This document shows, in pieces, positions 1 through 64,000 of a DNA stretch of 64,000 nucleotides. The translations under genes and the position numbers were made by a program. This stretch comes from an uncultured Christensenella sp. Lineage in GTDB: Bacteria > Bacillota > Clostridia > Christensenellales > CAG-917. The notes under the pieces were generated by a model. The model saw only the letters and a list, made by a program, of their open reading frames with translations, was not told the origin of the DNA and searched no databases. Each line of letters starts with the position of its first letter. Positions within the stretch are counted from its first letter, which is position 1. Where the stretch lies: positions 192,985 to 256,984 of the forward strand of contig CAJTNO010000002.1 in NCBI GenBank assembly GCA_910577815.1, read 5' to 3'.

Positions 1-76
1 GATAACTCAAAACACAAATCGTATCCGAAAACATTGTTACGTTTAGCGTCTTTATCATTTATAATGCTTTTGCGGC

Positions 77-105
77 TTGCTAAAGTTTGATAATTGCATT
101 ATAAT
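77..105 (+). promoter_or_regulatory. candidate sigma-A promoter for rqcP-ispDF
   Basis: TTGCTA (77-82), 17-nt spacer, TATAAT (100-105), just upstream of the AAGGTGA RBS and ATG at 132. Confidence 0.4.
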
Positions 106-131
106 CCGTAATATAACGCACAAGGTGAAAT

Positions 132-389
132 ATGAGAATAGACAAGTTTTTAAAGATATCGAGAGTTATAAAAAGGCGCACCGTAGCGCAGGAGGCGTGC
201 GATGGCGGACGCATAGAGATAAACGGAAAAACGGCAAAGCCGTCCAAGGAGGTACACGTAGGCGACGTGGTAACCGTCACCTTCGGCAACCGGGCTATGA
301 CCTTCGAGGTGCTGTCCGTAGACGAACGCCAGACAAAGCAGAGCGCAGACACTATGTACAAAATCTGCGATGAAAACCAAGTATTATGA
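132..389 (+). CDS. rqcP: S4-domain RNA-binding protein, YabO/RqcP-like (ribosome quality control)
   Basis: 85 aa. N-terminus MRIDKFLKISRVIKRRTVAQEACDGGRIEINGKTAKPS closely resembles B. subtilis YabO as I recall it. AAGGTGA RBS. Stop overlaps the ispDF start (ATGA). Confidence 0.8.
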   Translation: MRIDKFLKISRVIKRRTVAQEACDGGRIEINGKTAKPSKEVHVGDVVTVTFGNRAMTFEVLSVDERQTKQSADTMYKICDENQVL

Positions 390-1522
390 AATCTAAAATA
401 AACGTAATAATAACAGCGGGCGGACAAAGTCAGCGCTACGGCACAAAAAACAAGCTCTTTGAAAAATGCGGAGCTTCCTGCGTGCTTGTAGAAGCTATAA
501 AGCCGTTTTTGCATATAGACGGAATTACAAGAGCGATAATAGGCATAGAAACCTCATATGCGGACGAGCTTGCGCGCGAGCTTGACCTTGCGGGGCTATC
601 GGAGGACAGGCGCATAAAATTCTGTACGGGCGGCAAATCGCGCACCCAAACCGTAAGAAACGCGCTGTCGGCAATAGAGGACGACGCAGATATAGTGCTT
701 ATACACGACGGAGCGCGTCCATACGTAAAGCCGCAAACGATAAACGAGGTAATAGAAAAAACCGTAGTCTGCGGAGCCGCCCTGCCCTTGCTTCCGCTCA
801 CCGACGCTATAGTAAACGTCACAGAGGGCGTAAAGCCGGAGGACAGAGAAAACTACAGACGTGTGCAAACTCCCTTCGGAGTGAAAAAAGAGATTTTTGT
901 AAACGCTTATCAGAACGTGCAATCGGCGTTTTATGACGATTTAAGCGCAGTTAAACAAGTTTATTCGGGCGAAATCGGAATTATCGAAGGCGATAAGGAC
1001 AATATAAAAATCACCTATAGCGGAGATATAAAAGCCAACGACTGCGAATTTTTAACAGGCTGCGGCTACGATATACACCGCCTTGCCGACGGAAGCGGAA
1101 TAAAGCTGCTCGGAGTGCGCGTCCCCTGCCCCTATTCGTTTATAGCGCACAGCGACGGCGACGTACCCATACACGCGGTTATGGACGCGGTTTTGTCCGC
1201 GCTCGGACAAAAGGATATAGGACATATGTTTCCCGTTGACGACCCAAAATACGACAATGCCGACAGCGTAGAGCTGCTGCTGAGAGTTCTGTCCGTAGCG
1301 CGCGAAAAGGGATACTCAATATTCAATATGTCCGTTTCTATTATAGCCGAGCGACCTATGCTGTCCGAATATATCGACCAAATGCAGGCTAATATGTCCA
1401 ATCTGCTTGGGATTTCCGCCGAACGCATAGGTATTTCGGCAACGACCAACGAAAAAGTGGGCGACATAGGCGACGGAATGGCTATCGCCGCATATGCTTC
1501 GGTTTTGTTAAAGAAATTTTAA
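386..1522 (+). CDS. ispDF: bifunctional 2-C-methyl-D-erythritol 4-phosphate cytidylyltransferase / MEcPP synthase (IspD-IspF fusion)
   Basis: The N-terminal half has IspD-like VIITAGGQSQRYG and IHDGARP motifs. The C-terminal half has IspF-like GYDIHRL and HSDGDVPIHAVMDAVLSALGQKDIGHMFP. Confidence 0.9.
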   Translation: MKSKINVIITAGGQSQRYGTKNKLFEKCGASCVLVEAIKPFLHIDGITRAIIGIETSYADELARELDLAGLSEDRRIKFCTGGKSRTQTVRNALSAIEDDADIVLIHDGARPYVKPQTINEVIEKTVVCGAALPLLPLTDAIVNVTEGVKPEDRENYRRVQTPFGVKKEIFVNAYQNVQSAFYDDLSAVKQVYSGEIGIIEGDKDNIKITYSGDIKANDCEFLTGCGYDIHRLADGSGIKLLGVRVPCPYSFIAHSDGDVPIHAVMDAVLSALGQKDIGHMFPVDDPKYDNADSVELLLRVLSVAREKGYSIFNMSVSIIAERPMLSEYIDQMQANMSNLLGISAERIGISATTNEKVGDIGDGMAIAAYASVLLKKF

Positions 1523-1586
1523 TATGCTGAAAGCATTAAATACTTAAAGTATAAAGTCTTATATTAAATAAAATAATAACAATATA

Positions 1587-1608
1587 AAAGCGTCCTTTCG
1601 GACGCTTT
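1587..1608. terminator. bidirectional rho-independent terminator between the convergent ispDF and XRE-cupin genes
   Basis: Hairpin aaagcgtcc-tttc-ggacgcttt flanked by A/T runs on both sides. Confidence 0.7.
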
Positions 1609-1610
1609 AT

Positions 1611-2159
1611 TTATTCGGTTATAACGGTTAAAAACTTAGCTGTGTTTCCGTCCATAGGCACCTGAGCGTGAGGATAGGCAGGATTGAAGTACAGGCTGTC
1701 GCCCGCTCTTAGGAAATATTCCTTATCTCCTACTATTACGCGCAGCTTGCCTTCCAAAACAAAATTGAATTCCTGTCCGCTGTGAACGACAAGCTCCGGA
1801 GTGTCGGTGGGAGATAGCGTTACAAGCATCGGGTTCATAGTCTTATGCTTGAAGTCGGGTGCGAGCGGCGTAAATACGTAGCCCTCGTAGCGCTCCACGT
1901 TTAAGCCCGCGCCGCCGTAAACCACAACCGCGTCATCCTTAGTTGGCATAGAGCCTCTGAGAATATACATAGGCTCGGAATCCACCACGCTTGCAAACTT
2001 GTATATAAGGTTTATAGGTATTTCACCCTTGCCGCTTTCAAAGCTGATATATTCGTTTTCGCCTATGCCGAGCAGCTCCGCCATCTGAGCGGTAGTATAA
2101 TCGGAAAAGGTGCGCAGCTCCGCCAAGCGTCCTGCAATGGATTGAATATCCTTTGACAT
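1611..2159 (-). CDS. XRE-family HTH transcriptional regulator with C-terminal cupin domain
   Basis: 182 aa. N-terminal HTH-like segment (YTTAQMAELLGIGENEYISFESGKGEIPINLIYKFASV). C-terminal beta-barrel-like segment (HSGQEFNFVLEGKLRV...GDSLYFNPAYPH). Confidence 0.8.
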   Translation of the reverse strand: MSKDIQSIAGRLAELRTFSDYTTAQMAELLGIGENEYISFESGKGEIPINLIYKFASVVDSEPMYILRGSMPTKDDAVVVYGGAGLNVERYEGYVFTPLAPDFKHKTMNPMLVTLSPTDTPELVVHSGQEFNFVLEGKLRVIVGDKEYFLRAGDSLYFNPAYPHAQVPMDGNTAKFLTVITE

Positions 2160-2198
2160 ATGCCCCCCTGTCGCGCCCGAAGGCGCATCATCTTACGT

Positions 2199-2227
2199 GC
2201 AAAATCAAGCTGTAGCCTCGGCTACAG
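2199..2227 (-). terminator. putative terminator/attenuator between the DUF1858 gene and the XRE-cupin gene
   Basis: 8-bp stem ctgtagcc/ggctacag (2210-2227) followed on the minus strand by a T-rich tract. Confidence 0.4.
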
Positions 2228-2267
2228 TTTATGTCAAACTGCCCGTAACGCAACTAATATGCCGATA

Positions 2268-2465
2268 TTATTGAATAACCGCGTTAAGTCTTTCTACAAG
2301 CTTATCGACGTCAATACCGTGTACGCCTGCCGCTTCCTCCAGCGTTTCGCCGTGTGCAAGCGTGCAGTGCAGGCAGTGCATTCCGCTCTCCATAAGCACC
2401 TCCGCAAGCTTATCCGGGTCGCCCTGATGCAAAATATCGATTACGAGCATATCTTTTGAAATCAT
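2268..2465 (-). CDS. DUF1858-like small redox-disulfide domain protein
   Basis: 65 aa. MHCLHCTLAHGETLEEAAGVHGIDVDKLVERLN matches the CxxC plus helical pattern of DUF1858 / hybrid-cluster-associated proteins. ACGGAGG RBS. Confidence 0.65.
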   Translation of the reverse strand: MISKDMLVIDILHQGDPDKLAEVLMESGMHCLHCTLAHGETLEEAAGVHGIDVDKLVERLNAVIQ

Positions 2466-2520
2466 AGTATTTACCTCCGTGTGCGCATACGCGCGCGCAT
2501 TTATTTATTTTAATAAGTAT

Positions 2521-2549
2521 ATTATATACTAATCAATAAATAATATCAA
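2521..2549 (-). promoter_or_regulatory. candidate sigma-A promoter for the DUF1858 gene
   Basis: Minus strand reads TTGATA (2549-2544), 17-nt spacer, TATAAT (2526-2521). Confidence 0.4.
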
Positions 2550-2627
2550 CACATAATCAATCAACTTTGTGCGATAAAAAAAGCATTAGTCACACCGTAC
2601 TGTGTCTATTTTGATAATTCGTATTAT

Positions 2628-2661
2628 AAAAACGGCATCCGCCCTTGCGGATGCCGTTTTT
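2628..2661 (-). terminator. rho-independent terminator of the giant gene
   Basis: Perfect 15-bp stem aaaaacggcatccgc / gcggatgccgttttt with a 4-nt loop, 16 nt past the TAA at 2677-2679. Confidence 0.85.
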
Positions 2662-2676
2662 GATACCTAAGGTATT

Positions 2677-5600
2677 TTAGTTTTTAGTGAGCGTTACCAT
2701 CGAGCTGATATAGAACTGAGCAAGCGGTATTGTCTGACCTTTATCCACAGCCGTCTTCGAAGACGTTGCGGCGGTCGTAGCAAGCAGACTTCCGTTTACG
2801 TCAACAACCGTGCTTACCGCGGCGTACAGTCTGTATCTGACTCTCCTTATTCCCTGTGTGGGCAACTCAACCGTATCATTGTTTGATGTAAATATAACGG
2901 GGTATGTCGCCTCTATGGCAGTAGTGCTTCCCACTCTGTAAATGTCCGCCTTGCCGTACCAGGCAATCTTAACCTTGTTGCCGTTGTAGGTATAGCTTGT
3001 GGGCAGAGTATCGCGCCAGCCGCTTGTGCTTACGTCGAGGTCAGTCAGCGTAACGCCGCTTACGGCAAAGGACGACTTGATTGTTACAGGAACGGTTATG
3101 CGCTGCTGCGACCTGATTTGGATAGTTGCGTTATACGAGCTGTCCGGTGTGGTTATTCCGCTCGAGCCGATGTTCCACTTAAGTCCCGCAGGCATAGATA
3201 CGATGACGTGCCTGAACAGCGTTGCGGCGGAATCCGCCTGAGTCGTTGTAGCCGACCAGGTTATATCGCCCGTAGACGCGTTGTAGGTAGGAGTCTGAAC
3301 ACGGAACGTCACATTATAGGAAGACGGCAGCGACAGCGTATTTCCGTTGTTCGGGTCAACCTGGAAGTTGGCGGGAATGGTAAACGTTGTGTTGGTAAAC
3401 GCATTGCCGTCATTGTTGACATACGCATTGAAGGAGACGCCCGAGGTATTGCTCATAATGTGATGCACGTATCTTCTGTCCACCAGGAAGGGGATATCGT
3501 AGGACTGCGTCGAGCCGTCCGCGCCCGTAAGGTTTGCGGTGACGAATATCACGCCGCCCTCGTAGGTGGGACGGAACTTGTTATACGACCAGGACAGCAC
3601 GCCCGCATAGTCAGCGTCGGAGTTTGAAACTCCTCTCTCATAGAAGTTTACCGCCTTGTTGCCCGCAGTATATAGTCTTAATACGTTGGGCATTTCGGGA
3701 AGCTTGTAATCGTAGGCGTTGATATAAGTCTTGCTTGTCGCGTTGGCATATCCCTTAAGACCGTTGAGCTCCGAATTTGTCGCCATACCGGTTATAGTTC
3801 TGTCCGAAACGACTACTTCCACTCTTACGCGCTGTACGCCGAGGCTGTTGGTGTAACCCTCAACGCCGTAATCGAACTCGCCGTTTGCATTGATAACCGC
3901 ATAGGCATAGAACGTACCGCCCGCATACGAGAAGTTTACGCCGCTCATATCCCACTCTATAGGCACTCTGACGGAGGACGTCGCTCCCTCGCCCGTGATA
4001 TAGATATAATTCGGGAAGTAGGTGTACTCGCCAAGCTCCTGATAAGTCAGCTCGATGTACTGATTGCCGACCTTCTTATAGGTTCCGTTTACGTTGTCCT
4101 CGACAAACGTGACGCCGTCAACGAGCTTTGTATATTTGGTACCCTTGTACATATTGCTGCCCGACCTATCAAACGCGTTGCCGTTTGCAAACGGGTCTAT
4201 CACAAAGCGGTTATTGACTTTGTCGTAGAACTTGCCGTGATTTGCGGTAAGACTGCTGCCGAAGCCAAAGGACTGCATCTTGCCGCTCTCGACGCGAGTT
4301 ATTACCTCGAGAGTGGACTTGAAGCCGTTAACCTTGCTGCTTACGTTCGCCTTAACGGGAACGTTTCCGCCTCTGTAGCCGAAGGACGCGCCGGAGGTAT
4401 CCCAATCTGCGGACAGACTCTGAGTGGTCACGTAAACGAAGATGTAGAGGTCGTTGCCGTTTACATCCTTATACGTATGCTCGTCGGAGTCGTAGGCGAC
4501 TGCGCCGGTATATCTGAAGTAAGCTCTGTTAGTCCTGTTGTAGCTGTAGAACTTGCCGAAGCTAACGTCGCCCTCGCGGAAGGTTCCGCCGTACACGGTG
4601 TACATAGCGTGACGCTTAGTCCAGTTGGCGTCGTAGATTGTGGTTTCGCCAAAGGTTCTGCCCTCGTTCCACCAATTTTCCGCGCTTATGAACTGACCGC
4701 CTACGTAATAGGTGATTTCGTTTGCGTAGTTGTTCTTGTTGAACAGGTTCTGCGCGCCGTTCTCCTCGCCGTAAGGCGCGAAGCTGTACTTGTAATCGCC
4801 AACCGACATATCCGTATAGGTTGCGTCGGAGTTGTATACCGTAAGCGCGGATGCGCGGATGACAAACTCGATTGTGAACGGCTCCATAATCTCGAAGCTG
4901 TCCTTTCTGCCCGGAGTACCGTTCCATACGTGCGCCGTAACGTTCTTTCTGAGCGTCTTGGCTTCCTCGAGCATATCGAAGGTAGGCACGTTATCGAAGG
5001 TGATGAAATACGTGCTTACGTCGCCGTTGGTGAAGGACAGTCTGATTTGAGTGGGCAGACCCGCCTCGCCTACGTAAGAATACTTGTTGTAGAACACAAT
5101 CTGAGTGGGCAAGCCCGTGGAGTTGCTCTTGACGATATCGAGGTATCTTCCGTCGTTGCGCTCGCCGAAGGAGTCTACGCCGACGAGAGTTCTCGTAGTC
5201 GTGGAGAAGCGTTTTTCTACGTACAGCTCCTCAACCGCCTTGGTGAGCACAAGCTCGGACGATTCGATATTTCTGTCAAGCACCGTAACGGGCAGGTTGA
5301 AGCGCTGCTCGACGCGGCGGTATACGGTCCTGTCGCACACGAATTCGTCGTTGCCAGTGAGCGCCTTCATATAGCTTACGTATTCCTCGACAGTGACGTA
5401 TTTTGCATTGTCGGCATCGTCGTCGGTGATATCGGCGTAAACGTGAGTGCCGTTCGCGTCCTCTGCGTAAACGATAGCCGTAGCCATAAACTTGAGCGGG
5501 TCGCCTGCGGTCGGGTCTTTCTTTTTGAGCTTCTCAACCATTTCGTTGAGCTTAGACCAATCGAAGTACGCCGCAAAGGTGTTTTCCGTCATACCGTAGT

Positions 5601-8600
5601 CAAGACGGGTTACAATGTGCAGGTCGTTTGCAAGATGGCTTACGTCGGAGTGAATGAACGGGTCGATTATTATGGAGCGATATTCGTGTTCGCCCATATA
5701 GAATACCGTTCTGTCAACCACGTATACGGAGATTACGCCGCCGTCGACGGGCTGCTCCATACCGGGATAGGTATAATTTACTCTTACGTTGTAGGTCTTA
5801 CCGAAGAATCTGCTGATATTTGCATAGAACTCCGCGTCGGACTTGATACCCGAACCCGCATAGATGTCGGAGAGCGAGTAATTGGCAACTATTTTTGCCG
5901 TTCCGCCGTTCAACAGGCTTACGTCAACAAGGTCGCCGCTTGCAAAGAAGCTGCTCTCCCTTCCGTACGGGTCGAGAGTAAAGCTGTTGCCCGCGCTGAG
6001 TCCGCTTATGCTTACGTCGTCCACCGTAACAGCGACGTCAAAGCTTGCGCTGAGATATTCGCTTGTTATGGTAAGTCTGACGTTCTTCTCCGCAAATCCG
6101 TTAAGTCCGTAAACAACGTCCCAGTTAAGGTCTACGTCTATGCGCTTGTCGCCGACTGCAAGAACGCTCTTTTGCGGCAAGCCGAGATGGAATATATCCG
6201 ACGTGAGACGGTATCTCAGGCTGCCGTATGCGTTGTTGATAAATCCGTAGGTTTCCTCAAGCGTGAACGCGTTGTTGATGACGAATTCCTGCTCGTAAAC
6301 CTTATTGTCGTCGTCTCCGAACAGCAGCTTGAAGTGTCTTGTAAACTTGCCTGCCGCAATTTCGTCGGAGGTGGGATTGCTCCAATCCGTCCAGCGGATA
6401 GGCACTCCCGTAATCGGAGCAGCTTCGCCGTCCACGGAAACGGTAGCAGTGTTAGGTACTCTGAATTCGCCGAACAGGTCGTAAACCGTACGGTTTTCAA
6501 CCTCGACGAAGGTGCCGTTCTCGCCGTAGCCGTCTATATAGATACGCGCGGTAAAGCTTCCCTCGCTCGGATAACGGATAGTCATATCGTCAAAGAAGTA
6601 GTACTGTCTTTCAACATATTTTCTGTCGCCGTCCGTCTTGATGTCAACGCCGTCGCGTATGGGCGAGCTTGCGTCCACCCAGTTAATCCTTACATCGAGA
6701 GGCTCTTTGCCCTCCTTGGTGATGAACGTTCCGTTTTCGGGCATCGTCCAGGGCTTGCGTACGTTGTAGTTGAACGTGAGCGCGTTTTCGCCCGTGCCTC
6801 CGACCGTGCCTCCCGCGAACGCTATGGACGGAGTACCTGTCCAGCTTTCGTCCACTCCCGCGAACTCATAGTTGGGCACGCGTACTCTGAAGGATACGGT
6901 TGCGTTGCCGATATGAGCGTCGAGGGTGATAAATCCGCCCTTAATGCCGTAGGAGTCGGGAGTCGTGGTCCAGTCGCGTACATACGCGATATAGGACGTA
7001 CCCATTTCGCCCGCCGTCATCTTTACGAACTTACCTGTTGCGGAATCATACTTATGGTCGCCGTCGGGGTTGGAGATATACTGTCCTGCCTCGTCCTTGG
7101 CGGGCTCGCCGTTTTCGCCGACGAAGTAGCGCGCGCCTTCCCAGGTACCCTTTACAAGGTTGACGAGAACAGCAACGCTCTCAAACGGATTGCCCCATCT
7201 CTCGCTTGTGCGGAAATATGCGTCGGGGTTGGTTGCGAAATTGATTGGGTCGATGCCGTAGCCCAAATCGCCAATCTTATGCGTCTGAGCGTAAACCGCG
7301 CCGGTGTACTTGCTGACGTCGAATATCTCGCCGCTGTCGATGAGGTCCTGCTGCCTGTCGGAGCTGAGCGCATAGATGTCGCCGATAGCCTCGTCGTAGA
7401 AGAAGTTGATAGAGGATATCTCCTGCTTTTCGACGTTGAGTCGCAGGACTATATCCTGAGCCTCGTAAACTATGTTGCCGTCCTCGTCGTAAATGATATT
7501 GCCGTCCTTGTCCTTGGCTATTGCAAGAGCTACGTTCTTATCGCCCTCTTTTACATATGCCTTGACCTTTGCAAATATCGTGCCGCCCGCGTAAATATTC
7601 TGCTCGTTTGCAAGAGTCGTGCAAGCCGCGGTGGTATAGTACTTGAGCGTGGTCCAGTCGGGATACATAGTGTGCTTTACTCTGCCGAAGGCTACGTCGA
7701 AGCTCTCGTATGCCTCGCCCTCGAACCAGTAGGGATTGAAGGTATCCTCGTGCGCGACGTTGACCGCCTGCTGCGAGGGCTTGACCTCGTTGATAGCAAT
7801 CTGCTCGTAAACTCTCTGAATACCTGTATATTCGGTACCAATCTCGAAGCAAGCGTACAGCGGATAGCTTCCGGAATAGCCGTTATAGCTGATGTCGCCT
7901 TCCTTAATGGAATATACGCTGTTGTTGTAGGCGTCGAGATATGTGTACTTGCCCGCAGAGCCCGTACGGATGAGCGGAGCGGTTACCTTGACGTCAGTGC
8001 CTACGGTGAGGATTCTGTCCGACTTGGTGCCGTCAACGGTGCGTACTGTGATAGCGATGGTGCTGCCCTCGGGATAGAGCGCGTCGCCGCTTAAGCGGTA
8101 CGCATTGTACGGGTCGTAAACGACGTCGTTATTGAACTCTCTTAAGGTATAGGAGTTTACCACGATTTCTACGGGAACCGCCTGCGCGATGTATCCGGAA
8201 TTTGCATACTTGGAGTCCGTAGAATAGTCGCTGCCGACAAATCCGTACTTGCCTCCGTTAGCGTTAAGCACCTTGAATACGTCGCCGCCGACATATGCCG
8301 TAACGGTAACCTTTATACCCTTATAGTAGTCTACCTGTCCGTTCTCGTCGGTAATAGCCTCCATAGCCTTTTCAAGCTCGCTCAAATCCCACTTTACGGT
8401 GTAATCGTTAAACTTGGAATTGCTTGTCCACTTACCGTTGAGCTTGGTAAAGGATTTGATGTAATTTGTCAGGCTGAACTTGCTGCCCGAGGTAATCATA
8501 TCCGCATTGAACTTCATCGGGTCGAGCGTCAGACGCGAGGCATATGAACCGTCGCTGTTTGCGGTAACGGTCAGCTTTGTTTCCTCGCCGTTTCTCACTA

Positions 8601-9630
8601 TTCCGCTTACGCTCTGAACCTTATAGTTTGCCGCGTTTACGTTTATAGAACCCGTTGCCTCTGCCGCAAAGCCCCACTGATAGGTGAAGCGTACGTTTAT
8701 TGTCGAGCTGTTGTCGCCCGTGCCGCCCTGCCAGTCATAGGAGAAGTCGTCGGTATTCCAGCTAATAGTACCTGCGGGGAAGTTTTTGCCCGTCGGCAAA
8801 TATCTCGTGTCAAGCACGTAATAATACGTATCGCTTTCCGCGTGATAGTACTTCACATAGCCTTCGCTGTCGATACTGTAGGGATAGCCTCCCGAGGTCC
8901 AGTTAGACGTCACCGTAGTATAATGCCTGTTGGATTTGACGTTGACCAAGCCCGCGGTGTAGGCAGGAAGAACTCTGAGTCCGCCGTCGGAGTTTATCTG
9001 AACTCCCTTTATTTTGTAATAGCTACTCGAGGCAGACAGCTTCTCGCTTGTACCGATTACAGCCTGAGCCATCTGCTCTTTTTTATCTACCGTTTCGGTG
9101 CGATAAGTACCAAAGACTCTCGAACCGATGCTCGTGTCCTTAAACGTGATAAGCGCAAGGTCGGGCAGCTGCGAATTGAACTTATTGTTCGCCTCGTTGA
9201 TATTGAGCGTGATATCGGACTGCACGTAAGTATTTGCGTCGCCCTCCGCTCTCGTATACGACCTTACTCTGGTAACTGCCGCCGCGTCTGAGATATATAC
9301 GGGGATTGCATACATTACCGTATTGAGCGCGTAGCCGTACACATAACCCGCAAGCTTGGTCTTTCCGGGCTCCGCCGCCGTGTAGTCGACGGTGGACGCG
9401 TCCCAGACAAGCTGCGTTCCGCGAGCGTCGTTGTAAACAGAGGTCTGATAATAGCTGTGATACGGATTGCCCTTTGCAAACGTTACGTCCGCCATCTGCG
9501 GGAAGAGCGCGGGATTGCTGAAGGTGCTGTCGCGCATCTCAATAGCCTTGCCGTTGTTGCTGCCGCCTACAAGCGTACCCGACCTTCTTCCCGGGTCGGT
9601 AATCGTGATAGACGTAGGCGGAGTGATGTT
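2677..9630 (-). other. C-terminal ~2,300-aa array of Ig-like / Big_4-like beta-sandwich repeats
   Basis: Starts near ITPPTSITITDPGRRSG (~9625). Recurrent pattern ..LP..V.V......V.W(D/T)......Y..GG.....A.V....Q.V.V.V.V, for example VPIEWDMSGVNFSYAGGTFYAYAVI...GVQRVRVEVVVSDRTI. Confidence 0.55.
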
Positions 9631-12600
9631 CTTATCGATTATTTCCGCCTCAGCCGACTCGTCGAAGCCGATAAGTCTGTTGGACTCGACCTTGTTGCCG
9701 TCCGCATAAGGAGTTATGCGCAGCATAAAGAAGTCCCAGGCTTCCTCGATATTGGCGGTATGTCCGGTAATGTTGTACTGTCCCATATTGGTATTGGGAG
9801 CCTTGAGGTACTGCATACTGGTGCCTGCGCCGTTCTTTCTGCCGTTTACCATAAGCTCGATAGCTCTGATGCCGGGCGACATATCGGAGCTCGCATTCAA
9901 GCCGTATTCGGACGGACTCGGATTGAGGTCGATATAGATATTGGCGCTCGGGTTAATATCGCCCACTGCGAAGGGCAGAGGCAGAATACCCGCGATAATT
10001 CTCGACAGGTCCTGAATGTTAGGACCGATAATACCCGCCAGCTTCCAGCCGAACAGCGAGGTACCGTCGTCCCAGATGCTGTTTGCGCCGACAACGGGCA
10101 AATCCTTTGCCGCGCCGTATGCGACGTCGCGCAGTATCCACTTGATAAGCGCATACGGAAGCGCACGCATATACGGTTCGAGGAATTTAACCTTTGCCTC
10201 GGTGGTCGCGTTCTTCTTTACGTAGTTGGTATCGAGCTCCTGAAGCACCTCGGTAGCGGTCTTGATAGACAGATACTTTCCGCTCGGGTCGGTACCCGCG
10301 TCGCCGTTACTGTTGTTTATGCCGACGGAAGTAGGATTGATGAAGTAATTCTGCACGCCGCCGCTGCTTGGATGGCTGTTCATCGTACTCATAAGATTGA
10401 GCAGTATGCAGTCAATCATAATCATAAGTTCGTTGAACGCCTGCTTGCCGAACTCTATCTTGATAGAAATGAGTCCCGCATCGCGCTGAATTGCCGACAT
10501 TCCGCTGTAGTAAGGCTGATATCCGTGTCTCGAGCTCAGGTTAAGCTCGAGCTTATTGATAAGTCCCTCGAGATTGGGAGTATACGAATAGGATGAAGTA
10601 CCGTCGCCGTTATCCGTCCAGTTGTCCGTAGTGTCGTATCTGTCGCTCGCGCTCGGATACTTGTAGGAGCCGTCGTCGCCGTCGGTGCCCGTAGCAAGCT
10701 TAAGCGGGAACATATCGGGAGCCATAGAACCCAAATCCAGGAACTTAAGGAAGTCGGATATAGCGCCCTGCGCCGCCTCGGCAAGACCTGTAAGTTTAAC
10801 GGGGATACCGGTTACGAATACGTTGTTTCCGCCTACGATAATCTTAAGCGTATCCATATCCTTGGTATAGCGGCTGTTATTTTCGGGCAGAAGCGCAAGG
10901 AACAGCTTATATCCCTTTCCGCCCGCGCTTGTATCGTCGGGATGCGTGTTGTCAAATCTCTTTTGTCCCGTCAGCGTTATCTTGGAGCGCTGATTGAGAA
11001 CCTGGAAGTATCCGACGTCGCCGTAACCGCTTGCGTTACCGCCGACAACGTTCATAACCTTATTCTGAATTTCTATGCTCGCATTGAGGTCGAGGTTGTC
11101 GAGGATGTTCTGGACAAGCGACATCATACCCGCGGTATTGGACATCGTAAGTCCGGCGTAACCCGTCTTAACCTCCTGAGCTGTGGCTGCGCTGTCGAAT
11201 GCGGCGGTTCCTATTGTAAGCTCAATCGGATTGACCGCAATGGCAATGGACGAGCCGACGCTGTCGAGTATGGATTCGAGTCTCATACCGCTTATTCCGT
11301 TATCGCCGAACATCAGCGACAGCGTCGCGTTTTGAATGTTGGGCAGGTTGAAGCCGAGCTTTACGTTAAGCAGAGCGAGTATAGCGTTGAACAGACCGGT
11401 ATCGAAGGAGAACTCGAGCTTATCGTTTTCAATATTGATATTGAGCGCGATAGGAGTCGCCTCGCTACCCGTCGAAGCGTCGGGAGTGCCGTCGGCATTG
11501 GTTTCGCCGTCCGCCTCGGTGCTTGCGTCGGCAACGGTATTAGCCTCGTCGCCGTCGTAGCCGTACGAGCCGCCGAGTATGCCCGCCACGCCCTGGAACT
11601 TGATTTTGCCGAGTCCGAGGCTTGTAGCGTCGATGTAAATGGCGTCGGACATAATATCGCCGTCCGAGCCTACCTCATAGCTGCCGGTGGTCTGATTGTA
11701 CTTGAGTCTGGACGAACCGAGATAGTAAATACTAATCAGCTTCTTGTTGAGCGGATAGCCCATAGACACGTCTATGGAAATATCGCTGTAGAGTATACCC
11801 GCAAGACCGTAAAGAATTACGGAGCCGAGGTTGATATTGGCTTTGAGGTCGATTACGAGATTTATACTTTCGTTTGCGCTGCCGAAGGTAAAGGATGTAA
11901 GCGCCGACTGGAAGTAATGCGTAGCATTGCGCCAATTAGTCTCCTCGACGTATCTCTTGTTAGCGCTGTCGTACTTGTACATCTTGCCCTGATAGAATTC
12001 TCTGTCCGCAAGCGTCATATTTCCGGAATCGCCGAATTTCTTATAATTGCCGAATGCGTCAACGCCGCTGAGCAGAGAACCGAGCAGCTCGTCGCCAAGC
12101 CACGCCGCAAAGCTGTCGTCATAGCCCGCGTCGCCTCTTGCGAGACCTCTGGAGGTCACCTGAACGGTTATTCCCATATGAGCGCCGACCGTAGGCAGTG
12201 TGAGCGCGTTGATAAGGTCTACCTCCTCTCCGTTGACAATAGCCTCAAGGTCGATAGAGCCGAGCGATACGTATTTGCTCTGGTCGCCGATAATACCCGA
12301 AATAACTCTCTTGCCGTTCTCCACGTCCTTGGTGATTGTGGGCATATCGAGGTCGAGCGTCATATACAACGCGTCGCTGAAGCGCATATTAAGGCTAATC
12401 TTTGTATGGTCGGTAGTCGGGTCGGTGCCGATATGCAGCAGCCAGTCGCCGAGGTCGGGCAGCAGATTTTCAACCTTCTCGCCGCGGATTTGCATAATCT
12501 TCTTATACACTGCGTTGATAAGGTCTGCGTTGAGCTGCAAGAGTACCTCGTGCGGACGGAACAGAAGCATAATGTACTCCCAATCCATCATATTGCTCTC

Positions 12601-15600
12601 GATGATGTCAATCTCATCCTTGGCTGCAGTGCCTGCCTCATCGTTTGCAAGACCGCCGTTGTCAACCGCGCCGATAAGCTTACCGAGCGAGTTTTTAATC
12701 AGAGAGTTTACGTTTACGCCCTCGAGCTTTACCTTTGCGGTTTCGCCGAGGAGACCGCTGAGGTCGACGTAAATGCTGTCGTCAAGCAGATATATGCCGA
12801 ACAGAGTTGAATAGGAATTGCTCTTTGCCGCGTACTTCTGAAGCTTGAGCGAAAGCGCGGCTTCCCAATTCTCAAAGTCGATGACCGCGTTGAGGTCAAG
12901 CTTGAGGAACGCTCCGTCGTCGCGTCCGAGCTCATTGGTGATGTTCACCTTAAAGTCGGAGTTTCCGATGTTTGCGGTAGGAGCAAGAAGCTCTAACAGC
13001 AGGTCGAGCACCTCGCTCATATCTATGGTATTATCCTGACCTGCCGCGCCGCTTCCGTACAGCGAGACGTCTATGCTCATATTGAGATATGCCTTCATAC
13101 TGTGGATTTCGACAAACTTGCTTTCGTCTATCGTATCCTTAACGCCGTCGCCGTCGGTGTCCTCGCCGAATTTCTCCTCCTTGCTTACGGAGAAATCCTT
13201 ATTTATTCTCACATACAAATCGTGCAGACTTGCCGAGAGGCTGAAGTCGCCCATCGCAATGTACAGTCCGTTGCCCGCGGCGTTCTTTACAAACTCGCCT
13301 GTTGCGGGAACGTAATCGAAGGTCTCGCCCTCCCAGGTCGGGTAAGCGTACGCCTTGAGCACGTAGTTGTCGCTGGAGATATAAACGTATGTGTTTGCAT
13401 TGTCCGTGGAGGTTGTCACGCTGTAGGTGCCGTCCTCGTTCTTGGCAAACCTCGTGCCCGACCAATCGGAATAGGTAACGCCGTCGATGCAATACTTGCC
13501 GTTTTTACCGAACATTTCGTTGTATCTCTGAACGGTGATATAGTAATCCTCTCCGACCTTAAAGCCGAAGTTGATGTCCACGCTCGGGGAATTGCCCGAG
13601 AAGTTGATAGTAATTCCGCTCGTATCGCTATCGTTTGTGGTATACAGTTTGGGCAGGAACTCCGCAACGCTGTTGAGAATCTCGCTGTCGGAATTTATAA
13701 GTATCTTCAAGAGGTCTGCAAGCAGGCTCTCGTTAAGTCCGACGGTTATGAAATCGCTGGAGAGAAGCAATCTGCCGAGCAGCACGTTAAGCGTACCCCA
13801 GATACCCTCGGGCAGCATACCCGTATTTACGATGTCGTCGTCAAGCGCCTTATCCGCCGCGGCAATCGCCTCGGCTACAGAGGTTGCGCTCGCGCTTCCG
13901 AGCAGAGGCGCAAGGTCGAAGCCGTCAAGCTTGCCGTAGGAGAAGAAGTTGCCAAAGCCTATCAGCTCGCCTATTTCCGCCATATCGAGATATGCGTCGA
14001 GCTTTCCGCCGTTGATTTCAAACCACAGGCGGCTGGTCGCGGGATTTTTGTGCAGTCCCGTCTGATAGGTAATTTCCACATACGCTTTAATGCCGTCAAG
14101 AACATCCAAGATGTTGATTGTCTTATCGGGGTCGTTATTGGTAAGTATGGCAACTATATTCTGCGTGGGCAGATAAACGTTGATGCTTGCGTTAAGCGAT
14201 ACCTTGCTGTTGGTTTCGGTCTTATTGCCTTCGTTCTCGATATACTCGAGGGAGGCAATCAGGAAGTACAGATATTCGGTTATCGTACTGTCGTCGATAA
14301 ACTTAGTCATCTGATACGCCCAGTTGATGATGTTGCTTACCTTAAGCGTGAGGTCGAGTGTTACGCCGAATTCAACCGACTTGAAGTCGCCGAGCATATC
14401 CGCAATGCTTACGTTTGAAAGCTTGCTCAGGTCAATAGTCATCGCCTTCGTATAGCCCTTGAAATCACCCGAAAGTATATACGCCTTTTCGCCCGCGTAC
14501 TTGTCCGCTTCAACCGCGCTTGTATAACCGTCGCCGTCCTCGTCGATGGGCATATAAGCCGCGCCGTCAACGTTTACCGCGAGGGGATTTGTAAGCTCGC
14601 CCGTTCTTGCAAGTCTGTATTGCAGCTTACCCTTGCCTGTATAGCCGGCAAGCGACCTCTTGTCAACCTTGATATAGTCAAACTCGGGGTCAACCGCATA
14701 AAGCTCGCCGCGGAAGCTTGCAAACGTCTCCGTATTGCAGATGTCGCGGTAGCTTGCGGACTTGAACTTGGTTTCAACCTCGTTTATGGGTTTATATGCG
14801 TCGCCGACCTTTACGTAAAGCATTCCCTTGAACTCGCCCGTATCATAGCGGTTGTCGTGGTCGGAGCCGAACGCAAATCTTGCCTCGGGCAGTATTTCCT
14901 TTGCGGAATAGCCGTCGTGCGAGTAACGCTGAGACGGACCGTTGTACACGTCGTAGCGCGTGCCGTCGTAATCACCCGAAATTAGCTCGAAGCTGCCGTC
15001 GTCAAGTTTCTTATAATTGCCATTTTCGGTTTCGTAGTACTCCACGCCGTCGGCGCTGTTCTTGTAAAGACGGATGATGTTGCCGAGGTCGTAGTTTCTT
15101 GCATACTCGCCCTTGCTGTCAAGGTGGAAGTTTGCGTTGTTGAATATATCGCCGCCGTCGAATTCGCTCTCGGGACCGAATGCGATAGATGACGAGGTTT
15201 CCGTTCCGTTCAAGCCCTCGAACTTAAGACCTACGTCGATAACGGGTCTTGAGCCGTCCTCGTTAAAGAGGAGCGCGCCAACCGTAAGGTCATAAGGATT
15301 AAAGCCGACCTTTACGTATGCTCTGAAGTTGGGCAGAACGTCGGTAATGGAGGACGAATCCGCCATAAGCTCGTTGAGCAGAACCCTGAGGAAGCCCGAG
15401 GTTACGTTTACGGCAATGGCGTTTGTAAAGATATTGAGGTAAGCCGTGGTAACGTCGGGAGACTGTACGTCCTTATCTATTCTGTCGTTGCGCGCAACGG
15501 GAAGCGCCTCGTCGTTATCCATAGAGTTGTTGCCGAGAAGTCCCGCAAGAACGTCCTCTATGGAGTGCTTGGAGAGGTCGACGTAAATCTTTGCGTCCGC

Positions 15601-18600
15601 GCCGAGTATCCAGGACAGGTCTACGTACAGACCTGCGCTGCCTGTAGCGGCGTTGCGGTCGTAGTAGATGCCGAGGATATGCGCAAGAGAACCGTTTTCA
15701 AGCTCGCCCTCGTAATTTCCGTTCTGTCTGTCTTCGGGAGACACATAACCGCCGCCCGCAAGCTTATCGCGCTGCTGTAACCAGGCGTCTATCGCTATGT
15801 CGAGGTCGCGCACGTTGAGCTTGAAGGGGCTGATTGTCAGGTCGAAGCACAGATTTATACGTACGGAGAGATAGATATTTAAGGAATCTCCCTCCTGCAA
15901 CTGAAGCACTGCCTTCATATTGCCGAATATGCCGCTGAGCACCTGTCCCAACTGCTCCTTGACTCCGTCATAGTCCTCGCTGAGGCTTGAGTTTGCCCAA
16001 ACGTACAGATGACCGCCTGCCATAAGGCTTTCAATCTCCGCGCCGTCCTTAACCTGTACGTATTCGCCGCGCTGTATCTTGTATCCGAGACCGTTGTCCT
16101 TGATAAAGGCAAGCATATCGGCGTCGCTCAGCTCATTTTCGCCAAGAAGATTGTTAATCTGGCTGTAAAGCTGCTTGTACTCGCCGTAGGGGAAGAACAT
16201 TCTGCCCGCCTCTACGTAGAGGTGCGCGCGCAAATCCAAGGACAGATAGAACAGCTCGCCGATGGATACGTAATTCTTGTACTTGTAATTCTCGTATTTC
16301 TCGTCGTTCTCGAAATCGGGACGCGTAATGAAGCCCTGACGCATAGCGCGTACGTAGTAATCGTCGTACTTATCTACGTCCTCGGGCGCGATTAACACCT
16401 TCTTGCCCGCGTCGTACATATCGCGTCTGTACATATACTGACGCTGTACCTTTGCGTAAGAGGTGCCCGTCTGCACGTAGTATTCCTTAGTGCCGTTTGC
16501 AATCTCCTCGAGGTAATTGGGTATTACACCGTCGGTAACAGCAGGCTTGAAGGTACCCTGCGCGTTCATAATCATAAGGGTGTCTGCGGTTATCGGATAG
16601 TACTTGGTTTCAAACTTCTCTTTTCCGGTATCCTCGTCCTTTACAGGCTCCTTTACCGAGTAGTAACGCGGATTCGCGTCATACCTGGCAGGCGAGAACG
16701 CTCCGCTTTCGTAGTAGTCCGAAATCCAGGAATAGGTTCCGTCGCTCTCCTTATCCTCGCTCGAATAGAGATACTGCGGCACGTCGCGGTAGCGCACGCT
16801 GTCGGGATACTGAGAAATAATCTCGTAAAGATTTCTTTCCTCCTCGGTTGCGGTGCCTGCTAAAATCTTATCCTTAAGCTCTTTGACGTTTACATAGTTG
16901 AACTTTTCCACGCCGAACTCGGGGAAGTTTACGCCGAGCGAAATCTGATAATTCCACAGGTACAGGTCGAGCGTGATAAAGGGATATCTTGAGTCAAGCT
17001 TCTCAACGCAATAGAGGTCCTCCGCTCCGACCGTGGTATAGAACTTGCCGTCCTCGGTGGGAATATCCGAAGAATCCAAGGACGTATCCGACAGGATGTA
17101 AAGCACGGGAACGTCTATACCGTAGTGCTGAAGCGCAAGCGCGTTCTTTTCGGCACGTCTAATCTGAATATCGCTTGCAGTGCTGTAAAGCACAAACGAA
17201 TTTATTACGTTGCCGCTTGCGTCGGTGTCGATAATCCTGATATATACGGGCGCCGAGTTGACGTCGTAATAGGATTTTTCGCCCTTCTCTACCAGCTTAT
17301 CGTAATCTGACTTCTGACTTGCGGACATAACGGCGATGAGCTCGAAGGAGCCGTCCTCCGCCTTGAAGTACGTGCCGCGCTTGGACGCGCCCGCACCAGT
17401 GTATTCCGTAACGTTAAATCTGTAATGCGAGGCGGTCATTATTTCAACGACCTCCTTGCGTATCTTAACTCTTTCCTCCTCGGTCACGCTCGTATCGCTT
17501 GAATCGGGAATTCTCTCGACAAGCTCCTTGACGTTTACGTAAGCGTGCTTTGTCATATCCGAGTATATGGTAAGCGCCGGCTTATTTACAAACTTCTCCT
17601 CGTCGAACTTGATGGTGGTATCCTCGTCAAGCAGGAGCGCGAGAATGGAGTTGATAAAGTCGGGCTGAACAAGCAGCTGAATATATCTCGAAGTCACGCT
17701 GAAGCCGTAGACGAAGGTGCGGATATATCCGAGCAATTCGTCGTCCGTGATGAGCGGGAAGGTAATCTTGTTGTCCTCGTCCTCACTGTCGTCCGCGGAC
17801 GTTGCGGCTACGGACATAGCCTCGCCGTTTCCGCCGCCTACAAGACCGCCGAGCAGAGCGTCCACAAGAGTGTCAAGCTCGGAGCTGTCGATATAGATGC
17901 TCGGAACGTTGAAATAACTGAGGTCGATAGCGATACCGCCGTTGACGCGCTTATAGCCGCCGTTCTCATTGGGATAGCAGTAGTTTGCGTCAAACGAATA
18001 TCTCTTGTCGTCTTCGGCGAGAGGAGTGTCGTTTATGGGCTTATACTTGCCGTCCTTATCGAGATAATACGTGCCGTCCTTATTCTCGAAATAGTGGTCG
18101 AAGCGTTCGCTCGGGTCAACGTATTTCTCGCTTTCCTTGTCGTTCTTTTCCTCGTCGGTCATAATGACGAACGTACCGCCCATCATATAGATGCCGATTA
18201 TGTCGTGGAATTCCTTTTCGTTTCCGCCCTTTGTCTGAATAACCAGCTTAAGGTCGAAGAAGCTAATTATATCGGTCAGTATCTTAGACGCATTCTCGCC
18301 GAGAGCGTCGGCGTTTTCGATAAGCTTCTGAAGCAGCTCGATGGTATCGAACAGCGTCATTTCTCCCTCGAAGGCGTCCATACCGGAGTACTGAACAAGC
18401 TGAGTACGCGCATAGTTGACAAGCGCCATCATCTGCAAATCGAGAGTAACAACCGCCTGAATCTTACGGTTTACGTCGCCGCCGTCGTCCGCCTGCGAGA
18501 TAATCTTAATGAGGTTGTCCGCAGTGAGCGAGGGGATGAACGCGCTAATTACCGCGCTGAGGTCGATATCGTTATCCTCTCCCGTCTTAAAGGAGGTGGT

Positions 18601-21600
18601 AAGGTCAACCGTTTCGGAAAGGGTAATGCGGTCCATATCGCCGAAAGCGGTATAATCCTTAAGCTCCTCTCCGCTAAGCGTGTACTTTCTGGAGTTGGTA
18701 AACTCGGCGTTTACGTTGCAAATAGCAATCTTAAGCGAAAGGTCTACGTCGTACTTGCCGCCGTCGCCTACATAGCTGTTGTTTGCGGACGCGCCGGGAG
18801 TAAACGAATAGATTTCCTCGCCTGCATTGAGCGCAAACTCATCCTTACCCATATTCTCTTTGCCGTTTCCATCGCCGTCGAGCATAGGTCTGAGATACAG
18901 CTTCTTGGTATCCTCGTTATACAGAACTCTGTACTTGACGTAGGTGGTTCCGTTTACGATATCGTCGGGCTTGGCAACGCGCACATATGTACCGTCGTCG
19001 CCCTTGACGTAATAACCGCGCTGTCCGCCCTCAACCGCGGGTCTGAACGCAAAGTATTTGGTCTGATTGGTAAGACTCTGAATATCTCTTATAATCTGCT
19101 GCTCGTCGTAGCTGTCGCCCTGCTCGGTAGCGTCCGCAACCTTGTTGTAGCGTCCGCCTACGAGACCTAGCGCGATAAGCACCTCGAGGTCGATACTTTC
19201 GGAGGTATCGAGCTTGACCTGAAGATTGGTATTTATCTCGTCATAGAACAGGTCCTTGAGATTGAAGCCGAGCGAGCTTGTGTCAATGAGCTCCAAAATG
19301 GTATGGAACATCTTATTTCCGAGCGCAATGGTAAGCAAATCCTTATTAAAGAGTATAGCAAGCGCAAGGTCTCTGTTGGTAAAGTCTGCGTCGCCGACTG
19401 CGCCGGTAGTGCCGTCTGCGCCGAGAACAGCGTCGTTTGCGGAGCCTGCGGTAAGAGCCTCGCCGCTGCTTACGCCGTTATTAACGGAGCCTGCAACGAA
19501 GGGCTTGCCTAAGCCGAGCAAATCGAAGATGCTGTTTATAAGGTCGGTCGCTCCGATATCGGACATACTCATCTTGGGGATGTTGAAGGTATCCGAAAGG
19601 TCGAGGTAAACGCCTCTGCCGAAGTAATAGATGCCCGCCCATTTCGCGTCATAACCGGATTCGGTCACGGCAAACAGCTCAATCGCAAGCTCGGAGTTGG
19701 AAAGGTCGCCCATATCGAGCATAAGCGAGAAGTCGAGTCTGAAGTGCGCGGACGAATAGCCCTTGGAGGTCGTGGGCATTTCGATTCTCACGCCCGCGAT
19801 ATTGCCGAGGATACCCGCGACAATCTGACCGAAGTCGATTGCGCCCTCGGTAACGCCGAAGTCGAGGTCGATAGAGAAGCCTATCGTGACAATCGTATCG
19901 GTAAACGGATTGACCGCAACCTGCTTAACCGTATTCTTTTCTGTTTCGGTAAGGGTTTCGTACAGCTCTCTGGAATACTCCTCGTAATCGCCGTTGTCAA
20001 GCTTTACGGTATGACCAACCTCGTCGCGTATGTAATCGGGAAGCAAATCTATGCCGCTTCCGAGGTCAACGTCGAGACGTCCGAGCTTTAAGCCCATACT
20101 GAGGCAGCCTGCGGTGAGGTCAACCGCAACCATAAAGTCCTCAAGCGCGCTGTAATTGATAATTTCGCGGTAGAATTCTCCGCCTGTTTCCTTCACGTAG
20201 CCGTATTTGCGCATACGCAATGCGGTTACCTTGCGGTAGGAGCCGTTATAGTGAATATAGCGGACGTCGTTCTGAGCTTCGTCATATACGAACATATCCG
20301 ATTTATAGTAGTCGTCGCCCACCTTTTCGTACAGGTCGTAGGACTTAAGGCTTACGGTTGCGCCGCTGCCCTCCGCCACGACATAGTAGTTTTTGTCCGC
20401 CTTCTGAGCCTTGACTACGCGCAGAACCTCCAATTTCAGTCCTGCTTCGTCAACGTAGTATGTGATACCCGCGTCGGGGTTATAACCGTCGGTCACCTTG
20501 TCGTAAGTGCCGTTTTCGTTCTTTACATACAGACTGGTATACGACGGATAGTACTTGCTTACGCCGTTTACCATTGCTACATAGTAGTCCTCAAGCTCTA
20601 CTGCGTGAACGGGAGACGGGTCGGTATAGTAATTATATCTCTCGTCGTTCCATTCCGTATCCCACTTATCCTTTTCGGCAGGGTCCTTGATTTCGGACAC
20701 TCTCTTATACTGCACCTCGCCGAGCTCCACGCCGACGGACAGCTCGAGAATATCGAACACTTCCTCGATAGAGCCGAGCTCGGGCATCAGAGTTGCCACG
20801 ATAAACGCAAGCAGCGAGCGTGTAAACTGGATTTGGAATGCCGTATCGGAATAAGCAAGAGCGATAATAGCGTCGCGCGAAAGCTTTTCGAGGTCCTGAG
20901 ACTCGCTGTCGTATTCGGTAGCGGTCAAAGCCTCGTCCGCCTGATTGGGCTTCGTAATGCCGTCGACAATACCGCCAATCTGGTCGATAAGCTCTCTGCC
21001 CTTGCTGACAAAGTTATCTATACGGGCATAGGACTCCGCATTGTTTACTATTTCGGTAGCGTCGATATAAAGCGAACCGCCGCTGAGATACAAGCCGCCG
21101 AGCACCTTAAACGCGCCGCTTCTGTATCTCTCGAAGTGTCCGTCGTCGCCGACCTTTACAAATTCTATGGCAAGCTCCATCTCGTCGATGTCGCTGTCCA
21201 GAATGAACTGACCTACGCTCTTGCCGCCGGCAAGTCCCAACAGGTCGAGCTTGGCAAGGTCCACGTTAAGAGCGATGTTGATGCCGATGCCGCCCGTAAA
21301 CTCGGACTGCGCCTGCAATTCGATAATCATATCGCCGAGCAGGTTTGCAACAAGACCGCCCGCGTTGTAGGTTTCGATGCCGTTGCTGTTGAAATACACC
21401 AAACCGCCGACCGCAAGATAGATATTCTGGTCATAGTACTGCGGTCTGTCCTGAATTGCATAGAAGCCGATGTTCTCAACGGCTTGCGGAACGTCCGCTT
21501 CGTCTTCCTTCGCCTTGGGCTTGAGTATTAGCTCCTCCTCGCGGCGGAAGCGTATTCCGTCGTCGGATGCGTCAGCCTGTACGTAAACTCCGGTTGCGAA

Positions 21601-24600
21601 ATCGTAGACATAGGTGCCTTCGTTATCCTGAATATAATTCAGATAATAGCCCTTTAAGTTGCCGTCCTTATCCGCCTTTACGGTCGCATATCTGCGGACA
21701 TATCTTTCGTCGTCCTTAAATTTGACGTTTCCTTTATCGTCGGGAGTCAGCTCGCCGTCGTTTATTGCGCGGAACATTCCGCCCAGCTTGACGTAATTGC
21801 CCGTCTTGGACTTATCAAATACGTAGTATATGCCGCCCTGTTCGAGCTTTTCGGTCTTTACGCGTGCATACGCGTCCTTCATAACCGCCTTGGGAGCGTA
21901 GAAATCAACGCCGTCGGCAGGGGTATACTTGATGGAGTAGCGCTGTTCCGTCGTATTTTCGGGAGCCTCTACGTAATTTCCGGTATTCTTATCGAATATA
22001 TATCCGCCGTTCTTATCGGCAACGTACTCGAAATAGCAGGGCTTTGCGTCCTTCATAACGAGGTTGCTTGCGACAGCATATCTGTCAACGCCGCCGATAG
22101 CCTTCTCCTCTTCCTTGATAAGACGGAATTCGCCGTTGACCTTGATGTAATCTCCGTCAGCCGCCTTTGTAAAGTAGTAGTAATTTCTGCCCTCTACTAT
22201 ATTCTCGACGTCAACCTTTTCGTACACGTCGGAATCCCTGTAGAAGCCGTTTATAATCGGCAGCAGATTTTCGATGTAGAGGTCGAGATTGATAAAGTCG
22301 TATCTGTCGTTCATAGACAGCACGCCTTCAAACGTATCGATGCTCATAAAGTCGAACTCAACGTCCAGACCGAGCATAATGTCAAACATAAAGCTGACGT
22401 TATTACCGTCGCTGCCCGCCGCCTGCTTATTGGCAAGCGCGGCAATCATTTCGAGAGTGAGCATCTCGCGTCCGCCTATATTGTTGGTCGGGCGCAGGAA
22501 CAGACCGGACCGCTCGTCGAGTACGGTAAGGTCGGAGGTCGGGTCGAAGTTAAACAGACTCTTAAGCAGCTCGTTAATCATATCGGGCTTGAAGTAAATG
22601 CCGAGGTAGTCGAGCTTGTTGGAGGAATTATCGCCGGGGAACCAGGGAGTGCCCTTTACGAGTATGCTCTTAACCATAATGTTGAGCACCTCGCCGAGCT
22701 TAGCGAGCAATTCGCTGTTATCGTCGGCTGTAGGCAGAGCCTCCTGCTTGCCGCCCTCGGTATCGTTTGCGCCGAACTTATCGAGCAAATCGAGCAAGCC
22801 TACGCTTAGCTTGGGACCGCCGACCGCTGAAGCGTCGATATACAAATCGCCTTCCACAAGATAGATATTGAGCTTGCGCTGACTGTTTGCACCGTCCTCG
22901 TATGTGAAATCTATGCTTACCGCAAGCTGCAAAGCATTTAGGATAGTTTGAGTATCGAATTTGATATTGTCAAAGCTGAAATCAGGCGAATCGACCTCGC
23001 TGAGCTTAAAGCCGAGAGTCTCGGTATTAAGACGGATTTGCGCGTCGATAAGCACGCCGTCTCTCATTGCGTCGTTAAGCAGAAGGTTAAGCCCTACGTG
23101 CTTGAGAAGCTCTCCGAGCGTAATGGAACCGTTTTCTCCTTTAAAGTGGATGATGGGAAGTCCGTAGGACAGTATACTGTCGAGAGCCTCCATATTGAGG
23201 ATGAGGTCAAGCGTTTCGTCAAACGCGAAGCCGTCGCGCACGTAAATGCCGCGCGGGTCCTGAATAAATCTGCCGTCCGACTTGTTGAGCGAATATCTGT
23301 CCTTAGCGGAATATGTCGCAAGACGGTTGGGGTCGTCTATGCGGATATACGTCGCGCTTGTCTTGTAGTCTAAAAGCAGGCTCACGTCAACCGCGAGAAT
23401 TCCCGCCTCGGGACGCTTGTTGAAATGGTCGCGCGCCACGTACTGCGGCAAACCGGTATGGTCCGCGTTGTCGGGATTGAATTCCACAAACTCGTGGGTT
23501 ACGGGGTCAAGCACGTACAGAACGTCGGTTTCGGACGGATTTTCCGCAAGAATGTAATCCTTCTTTGCAATAGCTTCCTTAAGCTCGTTTGCAACGTGCT
23601 TATAGGTTTCGCCGTCCTTGCCCGTTTCGATATGGAATGAGCCGAGCGTAAGTCCCAGCGAGAGAAGCTTGCTGTCGATGTCTATGGAAAGCTCGAGCTC
23701 GGGCGATACGCTGATGCTCGCATTCACGGACAAGCCGAGGTCAAGCGAGGATATAATCTCGTTGATATCCACGTCGTTATTCGCGTCCGAGCCGGCGGCG
23801 ATAGCCGCAATAAGTCCGAGCAGAACGTTTTGCGTAACAAGCAGACCGACCTTGCCGTCGGCAATGTCAAGCAGAATACGCATCTGCTCCTCGATGCTTG
23901 CAGAATCGGTATCGGCAGTAGCGACAGCCTCGTCGTCGCCGATATGTATCTTTCCTACCAGCTCGGAAATGAGCTTGGTAATGATATTTGCAATTCCTGT
24001 ATTTTCAATATATACAGCTTCCTTGCCGAGTCCGCCGAAATCGATATAAACGGTATTTCCGTCAATATAGATTGCCAGAATATTGGAGTGGTCTATCTCG
24101 TTTGCAAGTCTTAAAACAATCTTTGTTGACGCGGGGTCGGTAAGCGAAATATTTGCGCCTACTGTAAGCACGGGCTTATAGTGAACGGTATCCTTAAAGT
24201 CGATGCCGAGCTTAAGTCCGAGCTGCGGGAAAAGCACGTCGAGGTAATCCTCTATACGGATAGGCGCGTCCTGCTCCTTGATTTTCACGTCAAGCGCGAG
24301 CGACAGGTGCAGCGTAAGGTTGTCGAGGCTGTCGAGCCCCGCATACTTGCCGCTGTCGAAATTCTCCGCGCCGCCGGGAAGCACGCTGTCGTCGGTGCCG
24401 AGCCCGATGCGAATATCGGAGAGCGTCAATCCCATATACAGCGGGTCTACCTGCACCTTGAGCGCAAGCTCGTAGAACCAGTAGAACGCGAAATAGCTCT
24501 CGGTGCTGTTAAGCTTGATGAAATCGTCGGGAGCGATATTCTTGCCCGTAAGCAGATTTACGATAGTAGTTACAAGCGCTTCCGCAAAGTTGACCTTAAT

Positions 24601-27600
24601 TTCGGTATCGTTTACGGTAGCTCTCTTAATAAGATTATTGATATTGCCGAGAAGCACGCTCAAAATTCCCTTTGAGGCTTCTTCCTCGGTAGTATCGCCC
24701 TCGGCGGGAGTATTCTCCGCCCCGTCGTCGGGAGCGGTATTATTTTCACCCTCGGAGGGCTTATTTCCGCCTTGAATTGATTTGATAAGCGACGCGACGT
24801 CGAGATTTGCAAGCGCAAGGTGGAAGTCGTTTTTGATATCGAGATACACCGTGCTTACAGGCACGCCGAACTGCTCGCCCGTGTACAGAAGGTGTACGCC
24901 GAGCAGAGTATGCTTGGTTATGCTGGCCTGGTCGTTGAAATCAACGTCGTCGATTGCTACGTTATAAATTTCGATACCTATATCCGAGTGGGACAGTATA
25001 TAGTCGAAGTCAAACAGACTTGCGGGAATATACAGCTCGTCGTCTACGAAATTGCCTACGGTTTGGGGAGTAAGTATAACCTTTACGTAGTTTTCACCCG
25101 TCTTGAGATAGGCAACGCCCTTATTGGTCTTTTTATCGATAAGCTGATTATAATCCTTAGGAGCCTTTACAAGCGAAATCCCGTCGGGCAAATACTGCTT
25201 GATAAACAGCGTTCCGTCGTAACCCTTTATGCCGTCCTCGTCAAGCTGAATGTAGTTGGTGCCTTCGAGCTTATAAATTTCTCCGTATTTATACTTATTC
25301 TGAGCAATTTCATCCTTACTGATGGGGATGAACACCGTATTTTCTATAAAATCGATAAAGGATTCGGGGTTAAGACGGAGATTAAGCGAAATTCTGAAGC
25401 CGAGATTTGCAACGACCTCCTCGTCGATGTTATAGGAAAGCAGCAGCGAATGCAGGAAGGAATTGAGCGCGGGATTTTCGCCGTCCTCGTAGAACTGAGC
25501 AATCCACTTGCCGAGCGTCCAATCCGAGCTGCCCTGATTTGCGCCGAGGTCGATAGTACCCTTAAGCTCGAGGAAAACGGAGGGAATCTCCATATCGCCG
25601 TTGCCGTTGAACAGCGGAACTTCGATATAACCGTCCTTATCGTCCTTAAGATAGGTAGCCAAATCCTTTTTATTTTCGCCCTCGCCCACGGTAATGCCGT
25701 TGAGCATATTACCGCCTGCGATGATATTGATATCCGCGGCATAAAGCTTCGCGCCTATCAGGGTTTCTTCGTTAGCGTCGTTTATCTCGAAGTTGAGCGA
25801 AATTTGCTCGCCGCTTCTGCTTGCGAGCGTATCCCAGACAACGTCAATCCACGCCGTAACGTCGGTAAGGTCAAAGCCGACAAGCTCGTAGAGAGCCTCG
25901 ACAATGCCCTGCATAATTCTGATTTGCAGCTTTTCCGAGGTGAGAGAAGCCACCACGGACAGGGCAAGCTTTTTCTTTGTAAGCGCCTCCGCCGCGCTGT
26001 CGCCCTCCGCAACCGTCAAAGCCTCCTTGAGGGAGCCGTCGGGATTTATATTTATAGTACTGTCCTTAGCAATAATCTTAAGGAGGATATCAAATATATC
26101 CATCGGCACGCTGAACTTATTGATGCCGAAGTTACTGCCGTCCACGTACAGACGTTTACCCGTATAATACAAGCCGAGAAGCACCTTTTCGGGTTCGCTG
26201 AATTTCTTACCGGTAAGCTCGATAAGCAGCTCGGAGCGACGGTTTTTGGTGTCTACGTTCTCGTCGCCGAGCAGATAGCTCATAACCGACGCAAGGTCAA
26301 GACGTCCGCTCATCTTAAGCTTATACTCAAACGTACCCTTTTGGTCGAAGCCGACCGAAATAGTATCCGAGAAGGCGGGCATAAACTTATCCGCCTCGTC
26401 GTCGAAATAATACAGCAATCCCTTATATCCGGAGGGAACGGGATACTGCTCTATGGATTTATAGGTAATGCCGTCGCCGTCAAGCCAGTGAGTGCCTTTT
26501 CTGCCGAAATCGATGGTAGTGGTGCCCTGCTCGACGCTGAGATTTAATCCGAAAACGCCGTCGAACGACACAAACGGATTTGCAAACAAATCAACGAAAT
26601 CGTCCTTGGAATACTGAGTTTCCAAATCGAGATAATTGGTATTGCTCTCGCCGAGACCGGCTTCGAAGCCGTTAAGACCGATTTCGAAATTGACGTGGTC
26701 GCCTATGCTCATATAGATGCCGAGCTTAAGCTCGGACAGATTGAGACCGTCCACAAGCTCAATCTTGATACCGCCCTCTACGCCCGCGTCGTTTACTATG
26801 ATATCGATGCCGTCGATATCGAGACCGTCGATAAGCGCCTGAAGCAGATTGCTTACGAATGCGATTTCAATGGAATTTTTACCGAGGTTAATACCCTGTA
26901 TCATTCCGCCGATAAGCGCAATAATTCTGTCTGTGGACGTAGCCTGGGTAATATCCTCGTCGGCTGTGCCGTCGGCGGTAGCAAGAGCCTCGTCGTCGGC
27001 AGACAGAGCGTCCATCTCCACGCCCATCATAGACAGACGCTGAAGGTCAATCATAATCTTATCCACGCCTATGCAGAGCATCTGAGCGTTGATATACAGC
27101 TTGCCTTCCTGCAGATATATTGCGAGAACCTCGTTGTTATAGTCTATATTACCGCTCGCGTCCTTGGGCAGTAGCTTGATTTTGGCGGTGGATTTAAGCA
27201 GAGCCGCCTCGTTAAAGCCGCTTGTGAGGTCGATATCTGCCTGAATATCGGCAACAAGACCGCCTCTTATAGAGCCGAGCTTAAAGAGTATATCAAGCAA
27301 GACGTCAAAGGTCGTATCTCCGAGCGCCAAATCCTTAAGATTTACCTGAAGCTGGGCAAGCTCGCCGCTGAGCGCCTCGACGTTGATATCGAGACCTGTC
27401 TGGAGATTTACGTGCAGGATTTCCGCATTGAGAGCGCCGTCCTTGGTAATTGGCAAATAATGCTCGGAGTAAATATTTTCAAACAAATCGGCAAAGCCGC
27501 TCGGGTCGGAGATAGTGCCGAACTTGAGCTTAACGCCCGCGCCGAGCTTGACAAGCGGATTTTGCTCGCTCTTGCCGAGGTCAACCGCTATGGACAGCGA

Positions 27601-29583
27601 CTTATCCTTGCCGAAGCCGAGGTCCTTATAGGTGAGGGTCGCGTTTGTGACAGGCACCTTGCCGCCCTCGAGATCGCCCACGAAAATCAGACCGAAGATA
27701 TAATCGAGGATGTTCTGCGCGATATCCAGATGTATGGTGTTGATATTGAAGATATTGCCGTCCATACCTACGGTAATATTATCGACGATAGCCATAATCA
27801 AGCCCATAGTATCGCCGATTTCGTTGGAGTCGTCCTCCGCCGCGACCATACCCGTGTGCTGCTTGATTATAGCTCCGTTTGCCGCGAGCTTATTGTACTG
27901 CTCCTCGGTGTTGGTGTTGCCGTTTACTGCTTTGATAATGGTATCGAACAGCTTATCCATCAAGCCGTCGAGAAGCTCGTTGACGTTGATATCCTCAACC
28001 TTGAGCTTGGTATTCTTATTGCCGAGCACGCCGCTTGCGTCGATATAAACCGCCTCGTCCCTGCCGGTGTAATAGACGCCGAGGCGCGTAGCGCCCTCGG
28101 AGCCTCTCAGCTCAAGCGCGATACGCGTCTTGGAAGCGTCCTTGGTATTTATTTCCGCGCGGATTTTGACGATAATCGAGTTTTCGGTCTTGTCAAAATT
28201 GAGGTCCATAGCGAAAAGCGGCAGGAGCGCCTTATACGTATCCTCGCCGAGGTTGGTTTTTAAAATATTGGTGAAAAGCGTACCGAAGGAATCCATAACG
28301 TTTGAAATGGAAACGGTCTGCTTTGAAGTGTCGATGCTAAGAGTTACGTCGCCCTCGAAGGTAAGTATGGAATACTTATTCGTGGACTGCGCAATATGGT
28401 CATAGAAGCTGATGTTCTGTTTTTTATCGTAAATTCTGTTTTTGAGTATGCCGACTACGTCGAGCGTAGGAGCGCCGACAAACTTAGCGTCGATATAGCC
28501 GAGCTTGATGCCGACGCTGCTTTGGAAATCGCCGTATCTGTCCTTAACCGCCTCCGACGCGTTGGAGTTGAAGTTTACGTCTATAGACGTATCCACACCG
28601 TCAAGCACACCGTCCTGAATGTCCGCCTGAATGTAGATTGCCATACCGGTAAGCGCGCCGAGCTTACCGAGGTCGAGACCGAGAACCTTATTGACAAGAC
28701 CGATAATGTCCTCGCTGATTAAACCCTGAAGTAAAGGAAGAAGACTTGCGACGAAAGAGAGGTCGCAAGGTATAAGCAGGGTTTGGCTGCCGTTTCCGTT
28801 GTCCTTAATGGAGCTGAACGAACCGCTGAAAAGCAAGGTAACAATCAAATCCTCAACGGTCATATCGAGAATACCGAGGTCGGCGTTTATGATGCTGTCT
28901 ATAAGGTCGCCGATGTTATAGCCGAGAAGCTCGTTAAAGAGGAGGTCGGTGATATTGAGCTGCTTAAACACGCCGTGAAGCTTTTTGGCAAAATTGGCTA
29001 TATCGAGGTTGTCCGTCCAGACTACGTGTACGGATTCGCCCGTCTCGCCCGCCGCGTTTTTAATTCCGCGTACGTCCGCAACAAGCTTGCCCTCGTAAAA
29101 ATAGAAGCCGGCAAGCAGCTCGCCGCCGTCGTTTTTGACAAGATTGTTTATAGCGTCGTTATCCTGAGCGTCCTTAATCTCGGAGGCTCCGAACTGTCTG
29201 AGCTCTACAAGGAACTGGTCCTGCACCTGCGCTTTAGTCGACTGAGGCGCAAGGTTCATAGCCACCGCCACACGCATAACAAAGACGTTTTCGCTGCCGT
29301 CCTTGGCGTAACCCAGAATAAACGAAGTATCCACGTTTATGTATCTGCTGTCGCTTTCCTGCGACACGGCGGCAAACGCGGCGTTCTTAAGCATATTCCA
29401 GGCCAATCTCGAATCTATGGGAGTACCGCCGTTAAGGTCGGGGTTGTCCGGACCGGGCGTCGGTATCGGAGTAGGCTCCGGATTCGGGTTGGCAGTGCCA
29501 GTCGAATTGCACGCGACAAATACCGAGGTCAGGACAACCAACAGTATCAGCAACAGCACGACTGAAATTTTTCTCTTTCTCAT
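2677..29583 (-). CDS. giant (8,968 aa) predicted surface lipoprotein of unknown function: 13 divergent beta-rich modules plus a C-terminal Ig-like array
   Basis: Uninterrupted 26.9-kb frame. The ATG at 29583 is preceded by GGAGGAAGATT. The signal peptide MRKRKISVVLLLILLVVLTSVFVA|C carries a lipobox. The ORF-track start at 29637 lies upstream of the predicted transcription start. All long antisense ORFs are codon-aligned shadows. Confidence 0.9.
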   Translation of the reverse strand: MRKRKISVVLLLILLVVLTSVFVACNSTGTANPNPEPTPIPTPGPDNPDLNGGTPIDSRLAWNMLKNAAFAAVSQESDSRYINVDTSFILGYAKDGSENVFVMRVAVAMNLAPQSTKAQVQDQFLVELRQFGASEIKDAQDNDAINNLVKNDGGELLAGFYFYEGKLVADVRGIKNAAGETGESVHVVWTDNLDIANFAKKLHGVFKQLNITDLLFNELLGYNIGDLIDSIINADLGILDMTVEDLIVTLLFSGSFSSIKDNGNGSQTLLIPCDLSFVASLLPLLQGLISEDIIGLVNKVLGLDLGKLGALTGMAIYIQADIQDGVLDGVDTSIDVNFNSNASEAVKDRYGDFQSSVGIKLGYIDAKFVGAPTLDVVGILKNRIYDKKQNISFYDHIAQSTNKYSILTFEGDVTLSIDTSKQTVSISNVMDSFGTLFTNILKTNLGEDTYKALLPLFAMDLNFDKTENSIIVKIRAEINTKDASKTRIALELRGSEGATRLGVYYTGRDEAVYIDASGVLGNKNTKLKVEDINVNELLDGLMDKLFDTIIKAVNGNTNTEEQYNKLAANGAIIKQHTGMVAAEDDSNEIGDTMGLIMAIVDNITVGMDGNIFNINTIHLDIAQNILDYIFGLIFVGDLEGGKVPVTNATLTYKDLGFGKDKSLSIAVDLGKSEQNPLVKLGAGVKLKFGTISDPSGFADLFENIYSEHYLPITKDGALNAEILHVNLQTGLDINVEALSGELAQLQVNLKDLALGDTTFDVLLDILFKLGSIRGGLVADIQADIDLTSGFNEAALLKSTAKIKLLPKDASGNIDYNNEVLAIYLQEGKLYINAQMLCIGVDKIMIDLQRLSMMGVEMDALSADDEALATADGTADEDITQATSTDRIIALIGGMIQGINLGKNSIEIAFVSNLLQALIDGLDIDGIDIIVNDAGVEGGIKIELVDGLNLSELKLGIYMSIGDHVNFEIGLNGFEAGLGESNTNYLDLETQYSKDDFVDLFANPFVSFDGVFGLNLSVEQGTTTIDFGRKGTHWLDGDGITYKSIEQYPVPSGYKGLLYYFDDEADKFMPAFSDTISVGFDQKGTFEYKLKMSGRLDLASVMSYLLGDENVDTKNRRSELLIELTGKKFSEPEKVLLGLYYTGKRLYVDGSNFGINKFSVPMDIFDILLKIIAKDSTININPDGSLKEALTVAEGDSAAEALTKKKLALSVVASLTSEKLQIRIMQGIVEALYELVGFDLTDVTAWIDVVWDTLASRSGEQISLNFEINDANEETLIGAKLYAADINIIAGGNMLNGITVGEGENKKDLATYLKDDKDGYIEVPLFNGNGDMEIPSVFLELKGTIDLGANQGSSDWTLGKWIAQFYEDGENPALNSFLHSLLLSYNIDEEVVANLGFRISLNLRLNPESFIDFIENTVFIPISKDEIAQNKYKYGEIYKLEGTNYIQLDEDGIKGYDGTLFIKQYLPDGISLVKAPKDYNQLIDKKTNKGVAYLKTGENYVKVILTPQTVGNFVDDELYIPASLFDFDYILSHSDIGIEIYNVAIDDVDFNDQASITKHTLLGVHLLYTGEQFGVPVSTVYLDIKNDFHLALANLDVASLIKSIQGGNKPSEGENNTAPDDGAENTPAEGDTTEEEASKGILSVLLGNINNLIKRATVNDTEIKVNFAEALVTTIVNLLTGKNIAPDDFIKLNSTESYFAFYWFYELALKVQVDPLYMGLTLSDIRIGLGTDDSVLPGGAENFDSGKYAGLDSLDNLTLHLSLALDVKIKEQDAPIRIEDYLDVLFPQLGLKLGIDFKDTVHYKPVLTVGANISLTDPASTKIVLRLANEIDHSNILAIYIDGNTVYIDFGGLGKEAVYIENTGIANIITKLISELVGKIHIGDDEAVATADTDSASIEEQMRILLDIADGKVGLLVTQNVLLGLIAAIAAGSDANNDVDINEIISSLDLGLSVNASISVSPELELSIDIDSKLLSLGLTLGSFHIETGKDGETYKHVANELKEAIAKKDYILAENPSETDVLYVLDPVTHEFVEFNPDNADHTGLPQYVARDHFNKRPEAGILAVDVSLLLDYKTSATYIRIDDPNRLATYSAKDRYSLNKSDGRFIQDPRGIYVRDGFAFDETLDLILNMEALDSILSYGLPIIHFKGENGSITLGELLKHVGLNLLLNDAMRDGVLIDAQIRLNTETLGFKLSEVDSPDFSFDNIKFDTQTILNALQLAVSIDFTYEDGANSQRKLNIYLVEGDLYIDASAVGGPKLSVGLLDLLDKFGANDTEGGKQEALPTADDNSELLAKLGEVLNIMVKSILVKGTPWFPGDNSSNKLDYLGIYFKPDMINELLKSLFNFDPTSDLTVLDERSGLFLRPTNNIGGREMLTLEMIAALANKQAAGSDGNNVSFMFDIMLGLDVEFDFMSIDTFEGVLSMNDRYDFINLDLYIENLLPIINGFYRDSDVYEKVDVENIVEGRNYYYFTKAADGDYIKVNGEFRLIKEEEKAIGGVDRYAVASNLVMKDAKPCYFEYVADKNGGYIFDKNTGNYVEAPENTTEQRYSIKYTPADGVDFYAPKAVMKDAYARVKTEKLEQGGIYYVFDKSKTGNYVKLGGMFRAINDGELTPDDKGNVKFKDDERYVRRYATVKADKDGNLKGYYLNYIQDNEGTYVYDFATGVYVQADASDDGIRFRREEELILKPKAKEDEADVPQAVENIGFYAIQDRPQYYDQNIYLAVGGLVYFNSNGIETYNAGGLVANLLGDMIIELQAQSEFTGGIGINIALNVDLAKLDLLGLAGGKSVGQFILDSDIDEMELAIEFVKVGDDGHFERYRSGAFKVLGGLYLSGGSLYIDATEIVNNAESYARIDNFVSKGRELIDQIGGIVDGITKPNQADEALTATEYDSESQDLEKLSRDAIIALAYSDTAFQIQFTRSLLAFIVATLMPELGSIEEVFDILELSVGVELGEVQYKRVSEIKDPAEKDKWDTEWNDERYNYYTDPSPVHAVELEDYYVAMVNGVSKYYPSYTSLYVKNENGTYDKVTDGYNPDAGITYYVDEAGLKLEVLRVVKAQKADKNYYVVAEGSGATVSLKSYDLYEKVGDDYYKSDMFVYDEAQNDVRYIHYNGSYRKVTALRMRKYGYVKETGGEFYREIINYSALEDFMVAVDLTAGCLSMGLKLGRLDVDLGSGIDLLPDYIRDEVGHTVKLDNGDYEEYSRELYETLTETEKNTVKQVAVNPFTDTIVTIGFSIDLDFGVTEGAIDFGQIVAGILGNIAGVRIEMPTTSKGYSSAHFRLDFSLMLDMGDLSNSELAIELFAVTESGYDAKWAGIYYFGRGVYLDLSDTFNIPKMSMSDIGATDLINSIFDLLGLGKPFVAGSVNNGVSSGEALTAGSANDAVLGADGTTGAVGDADFTNRDLALAILFNKDLLTIALGNKMFHTILELIDTSSLGFNLKDLFYDEINTNLQVKLDTSESIDLEVLIALGLVGGRYNKVADATEQGDSYDEQQIIRDIQSLTNQTKYFAFRPAVEGGQRGYYVKGDDGTYVRVAKPDDIVNGTTYVKYRVLYNEDTKKLYLRPMLDGDGNGKENMGKDEFALNAGEEIYSFTPGASANNSYVGDGGKYDVDLSLKIAICNVNAEFTNSRKYTLSGEELKDYTAFGDMDRITLSETVDLTTSFKTGEDNDIDLSAVISAFIPSLTADNLIKIISQADDGGDVNRKIQAVVTLDLQMMALVNYARTQLVQYSGMDAFEGEMTLFDTIELLQKLIENADALGENASKILTDIISFFDLKLVIQTKGGNEKEFHDIIGIYMMGGTFVIMTDEEKNDKESEKYVDPSERFDHYFENKDGTYYLDKDGKYKPINDTPLAEDDKRYSFDANYCYPNENGGYKRVNGGIAIDLSYFNVPSIYIDSSELDTLVDALLGGLVGGGNGEAMSVAATSADDSEDEDNKITFPLITDDELLGYIRTFVYGFSVTSRYIQLLVQPDFINSILALLLDEDTTIKFDEEKFVNKPALTIYSDMTKHAYVNVKELVERIPDSSDTSVTEEERVKIRKEVVEIMTASHYRFNVTEYTGAGASKRGTYFKAEDGSFELIAVMSASQKSDYDKLVEKGEKSYYDVNSAPVYIRIIDTDASGNVINSFVLYSTASDIQIRRAEKNALALQHYGIDVPVLYILSDTSLDSSDIPTEDGKFYTTVGAEDLYCVEKLDSRYPFITLDLYLWNYQISLGVNFPEFGVEKFNYVNVKELKDKILAGTATEEERNLYEIISQYPDSVRYRDVPQYLYSSEDKESDGTYSWISDYYESGAFSPARYDANPRYYSVKEPVKDEDTGKEKFETKYYPITADTLMIMNAQGTFKPAVTDGVIPNYLEEIANGTKEYYVQTGTSYAKVQRQYMYRRDMYDAGKKVLIAPEDVDKYDDYYVRAMRQGFITRPDFENDEKYENYKYKNYVSIGELFYLSLDLRAHLYVEAGRMFFPYGEYKQLYSQINNLLGENELSDADMLAFIKDNGLGYKIQRGEYVQVKDGAEIESLMAGGHLYVWANSSLSEDYDGVKEQLGQVLSGIFGNMKAVLQLQEGDSLNIYLSVRINLCFDLTISPFKLNVRDLDIAIDAWLQQRDKLAGGGYVSPEDRQNGNYEGELENGSLAHILGIYYDRNAATGSAGLYVDLSWILGADAKIYVDLSKHSIEDVLAGLLGNNSMDNDEALPVARNDRIDKDVQSPDVTTAYLNIFTNAIAVNVTSGFLRVLLNELMADSSSITDVLPNFRAYVKVGFNPYDLTVGALLFNEDGSRPVIDVGLKFEGLNGTETSSSIAFGPESEFDGGDIFNNANFHLDSKGEYARNYDLGNIIRLYKNSADGVEYYETENGNYKKLDDGSFELISGDYDGTRYDVYNGPSQRYSHDGYSAKEILPEARFAFGSDHDNRYDTGEFKGMLYVKVGDAYKPINEVETKFKSASYRDICNTETFASFRGELYAVDPEFDYIKVDKRSLAGYTGKGKLQYRLARTGELTNPLAVNVDGAAYMPIDEDGDGYTSAVEADKYAGEKAYILSGDFKGYTKAMTIDLSKLSNVSIADMLGDFKSVEFGVTLDLTLKVSNIINWAYQMTKFIDDSTITEYLYFLIASLEYIENEGNKTETNSKVSLNASINVYLPTQNIVAILTNNDPDKTINILDVLDGIKAYVEITYQTGLHKNPATSRLWFEINGGKLDAYLDMAEIGELIGFGNFFSYGKLDGFDLAPLLGSASATSVAEAIAAADKALDDDIVNTGMLPEGIWGTLNVLLGRLLLSSDFITVGLNESLLADLLKILINSDSEILNSVAEFLPKLYTTNDSDTSGITINFSGNSPSVDINFGFKVGEDYYITVQRYNEMFGKNGKYCIDGVTYSDWSGTRFAKNEDGTYSVTTSTDNANTYVYISSDNYVLKAYAYPTWEGETFDYVPATGEFVKNAAGNGLYIAMGDFSLSASLHDLYVRINKDFSVSKEEKFGEDTDGDGVKDTIDESKFVEIHSMKAYLNMSIDVSLYGSGAAGQDNTIDMSEVLDLLLELLAPTANIGNSDFKVNITNELGRDDGAFLKLDLNAVIDFENWEAALSLKLQKYAAKSNSYSTLFGIYLLDDSIYVDLSGLLGETAKVKLEGVNVNSLIKNSLGKLIGAVDNGGLANDEAGTAAKDEIDIIESNMMDWEYIMLLFRPHEVLLQLNADLINAVYKKIMQIRGEKVENLLPDLGDWLLHIGTDPTTDHTKISLNMRFSDALYMTLDLDMPTITKDVENGKRVISGIIGDQSKYVSLGSIDLEAIVNGEEVDLINALTLPTVGAHMGITVQVTSRGLARGDAGYDDSFAAWLGDELLGSLLSGVDAFGNYKKFGDSGNMTLADREFYQGKMYKYDSANKRYVEETNWRNATHYFQSALTSFTFGSANESINLVIDLKANINLGSVILYGLAGILYSDISIDVSMGYPLNKKLISIYYLGSSRLKYNQTTGSYEVGSDGDIMSDAIYIDATSLGLGKIKFQGVAGILGGSYGYDGDEANTVADASTEADGETNADGTPDASTGSEATPIALNINIENDKLEFSFDTGLFNAILALLNVKLGFNLPNIQNATLSLMFGDNGISGMRLESILDSVGSSIAIAVNPIELTIGTAAFDSAATAQEVKTGYAGLTMSNTAGMMSLVQNILDNLDLNASIEIQNKVMNVVGGNASGYGDVGYFQVLNQRSKITLTGQKRFDNTHPDDTSAGGKGYKLFLALLPENNSRYTKDMDTLKIIVGGNNVFVTGIPVKLTGLAEAAQGAISDFLKFLDLGSMAPDMFPLKLATGTDGDDGSYKYPSASDRYDTTDNWTDNGDGTSSYSYTPNLEGLINKLELNLSSRHGYQPYYSGMSAIQRDAGLISIKIEFGKQAFNELMIMIDCILLNLMSTMNSHPSSGGVQNYFINPTSVGINNSNGDAGTDPSGKYLSIKTATEVLQELDTNYVKKNATTEAKVKFLEPYMRALPYALIKWILRDVAYGAAKDLPVVGANSIWDDGTSLFGWKLAGIIGPNIQDLSRIIAGILPLPFAVGDINPSANIYIDLNPSPSEYGLNASSDMSPGIRAIELMVNGRKNGAGTSMQYLKAPNTNMGQYNITGHTANIEEAWDFFMLRITPYADGNKVESNRLIGFDESAEAEIIDKNITPPTSITITDPGRRSGTLVGGSNNGKAIEMRDSTFSNPALFPQMADVTFAKGNPYHSYYQTSVYNDARGTQLVWDASTVDYTAAEPGKTKLAGYVYGYALNTVMYAIPVYISDAAAVTRVRSYTRAEGDANTYVQSDITLNINEANNKFNSQLPDLALITFKDTSIGSRVFGTYRTETVDKKEQMAQAVIGTSEKLSASSSYYKIKGVQINSDGGLRVLPAYTAGLVNVKSNRHYTTVTSNWTSGGYPYSIDSEGYVKYYHAESDTYYYVLDTRYLPTGKNFPAGTISWNTDDFSYDWQGGTGDNSSTINVRFTYQWGFAAEATGSINVNAANYKVQSVSGIVRNGEETKLTVTANSDGSYASRLTLDPMKFNADMITSGSKFSLTNYIKSFTKLNGKWTSNSKFNDYTVKWDLSELEKAMEAITDENGQVDYYKGIKVTVTAYVGGDVFKVLNANGGKYGFVGSDYSTDSKYANSGYIAQAVPVEIVVNSYTLREFNNDVVYDPYNAYRLSGDALYPEGSTIAITVRTVDGTKSDRILTVGTDVKVTAPLIRTGSAGKYTYLDAYNNSVYSIKEGDISYNGYSGSYPLYACFEIGTEYTGIQRVYEQIAINEVKPSQQAVNVAHEDTFNPYWFEGEAYESFDVAFGRVKHTMYPDWTTLKYYTTAACTTLANEQNIYAGGTIFAKVKAYVKEGDKNVALAIAKDKDGNIIYDEDGNIVYEAQDIVLRLNVEKQEISSINFFYDEAIGDIYALSSDRQQDLIDSGEIFDVSKYTGAVYAQTHKIGDLGYGIDPINFATNPDAYFRTSERWGNPFESVAVLVNLVKGTWEGARYFVGENGEPAKDEAGQYISNPDGDHKYDSATGKFVKMTAGEMGTSYIAYVRDWTTTPDSYGIKGGFITLDAHIGNATVSFRVRVPNYEFAGVDESWTGTPSIAFAGGTVGGTGENALTFNYNVRKPWTMPENGTFITKEGKEPLDVRINWVDASSPIRDGVDIKTDGDRKYVERQYYFFDDMTIRYPSEGSFTARIYIDGYGENGTFVEVENRTVYDLFGEFRVPNTATVSVDGEAAPITGVPIRWTDWSNPTSDEIAAGKFTRHFKLLFGDDDNKVYEQEFVINNAFTLEETYGFINNAYGSLRYRLTSDIFHLGLPQKSVLAVGDKRIDVDLNWDVVYGLNGFAEKNVRLTITSEYLSASFDVAVTVDDVSISGLSAGNSFTLDPYGRESSFFASGDLVDVSLLNGGTAKIVANYSLSDIYAGSGIKSDAEFYANISRFFGKTYNVRVNYTYPGMEQPVDGGVISVYVVDRTVFYMGEHEYRSIIIDPFIHSDVSHLANDLHIVTRLDYGMTENTFAAYFDWSKLNEMVEKLKKKDPTAGDPLKFMATAIVYAEDANGTHVYADITDDDADNAKYVTVEEYVSYMKALTGNDEFVCDRTVYRRVEQRFNLPVTVLDRNIESSELVLTKAVEELYVEKRFSTTTRTLVGVDSFGERNDGRYLDIVKSNSTGLPTQIVFYNKYSYVGEAGLPTQIRLSFTNGDVSTYFITFDNVPTFDMLEEAKTLRKNVTAHVWNGTPGRKDSFEIMEPFTIEFVIRASALTVYNSDATYTDMSVGDYKYSFAPYGEENGAQNLFNKNNYANEITYYVGGQFISAENWWNEGRTFGETTIYDANWTKRHAMYTVYGGTFREGDVSFGKFYSYNRTNRAYFRYTGAVAYDSDEHTYKDVNGNDLYIFVYVTTQSLSADWDTSGASFGYRGGNVPVKANVSSKVNGFKSTLEVITRVESGKMQSFGFGSSLTANHGKFYDKVNNRFVIDPFANGNAFDRSGSNMYKGTKYTKLVDGVTFVEDNVNGTYKKVGNQYIELTYQELGEYTYFPNYIYITGEGATSSVRVPIEWDMSGVNFSYAGGTFYAYAVINANGEFDYGVEGYTNSLGVQRVRVEVVVSDRTITGMATNSELNGLKGYANATSKTYINAYDYKLPEMPNVLRLYTAGNKAVNFYERGVSNSDADYAGVLSWSYNKFRPTYEGGVIFVTANLTGADGSTQSYDIPFLVDRRYVHHIMSNTSGVSFNAYVNNDGNAFTNTTFTIPANFQVDPNNGNTLSLPSSYNVTFRVQTPTYNASTGDITWSATTTQADSAATLFRHVIVSMPAGLKWNIGSSGITTPDSSYNATIQIRSQQRITVPVTIKSSFAVSGVTLTDLDVSTSGWRDTLPTSYTYNGNKVKIAWYGKADIYRVGSTTAIEATYPVIFTSNNDTVELPTQGIRRVRYRLYAAVSTVVDVNGSLLATTAATSSKTAVDKGQTIPLAQFYISSMVTLTKN
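11575..28086 (-). repeat. protein-level array of 13 divergent modules sharing the motif [LI]x[IL]EL..(loop)..GIYYxGxxLY[IV]DxSxxLG
   Basis: Motif cores were read by hand at ~28021-28086, 27085-27130, 26131-26184, 24835-24910, 24028-24085, 22822-22878, 21055-21105, 19594-19641, 17884-17940 (+18160-18200), 15613-15678, 13960-14025, 12748-12805 and 11600-11745. Confidence 0.7.
29509..29583 (-). other. type II (lipoprotein) signal peptide and lipobox Cys of the giant protein
   Basis: Basic n-region MRKRK, 17-residue hydrophobic core, then FVAC with the Cys25 codon at 29509-29511. It is followed by a Pro-rich tether NPNPEPTPIPTPGPDNPD. Confidence 0.75.
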
Positions 29584-29639
29584 AATCTTCCTCCGAATCT
29601 TCGCACACGCACGTATGCTAAAGATTACTATACGCACAA

Positions 29640-29668
29640 ATTATACAACTCCCCGCCCGCAATGTCAA
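29640..29668 (-). promoter_or_regulatory. canonical sigma-A promoter of the giant gene
   Basis: Minus strand reads TTGACA (29668-29663), 17-nt spacer ttgcgggcggggagttg, TATAAT (29645-29640). Predicted leader is ~50 nt to the ATG at 29583. Confidence 0.65.
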
Positions 29669-29988
29669 TAGTCAATTTGGTTTTCCATTATATTCCAACC
29701 CCTTGAGGTCGGTGAGAAAAACCACCGCAACGGATAGTATAAAATCGCATTTTCCCCGTAAAAGCTTATGAAAAAATTCTCCGCAAAAAAACTCGGATTT
29801 TCAAAAAAGATTTCCGACCGCGCCGCCGTTGTCCGCAACCTGTCCGCGCCTTCTGACAACAACCGCGCCCGACTTACGCAAACCGAAGCCGAAAGACTAC
29901 TCCGATATAATCCGCCAAACTGGAAAATTTTACTAAAACAGGCAATCTAACGCGGTAAATTCAACATTTTAAGGATATTATACATTGT

Positions 29989-30017
29989 TTGACATATCGC
30001 TGTTAAAATAGTATAAT
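29989..30017 (+). promoter_or_regulatory. canonical sigma-A promoter giving a leaderless DUF1624 mRNA
   Basis: TTGACA (29989-29994), 17-nt spacer, TATAAT (30012-30017). The ATG at 30025 is only 7 nt downstream and has no SD. Confidence 0.55.
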
Positions 30018-30024
30018 TTACCCT

Positions 30025-30924
30025 ATGCTACAGACCGCGCCCAACATTCCCGATTCAATTCAGAGACGCTATCTTCCGATAAAGCGCAACCGCATATGGG
30101 AGATAGATTTCATACGCGGAATTTGCGTGATTTTAATGATACTCGACCATCTTTCTATGCTTATAGCAAACTATTTTGCACCGTCCTGGTACGGCTCTGC
30201 TTTTTATTTAGGAAAGGCGGGCGACGCATTTTCTCTGTTTTGTCGGGAATGGCTCAACAGCGACGCGCGACCGATAATTCACAACGTCGTTCTGCTGTTC
30301 TTTTTCGGAGTATCGGGCATATCCTGTACCTTCTCGCGCTCCAACTTCCGCCGCGGCGGTCAGCTTGCCATACTCGCGGGCATATATTCGTTTTGCAGTC
30401 TGTTTGCCGAAAAGGTTATGGGTATACACGGTGTAACAACCGTTTTCGGAGTTCTTAACTTTTTAGCGGCAAGTATGCTTCTGTACGCGCTTATCGAGTG
30501 GGCTTGCAAGCGCGATTCCAACCACATCTCCATTGTGGCAACAGGGCTTATCGGCATTACTCTTATACTGTATTTCTGCTATACTCCGCCAGCGGACACC
30601 CCTATGTTTTTCGCAACGATATTTCCGCCCGTGGACGCCTACGGAAATAAGTCATTATTTTACACGCAATCAATATTCTCTCCGGGCGATTTGTTTACGA
30701 TGATACCCTATACGGCGTATTACTTTTTAGGAGTACTGCTCGCGCCGCTTTTGTACGGAAAGCGCAAATCGCTCCTGCCCGCCCTTGACGGTAAATGGAA
30801 TAAGCCCGTTTGCTTTACAGGCAGACACGCGCTTTGGGTGTATATATTGCATCTCGTGGCAATGGCGGGGATTTTAGCCTTGATTTCGGGCTTGTTTATC
30901 ACTCCGGGAAATTTCGGATTTTAA
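30025..30924 (+). CDS. DUF1624 / heparan-alpha-glucosaminide N-acetyltransferase-like polytopic membrane acyltransferase
   Basis: 299 aa. RIWEIDFIRGICVILMILDH matches the family's N-terminal IDxxRG...H motif. Multiple TM helices. Confidence 0.7.
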   Translation: MLQTAPNIPDSIQRRYLPIKRNRIWEIDFIRGICVILMILDHLSMLIANYFAPSWYGSAFYLGKAGDAFSLFCREWLNSDARPIIHNVVLLFFFGVSGISCTFSRSNFRRGGQLAILAGIYSFCSLFAEKVMGIHGVTTVFGVLNFLAASMLLYALIEWACKRDSNHISIVATGLIGITLILYFCYTPPADTPMFFATIFPPVDAYGNKSLFYTQSIFSPGDLFTMIPYTAYYFLGVLLAPLLYGKRKSLLPALDGKWNKPVCFTGRHALWVYILHLVAMAGILALISGLFITPGNFGF

Positions 30925-31050
30925 AAAGCCGCAAACCTAAGTTTTACGGCATCTAATTAGGTATTTTGTAATATTTTATATTTAACAAATCTCTTGTAGC
31001 AAGAACTAAAATTTTGTATTTTAATGCGTTAGATACACTAAAACACTATC

Positions 31051-31611
31051 TTACGACAGCTTAAGCTTTATGCTCTTTGTTTCGTTTTCACGCCTTACGG
31101 CGGCAACCTGCTTCATTATTCGCCTTGTCAGCTTGTCCGCTCCGCGCACGCCTTTAATCTTATACGGCTTTTCCGCGTCGGATACAACCTGTAGCGTACC
31201 CGTTCCCAAAATTCTCTGAATTAAGCTGTGGCTGGTTTCAATAATTATAATCTCTCTTATGGGGATTGTGGTGTTTCTCACCGACAGTATACCCGTGCGG
31301 AAAACCACCTGCGTTTCAGTCACCACAAGCTCCTTCGAATACAGCGACAGCGCCTGTACAAACAGACTTATAAGCACAACGATACCCGCGCCGAGGAGCG
31401 CAAATTTCATCACCCTGTCCGTAAGAAATACGGCAGTACCTTCGCCTTTGGTAAAAATATGCTCAATCTGTTCGTTGAAAACCCACACAACGGCGATAAT
31501 GCCGCCGAGCAGAACCGCAAGCAACACGCTTCTGAGATATACCGTCGCGGAAAACTTCGCCTTTGCGATTATTCGCTCCGCCTTGGAATATTTTCTTTCA
31601 AGAGTTTTCAT
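31051..31611 (-). CDS. membrane-anchored bacterial PH-domain protein (bPH_2, YdbS/YdbT-like)
   Basis: 186 aa. Two TM helices followed by ELVVTETQVVFRTGILSVRNTTIPIREIIIIETSHSLIQRILGTGTLQV, which is typical of bPH_2. Confidence 0.65.
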   Translation of the reverse strand: MKTLERKYSKAERIIAKAKFSATVYLRSVLLAVLLGGIIAVVWVFNEQIEHIFTKGEGTAVFLTDRVMKFALLGAGIVVLISLFVQALSLYSKELVVTETQVVFRTGILSVRNTTIPIREIIIIETSHSLIQRILGTGTLQVVSDAEKPYKIKGVRGADKLTRRIMKQVAAVRRENETKSIKLKLS

Positions 31612-31617
31612 ATCCTA

Positions 31618-33567
31618 TCACCTCAGACACTTGGGAAACTCGGCAATTCGCAGCAGCGAACAGCCGAAAGGAACAAACACCCTTTCGAGCGCCTCCTCCG
31701 AATACACGGGACGGGACGGAATTTCCGTAAAGCCGTTTACGTCGTAATCCCAGTTTATCACGTTTTTGGAGCGTACTCTAAGCTCAAAAGGCGGCTTTTC
31801 GCCCGAAAACGGAACCGACGTCATATCGTGTACTACGGTAATTTCATCCTCGTACAGCTCGCGCATACCGCCTCTCAGACGCCTTGCAAGCAAGGGCGCG
31901 ATATTCCATTTCTTTGCAAAGTTCAAGCAAAGCGTACGTCTGTCCTTTATATCCTGCTTAATTTCGTGCGGAACCTTAAGCGACATAAGCAGATTGCCCT
32001 TAAACAGACTGTAGGTGCCGTCCGCATTCTCCTCCACCGTCAGCGGAATGTTCATCTTAAGCATAAACGTACTGCCCGTGCGCAAAACGCATTTTACCGA
32101 AATTTCCGTACTGCCCGTAGCCACCACCTGTCCGCCGGAAATCAGCTGCATAGTGACGTTTTTAGGCACGCGGAAGTTTATTTTAACCTCCGGCTCGCCG
32201 TTTGCGTGCTCCACCTTAAACACAACCGTATTTCTGAACGGGTAGCCCGTACGCTCGCTTATAGTCATTTTTATTCCGCCCACCGTTACGTCCATATCGC
32301 AGGGCGTATAGGTAAGAAAATTAAGCTCGTTATCCTTAACCATACAGGCGGCTTGCATATACAGCGGATAGGCGCTGAGCACCGACACCGCGCCGCGCGA
32401 AAGCTTGCGGGTGTAAAACGCGTTAGAGAAGTCAATCTCGCTGTGCGACATATTTCTGTTTTCCGACGCCTCAATCTGATTTACCAGCAGCAAATCCTGC
32501 ACCGCGCCGCAATCCTCGAAGCACGCGCCCGAAATCACGTTAAACGCTATACGCTCCAGCAAATCCGCAAGATGATAGTCCGCAGTTTCCTTTATGACCT
32601 CCACAAGCGATTCAATCATCTCCACGGAAGCCTGAACATCTATTCCTCTCACGGGACTCGAGCCCGCAAGGTGACAATCGGACGTAAACATTCCCGCCGC
32701 CGTGCCGTGGTTGCGCATAAGCGCGTCCACCATTTTGACGGACAAATCCCTTAGCGTATCGTCGCCCACAAATCTGCCGTACATAGCGGGATACTTTACA
32801 GCCTTTGCAATATTCACGCCGTCGGTTTCGACAATCTTAATCTGTTTCTTCCAAAGCTTCTCCACAAGCTCGGGAGTAAGCGGCTTGACCTTTGGAGGAA
32901 GCTCGGGCCTCTCGTAAACGGCAACCGTTTTCTGCATCCGCTTAATCGCCTTCATAGATATATATCTATGAGTCGGGCGTTTATAGGTAAATTTATCCGC
33001 CAGTCTGAACCAGTCGTTGGAGCTGTCGCGAAGCTTTTCGCCCAAATCCTGCAACCATTCGAGGTCGGTTTCGCGATAAAGCGCCTCGAGCGCAGGAATT
33101 TCCTCAAGCAGTCTTGCCCTCGAGTCGTACCAGCAAGGCATAACGTCGTAGGTGTTGAACTGATTTTTAAAGTATTTTTTCAAAAACGCAAGCGCGCGGT
33201 CTGAACCCGTATACTCGTAATAGCTCAGAACAGCCTTTATCGCCTCTATCTTGGGAGTTTGCGTACGCACGTCCTTAGGACCTATATCCCCGCCCTCGTT
33301 CGCGCTGTTGAATATAGGCTGAAAAAAGCCCGTCATCCTCTCCTTCAGATTTTTATCGTCCAGCGCGGCGGCAAGCAGAGTGAGTCCTCTCGCGTATCTC
33401 GGCAGGCTCTCGCCCTGAGTCCACTCTCCGTTTTTGATAAGTCCCTGCAACGCGCCCAGCTTTTTTTGCAGGTCGCACATATGCAGCATTTCGTCCTTGA
33501 GCCAGCCTGTCGGACGAATAGCTCCAAGCGGAAGCTTTTTAAGGTTTTTATCAACAGATTTCGCCAA
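31618..33567 (-). CDS. DUF1680 / GH127-like (beta-L-arabinofuranosidase family) six-hairpin glycosidase-like protein
   Basis: 649 aa, no signal peptide. The N-terminal LPLGAIRPTGWLKDEM resembles the conserved N-terminus of GH127/GH146-type proteins. The assignment is from memory of this motif only. Confidence 0.45.
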   Translation of the reverse strand: MAKSVDKNLKKLPLGAIRPTGWLKDEMLHMCDLQKKLGALQGLIKNGEWTQGESLPRYARGLTLLAAALDDKNLKERMTGFFQPIFNSANEGGDIGPKDVRTQTPKIEAIKAVLSYYEYTGSDRALAFLKKYFKNQFNTYDVMPCWYDSRARLLEEIPALEALYRETDLEWLQDLGEKLRDSSNDWFRLADKFTYKRPTHRYISMKAIKRMQKTVAVYERPELPPKVKPLTPELVEKLWKKQIKIVETDGVNIAKAVKYPAMYGRFVGDDTLRDLSVKMVDALMRNHGTAAGMFTSDCHLAGSSPVRGIDVQASVEMIESLVEVIKETADYHLADLLERIAFNVISGACFEDCGAVQDLLLVNQIEASENRNMSHSEIDFSNAFYTRKLSRGAVSVLSAYPLYMQAACMVKDNELNFLTYTPCDMDVTVGGIKMTISERTGYPFRNTVVFKVEHANGEPEVKINFRVPKNVTMQLISGGQVVATGSTEISVKCVLRTGSTFMLKMNIPLTVEENADGTYSLFKGNLLMSLKVPHEIKQDIKDRRTLCLNFAKKWNIAPLLARRLRGGMRELYEDEITVVHDMTSVPFSGEKPPFELRVRSKNVINWDYDVNGFTEIPSRPVYSEEALERVFVPFGCSLLRIAEFPKCLR

Positions 33568-33846
33568 ATTTACGCCTCTTGCACTTAGTATTAAGCAAAA
33601 GCATACCTTTTACGCTCAGCTATAATATAATAATTTAGCATATTTAAACGATAAAAGCAAGCACCTTTAAAGCGTTTGGCTCGCAGCTCGCGCTTAACGC
33701 AGTCCGTCCGCCGACTGTCATAAGCCGATTGATATACCTGCGCTTGCTCTTGTTCAAGCTCAACCGACACGCCGCTCGCGCTCGGTTCATATAAATGATA
33801 ATCGGCTTAAGCTTGCAAAAACGGGGTTTAACCGAGCATTTTGTTG

Positions 33847-33875
33847 ATGACAACCGCCAAAAATGGTGATATGAT
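33847..33875 (+). promoter_or_regulatory. candidate sigma-A promoter for apgM
   Basis: aTGACA (33847-33852), 17-nt spacer, TATGAT (33870-33875), ~28 nt upstream of the ATG at 33903 (GAGAGG RBS). Confidence 0.4.
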
Positions 33876-33902
33876 AGTAAAAATAAATTTTGAGAGGCTT
33901 AT

Positions 33903-35129
33903 ATGAAATACGTGCTTGTACTGCTTGACGGAATGGCGGATTACAAACTTGACGAGCTCGGCGGCAAAACGCCCGTGCAGGCGGCAGACACCCCCGCAAT
34001 GGACGTTATTGCAAGCAGGTCCGAGATAGGACGCGTGCGCACCGTACCCGACGGCTACAAGCCGGGGAGCGACGTCGCAAACCTCGGAGTACTCGGATAC
34101 GACGTCCGCAGATGCTACACGGGCAGAAGTCCGCTTGAAGCGCTTGCGATGGGTATAGAGATGAGGGATGACGACCTTGCCCTGCGCGCAAACCTTGTAA
34201 CCCTCTCGGGCGACGGAGATTTTGAGGATAAGCTGATGAAAGACTACAGTGCGGGAGAGATAAGCACCGAGGAAGCGTGCGTGCTTATCAACGACCTTCG
34301 CGACTATCTACGCAAAGAAAATCTTATGAACGGAGCGGAGCTCTACGCAGGCACAAGCTACCGTCACTGTATGCTTATACACGGCGCCGAGCCAAACGAA
34401 ACGCTCACGCCTCCGCACGACATAACGGGAAAGTGCATAGGCGAGCATTTGCCTAAAGGCGGACTTTCCGACCTTATGAATGAGATAATAAAAGCCTCTC
34501 ACGCCTTTTTAAGCGAGCATCCTATAAACAAAGCGCGCATATCGGAGGGCAAAAATCCCGCCAATTCGCTGTGGCTGTGGGGAGAAGGCACAAAGCCCGC
34601 AATAGACAGCTTTGAAAGAAAATACGGCAAAAGCGGAGCTATGATAAGCGCGGTAGACCTTTTAAGAGGCATAGCAATGGGCGGAGGAATGAAGGTCGTA
34701 GAGGTAGCGGGCGCAACGGGAACGATAAACACAAACTTCGACGGCAAGGCGGAGGCGGCAATCCGCGAACTTGAAAGCGGAACGGATTTTTGTATGGTGC
34801 ATCTGGAGGCAACCGACGAATGCGGGCATCAGGGCAACGTATCGGATAAGGTTCGCGCAATCGAGCTGATAGACCAAAAGGTAATCGCACGTCTGTATTC
34901 GCATTTTACGGAAGCTAAAACGCCGTTTTCTATGCTGATAATGCCCGACCACTACACTCCACTCTCCACGCGCACGCATTCTTCCGAGCCTGTGCCATAT
35001 ATGCTGTACACGTCGGTAAAGCCGCTTGGCTGCAACGCGGAATTCAGCGAGGACGTCGCCGCTCGGTCCGGAATATTATTTGAAAAGCCTTGGGAGTTGA
35101 CCGAAAGATTTTTCAGCTTAAACGACTAA
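33903..35129 (+). CDS. apgM: cofactor-independent phosphoglycerate mutase, archaeal-type (ApgM family)
   Basis: 408 aa. MKYVLVLLDGMADYKLDELGGKTPVQAADTPAMD...PGSDVANLGVLGYD...YTGRSPLEA is the family's N-terminal signature. Confidence 0.8.
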   Translation: MKYVLVLLDGMADYKLDELGGKTPVQAADTPAMDVIASRSEIGRVRTVPDGYKPGSDVANLGVLGYDVRRCYTGRSPLEALAMGIEMRDDDLALRANLVTLSGDGDFEDKLMKDYSAGEISTEEACVLINDLRDYLRKENLMNGAELYAGTSYRHCMLIHGAEPNETLTPPHDITGKCIGEHLPKGGLSDLMNEIIKASHAFLSEHPINKARISEGKNPANSLWLWGEGTKPAIDSFERKYGKSGAMISAVDLLRGIAMGGGMKVVEVAGATGTINTNFDGKAEAAIRELESGTDFCMVHLEATDECGHQGNVSDKVRAIELIDQKVIARLYSHFTEAKTPFSMLIMPDHYTPLSTRTHSSEPVPYMLYTSVKPLGCNAEFSEDVAARSGILFEKPWELTERFFSLND

Positions 35130-35164
35130 TCACGCTTTAAAATTATATATATTTTTACTTAAGC

Positions 35165-35193
35165 AAAACCGCGCTCACGGCGCGGTTTTATTT
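35165..35193 (+). terminator. rho-independent terminator after apgM
   Basis: aaaaccgcgc-tcacg-gcgcggtttt hairpin followed by a T-rich tail. Confidence 0.75.
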
Positions 35194-35290
35194 ATCGTTT
35201 AAACCTAAAGTAAAAACCTAATTTTACATAAATCATATTTTATCTTATCGTTATTGCTATTTAAAATGCCGATTAAGCAAATTAAATCCG

Positions 35291-36067
35291 TTAATTATCT
35301 TTGTATTTATTTTCCTTCAGCTTATATAAAACGCTCTTCTTTTTCTTTTTTCCGTCCACGAATTTTACAAACTCCACCTTGAATTTTTTTGCAATGCGAA
35401 CGCGCAGGAATTTTATAATAAGCTGCGCCACGCCAAGTCCCAGCTGTACGGCGGCTATAACGAAAGTGAGTATGAACACAATAAACTTTGCAATTACGTC
35501 AAAGCCCTCAAAGCTCATTCCGACCATAGAAACGGCGGCTATGGACAGCAATATTATATTTGCCGCCGCCTTAAATATTTTCAAGGTCTTTTTATAGGTT
35601 TTTACTCTCTTTGTGCCGCCCTTTACATCCTTGAAGGTCATAACGACAAGCACAATGAACACGCATACATACACCGCAAGTATGCTGACAAGCACAATCG
35701 AAGCCGTATCCGCAACCCAGCCCTTGGCGATAAACAGACAGGTGCTTGCGATTGCGTAAACTGTGGAAAGCAAGGTCCACACCGCGCTCAGTTTGTTTAT
35801 TACAGTAGCCTTTTTCTGCCGTTTTTCTATCTCCCTCTTAACGCCCTCGGAAACGGCAAGCTGCTCCTCCGACGGCTTAAGAGTCTCCGCTACAGCCTCG
35901 GCGGATTGCTCCTTAACGGACGCAACGGGAGAAGCAGGCGCTACGGATGATTGCGGACATTTCTGCTCGGCAATACCGTCGCCTGCGCTTTTAACCGTTT
36001 TAGCCGCGTCGATACGCCCGATTTCGCTTGCGCTGCGCGGTTTGAAGGTGGGTTGCTTTCTTCTCAT
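35291..36067 (-). CDS. hypothetical membrane protein (about 4 TM helices, Lys-rich tail)
   Basis: 258 aa. Ala/Ser/Glu-rich N-terminal region, then four hydrophobic helices, then a KKKKK tail. No recognisable motif. Confidence 0.55.
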   Translation of the reverse strand: MRRKQPTFKPRSASEIGRIDAAKTVKSAGDGIAEQKCPQSSVAPASPVASVKEQSAEAVAETLKPSEEQLAVSEGVKREIEKRQKKATVINKLSAVWTLLSTVYAIASTCLFIAKGWVADTASIVLVSILAVYVCVFIVLVVMTFKDVKGGTKRVKTYKKTLKIFKAAANIILLSIAAVSMVGMSFEGFDVIAKFIVFILTFVIAAVQLGLGVAQLIIKFLRVRIAKKFKVEFVKFVDGKKKKKSVLYKLKENKYKDN

Positions 36068-36070
36068 ACT

Positions 36071-36105
36071 AAAAGTTTAAAAGACGCCCTCAAAGAGGGC
36101 GTCTT
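36071..36105 (-). terminator. rho-independent terminator after the esterase gene
   Basis: 11-bp stem aagacgccctc/gagggcgtctt with a 3-nt loop, followed by a T-rich tract on the minus strand. Confidence 0.75.
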
Positions 36106-36120
36106 ATATCTTCGATAACG

Positions 36121-37035
36121 TTAAATCTCCTTGTTGGCTACACGTCTAAGGAAGCTTTCCATAAGCTTGACGTTTTCCTTTGCCGCACCCTGATTCCAGT
36201 TGAGCGGATAGCAATGGTTGTCCATAAACTTGGTGGAGTGATGCTCCTCTACGTGTATGCCGAGGTCCTGAAGCTTTTTAACAAGCTTCTGACCCTGTCC
36301 CTTGCAGAAGAAATCCTTTTCCGCATATGTTATAAATGATATCGGGAAATTCTCGTCCACGTACGCAAACGGCGCCAGCACGTCGAGATACTCATAGCTC
36401 TCGAGGTCCTTTACGTGTATGCCGCTGAAGTCAAACAACACCTTGTCGGTAAGATTGAGCGGCATTTTCTGTCCCAAAGCCTCTTGTACGTCGTAGATAC
36501 CGCAATCGAGCAATGCGGTGCGGAATTTGAGCTCGGTGCTTACGCCGAAACGCTCCTGAAGGCTCTTGTTGGTTGCGATACAGGCAAGCATAGCGGAATA
36601 ATATCCGCCCGCGCTGTCGCCGGATACGCACATATTGTCAAGGTCGAGGTTATATTTCTCGGCATTTTCGCCGACCCAGTTCAACGCCTTAACAAGCTGC
36701 TGCAAACCCAAAGGAAATTTATACTGAGGAGCTAACGCGTAGTTTACGTTTACTACGAAAAAGCCCTTTTCCGCTATCCATCTTGCAAGACCTCTCCTGC
36801 GATACTTGTCGCCCGCAACAAAGCCGCCGCCGTGAATAAGGAACATTACGGGATATTTCTCTCCCTCGGGACGCGTCACGTGATATGTATCGAGCTTTTC
36901 GCTCTCGCTCTCGCCGTAAGGAATATCCTTTTCCTCGTTAAAATCTATGCCCTTGAATTTGAGCATTCTTTTTTTGTTTTGTCCGCCGTCGAACAGCTTG
37001 TCGATAGCGACGAACAAGAACTCTGCAAAAGTCAT
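36121..37035 (-). CDS. alpha/beta-hydrolase, HSL-type carboxylesterase
   Basis: 304 aa. Oxyanion motif LIHGGGFVAGD and nucleophile elbow GDSAGG. Confidence 0.85.
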   Translation of the reverse strand: MTFAEFLFVAIDKLFDGGQNKKRMLKFKGIDFNEEKDIPYGESESEKLDTYHVTRPEGEKYPVMFLIHGGGFVAGDKYRRRGLARWIAEKGFFVVNVNYALAPQYKFPLGLQQLVKALNWVGENAEKYNLDLDNMCVSGDSAGGYYSAMLACIATNKSLQERFGVSTELKFRTALLDCGIYDVQEALGQKMPLNLTDKVLFDFSGIHVKDLESYEYLDVLAPFAYVDENFPISFITYAEKDFFCKGQGQKLVKKLQDLGIHVEEHHSTKFMDNHCYPLNWNQGAAKENVKLMESFLRRVANKEI

Positions 37036-37166
37036 AATTTCCCTCCTATATACAACAAATGTATATTTACTTTATCAATTTTAGCACAGTAAGCCCGCGC
37101 TTGCAATACATTTTATAATTTTAAAAGCTTGTGCGCGACAAAAACTCCTTATATATCGTGCAACGC

Positions 37167-38459
37167 TTAAACCTCGAGCGCGTTGAATTCGGCGAGGTTT
37201 TTCTCCATAAGGTCAAAATATCTCTCGACCGTCTCAACGTCCCTGTCATTGCCTCTCATAGACGTGGAGAAGGTCATTTTACCGAGCAGAGTAGTAACCG
37301 ACATAAGGAAATACGGCTTATACTTGGTCGCTCCCGATACAAAGCCGCCCGTAAGAACGGTGCCGTCAAACGCCAGCTTGTCGTCGCCGAGCATTCCGAT
37401 ATTGCTGACCGCAAGCAGCGGATTGTCGTATCCGAGCTTTATGGCAAATTCCGCGAGGTCCTGCGGGAAAATGGTATACGCCAGCTTTAGGAGAGGCAGG
37501 GAGTAAAGCCCCATAAACTTATCGCGCTTGTGCGCGCGCATTGCGCTAAGAACGTTTACAACGGTATCGCGCACGTCCGCTCCCTTTTCGAGAGTACGGC
37601 AGGCAAGCCAGGCGGTGTGATTGGTAATTCCGCCCTGCGCGCCGCCCTCTATTATATGACGTCTTAAATCTATAGCGCAGGACACGGTAAGAGGGCTCTT
37701 TTCATCGTGACCGCAAAGCTCGTACAACGTGCGCACGGCAAGCGCCATAACCGCGTCGTTTACCGTTATTCCGAGCGACTTGGCAACCGCCTTCATTCTG
37801 TCGAATCTTTCAGAATCTATTTCGCGCCTTGCAATGCGGTTTTTATCCGATTCGGAGGGTTCAGACCACGGAAACGGCACTTTATCCTTGTTTTTGCTTA
37901 CGTTCTTATATAGCGAGCGGGCTTTTTTCAAATCTCTGCCGCTAAACTTGGAATACACCTGCTCAAAGCTGCGCGAGCCCGATTTCATATCCAACAAAGA
38001 ATACTCCCCGCGCTTTAAATGATTGTAGTTTTCGCAAAGCTTAGCCATAAAATATTTGAAGTCGCCGCCGTCCATACACATATGGTTTACAAGCACAGCA
38101 AGCACGCTTTTTTCACCCTGCTCGTATACGTATATCTTTATCTGAACATTGCTGTCAAACGGAATGACCTCTGATAAAAACGCGTCAGAATCGCCCTCGG
38201 CGTCCTCGCTGTCGTAAAACTTTACTATATCGTCGGCTGTGTAGCTTTCCTCCTTCCAGTAAGGTTCCGCCGCCGTCGTGTTAAAGCTGCTGTGGAGCAC
38301 GGGCGCGCGCTCCACCATATATACGACCGCGCTCTTTAACAGCGCCGCGTCCAGCTTGCCGTCGTAATACAGCTTAAGATGAACCATCCTGTCATAAAAA
38401 TTGCGGAACAGAAATTGCATTCTGTCCCACATTTCGGCTTTTATAATATTTTTTTTCAT
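37167..38459 (-). CDS. condensation-domain-like (CAT superfamily, HxxxDG) acyltransferase
   Basis: VLVNHMCMDGGDF carries the HxxxDG catalytic motif. Start chosen at MKKNIIK (38459), 5 nt after the upstream stop. The ORF-track start at 38513 would overlap the upstream gene by 50 nt and remains possible. Confidence 0.6.
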   Translation of the reverse strand: MKKNIIKAEMWDRMQFLFRNFYDRMVHLKLYYDGKLDAALLKSAVVYMVERAPVLHSSFNTTAAEPYWKEESYTADDIVKFYDSEDAEGDSDAFLSEVIPFDSNVQIKIYVYEQGEKSVLAVLVNHMCMDGGDFKYFMAKLCENYNHLKRGEYSLLDMKSGSRSFEQVYSKFSGRDLKKARSLYKNVSKNKDKVPFPWSEPSESDKNRIARREIDSERFDRMKAVAKSLGITVNDAVMALAVRTLYELCGHDEKSPLTVSCAIDLRRHIIEGGAQGGITNHTAWLACRTLEKGADVRDTVVNVLSAMRAHKRDKFMGLYSLPLLKLAYTIFPQDLAEFAIKLGYDNPLLAVSNIGMLGDDKLAFDGTVLTGGFVSGATKYKPYFLMSVTTLLGKMTFSTSMRGNDRDVETVERYFDLMEKNLAEFNALEV

Positions 38460-38463
38460 TAAA

Positions 38464-39315
38464 CTATTCCCACTTAGTCCAATAAGCCTCGTCAACGTCT
38501 TTGTTTTCCGCATTGGCTTCCTTCTTTTTTTCGTTTGCGCGTTCGGCGAGAATGACTATACCCTCCGTAAGCGCAACCGCTACTCCGCCGAGGCAGATAA
38601 TCCAGGTAGGATGCCAAATGTTCTTGCCGCTCCACATAAGCGATATGCCGAGTATGACGTACAGCATAACGCAGAATATCTCTATAAATACGGGAAGCTC
38701 AATCCACTTCAGCTTGCTTCCGCCGATAAACGCGAGCAGAGTATCCGCGCCGAGTATAACCGCAACCATCGCAAGGAAAACCAGATAGCTGCCCGAGATG
38801 TTTCCCACAAGCTGTAAAAACAAATACAGCACCACGCCCGTAACCGATATCGCGCCCGCAACCATCGCGCGCAGAGGCAGATAAGACTTCATTTTTGCAA
38901 ATCTTACCGCAAGCATTATCATAATGCCGTCTATTCCGATAAGCGCGCCGCCCACTATAATGAGCCAGGTGGGATGCCACAGATTGGTTACAAAGCCGAC
39001 TATCAGATAGCAAAGCACAAGCACCGCTATAAACGCGGCGGCAAGCAATGCGCCAAGAGTAGCAACCCTGCGGCCCAGCTCCTTTTTAACCGCCTGATTT
39101 TCATATCCGCGGAGAGTGCTTGCAAAATCGCCAAGCTCGCCAACTACCGTATTATAGATAAGCTCGTCGTCGGTCATTCCCTTGATTTTGAGCTCCTGCG
39201 CCCTGTCCGTCATCTTGGTGAGCATACTTATACGGTACTCCATAGCCGCCTTGGTAGGCGCAATCTGTCTGAACTGCTCTTCAAGATAAGATTTAAATCT
39301 CTCCTTCATTTTCAC
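38464..39315 (-). CDS. hypothetical polytopic membrane protein with an internally duplicated WHPTW module
   Basis: 283 aa. Helical N-terminal domain, then two related TM blocks: NLWHPTWLIIVGGALIGIDGIMIMLAVRFAK and NIWHPTWIICLGGVAVALTEGIVILAERANEKK. Confidence 0.6.
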   Translation of the reverse strand: MKMKERFKSYLEEQFRQIAPTKAAMEYRISMLTKMTDRAQELKIKGMTDDELIYNTVVGELGDFASTLRGYENQAVKKELGRRVATLGALLAAAFIAVLVLCYLIVGFVTNLWHPTWLIIVGGALIGIDGIMIMLAVRFAKMKSYLPLRAMVAGAISVTGVVLYLFLQLVGNISGSYLVFLAMVAVILGADTLLAFIGGSKLKWIELPVFIEIFCVMLYVILGISLMWSGKNIWHPTWIICLGGVAVALTEGIVILAERANEKKKEANAENKDVDEAYWTKWE

Positions 39316-39394
39316 CCTTCTCGCGCACGAGGTGCGCTATATTATTTAATTTTATTTTAATATAGCAAACAAAATACTTTCCGTCAACCCCTTA

Positions 39395-39422
39395 ACCATT
39401 TTCCGCGCGAACACATAGTATA
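39395..39422 (+). promoter_or_regulatory. sigma-K-like (late mother-cell) promoter candidate for the collagen-like gene
   Basis: AC (39395-39396), 17 nt, CATAgtaTA (39414-39422) fits the AC-17-CATAnnnTA consensus. ATAGGAGG RBS before the ATG at 39474. Confidence 0.3.
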
Positions 39423-39473
39423 CAGCAATGACGCTTTTAATTCCCCTTACATAATCAATAGGAGGATTGTTTT

Positions 39474-40823
39474 ATGTTTTTCAACAACTGTAACTGTAAT
39501 CAACGAGAAAATCATCACGGCTGCGGCTGTAGCTCGAACACGGACTGCGGCTGCAACCGCGTAACGGAATGGCCGATAAACACCGTATGTATGCGCGGAC
39601 CTGTCGGTCCGAGAGGTCCTATAGGTCCGACCGGTCCGATGGGACCGCAAGGTCCAATCGGACCTATGGGTGCGCAAGGTCCCACAGGCTTGACAGGAGC
39701 AACCGGTCCTATCGGACCTCAAGGTCCGCAGGGTCCCGCCGGTCCTGTCGGAGCGACGGGAGCAACAGGCGCAACGGGTCCCCAGGGTCCCGTAGGACCT
39801 CAGGGTGCAACCGGTCCTCAGGGACCTATCGGCGCTACGGGCGCTACAGGTGCGACCGGAGCTACAGGTCCGCAAGGTCCTCAGGGCGAAACGGGCGCGA
39901 CAGGAGCTACCGGCGCAACGGGTGCGGCGGCAGGCTTCGGCACTCCCACAGCTACTGCCGACACACTGCCGGCAGGCTCGGCGGCAACCGCTACCGTGAC
40001 CGCAAGCGGTCCCGACACAGATAAGATATTTGCTTTTACCTTCGGCATTCCTCAGGGAGCGACAGGTGCGACCGGCGCTACAGGTCCTGCCGGACCCGTT
40101 GGTCCGCAGGGACCGCAGGGCGAAACCGGTGCAACAGGTGCTACAGGTGCTACAGGTGCTACAGGTGCAACCGGACCTGCCGGACCTATCGGTCCGCAGG
40201 GTCCTCAGGGCGAAGTCGGCGCAACGGGCGCAACAGGTCCTCAGGGTCCCCAGGGTGAAACGGGTGCGACAGGAGCAACGGGCGCAACGGGCGCAGCAGC
40301 AGGCTTCGGTACTCCCACAGCCGCGGCAACCGCGCTTCCCGCAGGCTCAGCGCCTACGGCAACGGTGACTGCAAGCGGTCCCGACACGGCAAAGGTCTTT
40401 GACTTCGAATTCGGAATTCCTGCAGCCACAGCGGCGGCAGGCGACGCAATCTATGCCTCAAGCGGTGCTCAGACTGCGGCAGCGGCGGCGATAATCCCCA
40501 TAACGCAGAATGCGGCAACGCCCGGCACTACGATGACCGTCGCCGCAAATGCGGTAAACGTACCCGCAGGCACCTATCTCGTAAGCTATGGCGCAACGGG
40601 AACCACCGGCGCAAACGGAACGTTCAGCGTACAGCTCTATCAAAACGGAGCGGCAATAGCCAACGAAATAATTACCAACGAAACCGCAAACACTCAGGAA
40701 GCAAACGTAAGCAAGACTATCGTATACACGACCGCGGCGCCTGCAACGCTTTCAATCCACAATGCTTCTACGGATATCTCGACCTATACGGACGCAAATC
40801 TCACCGTAATGAAGCTTGCCTGA
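39474..40823 (+). CDS. collagen-like triple-helix repeat protein with a BclA-like C-terminal globular domain (exosporium/spore-surface type)
   Basis: 449 aa. Cys-rich N-terminus ([17 protein letters not shown]). Long GPxGxTG tracts interrupted twice by a duplicated ~45-aa beta segment ([33 protein letters not shown]). The Ala/Thr-rich C-terminal ~130 aa resembles the BclA C-terminal domain. Confidence 0.8.
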
Positions 40824-40865
40824 CGCGATTCTCTTGCGAATAAAGACATTGTAACCTCAAAAAAA

Positions 40866-40898
40866 CGAACGGCGCAGGTTTGCGCCGTTCGCTTTATT
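40866..40898 (+). terminator. rho-independent terminator after the collagen-like gene
   Basis: 11-bp stem cgaacggcgca/tgcgccgttcg, loop ggtt, T-rich tail. Confidence 0.75.
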
Positions 40899-40953
40899 GT
40901 TAAAATCCGCACTTTAACTATGAATTTTCGATATATAAAACTCTGTTTCAGTT

Positions 40954-43900
40954 TTATACCTCTATAGAGAAAAACTCAATCATAGCCTTGAGTTTTTGCT
41001 CGGCGGTCTTTTTGTCGGCTTCGAAAATAAGAGTGGGAGGTATCGTGGTTGTAAGCACGACTCCGCTTGCATTGTCCGCAACCGCGCGCATAAGAAGCTC
41101 GTTTTTAAATACGTCCGCGTCATAGAAATTGGCGCCCGCGCCGTTTTTGTTTATCACTATGCGCGACACCTCGAAGCGCGACGAAAGATTTTTGAGCAAC
41201 GCTATATTTATAAGATTTTCAAGCGGAAGGTCTACGGGTCCGTACACCTCGGCAAGCTCCTTGAGCAACGCGTCTCTTGACGATTTGCTCTGCACCTCGG
41301 ATATGCGCTTATAAATTTTAAGCTTATCCCTGCTGCTTACGTAGCCGTCGCTTATATATGCCGCGGCATCCACGCGCATTTCAACCTCGCGGACAGGCTT
41401 GCGGACAATGCCCGTTTTAATCTCCTGTACCGCCTCGTCAAGCAGCTCGAGATACATTTCATAGCCGACCTTCTCAATATGTCCGCTCTGCTCCGCGCCC
41501 AAAAGCGTTCCCGCTCCTCGTATGGACAGGTCGGACATAGCCACCCTGAAGCCGCTGCCTATTTCGGTATTGTCAAGCAGAGTCTTAAGCCTCTTTTCGG
41601 CAGTATCGGTGAGCGTTCCGTTTTCGGGCAGAGTAAAATATGCGTGCGCGAGCGCGCCTCTGCGTCCAACCCTTCCGCGAAGCTGATACAGCTGCGAAAG
41701 TCCGAATTTTCCGCTATCTAACACTATAAGTGTGTTTGCGTCGGGCAGGTCTATTCCGTTTTCGATAATAGTTGTAGCTACAAGCACGTCAAACTGCTTG
41801 TCGTAAAACGCGCTCATTCTCTCCTCGAGCTGACCTGCGGGCATCTGTCCGTGCGCGGTAATCACTCGCGCGCCCTCCGCTATGCTTCTCAGATGCTCGG
41901 CAAACGGATTTAACCGCTCTATATCGTTTAAGAGTATCAGCGTCTGACCTCCTCTTGCCATCTCCCGCTTGATTGCGTCCGCGCATACCGCGTCGCTGTA
42001 GGAAACCACGTAGGTCTGTATGGGCAGTCTGCCCTGCGGAGCGGTTTCGAGCATAGAAATATCTCTGAGCCCCGAAAGCGACATATTGAGCGTGCGCGGA
42101 ATGGGAGTTGCCGACAGCGTAAGCACGTTGACAAGCGGATATCTCTCCTTAAGCTTTTCCTTGTGTTCTACGCCGAACCTCTGCTCCTCATCGAGCACCA
42201 ACAGTCCGAGGTCGTGAAACGCCACGTTTTTGGCAAGCACCTTATGCGTCGCTATAACCATATGAACGGTGCCGTCCTCAAGCTCCTTTAAAAGCTTGGC
42301 GTTTTCGGCGGACGACTGCAATCTCGTAAGCAAGCCGCAGCGTATTCCGAAGGGCTTTAATCTGTCTATAATATTTTCGTAATGCTGTCTTGCAAGGATT
42401 GTTGTGGGCGCAAGCAGAACCGCCTGCTTGGAGTCAAGCACGGTTTTGAACATTGCGCGGAATGCGACCTCGGTCTTGCCGAAGCCCACGTCGCCCACGA
42501 TTAACCTGTCCATAATGCGTCCCTGCTCCATATCCTGCTTTATTTCGGATATAGCCTTTAACTGGTCCGCGGTCTCCTCGTACTCGAAGGCGTCCTCGAA
42601 CTCCTTCTGCCATACGGTATCGTCGGAGTATCTGTAGCCCTGCTGCTTCTCGCGCTTAGCATACAGCTCCACAAGGTTGACGGCAAGCTTACGGACGGAT
42701 TTCTTAACCCTCTCCTTTTCGCGTTCGAACTCCTTGCCGCCTATCTTGTTGAGCGAGGGATGCTCCTCGCCGACGAATTTCTGCAGATTATTCATCTGGT
42801 CGGTGGCAACATACAGAGTATCGCCGTCGCGGTATTTCAAAACGATATATTCGCGCTCGAATTCGCCCGATTTCATTCGGGTAGTACCCTCGCACAAGCC
42901 CACGCCGTGTACACGATGTACTACATAATCCCCTGCTTTCGGCGCGCTAAACTGCCGTTTGTGCGAAATTACGCTTTCGGAATGCTTTCTTCCTATACAT
43001 TCGGATACGCCCACTATGACAGCCCTTGACGCGGGATATATGACGCCCGTATCGACCTTGAGCGGAGTAACCGAAACCTGCGCGTCGCACTCGCCGTCCT
43101 CGCTGTATTCCGCACTTATCTCCGCTTCAAATAGGCTGTCCTTTACGCCCTTTGCCCTCTCGTTGCTTCCGCAGGCAAATATTATCCTTGCGCCGTTCAG
43201 CACAAAGTTTTTCATATCGTTGCCCACTGCCGAGGGGTCAAGATAATACTTTGTTACGGTCTTTGTCATCGGCTCGGTAACATACGTAGGTTCAAATATG
43301 GGATTGCTGAGATTCATTGCCGAAAAGCTAAGCTTGCGCAAGGTCAGCAGCTGTCTTCTCAGCTCGTGTACGGTTATATACGCCTCTCTGTGCAACGGCA
43401 GTATTTCACCTCCGTCGGTCAGAGTCTTTATACGCCCTTCGAATTCCTTGGACAGAATATTAAGCTTGTCAAACACAACCTTAGGCTCGTCGAATACCGT
43501 AACGGAGGTTTCGCCGTCGTCGAGATATTCAAGCAACGTCTGCGTTGCGCCGTCCATAAACGGCAGCGCCCAGACGGCCGAAGCGTTGCAAGCGCCCGTC
43601 CTTATACACTGCGCCGCCTCCGCGCAGTTTCGGCTGTCGGCAAACGGCTTCATAGCCGCAAGCGTGGCTTTGCAGATTTCACCGTCCGCAAGAATATCGC
43701 TTACGGGAGGCAGAACTATTCCGCCGACCTCGTTGGACGACGCCATACTATCGAGGTCGAATATTTTAATATCCTCTACAAGCTCGTCGAAAAAGCTTAT
43801 TCTGTATGCGGTTTTATCGGGAGCGCACACGTCGATTATATCGCCGCGTACGGAAAATTCTCCTACGTCGCCTACGGCGTCCTGCCTTACGTATCCCGAA

Positions 43901-44379
43901 AGCGCAAGTCTGTCCGCGAGCTCGACAGGCGAGATTATATCCTCTTTGTTTATAGCAATCGTATACTTTTTTACAAGCTCCCTTGACGGAAAACGCTGCA
44001 ACAGGCTGTCCGCGCTTGTGACTATAACGTCCGCCTCGCCGCGGTTTACGGCTACAAGCGTTCTCATCCTTTCAAGCACGTTTTCCCGAGTAAAGCCCTT
44101 ACGCGGCAAAAGCACGTCGTCGCGATAAGGCAGGTAGCAGACGCGCACCCCCCAGCTTGCAATTCTGCCCGCAAGACTTTTTGCGGCAAGAGCGTCCGCA
44201 GTAACCACAAGCCTGCGACAGCCGAGCGCGCTTATGATATGCGCCTTTGCGCCGTCCGTAACGCGCATAACGGAAACAGCCGCAAGCTTGGAGTCAGGCA
44301 GTCGCTTTGCGCCTATTCCCTCCAGCTTTGCAAGCTTTTCACCTAAATTTTTAAGCTGTAATATGCTTGGTATGCTCAT
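40954..44379 (-). CDS. mfd: transcription-repair coupling factor
   Basis: 1141 aa. Superfamily-2 helicase motifs (GDVGFGKTEVA, LVLDEEQRFGV, LSATPIPRT) and a CarD/TRCF-like segment (GDYVVHRVHGVG). Confidence 0.95.
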   Translation of the reverse strand: MSIPSILQLKNLGEKLAKLEGIGAKRLPDSKLAAVSVMRVTDGAKAHIISALGCRRLVVTADALAAKSLAGRIASWGVRVCYLPYRDDVLLPRKGFTRENVLERMRTLVAVNRGEADVIVTSADSLLQRFPSRELVKKYTIAINKEDIISPVELADRLALSGYVRQDAVGDVGEFSVRGDIIDVCAPDKTAYRISFFDELVEDIKIFDLDSMASSNEVGGIVLPPVSDILADGEICKATLAAMKPFADSRNCAEAAQCIRTGACNASAVWALPFMDGATQTLLEYLDDGETSVTVFDEPKVVFDKLNILSKEFEGRIKTLTDGGEILPLHREAYITVHELRRQLLTLRKLSFSAMNLSNPIFEPTYVTEPMTKTVTKYYLDPSAVGNDMKNFVLNGARIIFACGSNERAKGVKDSLFEAEISAEYSEDGECDAQVSVTPLKVDTGVIYPASRAVIVGVSECIGRKHSESVISHKRQFSAPKAGDYVVHRVHGVGLCEGTTRMKSGEFEREYIVLKYRDGDTLYVATDQMNNLQKFVGEEHPSLNKIGGKEFEREKERVKKSVRKLAVNLVELYAKREKQQGYRYSDDTVWQKEFEDAFEYEETADQLKAISEIKQDMEQGRIMDRLIVGDVGFGKTEVAFRAMFKTVLDSKQAVLLAPTTILARQHYENIIDRLKPFGIRCGLLTRLQSSAENAKLLKELEDGTVHMVIATHKVLAKNVAFHDLGLLVLDEEQRFGVEHKEKLKERYPLVNVLTLSATPIPRTLNMSLSGLRDISMLETAPQGRLPIQTYVVSYSDAVCADAIKREMARGGQTLILLNDIERLNPFAEHLRSIAEGARVITAHGQMPAGQLEERMSAFYDKQFDVLVATTIIENGIDLPDANTLIVLDSGKFGLSQLYQLRGRVGRRGALAHAYFTLPENGTLTDTAEKRLKTLLDNTEIGSGFRVAMSDLSIRGAGTLLGAEQSGHIEKVGYEMYLELLDEAVQEIKTGIVRKPVREVEMRVDAAAYISDGYVSSRDKLKIYKRISEVQSKSSRDALLKELAEVYGPVDLPLENLINIALLKNLSSRFEVSRIVINKNGAGANFYDADVFKNELLMRAVADNASGVVLTTTIPPTLIFEADKKTAEQKLKAMIEFFSIEV

Positions 44380-44443
44380 TTAACTTTTTATATTGACTTA
44401 AATTTTACGTTAGTTAATCGATTATGTTTAATTCCGGCTGCTT

Positions 44444-45022
44444 TTACGCCTCGTTTCTGTTCAGCTTTTCCTGCACGCGCGCAAACGGAACGCCCTTTAT
44501 AAGCTGCTCTAGCGCGGCTACTCCGTTTGCTATAGCCCTTTTCATATCCCCGTGATATTTATAATCTATTTTGGACAAAACAAATTCAAGCAAAGCAACT
44601 TCGCCGCCCGACAGCTCCGCGGTTTTTGTACCTACGCGCAAGCGCATAAAATTTTGAGTGCCGAGCTCGAGAACGATATTTCTCATTCCGTTGTGCGTTC
44701 CCGCGCTCCCGTCCTCGCGCAGTCTGAGCTTCCCGATTGGAATATCCACGTCGTCGTAGCAGACTATCATATCCTGCGTTTCGTCTATATCGTAGGCACG
44801 GACAAGCTTTCTTACCGACTCTCCCGATAAATTCATATAGGTCTGCGGCTTGGCTATTATTACTCCCGCCTTTTTACATTCGGCAATCTTAGCGTCGCAG
44901 GCGTCCTTTGTAAATTTAACGCCGAGCCTTGCGGCAAGCGCGTCCGCCACCTCAAAGCCCACGTTGTGGTATGTGTTTTTGTACTTTGCTCCGGGATTGC
45001 CCAAGCCTACTACAAGTATCAT
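44444..45022 (-). CDS. pth: peptidyl-tRNA hydrolase
   Basis: 192 aa. MILVVGLGNPGAKYKNTYHNVGF and GTHNGMRNI motifs. Conserved position next to mfd. Confidence 0.95.
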   Translation of the reverse strand: MILVVGLGNPGAKYKNTYHNVGFEVADALAARLGVKFTKDACDAKIAECKKAGVIIAKPQTYMNLSGESVRKLVRAYDIDETQDMIVCYDDVDIPIGKLRLREDGSAGTHNGMRNIVLELGTQNFMRLRVGTKTAELSGGEVALLEFVLSKIDYKYHGDMKRAIANGVAALEQLIKGVPFARVQEKLNRNEA

Positions 45023-45049
45023 AATACTCCCAAGCAGGCGGGCAAAGCC

Positions 45050-46090
45050 TTACGCCTGCGTTTTTGTAATCGTTTTTGTATCCTGCCGCACCCGACCTAT
45101 TGTAAACGAGCCGTCGCCGACGTCGCGCGTAACCGTAGTGCCTGCGGCTATAAACGCGTTATCTCCCACTACTACGGGCGCAATCAGATTGGTATTTGCG
45201 CCGATAAAGCACCTGCTTCCAACCGTAGTCTTGTGCTTCTCGCGACCGTCGTAATTGCAGAACACCGTGCCGCATCCGACGTTTGTACCCTCGCCTACCT
45301 CTGCGTCGCCTACGTAGCTGAGATGCGATGCCTTTACCCCGTCGCTGAGCTTTGAGGCTTTTATCTCCACAAAATCGCCTATGCGGCAGCCCTCGCCAAT
45401 CTGCGCTCCGCGCAGCCTTGCAAACGGACCGACCGTTGCGCGCGGGCGTATACAGGAATCCACAACGTGCGACATTTCCACGTCCGCGCCGCCTTCCACA
45501 ACGGAGTTGCGCACAAGCGACGCGCTGATTTTTGCTCCGCTCCTTATAACGCTTGCGCCCTCTATACGCGAAAACGGCAGGATTTGCGCGCCCGCCTCTA
45601 TCTTTACCGTGTCGTCGATAAACACCGTGGTCTTATCCAAAATGTTCACGCCGGCAAGCAAATGAGCGTCGAGTATCCTGTCTTTTAACAGATTATACAC
45701 CATATTATAGGATTTTGTATCGCCTAACTTCAAAAAGTCGTCGTCAACGACAAAAATTCCCTCCTCGCGCGCGTCACCTATACGTATAAGCGAAGGAGCG
45801 TCCTTTGCCCCGAGCCGCACGGACGAGATGTTTTTATGCTGCATAAGCGCGACAAAATGCTCAACCGTCTTGCGCCTGAGCAACGGAGTATCGAGAGTAA
45901 GCACCACGTTAACGGTATCGGCAAGATAAAAAGCGTCGGGATTGTCAAAAAAAACGCTTTCCTTTACTATTCGGCTGTCGCCTGCGTCAAAGCGGGCGAA
46001 CTCCCTTAAAATATACTCCTCCGCCCTTCGTCCCAATATGGAGCGCTTGGAGTTTGCGGTTTCGATAAAAACAATATTAAACTTATCCAT
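45050..46090 (-). CDS. GlmU-like protein: intact left-handed beta-helix acetyltransferase domain, short and degenerate N-terminal nucleotidyltransferase domain
   Basis: The C-terminus SHLSYVGDAEVGEGTNVGCGTVFCNYDGREKHKTTVGSRCFIGANTNLIAPVVVGDNAFIAAGTTVTRDV is clearly GlmU-like. It is 346 aa (GlmU is usually about 450 aa, from memory) and no LAAGxGTRM motif is visible. Confidence 0.7.
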   Translation of the reverse strand: MDKFNIVFIETANSKRSILGRRAEEYILREFARFDAGDSRIVKESVFFDNPDAFYLADTVNVVLTLDTPLLRRKTVEHFVALMQHKNISSVRLGAKDAPSLIRIGDAREEGIFVVDDDFLKLGDTKSYNMVYNLLKDRILDAHLLAGVNILDKTTVFIDDTVKIEAGAQILPFSRIEGASVIRSGAKISASLVRNSVVEGGADVEMSHVVDSCIRPRATVGPFARLRGAQIGEGCRIGDFVEIKASKLSDGVKASHLSYVGDAEVGEGTNVGCGTVFCNYDGREKHKTTVGSRCFIGANTNLIAPVVVGDNAFIAAGTTVTRDVGDGSFTIGRVRQDTKTITKTQA

Positions 46091-46368
46091 ACCTACACTA
46101 TATTACCGAAAAGCAAAATACTTTCCCGAATAGACAAGCTTCGGCAATTTTTATGCCAATTATGTTATTTACACCCATTTGATATATATTTCGGTTTTAA
46201 TATACGTCCGAATTTGTCTTATTTGTTATAGCTAAGCGGAGAAAATATTAAGCAGTCGCAATTTCTGACATAATAATTTTTGTTTTGCGATTTTAAGCGT
46301 TATATTTACTGCAAAGGGCGCGCTTGCAACATATGCCGAAGTCAAGCTTTTATAAGGGAGATTTAAAT

Positions 46369-46536
46369 ATGGACAATAAGAAAAAGGAAAAATTGGTTGC
46401 AATCGTCGTAACAACGCTCATATCGCTTGCCGTATCGGCGGTAGCCTGCCTTTTGGGAATATCGCCCGAAAAGCTGCCGACCGTCACGGCTCCTGACCTT
46501 GCATCGCCTGCCGCTTATTGCGTTATAAACGCATAA
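46369..46536 (+). CDS. small hypothetical single-pass membrane protein (55 aa)
   Basis: AAGGGAG RBS 8 nt upstream of the ATG at 46369. MDNKKKEK followed by one TM helix. A terminator follows. Confidence 0.45.
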   Translation: MDNKKKEKLVAIVVTTLISLAVSAVACLLGISPEKLPTVTAPDLASPAAYCVINA

Positions 46537-46571
46537 ACGAAAACAGGCGGAATCGCCGCTCTCTTTTGTTT

Positions 46572-46596
46572 CGCGCAAAGGCTTGCGCGCCCTTTT
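46572..46596 (+). terminator. rho-independent terminator after the 55-aa ORF
   Basis: cgcgcaa-aggc-ttgcgcg hairpin followed by cccTTTT. Confidence 0.55.
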
Positions 46597-46622
46597 GCAA
46601 TCTCTACTCCCTTATATAGCGT

Positions 46623-46653
46623 AAAAGGAGAGGCAATATACGCCTCTCCTTTT
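46623..46653 (-). terminator. rho-independent terminator after the 33-aa peptide gene
   Basis: 12-bp stem aaaaggagaggc/gcctctcctttt with a 7-nt loop, 4 nt past the stop codon. Confidence 0.65.
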
Positions 46654-46656
46654 ACA

Positions 46657-46758
46657 TTACAGCAGTGTGCCGAGTATAAAAGCAAACGTCGCAAATACGC
46701 CTGCGACCGCCAATGCGGCTATTATTTTTAAAATGACCGAACGCGCATTTTTCATCAT
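46657..46758 (-). CDS. 33-aa hydrophobic peptide (MMKNARSVILKIIAALAVAGVFATFAFILGTLL), below the ORF-track length cutoff
   Basis: AAAGGAG RBS 5-6 nt upstream of ATGATG. Single TM helix with a basic N-terminus. Immediately followed by a strong terminator. Confidence 0.5.
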   Translation of the reverse strand: MMKNARSVILKIIAALAVAGVFATFAFILGTLL

Positions 46759-46803
46759 AAGCTCCTTTTTATATATTTATCGAACGCAATCAAATGATAT
46801 GCG

Positions 46804-47265
46804 CTATCCGCGGCAGTTTTTACGCTTTTTTTTAAAAAAATCCGAAAGCAATGCGGCACAAGCCTCTTTCATATAACCGCCGCTAACCTCGACGTTATGA
46901 TTGAACAGACCTTTTTCAAGCAGATTGACCTTCGAGCCGCAGGCTCCGCTTTTCTCGTCGTACGCTCCGAAATACACCGCGCGTATGCGCGTGTTTATCA
47001 TAGCTCCCGCGCACATAGGACAAGGCTCGAGCGTGACGTACAGCTCGCAATCCTCAAGCCACCAATTACCTAAGTCTTTCGCGCCTCTGTCAAGCGCTAT
47101 CATCTCCGCGTGACGGAGCGCGTTATTCTCCCGCTCCTTGGCGTTGCCGCTTTCCGCGATTATTTTTCCGTCCTTGACAAGCACCGCGCCGACAGGAACC
47201 TCGTCAAGCTCCGCGCATTGCTTAGCAAGCTCTATTGCGCGTTGCATAAACTGTTGATTGTACAT
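46804..47265 (-). CDS. tadA: tRNA adenosine(34) deaminase
   Basis: 153 aa. HAEMIAL and PCPMCAGA zinc-binding motifs. Confidence 0.95.
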   Translation of the reverse strand: MYNQQFMQRAIELAKQCAELDEVPVGAVLVKDGKIIAESGNAKERENNALRHAEMIALDRGAKDLGNWWLEDCELYVTLEPCPMCAGAMINTRIRAVYFGAYDEKSGACGSKVNLLEKGLFNHNVEVSGGYMKEACAALLSDFFKKKRKNCRG

Positions 47266-47333
47266 AAACCACCGTTTATATGTTTATTTAATATATTTAA
47301 ACCTGCTATCGGGTTATTTCCCGTTTATTTATA

Positions 47334-47792
47334 CTATTTGTTGTAAGGCGTACCCGCGATTATAGTCAATGCGCGATATATCTGCTCGGCAAGCACCACT
47401 CTGAAAAGCTGATGCGGCAGAGTAATCCTGCCAAAGGATATCAGCTTATCCGCGCGCGCTCTCAGCTCGTCCGTGTGACCGTGACTGCCGCCTATCAGAA
47501 AGGAAATTTCCTTAGTGCCGTCCAAGCCCCTTGCGCTTATAAGAGAGGCAAGCTCCTCGCTTGTTATCTGCTCTCCTCTGCCGTCCATTGCGATTATATA
47601 GCCCTTGGCTTTGTCAAGCAGCTGAACGCTCTCTATGCGCGACTGCTCCGCCGCAGTCTTTCCCTGCGGCGCATCGGGAAGTTCCGTCACGCGCACGTCG
47701 CCGAAGCGCGAGCATCGCTTGACGTATTCGTTTACGGCGTCCGAAAAATATCTTTCCTTTAGCTTTCCCGTTGCAATTATGTTTATTTTCAT
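47334..47792 (-). CDS. rlmH: 23S rRNA (pseudouridine1915-N3)-methyltransferase
   Basis: 152 aa, SPOUT fold. FLIGGSHGH...SFGRITLPHQLFRVVLAEQIYRA is typical of RlmH. Confidence 0.9.
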   Translation of the reverse strand: MKINIIATGKLKERYFSDAVNEYVKRCSRFGDVRVTELPDAPQGKTAAEQSRIESVQLLDKAKGYIIAMDGRGEQITSEELASLISARGLDGTKEISFLIGGSHGHTDELRARADKLISFGRITLPHQLFRVVLAEQIYRALTIIAGTPYNK

Positions 47793-48748
47793 CTCATAAG
47801 CCCCCAGACAAGACTGAACAATGTTGCTCCCACGCCGAGAAGCACCGTAAGAATAAACGGAATATCCGTGCGCAAGGGCTTAGCTTCCACCGCAGGCTCG
47901 AAGGGGCGCGCGCCTATTATGCCGTTTTTTACGGCGTCCTTACGCAATAGGTAAAACATAAGCACTAAAAGCGCGGCGCAAACAGCCACCGCGATAAAGC
48001 CCACAGCAAGCCCTGCGGGAGAGCCGTATATCCAGTTTTCTATTACCGTTATAAATGAGAGAATTCCGCCGTTCTGTCCGACGTATCCGCTTATCACAGA
48101 CACGGCGTTATTTAAAAAGTGCATAAAAATCCCCGGAAATACCGAGCCCGTATAATACATCGTAAGCGCCATAACCGCTCCGCCGAAAAACGTGTAGCCC
48201 GTCTGCACTATGTTTTGGTGCATAAGCGAAAAAAGCAGCGCGCTTATAAGCACAAATTTCCAACCGCACTCCCTGTAGCCCGCAAACAGCAGTCCTCTAT
48301 GCGTAAGCTCCTCGAAAACGGCGGGAAGCACGGCAACCAGAACCAGCTCGCGAAAAAGTACGCCTATGCTGCTGTAATCCGTAGGCGAGGACGTGCGGAC
48401 ATATCCTATAAGGCTCAAAAAATTCTGCCATACAAAGGATACTCCCGTAGACACCACTATCATACAAACGCCAAGCACAAGCACTCGCGCGGCGGTTTTA
48501 GCGGATATTTTTTTTACGGCAAAATCGGAAATTACAGTCTTAACGCCCTCTCTGCGCCCGACCGTCAGCAGGTAAAGAGACACGGGCATAACGCCGAAAA
48601 TCATAATCTGCACCATACAGGAATAAAACGCGTCGCTGTTGTCCACTCCGAGCGCGGAATATACGTCGAGAGAGGACGCAATCCTCAATAGCAGAGTAGC
48701 CGCAACTACGGCGAAATATATAAAGCCTATACTGTTGCGCTTTGTCAT
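47789..48748 (-). CDS. CPBP-family intramembrane glutamic endopeptidase
   Basis: 319 aa, polytopic. Motifs EELTHRG, FSLMHQN and HFLNN. Confidence 0.85.
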   Translation of the reverse strand: MTKRNSIGFIYFAVVAATLLLRIASSLDVYSALGVDNSDAFYSCMVQIMIFGVMPVSLYLLTVGRREGVKTVISDFAVKKISAKTAARVLVLGVCMIVVSTGVSFVWQNFLSLIGYVRTSSPTDYSSIGVLFRELVLVAVLPAVFEELTHRGLLFAGYRECGWKFVLISALLFSLMHQNIVQTGYTFFGGAVMALTMYYTGSVFPGIFMHFLNNAVSVISGYVGQNGGILSFITVIENWIYGSPAGLAVGFIAVAVCAALLVLMFYLLRKDAVKNGIIGARPFEPAVEAKPLRTDIPFILTVLLGVGATLFSLVWGLMR

Positions 48749-49833
48749 TTAATAAGCCCCGAAATAAAGGAATAGAGCCAGTAAGCAATAGACAGTCCGA
48801 GCGCAATCCAAACACCTATCATAGGCTGCGCTTTGCCGCGATAATCCACCTCGTTTGCGCGCGTAAGCACTCTTGTAGTCCTTTTCCAGCCGCTCTTTTT
48901 GAAGAGAGAACCGAAGTATTTAAAAAAGTCCTTAACGGGATTGGTCTTCACGTTTTCGGGAAGTATCGCGGTAATCGTAAACTCGTCGTAAACTATTCCC
49001 TCATCGGTAACCCTGTACTCGCCGCGCTTGTCGCCGAGTCTGCTCAAAATAAAGAAAAGCAATACCAGAAGGAAAATTCCTATTAAAACGCTCGCCGCGC
49101 CCGTAAGCCAGTTGAAATAGCCCAACTGAACAGATATATCTTCCACCTGAGGAATATATAAGGATAATGTTATACTTATAAAATTATTAAAGAAATGTAC
49201 AAGAACCGTCATCCATAGCGAGCCAGTAAGTATAAGAGTGATAGCCATTGTCACGCCGAGACCGAATTGGTGAACCGTCTGCACAGGATTTGAGTGCATA
49301 AGACTGAAGAACAGCGCGGACATAAGAATACCGAACCATACGTTTTTGGTGCTTAATCCGTGCAATACGTGACCGCGCATCAACAGCTCCTCGCCGAACG
49401 CGGGCAATATCGCCATAACGAATAGTGCAAGAAAATATATGCCTACGTTGCCGCCGCCCGGCATAGCCACGCCCGATTTTGTCGGGTATCCTATAATGTT
49501 CAAAAATGAAATCCAGGCGTTGGCAAGCGGAAGAAATACAAGAATCGTCGCTATTGCTATAAACGGAGCAAGTATGAACTGTCTTGCGTCGCGCGGTCTG
49601 CGTATTCTTGCAATGCTTATCTCGTCCAAACGACGCACCTTTGCATAAATGAGAACGCTTGCAAAAAATGCTGCCTGCATAAGCGTGTAGCCTACCCAAT
49701 CCAACACTCGCATTCCTCCGAATGCAATGTCCCTTGGGATTAAAAGCGATATAAACATAGATATCAACGAGCCTGCGCAGAGTGCTATAAGATATATCGA
49801 CGAGCTTTCACTTGCTCCTATGGTTTTTCTCAT
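48745..49833 (-). CDS. CPBP-family intramembrane glutamic endopeptidase (paralog, with C-terminal extension)
   Basis: 362 aa. Motifs GEELLMRG, FSLMHSN and HFFNN. Confidence 0.85.
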   Translation of the reverse strand: MRKTIGASESSSIYLIALCAGSLISMFISLLIPRDIAFGGMRVLDWVGYTLMQAAFFASVLIYAKVRRLDEISIARIRRPRDARQFILAPFIAIATILVFLPLANAWISFLNIIGYPTKSGVAMPGGGNVGIYFLALFVMAILPAFGEELLMRGHVLHGLSTKNVWFGILMSALFFSLMHSNPVQTVHQFGLGVTMAITLILTGSLWMTVLVHFFNNFISITLSLYIPQVEDISVQLGYFNWLTGAASVLIGIFLLVLLFFILSRLGDKRGEYRVTDEGIVYDEFTITAILPENVKTNPVKDFFKYFGSLFKKSGWKRTTRVLTRANEVDYRGKAQPMIGVWIALGLSIAYWLYSFISGLIK

Positions 49834-50609
49834 TCTATTTCAAATACCTCGCTTTTACGGTTTTGATGCGCTATATGCAGGGAAATATTGCTGTCCCCCA
49901 TATTTTCAAGCGCGTCGCGCACGGTGTCGAACGCGCACTGCTCGGTGTTGTTGTTTTCGCTTATATGCCCGAGCAGAAGATGCTTTATGCTGCTCTGTCC
50001 GCTAAGATGCGCGACGAGCCTCGCGGTTGCGTCGTTGGACAGGTGACCTCTGTCCGAGAGTATACGCGACTTAAGCATAGGCGGATATTTACCCTCTTTA
50101 AGCATAGTCACGTCGTGATTGGACTCGAGCAGCACCACCTCGCTGTCCTTGATATTGCGCAAAACCCCTCGGGTGGGAATGCCTATATCCGTAGCCACGC
50201 TGCATCTCGCGCGCCCCGAGCAGAGCGTGTATGCAAGCGGATAGGCGGCGTCGTGCGGAATTCTGAACGGCTCAACATCGATATCGCCTACCGAAAAGCC
50301 GCCCTCGTAATTCTCCACGTCGGCGACGTTTTTAAGCGCGCACTGTCTGTCGTATATCGCCTTCAGCGTGAACGGATGGGCGTATATTTTACAATCCTCG
50401 CAGAGCCTGGGCAGAGCTCTTACGTGGTCGGTATGCTCGTGGGTAATCACCACTCCGTCGAGCATAGAGGGCTTAAGCCCCAAATCCTCAAGCTCGTCGC
50501 AAAGCCGCGTATAGGAAATGCCTGCGTCAACCAGCAACGCGGATTTATCGGACATTATCAGCGTGGCATTGCCCTTGCTGCCACTTGCGAGCGATATAAG
50601 CTTTAACAT
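49830..50609 (-). CDS. MBL-fold metallo-hydrolase, YycJ/WalJ-like
   Basis: 259 aa. LASGSKGNATL, ITHEHTDH and a C-terminal LGHIS pattern. Confidence 0.85.
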   Translation of the reverse strand: MLKLISLASGSKGNATLIMSDKSALLVDAGISYTRLCDELEDLGLKPSMLDGVVITHEHTDHVRALPRLCEDCKIYAHPFTLKAIYDRQCALKNVADVENYEGGFSVGDIDVEPFRIPHDAAYPLAYTLCSGRARCSVATDIGIPTRGVLRNIKDSEVVLLESNHDVTMLKEGKYPPMLKSRILSDRGHLSNDATARLVAHLSGQSSIKHLLLGHISENNNTEQCAFDTVRDALENMGDSNISLHIAHQNRKSEVFEIE

Positions 50610-50623
50610 CTTTTACTACAGTT

Positions 50624-50652
50624 AAAAAAAAGGAGCGCGCCCTCGCGCTCCT
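50624..50652 (-). terminator. rho-independent terminator after the zinc-ribbon/membrane-protein operon
   Basis: aggagcgcg-ccct-cgcgctcct hairpin followed on the minus strand by T8. Confidence 0.8.
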
Positions 50653-50661
50653 CTTGAGTTT

Positions 50662-51519
50662 TTATATTTCCGAGCCGCGTCTTATCCGCTGCTCCTCCCT
50701 GTCCTCCCTGCGGTTGAGCAGTACGGAGAAGATAACGGTAAGCAGGAAATTGAACGCGCTTACCGAAAGCATTACAAGCAAGCCGATGTTTTCATCCGCA
50801 ATGAACCCGCCCTGTACGATATCGTAGACGAGTATGCCTATAAAGCAGCCCATATTGAGGAATGAAAGTATCGGAGAAATGGGCTTCGGATATTTGCCTA
50901 TAATTATGCCGAGCGCGGTAAGCACAACCTGTATGCCCGCAAGTCCCATAACTATGACGTATATCAGATTGAATACGTCCGCCTCTATGTCGAAGCCACC
51001 TGCTATCCAAATCTTTATTATGCCTATTACGTCGAAGCCCGCTATTTCCATAACGCCTATATTTGTCATCTTGTAGGACAGGAAGAAGGGAAGAATAAAC
51101 AGCGCGGTAACGATGAAGGACACAAACGAGAATATCCTCGGGAAGGATGTCTTTCTCTTTTTCCTTACGGCTTTTCTGCGCTCGACGGTATCGAAGGAGG
51201 TATCCTCGCCGTAACTCTCCTCCTCTGCGCTCTCGTAGCCGCCCTGCCTTGAATCCGTGCGCAAGACGTTGCTGTCCTGCGTCATATACGGCACGACCGC
51301 GAGAGGCACGACTATCGGCTGAAGCTGTATGGTATTGTGCTTGGGCGCGACGATAGGCACGGGACCGCCTATGCCGACCTGTTTCATAACGGTTACGTCT
51401 GCGCCGACGTCAAGCTGCGGAGAACCGTAGGCGTCCGCCTCGTATAACGGCTCGCCGTCCGCCATATCGACGGTGATAGGCTCGTCCTGAATGACGACTT
51501 CCTGATGCTTTCTTGACAT
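50662..51519 (-). CDS. hypothetical membrane protein (soluble N-terminal region plus about 5 TM helices)
   Basis: 285 aa. The N-terminal region contains LQPIVVPLAVVPYMTQDS. A basic stretch RKKRKTS precedes the TM bundle. Same architecture as the upstream gene. Confidence 0.6.
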   Translation of the reverse strand: MSRKHQEVVIQDEPITVDMADGEPLYEADAYGSPQLDVGADVTVMKQVGIGGPVPIVAPKHNTIQLQPIVVPLAVVPYMTQDSNVLRTDSRQGGYESAEEESYGEDTSFDTVERRKAVRKKRKTSFPRIFSFVSFIVTALFILPFFLSYKMTNIGVMEIAGFDVIGIIKIWIAGGFDIEADVFNLIYVIVMGLAGIQVVLTALGIIIGKYPKPISPILSFLNMGCFIGILVYDIVQGGFIADENIGLLVMLSVSAFNFLLTVIFSVLLNRREDREEQRIRRGSEI

Positions 51520-51543
51520 AAATACCTCCTGTAATGCCGCTGC

Positions 51544-52329
51544 TTATCCGAGATAACCGTATCTGTCCGAGTCTATAAGCGTACAGATAAGCGACACTAT
51601 AAAGTATCCCGCGGCGAATACCACAAGCGAGAACAGCTCGCTTGTTTTAAAGCCGCGGATAAAATCGTTTATAAAATCTATCTTTTCAATGCCCACTGCC
51701 TCCGCGCCGACCAAGGAGGTGATAAACACCGCAAGTACGGCTAAGAGATATACTCCCGCATTGGCGGTGTATTTGACGGGCTTATATGTTCCGAGTATGG
51801 AAAACAGAGCTTTGAACAGGTTTATAGCAAGGAATAGAATTCCCGCAAGCAGCACGATGTCGGGGATAACCGCAATCCAGATAACGCGCACCGATTCGCC
51901 CGACCAGCCGAGCTGCGCCGTAGCCTTAAACGCCTCTACGATATTGTGTATAGCCGCAAACCTTCTCGGCACGTATCTGAACGGGAAATCCTCCAGCCAT
52001 ACGCCCGTAGCACTGAGTATATAGGGCAGAATAAGCACGGTTGTGATAAGCAGCATAATGACGCCGATAATCATATTTTTACTGCGCTTACGCCTTTTCC
52101 ACTTCTTGCTGATGTCCTCGGTTTTGGGCTGGAAATCGTTTGCGGTGCTTGCCTCGCGGGAGAATTCGTTGTCCTCCTGCTCCTCAACCTCTATTCTCGG
52201 AGTTATCACAAACTCCTGCTTAATCGTAGGCATAACGTGACAACTCGAATTATGTATAGGCGTAGGCGCGAGGCGTATGCCCGCGTCGTCGACTCCCCTA
52301 TTTTTGATTTTAAATTTTTCGTCTGCCAT
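51544..52329 (-). CDS. hypothetical membrane protein, same architecture as 50662-51519
   Basis: 261 aa. KRRKRSKN followed by IIGVIMLLITTVLILPYILS parallels KKRKTSFPRIFSFVSFIVTALFILPFFLS in the downstream gene. Confidence 0.6.
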   Translation of the reverse strand: MADEKFKIKNRGVDDAGIRLAPTPIHNSSCHVMPTIKQEFVITPRIEVEEQEDNEFSREASTANDFQPKTEDISKKWKRRKRSKNMIIGVIMLLITTVLILPYILSATGVWLEDFPFRYVPRRFAAIHNIVEAFKATAQLGWSGESVRVIWIAVIPDIVLLAGILFLAINLFKALFSILGTYKPVKYTANAGVYLLAVLAVFITSLVGAEAVGIEKIDFINDFIRGFKTSELFSLVVFAAGYFIVSLICTLIDSDRYGYLG

Positions 52330-52365
52330 TTAAACCTCGTTTACAGTAGCCTATAGGCTAAGCTG

Positions 52366-53613
52366 TCAGATTCTGTTTCTTCTGTCGCGCCTTCCGTGCG
52401 AAGCGGATTTCGGCGCGGGCTGCTCGCTCTGCTCCGGCTGAACGGGCTGTCTTTCGGTAACCTCGGGAGAATACTGCATAAGCGGCTGCTCCTGAGTCAC
52501 GTAGGGCACGAACGCCACGGGCTGAACGATAGGAGGCATCTGTCTGCGCTGCTCCTCCTGATAATAGTAAGCCGCGCTGTCCTGAGGTGTCGGCTGCGCG
52601 CCCTGCTGAGCGGGAGCGCTCTGCGGATAGGGATACGGCGGCTGATAAGGAGGATAGCCGTAAGGCGCAAACGGAGGATAGGGATAGCCGTAAAACGGCG
52701 GACGTCCCGAGAAATCCGCGGGCGGCTCCTTTTTCTCCTGCTCCTCGGGCTTTGCGGTCGTTTCGGACTGCTCGGGCGCGGGATTCTTAAGCTGCGCCTC
52801 GAACTCCTCGAGCGTAGGTATTTTATCGCGCTTCAAATCCTCCTCGGGCGCGGGAATTATGCGTTGCTTGCGCTTGACGGGCGGGCTTTGCTTTATCTTG
52901 TTTTTTGCAAGCAGCAAAAGCGCGCGCGCCTTATTGCGTCCGCAGTTTGTGCAGGCGGTTGCGGTAAGCGGATTTATCGTTCCGCAAGCGGGACACACAT
53001 AGGTTTCGGTTTCTATATCGTCCTCGTCTATCTGCGAATAAGGGTCCGCGTAATAGCGCGAATAATCCTTTAAGGACACGGACATCTTCTTTAAAAGCTC
53101 CACGTCCTCGGCACCGAGCTCGTTTATCTTGTTTTTGTACGCCTCGAGAGTGCTGAGCTTATGCGAATAATCCTCCTCGCATTTCTGCTTATAATGCTCT
53201 ACCTCGAGCATAGCCTCTTCCTTTTCCTCGGCAACCCTCGCGCGCTTTTTTGCAATCTCTTTATCTACCGCCGCCATTCTGTCGCGCTCCATAGTGTCAA
53301 GACGCTTCTTGGTCTTGCGAGCGTCGAGCATATCGTTATCGGAGTGCGTTTCGCTGTCCAGATTTATGGGCGCGCCGCAGGATACGCAATACTTTGCGCC
53401 CGGCAGATTTTTAGCTCCGCAAACCGCGCAAACGGGCTTGCGCATAACGGAAAGAATACCGCCGCAGCTTGCGCAGTATCTGCTGCCCGCGCCGTTTTTT
53501 GCGCCGCATATGGGACAAACGGTTTCGTAGTTTTCAACTACGTCCGCTCCGCATTTAATACAAAATGCCTGTCCCTGTTTTACTTCGTTTCCGCAAATCT
53601 TACAAACGAACAT
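52366..53613 (-). CDS. multi-zinc-ribbon protein with coiled coil and a Pro/Tyr-rich C-terminal region
   Basis: 415 aa. Four N-terminal CxxC...CxxC ribbons (CKICG..CIKCG, CPICG..CASCG, CAVCG..CVSCG), a coiled coil, a fifth ribbon (CPACG..CTNCG), then YGYPYPPFAPYGYPPYQPPYPYP. ATAGGAG RBS. Confidence 0.7.
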   Translation of the reverse strand: MFVCKICGNEVKQGQAFCIKCGADVVENYETVCPICGAKNGAGSRYCASCGGILSVMRKPVCAVCGAKNLPGAKYCVSCGAPINLDSETHSDNDMLDARKTKKRLDTMERDRMAAVDKEIAKKRARVAEEKEEAMLEVEHYKQKCEEDYSHKLSTLEAYKNKINELGAEDVELLKKMSVSLKDYSRYYADPYSQIDEDDIETETYVCPACGTINPLTATACTNCGRNKARALLLLAKNKIKQSPPVKRKQRIIPAPEEDLKRDKIPTLEEFEAQLKNPAPEQSETTAKPEEQEKKEPPADFSGRPPFYGYPYPPFAPYGYPPYQPPYPYPQSAPAQQGAQPTPQDSAAYYYQEEQRRQMPPIVQPVAFVPYVTQEQPLMQYSPEVTERQPVQPEQSEQPAPKSASHGRRDRRNRI

Positions 53614-53744
53614 ATCTTTGCTCCTATATTTGTGTACGTCGCGTACTTTACCATTTCCGGTCTTGCAGTTCCCTTGAGCGTCGTGAACTTCTCTTTTACG
53701 CCGACATAATTATCTTTGCACACAAGGCGTGACAGTCGACGCAA

Positions 53745-55361
53745 TTATTTTACTTTATAGCTATCTTTTAGTCCGACAATGCTGTTAAACTCGTTATCCC
53801 CGTTACGCTTGATAAAGTAACCCTCTCTCAAAAACTGAAAGCGTGTATGCACGGGCGCTTCCGCAACAAGTCGCTCCGCCTTGCCGTTAAGCACCGTGAG
53901 CGAATTGGGATTAAGTCTGTCCATATAATCCCCGTCGCCGTCCTCAATCAGATAATCGAACATATTGAGCGTGACGTCCGCGCAATCAAGAGCGTTTACC
54001 CAGTGTATGGTTCCCTTGACCTTCATATTGGCGCCTTCCTCTCCCGATTTCGTTCCCTCGATATAATCGACGTGAACGGCGGATACGTTGCCCTCGCTGT
54101 CAAGCTCGCTGCTCTTGTATTTCACGATATAAGCGCCCTTGAGCCTTACTATTCCGTCGGGCTTCAGACGGAAATACTTGGGCGGAGGATTGAGTGAGAA
54201 ATCGTCCTGCTCGATATAAAGCTCCCTCGAGAAGCTGACTCCGTGAACGCCCGCGTTCTCCTGCTGAGGATTGTTTTCTATATACATCGTTTCGGTCTTA
54301 CCCTCGGGATAGTTGTCTATTATAAGCTTAAGCGGCTTTGTTACAACCATAGCTCGCGCGGCGTTTGCGTTTAAATCCTCGCGAACGCAATGCTCCAGTA
54401 TGGAGATATCAACCTCGCTGTCCGCCTTTGCAACGCCTATGCGAGCGCAGAAATCGCGGATTGCCGCAGGGGTATAGCCTCTCTCTCTTATGCCCGAAAG
54501 CGTGGAAAGACGGGGGTCGTCCCAGCCCCAGACGATATTTTCGTCCACAAGCTTTTTGATAAAACGCTTACTCATAACGGTATGGGTAAGATTGAGTCTT
54601 GCAAACTCTATCTGCCTCGGGCGCGGATTGAAGCCGCAGTTCAGCGTAACCCAATCATACAGCGGACGGTGATTTTCAAACTCGAGCGAGCACAGCGAGT
54701 GGGATATACCCTCTATCGCGTCCTCTATGGGATGCGCGAAGTCGTACATCGGATAGATGCACCACTTGTCGCCCGTGTGCGGATGCGTCGCGTGGCAAAT
54801 GCGGTAAATTACGGGGTCGCGCATATTTATGTTGGGCGACGACATATCGATTTTTGCGCGGAGCACCTTTTCGCCGTCGGCAAACTCGCCCGCTCTCATA
54901 CGCTCGAAAAGCTCTAAATTCTCCTTAACGCTTCTGTTTCTGTACGGGCTTTCCGTTCCCGGCACGGAGAAGCTTCCGCGCATCGCGCTTATCTCGTCCG
55001 CGCTGAGGTCGCACACGTACGCCTTTCCGTCCCCGATAAGCTTTATGGCGCACTCGTACATTCTCTCGAAATAATCGCTCGCGTTATAAAGTCCGTCCCA
55101 CTTGAAGCCGAGCCATTCGATATCGCGCTTTATGCTCTCCATATACTCCACGTCCTCCTTTGCGGGATTGGTGTCGTCAAAGCGGAGATTGCAGGTGCCG
55201 TTGTACTTTTCCTTAACGCCGAAGTTTATGCAAAGCGCCTTTGCGTGTCCTATGTGCAGATAGCCGTTAGGCTCCGGAGGGAACCTCGTAACTATTTCGT
55301 TTACCTTGCCGTCGGCAAGGTCTTTTTCGATAAATTCCTCTATAAAATTCTTAGCTTCCAT
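53745..55361 (-). CDS. glnS: glutamine--tRNA ligase
   Basis: 538 aa. Class I motifs PEPNGYLHIGHAK (HIGH) and VMSKR (KMSKS), plus a GlnRS-type C-terminal beta-barrel region. Confidence 0.9.
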   Translation of the reverse strand: MEAKNFIEEFIEKDLADGKVNEIVTRFPPEPNGYLHIGHAKALCINFGVKEKYNGTCNLRFDDTNPAKEDVEYMESIKRDIEWLGFKWDGLYNASDYFERMYECAIKLIGDGKAYVCDLSADEISAMRGSFSVPGTESPYRNRSVKENLELFERMRAGEFADGEKVLRAKIDMSSPNINMRDPVIYRICHATHPHTGDKWCIYPMYDFAHPIEDAIEGISHSLCSLEFENHRPLYDWVTLNCGFNPRPRQIEFARLNLTHTVMSKRFIKKLVDENIVWGWDDPRLSTLSGIRERGYTPAAIRDFCARIGVAKADSEVDISILEHCVREDLNANAARAMVVTKPLKLIIDNYPEGKTETMYIENNPQQENAGVHGVSFSRELYIEQDDFSLNPPPKYFRLKPDGIVRLKGAYIVKYKSSELDSEGNVSAVHVDYIEGTKSGEEGANMKVKGTIHWVNALDCADVTLNMFDYLIEDGDGDYMDRLNPNSLTVLNGKAERLVAEAPVHTRFQFLREGYFIKRNGDNEFNSIVGLKDSYKVK

Positions 55362-55362
55362 A

Positions 55363-55749
55363 TCAATTCTTCCGTCCTCCGCACATATAGTGCAGATTTA
55401 CGTCCCTCGAGTATATTTCCATATTGCCGCCGACCTCTTTAAAGCCGAACCTTTCAAACTCCTCTCTTTTGCCCTCTATGCGCAGCTTTACGGGCGCGCC
55501 CTCGATTAGCTTAAAGAACATCGCGTGCAGAAAGAAGGTTTTATCCCCCTCCTCCACACACGGAGCAAAGTGTATTTTTTCTATCACTCCTACAGGCTCG
55601 TCCTCTATCGCTATCTGCATACGCCAAAGAGCTACGGGAGAAGCTTCGTCGTACATAACGAAGTTACTGCCGAACGGCTCGCCCTCCACGCCGAGAACTC
55701 GATAGATATCCGCCGCCTCGGAGCTGTTTACATATTTCACGGTCAGCAT
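55363..55749 (-). CDS. hypothetical small protein (possibly a GNAT-like fold)
   Basis: 128 aa. Ends 1 nt before the glnS start. C-terminal ..FERFGFKEV.. resembles GNAT tails. No SD. Promoter-like TTGACA-17-TATTAT ends 11 nt upstream of the ATG. Confidence 0.45.
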   Translation of the reverse strand: MLTVKYVNSSEAADIYRVLGVEGEPFGSNFVMYDEASPVALWRMQIAIEDEPVGVIEKIHFAPCVEEGDKTFFLHAMFFKLIEGAPVKLRIEGKREEFERFGFKEVGGNMEIYSRDVNLHYMCGGRKN

Positions 55750-55842
55750 AGTTATAAATAATAATATAGCTAAAACAGGGTAATGTCAAGCGACGCACGC
55801 AAGCGCGCGGGTGTAAATTTCTGGAATGCGTTCAAATCAAAT

Positions 55843-55870
55843 AAAAAAACGGACGGCAAACCGCCGCCGC
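55843..55870 (-). terminator. rho-independent terminator after truA (end of the ecf-truA operon)
   Basis: GC-rich hairpin (ggcggcgg-ttt-gccgtcc) followed by T7 on the minus strand. Confidence 0.7.
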
Positions 55871-55891
55871 CAAAACCGAAATTTTAACCGT

Positions 55892-56704
55892 TCAGTCGTA
55901 TTTTACGCTTATAAGACACAATCCCTTTGCAGGCAGTGTCTTGCCTGCGAGCGTTCTGTCCCCCGAGCTTATCGTCCTCTTTATGTCCTTTGCGCTAAGC
56001 TTGCCCATACCGACGTAAACCAAAGTTCCCGCTATAATACGCACCATATTATACAAAAATCCGTTGCCCGTAACGCTTATATCCACCGTGCAGCCGAATA
56101 TTTTTCCGATGTCTGACCAATCCTTTTCGGCATCCGCATTTGCTTTGAGCACTCCGCTTACGCTGTCTATGGGACTAACGCTTATATCTATGCCGTAAAC
56201 CGTGCGGACCGTATTTTTAATCACGCTCCCGGTCGCCTCGAAGCATTTGAAATCGTGTTCTCCCTCTATGACGTCTGCGGCGGCGCGCATTGCGCCAAGG
56301 TCGAGCGGCACCGCTATATGCTCGTGAGTAGCCTCGAGCAATGGGCGGCGGTGACGGGATAGATACAGCCTGTAGCAGTAGGTCTTGCGCTTTGCCGCAA
56401 ACCGCGCGTTGAAATCGTCGGGAACAGGCTCGCAGAAAAGCATACTTATATCGCCCGGCAGATATGAATTTACCGCAAACGGAATTTTATCCGTAGGAAT
56501 GGAGGTATCGGCGTCGAAGTGAACGACCTGCGCAAGCGCGTGAACGCCCGCGTCCGTACGTCCGCTCGCCGTTACTGAAATGTCCGTCCCGAACGCCTTG
56601 CTCATAGCCTTTTCAAGCGCTTCCTGAACGCTCAGTCCGTTAAGCTGTCTTTGCCAGCCGACGTATGCCGCGCCGAAATAGGAAATTATCGCGGCGTATC
56701 TCAT
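55892..56704 (-). CDS. truA: tRNA pseudouridine(38-40) synthase
   Basis: 270 aa. GRTDAGVHA catalytic Asp motif. Conserved position after ecfT. Confidence 0.95.
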   Translation of the reverse strand: MRYAAIISYFGAAYVGWQRQLNGLSVQEALEKAMSKAFGTDISVTASGRTDAGVHALAQVVHFDADTSIPTDKIPFAVNSYLPGDISMLFCEPVPDDFNARFAAKRKTYCYRLYLSRHRRPLLEATHEHIAVPLDLGAMRAAADVIEGEHDFKCFEATGSVIKNTVRTVYGIDISVSPIDSVSGVLKANADAEKDWSDIGKIFGCTVDISVTGNGFLYNMVRIIAGTLVYVGMGKLSAKDIKRTISSGDRTLAGKTLPAKGLCLISVKYD

Positions 56705-57552
56705 AGCAGGTCTCCGAATATCATAAGGTCTATATCTATGCCCACCGTACGGAAATAATATCTGTCCAGCAAAATCACCGTAGTATATCCTGCGATAAAC
56801 AAAAACGCAATCAGGTCGCCTATGCCAAGCTTTGCCTTTTTCATTTTAGTACGCTTGTCTGTTGCGTTATAGCATCGTGCGTCCATAGCAAACGCAAGCT
56901 CGTCCGCGCGGCGGAAGGAGTTTACAAACAACGGAATCAGTACGGGCAGTAATGCCTTTGCCCTTGCAAAAATACTGCCTGTATCGAAGCTTGCTCCTCT
57001 CGCCTTCTGCGCGGAAATAACCTTGTTTGTTTCCTCAAACAGAGTGGGGATAAATCTTAACGCTATGCTCATAATCATAGCTATATCCCTTACGGGCACC
57101 TTTATCAGCTTAAGCGGCGCCATAAGACTTTCAAGTCCGTCGGCAAGCTCCACGGGAGTTGTGGTAAGCGATAGCAACGACGCGCCAGAAATCAACAAAA
57201 CGAGCCTTAAAACCATCTTTACGGTGGTATGAACTCCCGTTTTTGTTATCATAATAATTCCGCTATGCACTAAAACCTCGCCTTCCTTTATGAAAAACAG
57301 GTTGATAACAGCAGTAAAAACGACTATAAACAATATGCCGCGCACCGACTTAAGCACCGACATTATCGGAAGTCTTGCAAGCAGAATTACAATCAAAAGC
57401 ACCGCGAGCGTAAGCATAAAGCCGAAGTAGGTTTTTATAAAAAATATGGATATAACAAAAAGCAAGGTCAACAAAAGCTTTACCCTTGCGTCAAGCCTAT
57501 GCACGGGTGAGTTTGAGGGATAATACTGTCCGAAGGCAACGTCCTTAAACAT
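56701..57552 (-). CDS. ecfT: energy-coupling factor transporter transmembrane (T) component
   Basis: 283 aa, polytopic. ARG..F.. coupling-helix motifs (QKARGASFD). Synteny ecfA-ecfA'-ecfT-truA. Confidence 0.9.
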   Translation of the reverse strand: MFKDVAFGQYYPSNSPVHRLDARVKLLLTLLFVISIFFIKTYFGFMLTLAVLLIVILLARLPIMSVLKSVRGILFIVVFTAVINLFFIKEGEVLVHSGIIMITKTGVHTTVKMVLRLVLLISGASLLSLTTTPVELADGLESLMAPLKLIKVPVRDIAMIMSIALRFIPTLFEETNKVISAQKARGASFDTGSIFARAKALLPVLIPLFVNSFRRADELAFAMDARCYNATDKRTKMKKAKLGIGDLIAFLFIAGYTTVILLDRYYFRTVGIDIDLMIFGDLL

Positions 57553-58501
57553 CGTCGTCCTCCCCGCTCAGCTCCGATAAGTCATCCTGCTGTGCTTTGC
57601 CGAAATAATCCGATTCTGCGCTTCGCTCCGCTTTAAGCAAGCCGCGCTTACGCAGCTTTTCAAGCTCGCGCGCAAGCTCGTCCATAGTCACTATATCGGA
57701 CGGAAGGTCTATTCCCCTTGCCTTAAGCGTGTCCGTTATACGCGTTGCGGCAGGCAGGTCAAGCCCTGCTTCAGCTATCAACCGACGGTTGCAAAATACC
57801 CGTTTGGGAGAGCCGTCCGCAACTATTTCGCCGTCCTTAAGCGCAATTATCCTGTCCGCCATTGCCGCCATATCGTCCATATTGTGCGACACGGTTATTA
57901 CGGTAGGCGAAATCTCCTTCTGCAGCTTCTTTATAAGCGCGAGTATCTCGCTGCGACCTACGGGGTCCAAGCCCGCAACAGGCTCGTCAAGCACAAGCAC
58001 CCTCGGCTGCATCGCTATCACGCCAGCAATCGCCACGCGCCGTTTTTCTCCGCCGCTCAAATCGAACGGACTGCGCTCGGCAAACTTATCGTATTCAAGC
58101 CCCACTACCTCGAGCGCGCGCCGCACTCTGCGGTCAACCTCGTCCGCCTCAAGCTTCATATTCTTGGGACCGAACGCGACGTCCTTTGCAACCGTATCGC
58201 CAAACAGCTGATATTCGGGATACTGAAATACAAGTCCCACCTCGAAGCGAAGCCTTTTAAGCGTCTTTTTGTCGGTCGCCGACATTCCGTTTACCGCAAC
58301 CGAGCTCTGCTTTTTATCCTGTACCTTTATAAGTCCGTTTAAGTGCTGTATGAGCGTGCTTTTGCCGCTTCCCGTAGCACCGACAAGTCCGATAAACTCG
58401 CCCTCGTCCACGGTCAGATTTATATCCTTTAACGCGCGCTTTTCATAGGGAGTTTTCTTGGAATACGTGAAATTAAGATTTTTTATTTCAATACACGGCA
58501 T
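57545..58501 (-). CDS. ecfA2: energy-coupling factor transporter ATPase (EcfA2) with an acidic C-terminal tail
   Basis: 318 aa. Walker A GATGSGKST, signature LSGGEKRR, Walker B LVLDEP. About 30 extra acidic residues at the C-terminus. Confidence 0.9.
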   Translation of the reverse strand: MPCIEIKNLNFTYSKKTPYEKRALKDINLTVDEGEFIGLVGATGSGKSTLIQHLNGLIKVQDKKQSSVAVNGMSATDKKTLKRLRFEVGLVFQYPEYQLFGDTVAKDVAFGPKNMKLEADEVDRRVRRALEVVGLEYDKFAERSPFDLSGGEKRRVAIAGVIAMQPRVLVLDEPVAGLDPVGRSEILALIKKLQKEISPTVITVSHNMDDMAAMADRIIALKDGEIVADGSPKRVFCNRRLIAEAGLDLPAATRITDTLKARGIDLPSDIVTMDELARELEKLRKRGLLKAERSAESDYFGKAQQDDLSELSGEDDDV

Positions 58502-59316
58502 ATTCCCTCCACAAGCTCCTGCTCGGACGTTACAACCCCGTCAAACTCAAAGCCGACGTCCATAAGCGCGCGCGACAGCTGCGTAACGGGCGGAAGCGTA
58601 AGTCCGCACGCCTCCAGCTGTCCCGACGCAAACACCTCCTTCGGCGTTCCGTCCATAGCTATGCGCCCCTTACGCAGGACAATCACACGGCTCGCTATAG
58701 CCGCCTCCTCCATATTGTGAGTGATGTTTATTACCGTTATTCCCTGCTTGTTGAGCTTAAGAGCGATGTCCATAATCTCCTTTCGTCCGTTGGGGTCGAG
58801 CATAGAGGTGGACTCGTCAAGGATAAGTATCTGAGGCTCCATAGCAAGCACTCCCGCAATGGCGACGCGCTGCTTCTGCCCTCCGCTCAGCTTGGATGCG
58901 GTGCGACGTCTGAATTCGCTCATTCCCACCGCCTCGAGAGCCTCGTCCACGCGGCGGATGATATCCTCGCGCTCAATGCCTATATTTTCGGGACCGAACG
59001 CTATGTCGTCCTCGATTATGGTCGCAACCATCTGATTGTCGGGATTTTGAAAGACCATTCCCGCCTTCTTGCGTATCTCAAAGGTATTCGCATCGTCCTC
59101 GGTGCTGAGTCCGTCTATAAGAACCTCGCCGTCGGTTGGGATATACAAGCCGTTAAGCAGCTTTGCAAGCGTGCTTTTGCCGCTTCCGTTCATCCCCGCG
59201 AGCGCGACAAACTCGCCCTTGTCTATTGCAAGCGACACGTTTCTGAGAGCCTTTACGTTGTAGCCCTCCTTTACAGGGTAGGAATAGCTTACCCCTTTTA
59301 ACTCTATCAGGGACAT
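58483..59316 (-). CDS. ecfA1: energy-coupling factor transporter ATPase (EcfA1)
   Basis: Walker A GMNGSGKST, signature LSGGQKQR, Walker B LILDES. Start set at MSLIELKGV (59316). The ORF-track extension to 59382 adds an implausible hydrophobic leader. Confidence 0.9.
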   Translation of the reverse strand: MSLIELKGVSYSYPVKEGYNVKALRNVSLAIDKGEFVALAGMNGSGKSTLAKLLNGLYIPTDGEVLIDGLSTEDDANTFEIRKKAGMVFQNPDNQMVATIIEDDIAFGPENIGIEREDIIRRVDEALEAVGMSEFRRRTASKLSGGQKQRVAIAGVLAMEPQILILDESTSMLDPNGRKEIMDIALKLNKQGITVINITHNMEEAAIASRVIVLRKGRIAMDGTPKEVFASGQLEACGLTLPPVTQLSRALMDVGFEFDGVVTSEQELVEGICRVLK

Positions 59317-59413
59317 AAGCGGATTATAGCATAAAGACGTAAGCTTAGCAATTATTAAGGCGATAAAAAGGAATAATCGCAAACAAATAAATTAAAGCAT
59401 ATACTTCATTGTA

Positions 59414-59445
59414 AAATGAAAGCACCGCGTCGGGTGCTTTCATTT
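59414..59445 (-). terminator. rho-independent terminator after the SGNH lipoprotein gene
   Basis: 13-bp stem aaatgaaagcacc/ggtgctttcattt with a 6-nt loop. Confidence 0.75.
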
Positions 59446-59462
59446 TATTTATTTCGCATAAC

Positions 59463-61388
59463 TTAAACGCTCTGCTCGAGTACGACGGTAGCGTTCATAA
59501 ACTCCGCCTTAAACATAAGCTCCATAAGTCCCTTATTGTTTTTTGACAGGTCAAAAACGCAATACGGCTGCGTGGACGGATTTGCTCCGATATGGCTTAT
59601 ATGAATTCCCTTATACGCCGCGCCGTCGCTGCCGCTTACGTTCTTTATATAATACCGGCTGTCAAAGGTAAGCGTAAGCACCGTATCCTTAGGAAGCAGA
59701 GTGAGTACATCGGCGGGAAGCCGCATATTTTCGGCGACGTAAGCCATTATCTTTTTCACTCCGTCGTCATTATAATTCAGTCCCGTTAAATTAAAGCCGA
59801 GTCCGTTGTTTATTATATTTAACGCGCCCTCGAGGTCACCCGCCTCTATCCTCGCCTTGAAGCCCGGGAACATAGGCTCGACCATAGCGTCTATACCGCC
59901 CTCTATGTCGAAATTTTGTATTATCGAGCTTAAGTCCATATCGCCGACAAGCTTAAGTAATTCTTCAACGGGCAAGGTCTGTATCTGAATATGCACGCTG
60001 CCGTCCTTCTTAAACTCCGCATACGAGTTATCCATATTAAGCGCAAGCTTGGTCATAGGAACTAATATTATAGAATTAAATTGCAAAACCGACATCTTGC
60101 CGACGTTAAATCTGAAACGCATATCGGAAGCAAACGACGTTCCCGGATTATTGGTTGCAACCGAGCCTGCAGACACTACGGGAGTATATCCCTCTATTGC
60201 CGTAAAATATGCGAGCGTCACGTCAAGATACTTTTCCGCAGAATTTACAGCCGCAATAGCTGCCTCCGCGTCAAAGCCGTCTATCGGCTTAAACATACGG
60301 TTTATTTGTTCGACGCGCAACGCCTTGTAATTTTTAAGCGCGTCGGGAGAGGAAACCTTCATATCGTCAAGCAAATCCTGCGTCATTCCGGCAATGACCG
60401 CGTGTCCCATATTAGAGGGGTGCGTCCAATCCTGATAAATCAGCTTTCTGCCTAAGCTGTCGCCGCCGAGATTTACGCTGCCGTCCTTGTTTTTGTCAAG
60501 CTCTACAATCCTTTGAAACGCCTCGCGCGCGTCAAGCACCTTAAACGCTCCGGGATGTTCCGCAAGATAAGCGTCCAGTATTCCGTTAAGCCTGCCAAGC
60601 AGATAATCCGCAAGGCTTCTTATCTGCTCTATCGTGGAAATAGGCTCGCCTTTTTTTCCGAATCTGCCGTCGTCCGTTATATCCGAAAGCCTTTCAATCA
60701 CCGCGGAACTAAGGTGCTTGGAACCCTCGAAAAACGGATTGTAAACCTTCTGAAACACAATAGTGGCGGAGGGATTGAGCGCTTTTAACTCGTCCACGAT
60801 TGAAGCTATATCGCTCGCCGTGGGAGGAAACTTAAATTCTACCTTGAGGGGGTTGCCAAGCTCATCCTTTTTGTCTACGGAGTATCTGTAAACGGGCTTT
60901 TTCATACTTCCGTTTTCAAGTGCGTTTATAAGCGTATTGCCGTCGTTTGCATACTTATATTCGAATTGCGGGTCGGCAACCTCCAGCATCATAAGACCGA
61001 GGTCATACTGCAACACGTTGTTGCCAAGCACGGAGATATGTATCATATCCGCCTGACGAATATGCGTTCTCATAAGCACGGCGTTTTCATCCTTGCGCCG
61101 AATCACCTCAAGCAAGCCGTCGCCGCTCACTATGCCCGTAGAAGTCTTATGTCCGGATACCGAATGATTGTAATAATTAAAGCCGTTAGTCTTGCCGACT
61201 ATCGCATAATAACCGTAATTATCGCGCTCGCTGAGCGGAGACGGTCCGATAAGCGCCTCCGCAATACTGTCGCCGAGATATACGATAGTATACTTGTCCT
61301 CCGCTTGATTATTGCAAGCCGCAAGCCCCAATACCGTAAGCGCGACAAGCATAACCGCAAGCAAAATGCCCAATGTCTTTTTAGCCAT
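59463..61388 (-). CDS. SGNH/GDSL-hydrolase family lipoprotein with a large C-terminal extension
   Basis: 641 aa. Lipobox LGLAAC. GDS block IVYLGDSIAE. Unassigned C-terminal ~250 aa. Confidence 0.75.
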   Translation of the reverse strand: MAKKTLGILLAVMLVALTVLGLAACNNQAEDKYTIVYLGDSIAEALIGPSPLSERDNYGYYAIVGKTNGFNYYNHSVSGHKTSTGIVSGDGLLEVIRRKDENAVLMRTHIRQADMIHISVLGNNVLQYDLGLMMLEVADPQFEYKYANDGNTLINALENGSMKKPVYRYSVDKKDELGNPLKVEFKFPPTASDIASIVDELKALNPSATIVFQKVYNPFFEGSKHLSSAVIERLSDITDDGRFGKKGEPISTIEQIRSLADYLLGRLNGILDAYLAEHPGAFKVLDAREAFQRIVELDKNKDGSVNLGGDSLGRKLIYQDWTHPSNMGHAVIAGMTQDLLDDMKVSSPDALKNYKALRVEQINRMFKPIDGFDAEAAIAAVNSAEKYLDVTLAYFTAIEGYTPVVSAGSVATNNPGTSFASDMRFRFNVGKMSVLQFNSIILVPMTKLALNMDNSYAEFKKDGSVHIQIQTLPVEELLKLVGDMDLSSIIQNFDIEGGIDAMVEPMFPGFKARIEAGDLEGALNIINNGLGFNLTGLNYNDDGVKKIMAYVAENMRLPADVLTLLPKDTVLTLTFDSRYYIKNVSGSDGAAYKGIHISHIGANPSTQPYCVFDLSKNNKGLMELMFKAEFMNATVVLEQSV

Positions 61389-61483
61389 AATTCCCCCTTA
61401 GCTTTATATAAAGCAAAAATACACCTGTATTATATACTACAAGTGTATCTTTGTAAATATACAATTAAATATATTTTATAAAA

Positions 61484-61993
61484 TTATTCCTTTTCCGCAA
61501 AGCAAACGGTTTTCATCCTCTGCTCGGAAATCGGTCTGTCGCTGTAATCGGTAGCGACCGCCGCGATTTTGTCCACGGTTTCGATACCCTCGACGACTCT
61601 GCCGAAGGCGGCGTATTGTCCGTCGAGAAATTTAGCGTCCGCGTGGCAGATGAAAAACTGCGAGGACGCCGAATTGTAAAACTGACTGCGCGCCATAGAT
61701 ATAACGCCTCTTTCGTGCGAAAGCGGATTATTCACGCCGTTCACCTTAAACTCGCCCTTTATGGTCTGCTTGCTGCCGCCCATTCCCGTACCCTGCGGGT
61801 CGCCGCCCTGAATCATAAAGCCGGAAATCACGCGGTGAAAAATCAAGCCGTTATAAAAGCCCTGCGACACGAGATTTTTGAAATTCTCAACCGTTACAGG
61901 CGCTACGGACGGGTTAAGCTCTACAATTATGCTGTCGCCGCTTTGCATTTCGATTTTTACAAAATCAGTTGTTTTATCGGTATTTTTATACAT
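61484..61993 (-). CDS. ppiB: cyclophilin-type peptidyl-prolyl cis-trans isomerase
   Basis: 169 aa. FHRVISGFMIQGGDP and SQFFIC motifs. Confidence 0.95.
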   Translation of the reverse strand: MYKNTDKTTDFVKIEMQSGDSIIVELNPSVAPVTVENFKNLVSQGFYNGLIFHRVISGFMIQGGDPQGTGMGGSKQTIKGEFKVNGVNNPLSHERGVISMARSQFYNSASSQFFICHADAKFLDGQYAAFGRVVEGIETVDKIAAVATDYSDRPISEQRMKTVCFAEKE

Positions 61994-62017
61994 ATAAACC
62001 TCCGTTTATGCTTTTTG

Positions 62018-63217
62018 CTATATCAGATTTTTTGCAATAGACACCGCCGCGGCTTTTGCGCTGCTCCACGCCCATTGCAAATTGTATCCTCCGCAATCCC
62101 CGTCTATATCAAGCGCTTCGCCTATAGCGTACGCGCCCTTTACCTTTAAGGACATCAGATTTTCATCAAATTCTCTTATATCCAAACCGCCCGACATCAC
62201 CTGCGCAAGGCTGACATCGCCAAGCCCCTCTATCGTCAGCTTAAAGCTCTTTATTGCGCCCGACAATGCGCTGATTTTTGCCGCCGCACCGTCCTCCGCC
62301 CGACAGCCCGCCATATCTATTATGCGCTCCTGCACACGCGAATGAAACGTCCCCGTAAGCAGCTCGCCGACCGTCAGACCGCTGTCGCGGCGGCGCAGTA
62401 TATCCTCTACCTCCGCGCGCGAATACTCCGGCATAAAGTCTATGCTTATTACGTCGCCCGAGTGTACTCTGCCCCTCGCTATTTCTCCCGAAAGATTGAA
62501 CACCGCAATTCCGCTCAAGCCGAAATCCTTAAACAGAACCTCTCCCACTTCATATCTGTAGCCTATCCTTACTCCCGCCTTTACTCTCACGCCCTGCAAG
62601 CCCTTTATCGGCTCCTTTTCGGTTTTGATAGGCACAAGGCTCGGAGTCATAGGTCTTGCCTTATGTCCGAGTGCGGTGAACAGACTCGTGCTGTCCCTGC
62701 CGAAGGTAGCGGGCGAACCCGTCGCCAAAACTACGTTATCCGCGATAAATTTAAACGCTTCGTTAGGCTTGTCCTCGCGCTTGATAACTCCGCTGATATT
62801 AAAGCTGTCGTTGTAATTCTCTATGAAATTAACAAAATGAGAAGTGAACACGCTCACGCCGTTTCTCTCTACCGCTCTGCGCAGAATGTCAAGCACGCTT
62901 GAGGCGCACTCGCTATACGGATAAACACGCCTGTCTACAACCTTGGTTATAAGCCCCATCTTCTCAAACACGGCTATCGTGTTGTGCGCGTCAAATCTGT
63001 CTATTATATCCTCTACGACATTGGGCTTATTGTAATGCACTATATTCATATCGAGGTTTGTAAGATTGCACTTTCCGTTGCCCGTCGCAAGCAGCTTTTT
63101 ACCCACGCGGTCATTGCTCTCGGCAATCGCAATCCTCAAGCCCGAAGGCAGCTGAGAGGCAAGAAACAGCCCGCTTGCTCCGCCGCCTATTATTACTACG
63201 TCAAATTTTTCGGTCAT
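62018..63217 (-). CDS. HI0933/BaiN-family NAD(P)/FAD-dependent oxidoreductase
   Basis: 399 aa. N-terminal DVVIIGGGASGL dinucleotide fold, GNGKCNLTN motif, C-terminal GEALDIDGDCGGYNLQWAWSS. Confidence 0.85.
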   Translation of the reverse strand: MTEKFDVVIIGGGASGLFLASQLPSGLRIAIAESNDRVGKKLLATGNGKCNLTNLDMNIVHYNKPNVVEDIIDRFDAHNTIAVFEKMGLITKVVDRRVYPYSECASSVLDILRRAVERNGVSVFTSHFVNFIENYNDSFNISGVIKREDKPNEAFKFIADNVVLATGSPATFGRDSTSLFTALGHKARPMTPSLVPIKTEKEPIKGLQGVRVKAGVRIGYRYEVGEVLFKDFGLSGIAVFNLSGEIARGRVHSGDVISIDFMPEYSRAEVEDILRRRDSGLTVGELLTGTFHSRVQERIIDMAGCRAEDGAAAKISALSGAIKSFKLTIEGLGDVSLAQVMSGGLDIREFDENLMSLKVKGAYAIGEALDIDGDCGGYNLQWAWSSAKAAAVSIAKNLI

Positions 63218-63307
63218 ACGCCTATATTATCACACGGGAACGCTTTTGGCAATGCTCTTTAACGCTTAGGTTTTACAAACCAATTTTGGCAAAGTGCTTA
63301 AAAACAC

Positions 63308-63336
63308 TTGTCATTTACCGCAAATTATTGTAGGAT
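63308..63336 (+). promoter_or_regulatory. candidate promoter for tRNA-Val
   Basis: TTGTCA (63308-63313), 17-nt spacer, TAGGAT (63331-63336), 11 nt before the mature tRNA 5' end. Confidence 0.35.
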
Positions 63337-63347
63337 ATTAGCGTTAT

Positions 63348-63424
63348 GGAGGCGTAGCCCAGTTGGTTAGAGCGCCACGTTGACATCGTGGAGGTCACAA
63401 GTTCGAGCCTTGTCGTCTCCACCA
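63348..63424 (+). tRNA. tRNA-Val (anticodon GAC), CCA-encoded
   Basis: Folded by hand. Acceptor GGAGGCG/CGTCTCC (one G-U pair). Anticodon stem CCACG/CGTGG with loop TTGACAT. T-arm ACAAG-TTCGAGC-CTTGT. Discriminator A plus CCA. Confidence 0.9.
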
Positions 63425-63598
63425 TAACGATATAAGTCTAAATTGATATTCTTCGATTTAGGCTTATTTTTTTATAATTGACGGCTCGACGTGCGTTCCG
63501 CACCGTACGCTGATGCGTACGCTTGTGACCTACGGTCAAACTGACGCTCGCTAACGTATGCAAGCATACACGCTCCCTATTACGGCAGTCCCTGCCTA
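63404..63598 (+). repeat. repeat unit 1: A1 (last 21 nt of tRNA-Val plus terminator) and B (hairpin-rich ~120 bp)
   Basis: cgagccttgtcgtctccaccataacgatataa..cctaaattgat.ttcttcgatttagg recurs at 63404, 63599 and 63925. Unit 1 is 195 bp. Confidence 0.85.
63437..63473 (+). terminator. rho-independent terminator after tRNA-Val (also part of repeat A)
   Basis: Hairpin (t/c)ctaaattg-atattct-tcgatttagg followed by cttaTTTTTTT. Confidence 0.75.
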
Positions 63599-63924
63599 CG
63601 AGCCTTGTCGTCTCCACCATAACGATATAAACCTAAATTGATATTCTTCGATTTAGGCTTATTTTTTTATAATTGACGGCTCGACGTGCGTTCCGCACCG
63701 TACGCTGATGCGTACGCTTGTGACCTACGGTCAAACTGTACGTAATCACAGAATAGACAAGCGCAAAGCATTTGTATAGGCTGTGAGAAACGTACATAGG
63801 CAATATGAGCGGTGTTGTAAACACCATCGTGAATTTCACACAATGCGGTAGCATATCATATTGCCGTAGACGCTCGCTAACGTATGCAAGCATACACGCT
63901 CCCTATTACGGCAGTCCCTGCCTA
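63599..63924 (+). repeat. repeat unit 2: A2 and B' (B with a 131-bp insertion at 63739-63869)
   Basis: Near-identical to unit 1 on both sides of the insertion. 326 bp, which is 195 plus 131. Confidence 0.85.
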
Positions 63925-64000
63925 CGAGCCTTGTCGTCTCCACCATAACGATATAAGCCTAAATTGATGTTCTTCGATTTAGGTTTATTTTTTAATTTCA
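63925..64000 (+). repeat. third copy of A (tRNA 3' fragment plus terminator), truncated by the window edge
   Basis: Same 21-nt tRNA 3' segment and terminator with 2-3 SNPs. The sequence after the T-run appears to diverge, but only ~10 nt remain. Confidence 0.7.

Follow-up and report, generated by a model that had tools for sequence, protein, structure and literature searches.

What is encoded by the 26.9-kb open frame that takes up 42% of the window (the whole stretch of 64,000 nucleotides from an uncultured Christensenella sp. analysed here), and what could so large a product do for a gut Clostridium? An earlier note on this DNA had described the frame as a single gene for a giant lipoprotein outside known families. 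Our analysis indicates a genuine gene for nearly a megadalton of conserved, selected protein that lacks any recognisable domain. The features that carry the argument are listed in Table 1.

An intact gene with conserved expression signals

The giant gene is real, conserved and under purifying selection. Reading and translating the minus-strand frame gave 8,968 codons and one terminal stop, as expected from the uninterrupted frame that the earlier note had claimed. Of 14 reference gut genomes, 12 have an orthologous frame that runs open beyond 4,500 codons; in L001 and L005 the frame is interrupted where the sequence has runs of N. Giants of 6,529–7,924 aa are collinear with the window protein from end to end at 22–28% identity and occupy the same chromosomal locus. 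Over the N-terminal ~4,500 codons, dN/dS was 0.13–0.20, and a gapless codon comparison with the 97%-identical strain L018 gave a pN/pS of 0.115 over the C-terminal 2,053 codons. The intact frame, the collinear distant giants, the low dN/dS overall (0.12–0.20) and the conserved promoter, ribosome-binding site (RBS) and signal peptide together establish that the gene is real. Direct DNA repeats in the gene reach no more than 32–43 nt, at 76% identity or less, and its tandem arrays number just four, all trivial. Because none of these could cause collapse, an assembly collapse, against which the earlier note had cautioned, is unlikely here.

The family is small, with 66 clusters among 1.84 billion proteins, all named only "hypothetical". 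Homology searches with 1,200-aa pieces returned just a few fragments, since long members are scarce in the word-indexed database. From sequence comparison, it is a vertically inherited Christensenellales family of predicted lipoproteins of 6.5–9 k aa. The giant protein diverges faster than the products of its neighbours (36–62% versus 44–89% identity).

The signals for transcription and translation were confirmed where the earlier note had placed them. An equally perfect promoter lies 55–64 nt 5' of the ATG in 11 of 11 close orthologs tested, and the GGAGG RBS is kept in the 11 close orthologs tested as well. The mechanical open reading frame reaches farther 5', to a GTG at 29637. We prefer the ATG at 29583 because GGAGG stands 5 nt upstream of it and its position is shared by the starts of all aligned orthologs. 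The leader hairpin (AAUCUUU..AAGAUU, about −14 kcal/mol in a single-sequence fold) occurs at the same place in the leader of every ortholog with modest z-scores (−0.2 to −3.1), and RNAalifold found no convincing consensus structure for the leader across orthologs (−1.5 kcal/mol). At the other end of the gene, direct reading confirmed the perfect 15-bp stem that had been proposed as a terminator (AAAAACGGCATCCGC-AAGG-GCGGATGCCGTTTTT at 2661..2628), which in effect is a 10-bp G+C-rich stem followed by T5. The consensus terminator scanner did not report this hairpin, probably because the T-run forms part of the 15-bp stem. A consensus promoter ahead of 27 kb of coding sequence would fit a structural product made in large amounts better than an adhesin made only occasionally.

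Table 1. Coordinates of the giant gene, its expression signals, the parts of its product and the adjacent genes; positions are those of the window and residues (aa) those of the pre-protein.
Feature	Position	Strand	Basis
Coding sequence, 8,968 aa and stop codon	2677..29583	-	Intact frame; orthologs open; dN/dS 0.12–0.20
Promoter TTGACA-17-TATAAT, 12/12 consensus match	29640..29668	-	Promoter scan
5' leader, ~50 nt, with hairpin; GGAGG RBS at 29590–29594	29584..29639	-	Sequence, folding
Predicted type II signal peptide, aa 1–24, and lipobox Cys25 (F-V-A-C)	29509..29583	-	Sequence, ortholog conservation
Pro/Thr/Asn-rich tether after Cys25, aa 26–55	29419..29508	-	PVIPTPTP-type stretches at the same place in orthologs
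Array of 14 diverged α/β modules, aa 56–6030, 300–950 aa each	11494..29418	-	Profiles, alignments, AF2
Module-terminal unit 1, aa 104–213	28945..29274	-	HMM i-Evalue 2e-8
Module-terminal unit 2, aa 455–561	27901..28221	-	HMM i-Evalue 3e-22
Module-terminal unit 3, aa 773–873, linker DDEALATAD	26965..27267	-	HMM 5e-12
Module-terminal unit 4, aa 1086–1195, linker KEALTVAE	25999..26328	-	HMM 3e-21
Module-terminal unit 5, aa 1512–1622	24718..25050	-	HMM 4e-5
Module-terminal unit 6, aa 1788–1893, linker DDEAVATAD	23905..24222	-	HMM 5e-20
Module-terminal unit 7, aa 2182–2289, linker KQEALPTAD	22717..23040	-	HMM 9e-15
Module-terminal unit 8, aa 2767–2892, linker ADEALTATE	20908..21285	-	HMM 2e-13
Module-terminal unit 9, aa 3273–3383, linker SGEALTAGS	19435..19767	-	HMM 3e-22
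Module-terminal unit 10, aa 3868–3933, linker NGEAMSVAA	17785..17982	-	HMM 1e-7
Module-terminal unit 11, aa 4587–4700, linker NDEALPVAR	15484..15825	-	HMM 9e-12
Module-terminal unit 12, aa ~5190–5295, linker SVAEAIAAAD	13699..14016	-	By eye
Module-terminal unit 13, aa 5536–5657, linker NDEAGTAAK	12613..12978	-	HMM 2e-15
Module-terminal unit 14, aa 5900–6027, linker GDEANTVAD	11503..11886	-	HMM 7e-7
C-terminal region, aa 6031–8968, β-rich, essentially non-repetitive	2680..11493	-	Composition, indel map
Intrinsic terminator, 15-bp perfect inverted repeat, 4-nt loop	2628..2661	-	Read directly from sequence
HGSNAT_cat (former DUF1624) acyltransferase gene	30025–30924	+	Sequence
DUF1858 gene, 65 aa	2268–2465	-	Sequence
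XRE-cupin gene	1611–2159	-	Sequence

An acidic product with a putative lipid anchor

The putative N-terminal lipobox is the only anchor visible in the protein. The signal peptide reads MRKRKISVVLLLILLVVLTSVFVA up to the lipobox Cys and is followed by the Pro-rich stretch NPNPEPTPIPTPGPDNP, in agreement with the type II signal peptide and tether first proposed for this protein. Inspected by eye against the PROSITE PS51257-type rule, with the lipobox given as [LVI/F][ASTVI][GAS]-C, the N-terminus shows a positive charge in its n-region, a hydrophobic stretch as h-region and the lipobox Cys within the first ~35 residues. The signal and its Cys are conserved, as ...VAC(N/D) or ...GCG, at all 16 loci and in all full-length giants, and the signal peptide is the sole strongly hydrophobic segment of the protein (the only one with KD19 > 3). 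Cys25 would accordingly be a candidate for lipidation and the giant protein would be exposed at the surface.

The mature protein (985 kDa, pI 4.5, 15 Cys or 0.17%) is as acidic and nearly Cys-free as had been claimed. Motif, hydropathy and Pfam scans likewise bear out the reported lack of other attachment signals: an LPXTG-like motif ([LS]PX[TSA][GANS]) is absent throughout the protein, the C-terminus (...SSMVTLTKN) is not hydrophobic and forms no hydrophobic segment, and the wall-binding modules SLH, CW_binding_1/2, LysM and SH3b had 0 Pfam/NCBIfam matches over the whole length.

Fourteen ancient modules and a near-invariant linker motif

The N-terminal two-thirds of the protein is a fixed array of diverged modules. 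Each is closed by a conserved unit together with a linker motif of acidic character, [E/D]-A-x-[T/A/V]-A-[A/D]-[D/E]. The motif marks all module boundaries of the window protein and recurs in the same way across the family, and its Ala is conserved in 98% of ~290 instances, a level that no position of the unit's folded part reaches. Members at 22–30% identity share the modules one-to-one, in both number and order. Self-BLAST of the window protein found almost no repeats, and the modules are ancient paralogs barely detectable by BLAST. Unit 12 of the window protein scores under the HMM cut-off and was recognised by eye; the orthologous unit was detected in the relative P0044, maps to ~aa 5185 of the window protein and is also aligned in A6. 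Tyr-rich hairpins, which differ from lineage to lineage, interrupt some modules, and one such insert displaces the first half of unit 10.

An AF2 model of aa 440–1240, covering two modules (pLDDT 69.8), shows folded α/β modules joined by acidic linkers with pLDDT <50; a model of aa 1–1200 from five sequences (pLDDT 33.6) was set aside. Each module has a hydrophobic helix at its start as well as β-hairpins whose strands are 14–15 residues long, and the array as a whole would have an extended, beads-on-a-string shape. A fixed one-to-one array, unlike the expandable, homogenised stalks of typical giant adhesins, suggests a separate role for each module. The linker-motif Ala, the most conserved position and yet predicted to be disordered, is not explained by a passive spacer.

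A variable C-terminal region

The C-terminal region is rich in Ser, Thr, Tyr and Asn and low in aliphatic residues, with only one weak internal repeat (aa ~8395–8750). Lineage-specific deletions fall around aa 7100–8100, and the extreme C-terminus is not swapped but conserved among family members. The region has no Pfam or PDB match. Sub-threshold matches to the Ig-like Big_4 domain (PF07532) were seen in the C-terminal region of three relatives (16.2–20.6 bits versus a cut-off of 22.1). The window protein gave no Big_4 match even at E<=1, and a Big_4-like signature regex was not enriched in it (3 matches versus 2.5 in shuffled sequence). This region may have a binding role.

Searches for known domains and folds

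The giant protein belongs to no family that we could recognise, and the unplaced stretch is larger than first claimed: in addition to the N-terminal ~6,650 aa for which the earlier note could name no relative, the C-terminal ~2,900 aa are, as judged from these searches, equally outside any family. Full-length searches of Pfam and NCBIfam returned 0 matches at E<=0.1, which covers FIVAR/GA, cadherin/RTX, RHS/YD, NRPS/PKS, peptidase and toxin families, all of which had been excluded earlier by eye. Searching both protein halves against PDB sequences with phmmer gave 0 matches at E<=1; of the family profiles A3, A4 and A6, the first two gave 0 PDB matches and the third only InvG noise at E~1. A profile built from the 14 paralogous units had no match beyond the family in PDB sequences or in a database of 5.8 billion proteins. 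No Pfam match recurred below threshold in the N-terminal region of 19 relatives, and no confident profile match places this region in a characterised adhesin family.

Structure comparison led to the same result for the modelled part. With the two-module model (pLDDT 70), Foldseek found no PDB match at E<=1e-3; query TM-scores were at most 0.11 against PDB and BFVD, and the best target-normalised TM-score was 0.29 (PDB). The top matches, all insignificant, were hot-dog dehydratases/thioesterases, LolB, TbpB, porins, ApoB100 and an ORP domain, and TamB/YhdP were absent among the top 50 from PDB. Pfam detected no AsmA, DUF490 or TamB domain in the window protein or the 19 relatives. The module can therefore be regarded as novel, as the earlier note had proposed, by sequence and profile throughout and by structure for the modelled part.

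Proposed function and alternatives

Our leading interpretation, whose chance of being correct we rate at about even, is a surface fibre or coat protein held by a lipid and binding ligands at its distal end. The strong conserved promoter would drive a single 27-kb transcript, and the pre-protein would be exported by Sec, diacylglyceryl-modified at Cys25 and cut by signal peptidase II. The mature acidic chain of ~985 kDa would then be tethered by its N-terminal lipid to the outer face of the cytoplasmic membrane of a host whose envelope we take to be monoderm from taxonomy (gut Clostridium, order Christensenellales). From there, the Pro-rich tether and the 14 distinct α/β modules with their acidic flexible linkers could take the chain across the wall and past it, in the form of a long beads-on-a-string fibre or a coat element. 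The β-rich C-terminal third, which varies between lineages, would lie farthest from the cell and might contact glycans, other cells or host material. The low pI, the scarcity of Cys, fast divergence, Tyr-rich inserts and C-terminal indels form a signature of surface proteins, and the folded AF2 modules with low-pLDDT linkers, together with the 14 module-terminal units, support the fibre shape. The weak, sub-threshold Big_4 signals in three relatives would suit a binding C-terminal region. The interpretation is weakened because no adhesin, lectin, Ig-like or wall-binding domain is significant in the window protein, and the fixed one-to-one array, the conserved Ala in a disordered linker and the consensus promoter also count against an adhesin with a passive stalk.

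A more ambitious reading is tentative and, in our judgement, carries clearly less than an even chance. It holds that the protein may be a new, Christensenellales-specific envelope component, a lipid-anchored chain of ~1 MDa with exactly 14 non-interchangeable modules of a new α/β fold and a linker motif for processing or docking. Such a chain would be no adhesin stalk; acting as a polyprotein or molecular ruler, it could supply a complete, ordered set of subunits for a surface coat or scaffold. If true, the polyprotein or ruler reading would describe a previously unseen kind of Gram-positive envelope component.

The main competing explanation, which we hold to be unlikely, is a polyprotein from which a surface coat is made once a dedicated protease has cut the exported chain at the linker motif. 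About 15 different pieces of 30–100 kDa would assemble non-covalently on the surface, with only the first held by a lipid. The near-invariant motif Ala within acidic linkers of pLDDT <50, the recurrence of the motif at every module boundary and the individual conservation of every module, as expected of separate functional proteins, all agree with cutting. S-layer genes typically have a strong promoter and a leader hairpin and encode an acidic, Cys-poor product, and the giant gene resembles them in each of these respects. Surface precursors are also known to be processed, as Clostridioides difficile SlpA is by Cwp84, and Mycoplasma adhesins are cut at short motifs in disordered regions. However, no protease gene adjoins the giant gene (two Rce1-like proteases are encoded ~18 kb away), the motif matches no cleavage site that we could name and could equally be a helix cap or docking element, and there is no SLH or CWB2 domain to hold the released pieces.

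An envelope scaffold or carrier of fixed length is considerably less probable. Here each module would be a half-barrel, a curved antiparallel β-sheet around its hydrophobic helix, and the chain would bind lipids, lipid-linked wall precursors or similar cargo or pass them between the membrane and the outer wall. The opening helix, the long hairpin strands, the fixed and ancient module number and the lipid-related folds among the best Foldseek matches (hot-dog, LolB, TbpB, porin, ApoB100 and ORP) are compatible with it, as are a transmembrane HGSNAT-type acyltransferase gene next door and GH20 and PIG-L genes in distant members. Those structural matches are insignificant, however; Pfam found no AsmA, TamB, LolA or Lpt family, a presumed monoderm has no second membrane to bridge, and the neighbourhood is inherited synteny in which the intervening genes vary.

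A giant polymorphic toxin or contact-dependent effector, in which a long stalk would deliver a C-terminal toxin, is very improbable. It would suit the large size and the variable C-terminal region, but Pfam and NCBIfam showed no RHS/YD, filamentous haemagglutinin, PT-type, LXG, WXG or toxin domain, family members keep the same extreme C-terminus instead of exchanging it, and the genes directly 3' of the giant gene are the conserved, housekeeping-type DUF1858 and XRE-cupin genes rather than an immunity-like small gene. An assembly artefact, repeat-collapse product or decaying pseudogene has a negligible chance: the assembly of L018 (2.6x coverage) has one GGA-to-TGA change at aa 7726 and in a Logan contig of the relative L002 the frame breaks off after 1,370 aa, but independent assemblies of many species keep the frame, several complete orthologs of 6.5–7.9 k aa exist, and the repeat, selection and signal evidence given above stands against it.

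Comparison with known giant and surface proteins

Staphylococcus aureus Ebh (1.1 MDa) is similar in being a megadalton, acidic, exported, many-module product of a single gene, and in its membrane anchor and projection through the wall, which for the giant lipoprotein are presumed. Ebh consists of near-identical FIVAR/GA repeats with a C-terminal transmembrane anchor, whereas the giant lipoprotein has no FIVAR/GA by Pfam, only an N-terminal lipobox, and 14 ancient paralogous modules conserved one-to-one. The Gram-negative RTX/BIg adhesins LapA, SiiE and MpIBP share the layout of N-terminal retention, a long extender and a distal C-terminal ligand-binding region. In contrast to them, the giant lipoprotein has a Sec lipoprotein signal and a presumed monoderm host, no BIg, RTX or T1SS signal by Pfam/NCBIfam, and modules predicted to be α/β units of 300–950 aa instead of Ig domains of ~100 aa.

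Mollicute lipoprotein adhesins and C. difficile SlpA are comparable in their lipid anchor or coat role, acidic and Cys-poor composition and strong expression signals, and may also be alike in being cut at short motifs in disordered linkers. The giant lipoprotein has no sequence similarity to them, is 10–50 times larger and lacks SLH/CWB2. The repeating β-groove or AsmA-like bridge proteins TamB/YhdP and the LolA/LolB-type half-barrels are likewise comparable: the chain is made of ancient β-rich units, fixed in number, in which helices alternate with long hairpins, and the weak, insignificant Foldseek neighbours of the giant lipoprotein are open β-sheet lipid-binding folds. It differs from these proteins in having no significant sequence or structure match, in occurring in organisms with no known outer membrane and in carrying a putative lipid rather than an N-terminal transmembrane segment.

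Very large predicted extracellular proteins have been reported from giant genes of mammalian gut Clostridia, built of the known repeats RCC1, Listeria-Bacteroides, YG, dockerin and LRR (West-Roberts et al. 2023, bioRxiv 10.1101/2023.11.21.568195). Unlike those, the giant lipoprotein has no recognised domain and no repeat array at the DNA or BLAST level. For annotation, this means that giant genes are not always repeat arrays, and that a fixed, ancient 14-module architecture can be missed by domain databases.

Christensenellales is a health-associated gut order whose cell surface is essentially unstudied, although microbiome studies of humans, mice, pigs and poultry repeatedly encounter the order, including the genus CAG-475. 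The giant lipoprotein probably does much to determine how these cells face the host, phages and other microbes. It adds a new module family, and processing, docking or modification are possible roles of its near-invariant linker motif.

Genomic neighbourhood

The genes around the giant gene are conserved with it by position. The acyltransferase, DUF1858 and XRE-cupin genes that had been assigned to its flanks were confirmed, and they remain nearby even in distant members, with other genes intercalated; GH20 and PIG-L genes are also close to the giant gene there. We considered an operon or system formed by the giant gene with the acyltransferase, DUF1858 and XRE-cupin genes and do not claim one, as the whole region is syntenic. 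The co-occurrence that the earlier note had suggested testing is therefore better read as conserved synteny across the whole clade, and linkage to these neighbours is not evidence of a shared function. The acyltransferase gene has its own 12/12 promoter, which ends 7 nt before the ATG, so that the leaderless transcript named in the earlier note is plausible from the spacing.

A single intact gene with an old chromosomal address

The giant gene is real, as several independent lines of evidence indicate. Translation of the minus-strand frame gives 8,968 residues with one stop, the terminal one, in agreement with the earlier note, which had described a single uninterrupted gene. The mechanical ORF start is a GTG at 29637, upstream of the ATG at 29583; this ATG is the start common to all orthologs, and a GGAGG at 29590-29594 precedes it. 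The perfect promoter and the ribosome-binding site are kept in all close orthologs tested (11/11). The terminator hairpin, AAAAACGGCATCCGC-AAGG-GCGGATGCCGTTTTT, was read directly from the sequence and is absent from the consensus scanner's list, probably because its T-run forms part of the stem. The G+C content of the gene is that of its flanks. Its longest direct DNA repeats, of 32-43 nt, reach at most 76% identity, and its four tandem arrays are trivial; therefore, repeat collapse, an artefact named in the earlier note, is excluded. Very long ORFs (up to 1,285 aa) oppose the gene on the other strand and are regarded as a side effect of its codon composition rather than as genes.

Scanning of GTDB species representatives revealed 14 orthologous loci with 36-62% identity to the giant protein, all from uncultured gut Clostridia ('Christensenella sp.' MAGs, Firmicutes bacterium CAG:475, and Hadza, UMGS, HGM and mouse-catalogue MAGs). 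CAG-475 is a GTDB genus in the order Christensenellales (PMC8863827). Twelve of these loci keep an open frame over more than 4,500 codons, as far as the compared DNA reaches, and the breaks in the remaining two coincide with runs of N. Between species pairs with unsaturated dS, dN/dS is 0.13-0.20 over ~4,500 N-terminal codons. The C-terminal third (aa 6031-8968) is under purifying selection as well, and the gapless alignment to a 97%-identical strain (locus L018), covering the C-terminal 2,053 codons, gives pN/pS = 0.115. In that strain, TGA stands at L018 2433-2435 (window aa 7726) where the window has GGA, the only such change, on a contig of 2.6x coverage; the cause is a sequencing error or else a truncation peculiar to that strain. 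When 1.84 billion representative proteins were searched exhaustively with HMMER and an N-terminal profile, only 66 clusters were returned, nine of which are giants of 6,529-7,924 aa. A lipoprotein signal opens every giant, and all of them align collinearly with the window protein from first residue to last at 22-28% identity, and the sole name on any family member is 'hypothetical protein [Clostridia bacterium]'.

The five giant loci examined occupy the same chromosomal place as the window gene. Where the contig is long enough, an HGSNAT-type acyltransferase lies upstream and DUF1858 and XRE-cupin genes downstream; apgM, a GH127-like gene and bPH_2 are also upstream in most. The shared locus and flanking genes therefore mark the giant gene as old, vertically inherited and fast-diverging: among close species it is 36-62% identical, compared with 44-89% for its neighbours. 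The upstream block is retained at 44-89% identity in most close relatives (L001, L003-L016), far better conserved than the giant gene. Extra genes (GH20, PIG-L, Mem_trans, Band_7) are intercalated at the giant loci. A GH20 hexosaminidase, a ~280-aa hypothetical protein and a PIG-L-family deacetylase lie between acyltransferase and giant gene in three distant-clade loci, and Mem_trans and Band_7/zinc-ribbon genes lie 3' of the giant gene in 5/5 distant loci. These genes lend the locus an aminosugar flavour of uncertain relevance.

Features of the giant gene and its surroundings (window coordinates unless a locus is named)
Feature	Coordinates	Strand	Remark
Giant gene	2677..29583	-	8,968 residues
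Promoter TTGACA-17-TATAAT	29668..29640	-	12/12 consensus match
Terminator hairpin	2661..2628	-	3' of stop codon
Antisense ORFs	4237-8094, 10942-12810, 24820-26547, 17545-19170	+	opposite giant gene
Tyr-rich insertion, aa 2445-2733	~21385-22250		
Tyr-rich insertion, aa 2977-3137	~20170-20655		
Tyr-rich insertion, aa 4206-4463	~16195-16970		
Tyr-rich insertion, aa 4833-4902	~14875-15090		
Acyltransferase promoter, perfect TTGACA-17-TATAAT	29989-30017	+	ends 7 nt before ATG
HGSNAT_cat/DUF1624 acyltransferase	30025-30924	+	divergent from giant gene
Condensation-domain protein, α/β-hydrolase esterase, hypothetical, GH127-like, bPH_2 (upstream block)	31618-38513	-	
Collagen triple-helix-repeat protein, 449 aa	39474-40823	+	Pfam Collagen E=1.4e-28; ~10 kb from giant gene
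Rce1-like (CPBP/CAAX-type) intramembrane proteases, two in tandem	47789-48748, 48745-49833	-	4-nt overlap
tRNA, single	63348-63421	+	only Rfam match in window at gathering threshold
GH20/hypothetical/PIG-L block	L022 3622-7104; L023 3825-7493; L024 3825-7577		

A new protein family built from fixed modules

No curated family or solved structure fits any part of the window protein. Pfam-A and NCBIfam gave zero matches at E<=0.1 over both halves, characterised adhesin families included, and PDB sequences were matched neither by phmmer nor by three different profiles. Across 19 N-terminal and 8 C-terminal relatives no curated family recurs, except Big_4 at 16-20.6 bits in three C-terminal relatives, below its 22.1 cut-off. 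The earlier note had placed the N-terminal region in no known family; these searches bear this out and widen the novelty to both halves.

The 14 α/β modules (aa 56-6030) are ancient paralogs of fixed number and order rather than a recently expanded repeat stalk. BLAST of the protein against itself finds nearly no internal repeats, and a degenerate repeated motif is discernible by eye. A family-wide iterated HMM recovers 13 copies of a ~110-residue unit, a 14th copy detected in an ortholog aligns with the others, and profile-profile comparison of ortholog alignments confirms the repeat at 90-97% probability. The units map one-to-one to the same positions in the giants at only 22-30% identity. 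Their consensus, ...SELaIEL...(loop)...vLLGiYY.dG.LYiDlsgl.G.pKvkid.inl.eLl..L..., is followed by a Ser/Gly-rich acidic linker bearing [E/D]-A-x-[T/A/V]-A-[A/D]-[D/E]. The linker Ala is conserved in 98% of ~290 instances, above any residue of the folded part (Tyr at most 87%, Asp 86%). The motif lies at aa 861-887, 1183-1221 and the other 12 module boundaries (e.g. nt 26965-27000), in regions predicted to be disordered; cleavage, docking, modification or helix capping are candidate roles. Tyr-rich 'G-x-Y...G-x-Y' hairpin stretches, partly missing from other lineages, break up several modules; the count of this motif is 63, versus 22.5 ± 5 after shuffling, an enrichment of about 3-fold. These insertions recall YG or choline-binding-type β-hairpin repeats, and no Pfam family fits them. 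In the C-terminal third, Ser, Thr, Tyr and Asn are commoner and aliphatic residues scarcer; this part contains a single weak internal repeat and carries lineage-specific deletions around aa 7100-8100.

Modelling of residues 440-1240 with 33 diverse family members reached pLDDT 69.8 and pTM 0.52; a model from a five-sequence alignment was unusable (pLDDT 33.6). Each modelled module opens with a hydrophobic helix and has ~17 β-strands, some of 14-15 residues, and 3-4 helices; the acidic linkers between modules, where the conserved motif sits, fall below pLDDT 50. Foldseek searches with this whole model gave no PDB match at E<=1e-3 (query TM-scores <=0.11) and nothing meaningful in BFVD. In the weak top matches (hot-dog dehydratases, LolB, TbpB, porins, ApoB100) the β-sheet is open and curved, a likeness that may serve as a lead only.

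A putative lipid-anchored surface chain

The protein starts with MRKRKISVVLLLILLVVLTSVFVA-C, which is built like a lipoprotein signal; a Pro-rich stretch comes after it. The mature protein (985 kDa, pI 4.5, 15 Cys) contains neither an LPXTG-like motif nor any strongly hydrophobic segment besides the signal peptide. Following established lipoprotein biogenesis, it would be exported by Sec, lipidated by Lgt/Lsp at Cys25 and tethered to the membrane on its outer face. From there, a very long acidic string of beads, made up of the Pro-rich tether and the 14 modules with their linkers, would cross the wall and display the variable β-rich end distally. We infer its functional role as that of a surface fibre or coat held by a lipid anchor, with a binding region at the far end, a reading given an even chance. 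Three features, namely modules that are fixed and each conserved on its own, the near-invariant motif within a disordered linker and the consensus promoter driving a 27-kb gene, argue against a simple adhesin stalk. The same features favor the main rival, a polyprotein precursor whose cleavage at the linker motif would release an ordered series of surface subunits; we consider this rival unlikely. A chain of hydrophobic-ligand carrier modules is distinctly improbable, a polymorphic toxin scarcely credible, and the remaining probability falls to something else. An artefact or pseudogene has next to no likelihood beside the open ortholog frames, collinear giants, same locus, low dN/dS and kept promoter and ribosome-binding site, which uphold the earlier note's observation.

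A giant modular surface protein with a lipid anchor is, in type, a variation on a known theme; this protein family is new, and so, as far as the modelled part shows, is its fold. It most plausibly works like anchored surface giants such as Ebh, RTX/BIg adhesins, Mollicute lipoprotein adhesins and S-layer precursors, but it is a member of none, as each defining domain tested is absent. The giant Clostridia genes described before are repeat arrays of known type (bioRxiv 10.1101/2023.11.21.568195), unlike this family.

Elsewhere in the window, the 441-nt intergenic region carries two back-to-back consensus promoters, and the position of the acyltransferase promoter so close to its ATG makes that mRNA probably leaderless. 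The collagen-repeat gene is probably another surface or exosporium-like fibre gene. No protease-like genes other than the Rce1-like pair, ~18 kb from the giant gene, were seen in the annotated part of the window.

Follow-up and report, generated by a model that had tools for sequence, protein, structure and literature searches.

Thirteen diverged copies of an unassigned domain in a giant, probably lipid-anchored protein of an uncultured Christensenella sp.

The window, that is, the whole stretch of 64,000 nucleotides from an uncultured Christensenella sp. that was analyzed, carries a giant gene on the minus strand (2677..29583). According to the ORF list and the translation, this gene runs from an ATG at 29583-29581 to a stop codon at 2679-2677, for a product of 8,968 aa. 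The original prediction had flagged a series of motif copies in part of this region; the copies do lie there, but the flagged region is part of a single ORF extending past both its ends, which had been missed. The mechanical ORF begins at a GTG at 29637, 18 codons before the real ATG, as judged from the start-region sequence, and the residue numbers given below are those of this ORF. A Shine-Dalgarno sequence, GGAGGAAG, was read 3 nt from the ATG (29587..29594, minus strand), and a sigma-70-type promoter match TTGACA-17-TATAAT, identified purely by its agreement with the consensus (12/12), is located at 29640..29668 on the same strand. An in-frame 'RRKIM' kept in orthologues is the equivalent of the Shine-Dalgarno sequence; the idea of a conserved in-frame peptide ahead of the start was rejected, as the stretch is merely the Shine-Dalgarno region and the leader. 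The orthologue ORFs are uninterrupted and longer than 4,600 aa. An Rfam search of the window returned a tRNA-Val only.

The predicted protein starts with the lipoprotein signal peptide MRKRKISVVLLLILLVVLTSVFVAC (29509..29583, minus strand), whose lipobox cysteine is ORF residue 43. The lipobox was judged by eye against [LVI][ASTVI][GAS]C or a looser PROSITE-type pattern, and was found in the window protein as well as, in the form L-V-A-C, in the orthologues. The cysteine is invariant both in the fragment alignment and in a 17-sequence orthologue alignment, and nearly all N-terminally complete relatives of at least 2,500 aa begin with a lipoprotein-type signal peptide and this cysteine. It is followed by a tether rich in Pro, Thr and Asn (NSTGTANPNPEPTPIPTPGPDNPDLNGGTP...; 29413..29508, minus strand). 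The translation of the window protein contains neither a C-terminal TM segment nor an LPXTG motif, which leaves the predicted N-terminal lipid as the sole anchor. These features suggest Sec export and subsequent lipidation at Cys43, by which the protein would be held on the outer side of the cytoplasmic membrane.

The central part of the protein is an array of modules, all encoded on the minus strand. A loose regular expression, G[IV]Y..(L)Y[IV]D, matched at residues 520, 839, 1155, 1580, 1855, 2257, 2848 and 3335 and further at 3815 (split), 4656 and 5614, the matches spanning window positions 28080 to 12763, while profiles supplied the split or weak copies near residues 5226 and 5975. Regular expression and profiles together thus place motif copies where they had been predicted. 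We scored each of the modules with profiles built from the other window positions and three orthologues; unless stated otherwise, the bit scores below are such leave-one-position-out scores. Module 2 (residues 442-752; 27382..28314), with the core GVYYTGRDEAVYID at residue 520, reached 35.6 bits, and module 3 (751-1065; 26443..27387), with the core AIYLQEGKLYIN at residue 839, reached 40.0 bits; these two were also modelled with AF2. They are followed by module 4 (1091-1341; 25615..26367; 40.8 bits), module 5 (1510-1764; 24346..25110; 23.3 bits), in which a loop is inserted in the core, module 6 (1768-2048; 23494..24336; 38.9 bits), module 7 (2172-2484; 22186..23124; 40.8 bits), module 8 (2763-3053; 20479..21351; 22.6 bits) and module 9 (3277-3568; 18934..19809; 41.8 bits). 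Module 10 (3729-4132; 17242..18453; 17.1 bits) has its hairpin split by an insert, with GIYMMGGTFVIM at 18160-18195 and SIYIDSSELD... at 17845-17901. This split, ascribed to the ninth copy in the original prediction, is real, although the insert measures 86 aa and not ~75 aa. Module 11 (4567-4880; 14998..15939) scored 29.6 bits. Module 12 (5216-5428; 13354..13992) has a degenerate core, ...KLDAYLDMAE..., and scored 28 bits with the full profile and 17.2 with its position left out. Module 13 (5545-5804; 12226..13005), at 55.3 bits, is also matched by BLASTP from module 2 of the relative P0003 (E=8e-6 over 187 aa). In module 14 (5921-6197; 11047..11877; 29.4 bits) the hairpin is again split (LISIYYLGSS...DAIYIDATSLG). 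The spacing between cores is 275-841 aa, so that the lower end of the expected range held while its upper end, ~750 aa, was too low.

Two tests separate these modules from chance. A leave-one-copy-out HMM recovered 9/10 seed copies with 9-30 bits, against at most 2.9 bits in 50 whole-protein shuffles. The leave-one-position-out profiles supported exactly 13 modules with 17-55 bits, against at most 9.0 bits in the shuffles; the self-hits are accordingly above the shuffled control. Homology spans ~300 profile positions, well beyond the short motif noticed at first, which is the core hairpin of a unit of ~250-320 aa. A second conserved element, the acidic [DE]EAL[TS]AAD, occurs once per module ~45 aa past the core; A139 is conserved at 82%, and conservation extends to A142, A143 and D144. 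Lineage-specific inserts interrupt the array, which is nearly contiguous in relatives. An N-terminal domain, M1 (residues 113-431, FLVELRQ...LLAGFYFYEGKLVADVRG; 28345..29301, minus strand), may be a degenerate 14th module: it scores 64 bits with the full profile but 0.5 bits with its position left out, and so fails the strict test. The M1 position is conserved among relatives. It falls outside the range flagged at first.

The array is followed by a C-terminal region (residues 6198-8986; 2680..11046, minus strand), which matches no known domain. Compared with the modules, it is enriched in Thr, Ser, Tyr and Trp, and it shows weak internal repeats of ~110-150 aa with a W-D-x-S...GG signature. 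The region is colinear with that of relatives at 26-38% identity, its length varying from 1,900 to 2,800 aa. Neither Pfam, NCBIfam nor PDB sequence searches revealed an adhesive or binding domain in these 2,789 aa.

Identity between the module copies is only ~15-20%. BLASTP of the giant protein against itself gave no internal match, so the repeats are visible to profiles only, and no DNA repeats were found. Since M1-M14 are 1:1 positionally orthologous in relatives, at 25-50% identity, the array is ancient. The copies are therefore old and selected rather than recent DNA duplications, as had been proposed, and the array arose by ancient duplication with all positions retained since. To our knowledge, such 1:1 retention of ~14 highly diverged paralogous domains is unusual among repeat proteins, and these domains represent a natural dataset on domain-array evolution.

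To obtain a structural model, modules 2 and 3 were predicted together with AF2. An earlier model from 10 alignment rows had a pLDDT of 41.5 and was discarded. As overlapping module pairs gave a 'staircase' by orthology, the alignment was rebuilt from disjoint even-first pairs, and the resulting 42 in-register rows yielded a model with a pLDDT of 76.4 and a pTM of 0.68. In it, each unit has 4-5 helices besides ~12-13 strands, with short core strands and loops of 4-5 residues. Its low-confidence segments, target residues 147-162 and 439-451, lie exactly at [DE]EAL[TS]AAD. Independently of AF2, DCA gave the antiparallel couplings 52-70, 73-89, 88-101 and 95-117, which correspond to the core meander, and tied the segment behind the loop to the core (99-161, 118-163, 95-172, 103-179). 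The DCA was noisy (Neff ~215) and many of the top pairs at the gappy positions 250-300 are probably artefacts, so that only the coherent core pattern was used. In this model, the module is a compact alpha/beta domain: a predicted five-stranded antiparallel meander centred on [LI]x[IL]EL, G[IL]Y[YL] and LY[IV]D is followed by a helix, then by the acidic loop, then by a helix-strand-helix element folding back on the meander, and finally by more strands. The AF2 strands and the coevolving antiparallel pairs agree with the strand-hairpin element proposed for the core. The description as beta-rich was right only in part, as the domain is alpha/beta. The proposed beta-solenoid, a fold of short parallel coil repeats (~18-30 aa) without regular helices, is not supported, as the unit has ~300 aa and 4-5 helices with hairpin loops of 4-5 residues, the DCA couplings are antiparallel, and no beta-helix appeared among the Foldseek matches listed.

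Searches of domain libraries left the module unassigned, as had been proposed. For the whole protein, Pfam and NCBIfam returned no family at E<=0.1, the sole NCBIfam line, with 13.6 bits, staying below the cut-off of 37, and the 14 modules searched singly against Pfam at E<=10 gave just three unrelated single-member matches and nothing consistent. Sequence and profile searches of the PDB with the module and the C-terminus produced no match. Foldseek of the AF2 model against PDB and BFVD found no neighbour, with a best query-normalised TM of 0.14. The sole theme recurring among the weak matches is that of lipid-binding curved sheets of the hot-dog, LolA/LolB, LmcA and AttH/BFA1 types, with target-normalised TM values of 0.28 for LolB (9tpm), 0.15-0.19 for polyketide synthase dehydratases, LmcA and AttH, and 0.18 for BFA1. 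Like the module, these folds pair a curved antiparallel sheet with helices, and the double hot-dog and AttH/BFA1 units have a similar size (~250-320 aa), but rmsd values exceed 14 A, most probabilities lie under 0.5 and the order of strands and helices is different. With TM values of at most 0.28, below the criterion of ~0.5, an assignment to the hot-dog, LolA-LolB or AttH-BFA1 fold was rejected. If this weak lean to lipid-binding folds were real, it would point to a function other than that of a stalk.

Module carriers are rare: we found only 106 among 1.84 billion representative proteins. All full-length relatives examined are lipoproteins of 2,600-7,900 aa. A word-indexed homology search returned only N-terminal fragments, three with a 1,300-aa query and five with the 17-sequence alignment, so this database is poor for the module family. 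In a genome scan, single-sequence patterns found nothing while alignment-derived patterns found orthologous loci; 22 such loci share the module series. None of the 10 clusters looked up carried a name, and literature searches found no description of the family. The module family is without a name in the sources looked up and was largely missed by the word-indexed homology search. By their record titles, several of the orthologous loci come from gut-derived MAG collections. Across species, the gene occurs once and in a syntenic setting; both the window and three related loci encode, a short way upstream and on the other strand, a membrane acyltransferase of the HGSNAT/Acyl_transf_3 type. A dedicated partner for secretion or an enzyme partner conserved beside the gene was not seen in the window and the related loci. 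In distant relatives, domains of the CarboxypepD_reg, Big_4 and Flg_new types occur, and one of these relatives adjoins a Big_2/Big_3 protein. The module is absent from a second giant gene that lies downstream of a distant relative.

Taken together, our results suggest that the whole protein is probably a long cell-surface fibre. In its specific form, this reading is one towards which we lean slightly: a lipid-anchored fibrillar surface protein with a stalk of a previously undescribed domain and a beta-rich distal region. We count for it the predicted N-terminal lipid as sole anchor, the composition and weak repeats of the C-terminal region, the surface-type domains in relatives, the gut origin named for several orthologous loci and the lack of partner genes. 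An array of homologous tandem domains, characteristic of fibrillar adhesins, is present with 13 supported modules and would form an extended stalk. This stalk would be long (tens of nanometres) and fairly rigid, cross the wall and hold the beta-rich C-terminal region out at the surface, where it would bind to host, diet or other cells; as to the geometry of the array, a rod or beads on a string, the pTM of 0.68 is only suggestive. The stalk model leaves the conserved acidic EALTAAD loop unexplained.

Fibrillar adhesins of Gram-positive bacteria such as SasG/Aap, Ebh and Embp consist of a tandem-domain stalk and a distal binding region. The protein described here resembles them in its giant size, the single cell-proximal anchor, the long homologous tandem array and the distinct region at the far end, and its relatives carry Ig-like domains (CarboxypepD_reg, Big_4). 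It differs from them in its stalk unit, a predicted alpha/beta domain of ~300 aa without a match among known stalk domains, in its N-terminal lipobox instead of a C-terminal LPXTG, and in the absence of a known adhesive domain. Many known adhesin stalks consist of near-identical repeats, whereas the copies here are only 15-20% identical. Giant Clostridia proteins of more than 10,000 aa from mammalian gut metagenomes, with RCC1, Listeria-Bacteroides repeat, YG repeat, dockerin and LRR domains, have been interpreted as surface-binding, and for those of the RCC1 type, transmembrane anchor regions were reported to be missing (West-Roberts et al., 2023, bioRxiv 10.1101/2023.11.21.568195). The present protein is likewise very large and from Clostridia, but its array is without a known domain and it has a lipobox. 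A more far-reaching proposal, which we regard as doubtful but worth stating, is that the domain has a new fold, that the 13-14 modules make up a lipid-anchored fibre across the wall, of a new class and confined to one clade of gut Clostridia, and that the regularly spaced EALTAAD loops are functional sites and not passive linkers. If this were true, the loops might serve in binding of cations, wall polymers or a partner or in modification, and the fibre would be a surface organelle without a described counterpart.

The same architecture could also belong to an envelope scaffold or spacer, such as a wall ruler or a cell-cell tether, and not to an adhesin, with the acidic loops binding cations or wall polymers. 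The long retention of all module positions in a single-copy, syntenic gene is more housekeeping-like than expected of a fast-evolving adhesin, and the perfect consensus promoter, the 13 regularly spaced acidic loops and the upstream acyltransferase, found in the window and three related loci, fit such a role. We nevertheless consider it rather unlikely, as the lineage-specific inserts and the variable length of the C-terminal region (1,900-2,800 aa) suggest diversifying pressure and the acyltransferase may be merely syntenic. It is improbable that the product is a polyprotein or precursor whose [DE]EAL[TS]AAD segments are processing or modification sites, the chain being cut into, or decorated at, ~13 units to build a surface layer. 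Although few positions of the module are as conserved as this motif, which is present once in each, and it sits in both low-confidence AF2 segments, where it is apparently flexible, coevolution joins both flanks of the loop in one domain, so that a cut there would fall within a domain. Moreover, a conserved protease or modification enzyme is not found beside the gene, and the motif matches no processing site that we know of.

The original prediction had also considered a repeating beta-groove of the AsmA/TamB type, which would make the protein a bridge-like conduit for lipids or other hydrophobic cargo, with a continuous hydrophobic groove (AsmA/TamB/VPS13-like) or a chain of lipid-binding pockets shuttling lipids or lipoproteins between membrane and outer layer. 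Like these proteins, the product is very long and repetitive, with an N-terminal membrane anchor at one end, and in each module a helix and then a long loop come after a five-stranded antiparallel meander, an arrangement superficially similar to what we take to be the repeating-beta-groove unit. The weak Foldseek matches, with hot-dog dehydratases and thioesterases, LolB, LmcA, LptDE, MlaA and Osh/ORP proteins, point the same way. We regard a conduit as highly improbable: matches to the Pfam families AsmA, AsmA_2 and TamB (DUF490) are absent even when modules are searched singly at E<=10, aligning the module profile A4 with E. coli K-12 TamB by hhalign yielded a probability of 0.05% (E=0.79, 14 columns), and the 50 Foldseek matches listed, in which all long alignments have a TM of at most 0.28, contain no chain of TamB, VPS13 or ATG2. 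Furthermore, coevolution sets the helices behind the loop on the meander, where they would close off an open groove, a lipobox and not a TM helix provides the anchor, and an outer membrane to which such a bridge could lead is absent from most Clostridia. Finally, a chimeric assembly, a pseudogene or recurrence of the motif by chance in a long ORF, to which the calling of the gene as two pieces (1,160 and 8,183 aa) in one related contig might point, is effectively refuted by cross-genome conservation, with uninterrupted orthologous ORFs in 22 independent genomes and many metagenome assemblies, as well as by a stop-free 27-kb ORF with promoter, Shine-Dalgarno sequence and signal peptide and by profile statistics far over those of shuffles.

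A lipid-anchored surface fibre built from these modules would add a new domain family, possibly with a new fold, and the conserved single-copy gene of ~27 kb would mark the surface of poorly known, mostly uncultured gut Clostridia. The gene takes up ~1% of a small genome and has a perfect consensus promoter, which suggests an important role in gut-environment interaction. The carrier records are labelled Christensenella sp., Firmicutes CAG:475 and CAG:238.

The range 11575-28086, in which the original prediction had placed thirteen divergent copies of an unassigned module, is enclosed entirely by one minus-strand ORF (2677-29637, 8,986 codons), the translation of which contains no internal stop codons. 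This single gene encodes a protein with a lipoprotein-type N-terminus and 13 ancient paralogous alpha/beta modules of an unassigned family. Its true start is the ATG at 29583-29581, i.e., Met19 of the mechanical ORF (to which all residue numbers refer), with a Shine-Dalgarno sequence (GGAGGAAG) 3 nt 5' of it and a 12/12 match to the sigma-70 consensus (TTGACA-17-TATAAT) on the giant-gene side at 29668-29640. The N-terminus (MRKRKISVVLLLILLVVLTSVFVAC followed by NSTG) comprises a lipoprotein signal peptide with a lipobox cysteine and then a Pro/Thr-rich tether; neither a TM segment nor an LPXTG motif was found when the translated C-terminus was read. We suggest that the giant protein would be exported and lipid-anchored, that the module array may form an extended stalk, and that the C-terminal region could be presented on the cell surface in the manner of a fibrillar surface protein. 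A role of the protein as a wall scaffold or spacer is unlikely. The AT skew is negative inside the gene. The GC skew is close to 0 over the giant gene (2-30 kb) and about -0.1 throughout 30-64 kb, a stretch in which the minus strand also carries the majority of the long ORFs.

The copies were assessed with patterns and profiles. Using a loose regular expression, the core hairpins, including the split hairpin of the ninth copy, were recovered where they had been predicted. With an HMM from ten 115-aa segments, the split and the weak copies were detected as well, while 50 shuffles of the giant protein scored no more than 1.1 bits; when single copies were held out, 9 of 10 reached 9-30 bits (shuffles at most 2.9). 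An iterated profile of approximately 305 match states yielded 14 matches (M1 to M14) tiling aa 113-6197 with 28-152 bits, compared with a shuffle maximum of 9.5 bits. Since this profile had been trained on the same sequences that it scored, a stricter test was added, in which the profile for each position was built from all other positions of the window protein and three orthologues, and the left-out window module was compared with 100 of its own shuffles. M2 to M14 scored 17-55 bits in this test and the shuffles at most 9.0, while the N-terminal M1 reached 0.5 bits. Thirteen copies are therefore supported, the number originally counted, and their similarity extends beyond the short motif and above the shuffled controls. 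An independent pairwise match was obtained between module 2 of a fragment from another species and M13 (E=8e-6 over 187 aa). Pairwise BLASTP of the giant protein against itself gave no internal matches and DNA repeat finders returned just matches of 30-40 nt where the cores encode 'YIDA'; the copies are thus very diverged, in line with the earlier view that they are too dissimilar to be recent DNA duplications. In the module alignment, they are 13-21% identical pairwise.

The extended alignment revealed a conserved unit far larger than the motif first noticed. It comprises, in this order, pre-core strands, the [LI]x[IL]EL, G[IL]Y[YL] and LY[IV]D strands, a KxKxE strand, a helix (the previously noted 'LIxxL'), an acidic [DE]EAL[TS]AAD segment, a strand-helix element, and more strands. 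Conservation is highest at Y91, Y98, and D100, with about 85% each, and at A139 in the loop motif, with 82% (numbered by profile column). The acidic motif occurs once per module, e.g., at 27870-27833 and 26994-26956 (aa 590-602 and 882-894). In the window protein, inserts separate modules (aa 1341-1510, 2484-2763, 3053-3277, 3568-3729, 4132-4567, and 4880-5216); in closer relatives the modules are nearly contiguous. A Tyr-rich hairpin-like motif, Y[YFV]x[DNK][DEN][DN]G[TNS]Y..[VL] (e.g., YYVKGDDGTYVRV and YYETENGNYKKL), is found in the C-terminal tails of modules and in lineage-specific inserts, with 10 matches at about 14500-22200 (aa 2484-5216), where shuffles gave 2.8 +/- 1.7. The motif is similar to repeats that bind cell walls or glucans and had no match in Pfam.

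To model the module, two-module segments were aligned in 42 rows for AlphaFold2, using disjoint 'even-first' pairs since orthology would otherwise shift rows out of register. All rows were exact substrings of their source proteins with both cores and the loop motif in register, and most of the target was covered by 20-41 rows, with a drop to 9 over its final 25 residues. The resulting model of M2 and M3 (aa 442-1065) had a mean pLDDT of 76.4 and a pTM of 0.68, with 443 of the 624 residues reaching 70 or more; a shallow input of 10 rows gave a pLDDT of 41.5. Each unit contains about 12-13 strands and 4-5 helices, and the core strands are connected by loops of 4-5 residues. Mean-field DCA of 266 non-redundant module sequences (Neff about 215) was noisy, with coherent strongest long-range couplings. 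Successive antiparallel pairings (52-70, 73-89, 88-101, and 95-117/98-112) describe a putative 5-strand meander around the motif, one face of which is predicted to be covered by helices. The helix-strand-helix following the acidic segment is coupled to the core (99-161, 118-163, 95-172, 103-179, and 101-188), and the acidic segment is therefore a loop within one compact alpha/beta domain rather than an interdomain linker. In the model, both EALTAAD segments fall on stretches of low confidence. That the product is a polyprotein processed or modified at these loops is improbable.

Neither Pfam-A nor NCBIfam matched the giant protein, and single modules gave nothing consistent in Pfam at E<=10, so that the module remains unassigned, as proposed. 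Sequence searches of the PDB gave no matches, whether queried with the module profile, with the C-terminal sequence, or with a C-terminal orthologue profile. Foldseek found no match for the M2 and M3 model in BFVD and no credible neighbour in the PDB, where the best query-normalised TM-score was 0.14 and long alignments had target-normalised values of at most 0.28 with an rmsd above 14 A. The weak PDB list is enriched in curved sheets (hot-dog, LolB, LmcA, AttH, and BFA1-type), and TamB, VPS13, or ATG2 chains, beta-helices, and adhesin stalk domains are absent from the 50 listed matches. The two folds suggested at the outset are not supported. A beta-solenoid is contradicted by the unit length of about 300 aa, the helices, and the antiparallel hairpins. 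An AsmA/TamB fold is improbable, with no match in Pfam or among the 50 listed by Foldseek for the PDB, an hhalign probability of 0.05% between the module profile and E. coli TamB, and helices on the sheet; moreover, AsmA/TamB proteins are anchored by a TM helix, whereas the giant protein carries a lipobox. A function as a lipid conduit is a very improbable alternative to a surface stalk. The module is a novel domain with no counterpart in Pfam, NCBIfam, PDB, or BFVD, carried by 106 of 1.84 billion representative proteins. It is possible, if doubtful, that its fold is truly new and that the modules build a novel kind of surface structure.

The 106 proteins were obtained at E<=1e-3 (63 of them at E<=1e-10) in an exhaustive HMMER search with a profile from the 14 window modules alone. 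The top matches are proteins of 7,000-7,900 aa with 12-14 matched stretches each, and a lipoprotein signal peptide opens nearly every relative of at least 2,500 aa that has a complete N-terminus. Ten clusters were looked up, and no source gave a name for any of them. From a word-indexed protein search, no more than five N-terminal fragments were obtained, one on a syntenic contig. An alignment-pattern scan of GTDB species genomes identified 24 loci, which belong to uncultured gut Clostridia with record labels such as Christensenella sp. UBA..., Clostridiales UMGS..., and Firmicutes bacterium CAG:475 or CAG:238. Their giant proteins are 36-62% identical across the first 1,300 aa and all share the lipobox, and a window-only HMM found the same module series in the 22 loci scanned. 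Most have an unbroken ORF of more than 4,600 aa running past the fetched stretch, the remainder being shorter contigs or stretches; the chance that the giant ORF is an artefact is negligible. The module family has a narrow distribution among giant lipoproteins; the nearest of these come from gut Clostridia. In distant relatives, the only known domains are accessory ones of Ig-like or surface type (CarboxypepD_reg, Big_4, and Flg_new). In a 65%-identical syntenic contig (L001, 10001-23483), the gene is called as two products of 1,160 and 8,183 aa with a break near aa 1,145, probably a frameshift or assembly error. Immediately 3' of a distant relative (P0128; L029 29412-37327 and L030 28619-36534) lies another giant gene (at least 4,000 aa), which has a signal or TM segment at its start and in which the module was not found.

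In the closer subfamily, modules map 1:1 and in order to M1 to M14 at just 25-50% identity, and the C-terminal region (aa 6198-8986) is colinear at 26-38% identity; the array is thus ancient, with every position retained. Compared with the array, the C-terminal region is enriched in Thr, Ser, Tyr, and Trp, and block profiles from a nine-orthologue alignment revealed weak internal repeats of about 110-150 aa (best 19 bits), most clearly at aa 8358-8477, 8519-8624, and 8682-8755 and more weakly at 6918-7056 and about 7530-7590. The repeats, at about 2900-9000 (aa 6900-8760), show a W-D-x-S...GG signature (e.g., IEWDMSGVNFSYAGG and ADWDTSGASFGYRGG), which we presume, as a lead only, to be similar to the pattern of strands in Ig-like domains of bacteria.

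The architecture, a giant anchored protein bearing an array of tandem domains, is already known; the domain itself is not. Bacterial giant genes described previously include Clostridia families built from known domains (bioRxiv 10.1101/2023.11.21.568195), which differ from the module-bearing lipoproteins found here.

The neighbours of the giant gene are ordinary chromosomal genes, encoding IspDF, a cupin-HTH regulator, an HGSNAT/Acyl_transf_3 membrane acyltransferase, bPH_2, a GH127-like protein, phosphoglycerate mutase, an esterase, a condensation-domain protein, and Mfd. The acyltransferase gene (30025-30924, plus strand) is divergent from the giant gene, and the 440-bp intergenic region holds two back-to-back 12/12 sigma-70 matches, that of the giant gene at 29640-29668 (-) and that of the acyltransferase gene at 29989-30017 (+). 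A membrane acyltransferase (HGSNAT_cat / Acyl_transf_3 / OpgC-like) is also encoded near the 5' side of the giant gene, in the opposite orientation, in three related loci (L001, L027, and L028), whose giant proteins are 27-65% identical to that of the window; the arrangement may reflect mere synteny or a functional connection, e.g., surface glycan acylation. The sole RNA gene found in the window is a tRNA-Val (GAC) at 63348-63424 (+). A stand-alone PapA-like condensation-domain protein (37167-38513, minus strand) adjoins an alpha/beta-hydrolase esterase (36121-37035, minus strand); the pair is kept in L001 and the condensation-domain gene also in L027.
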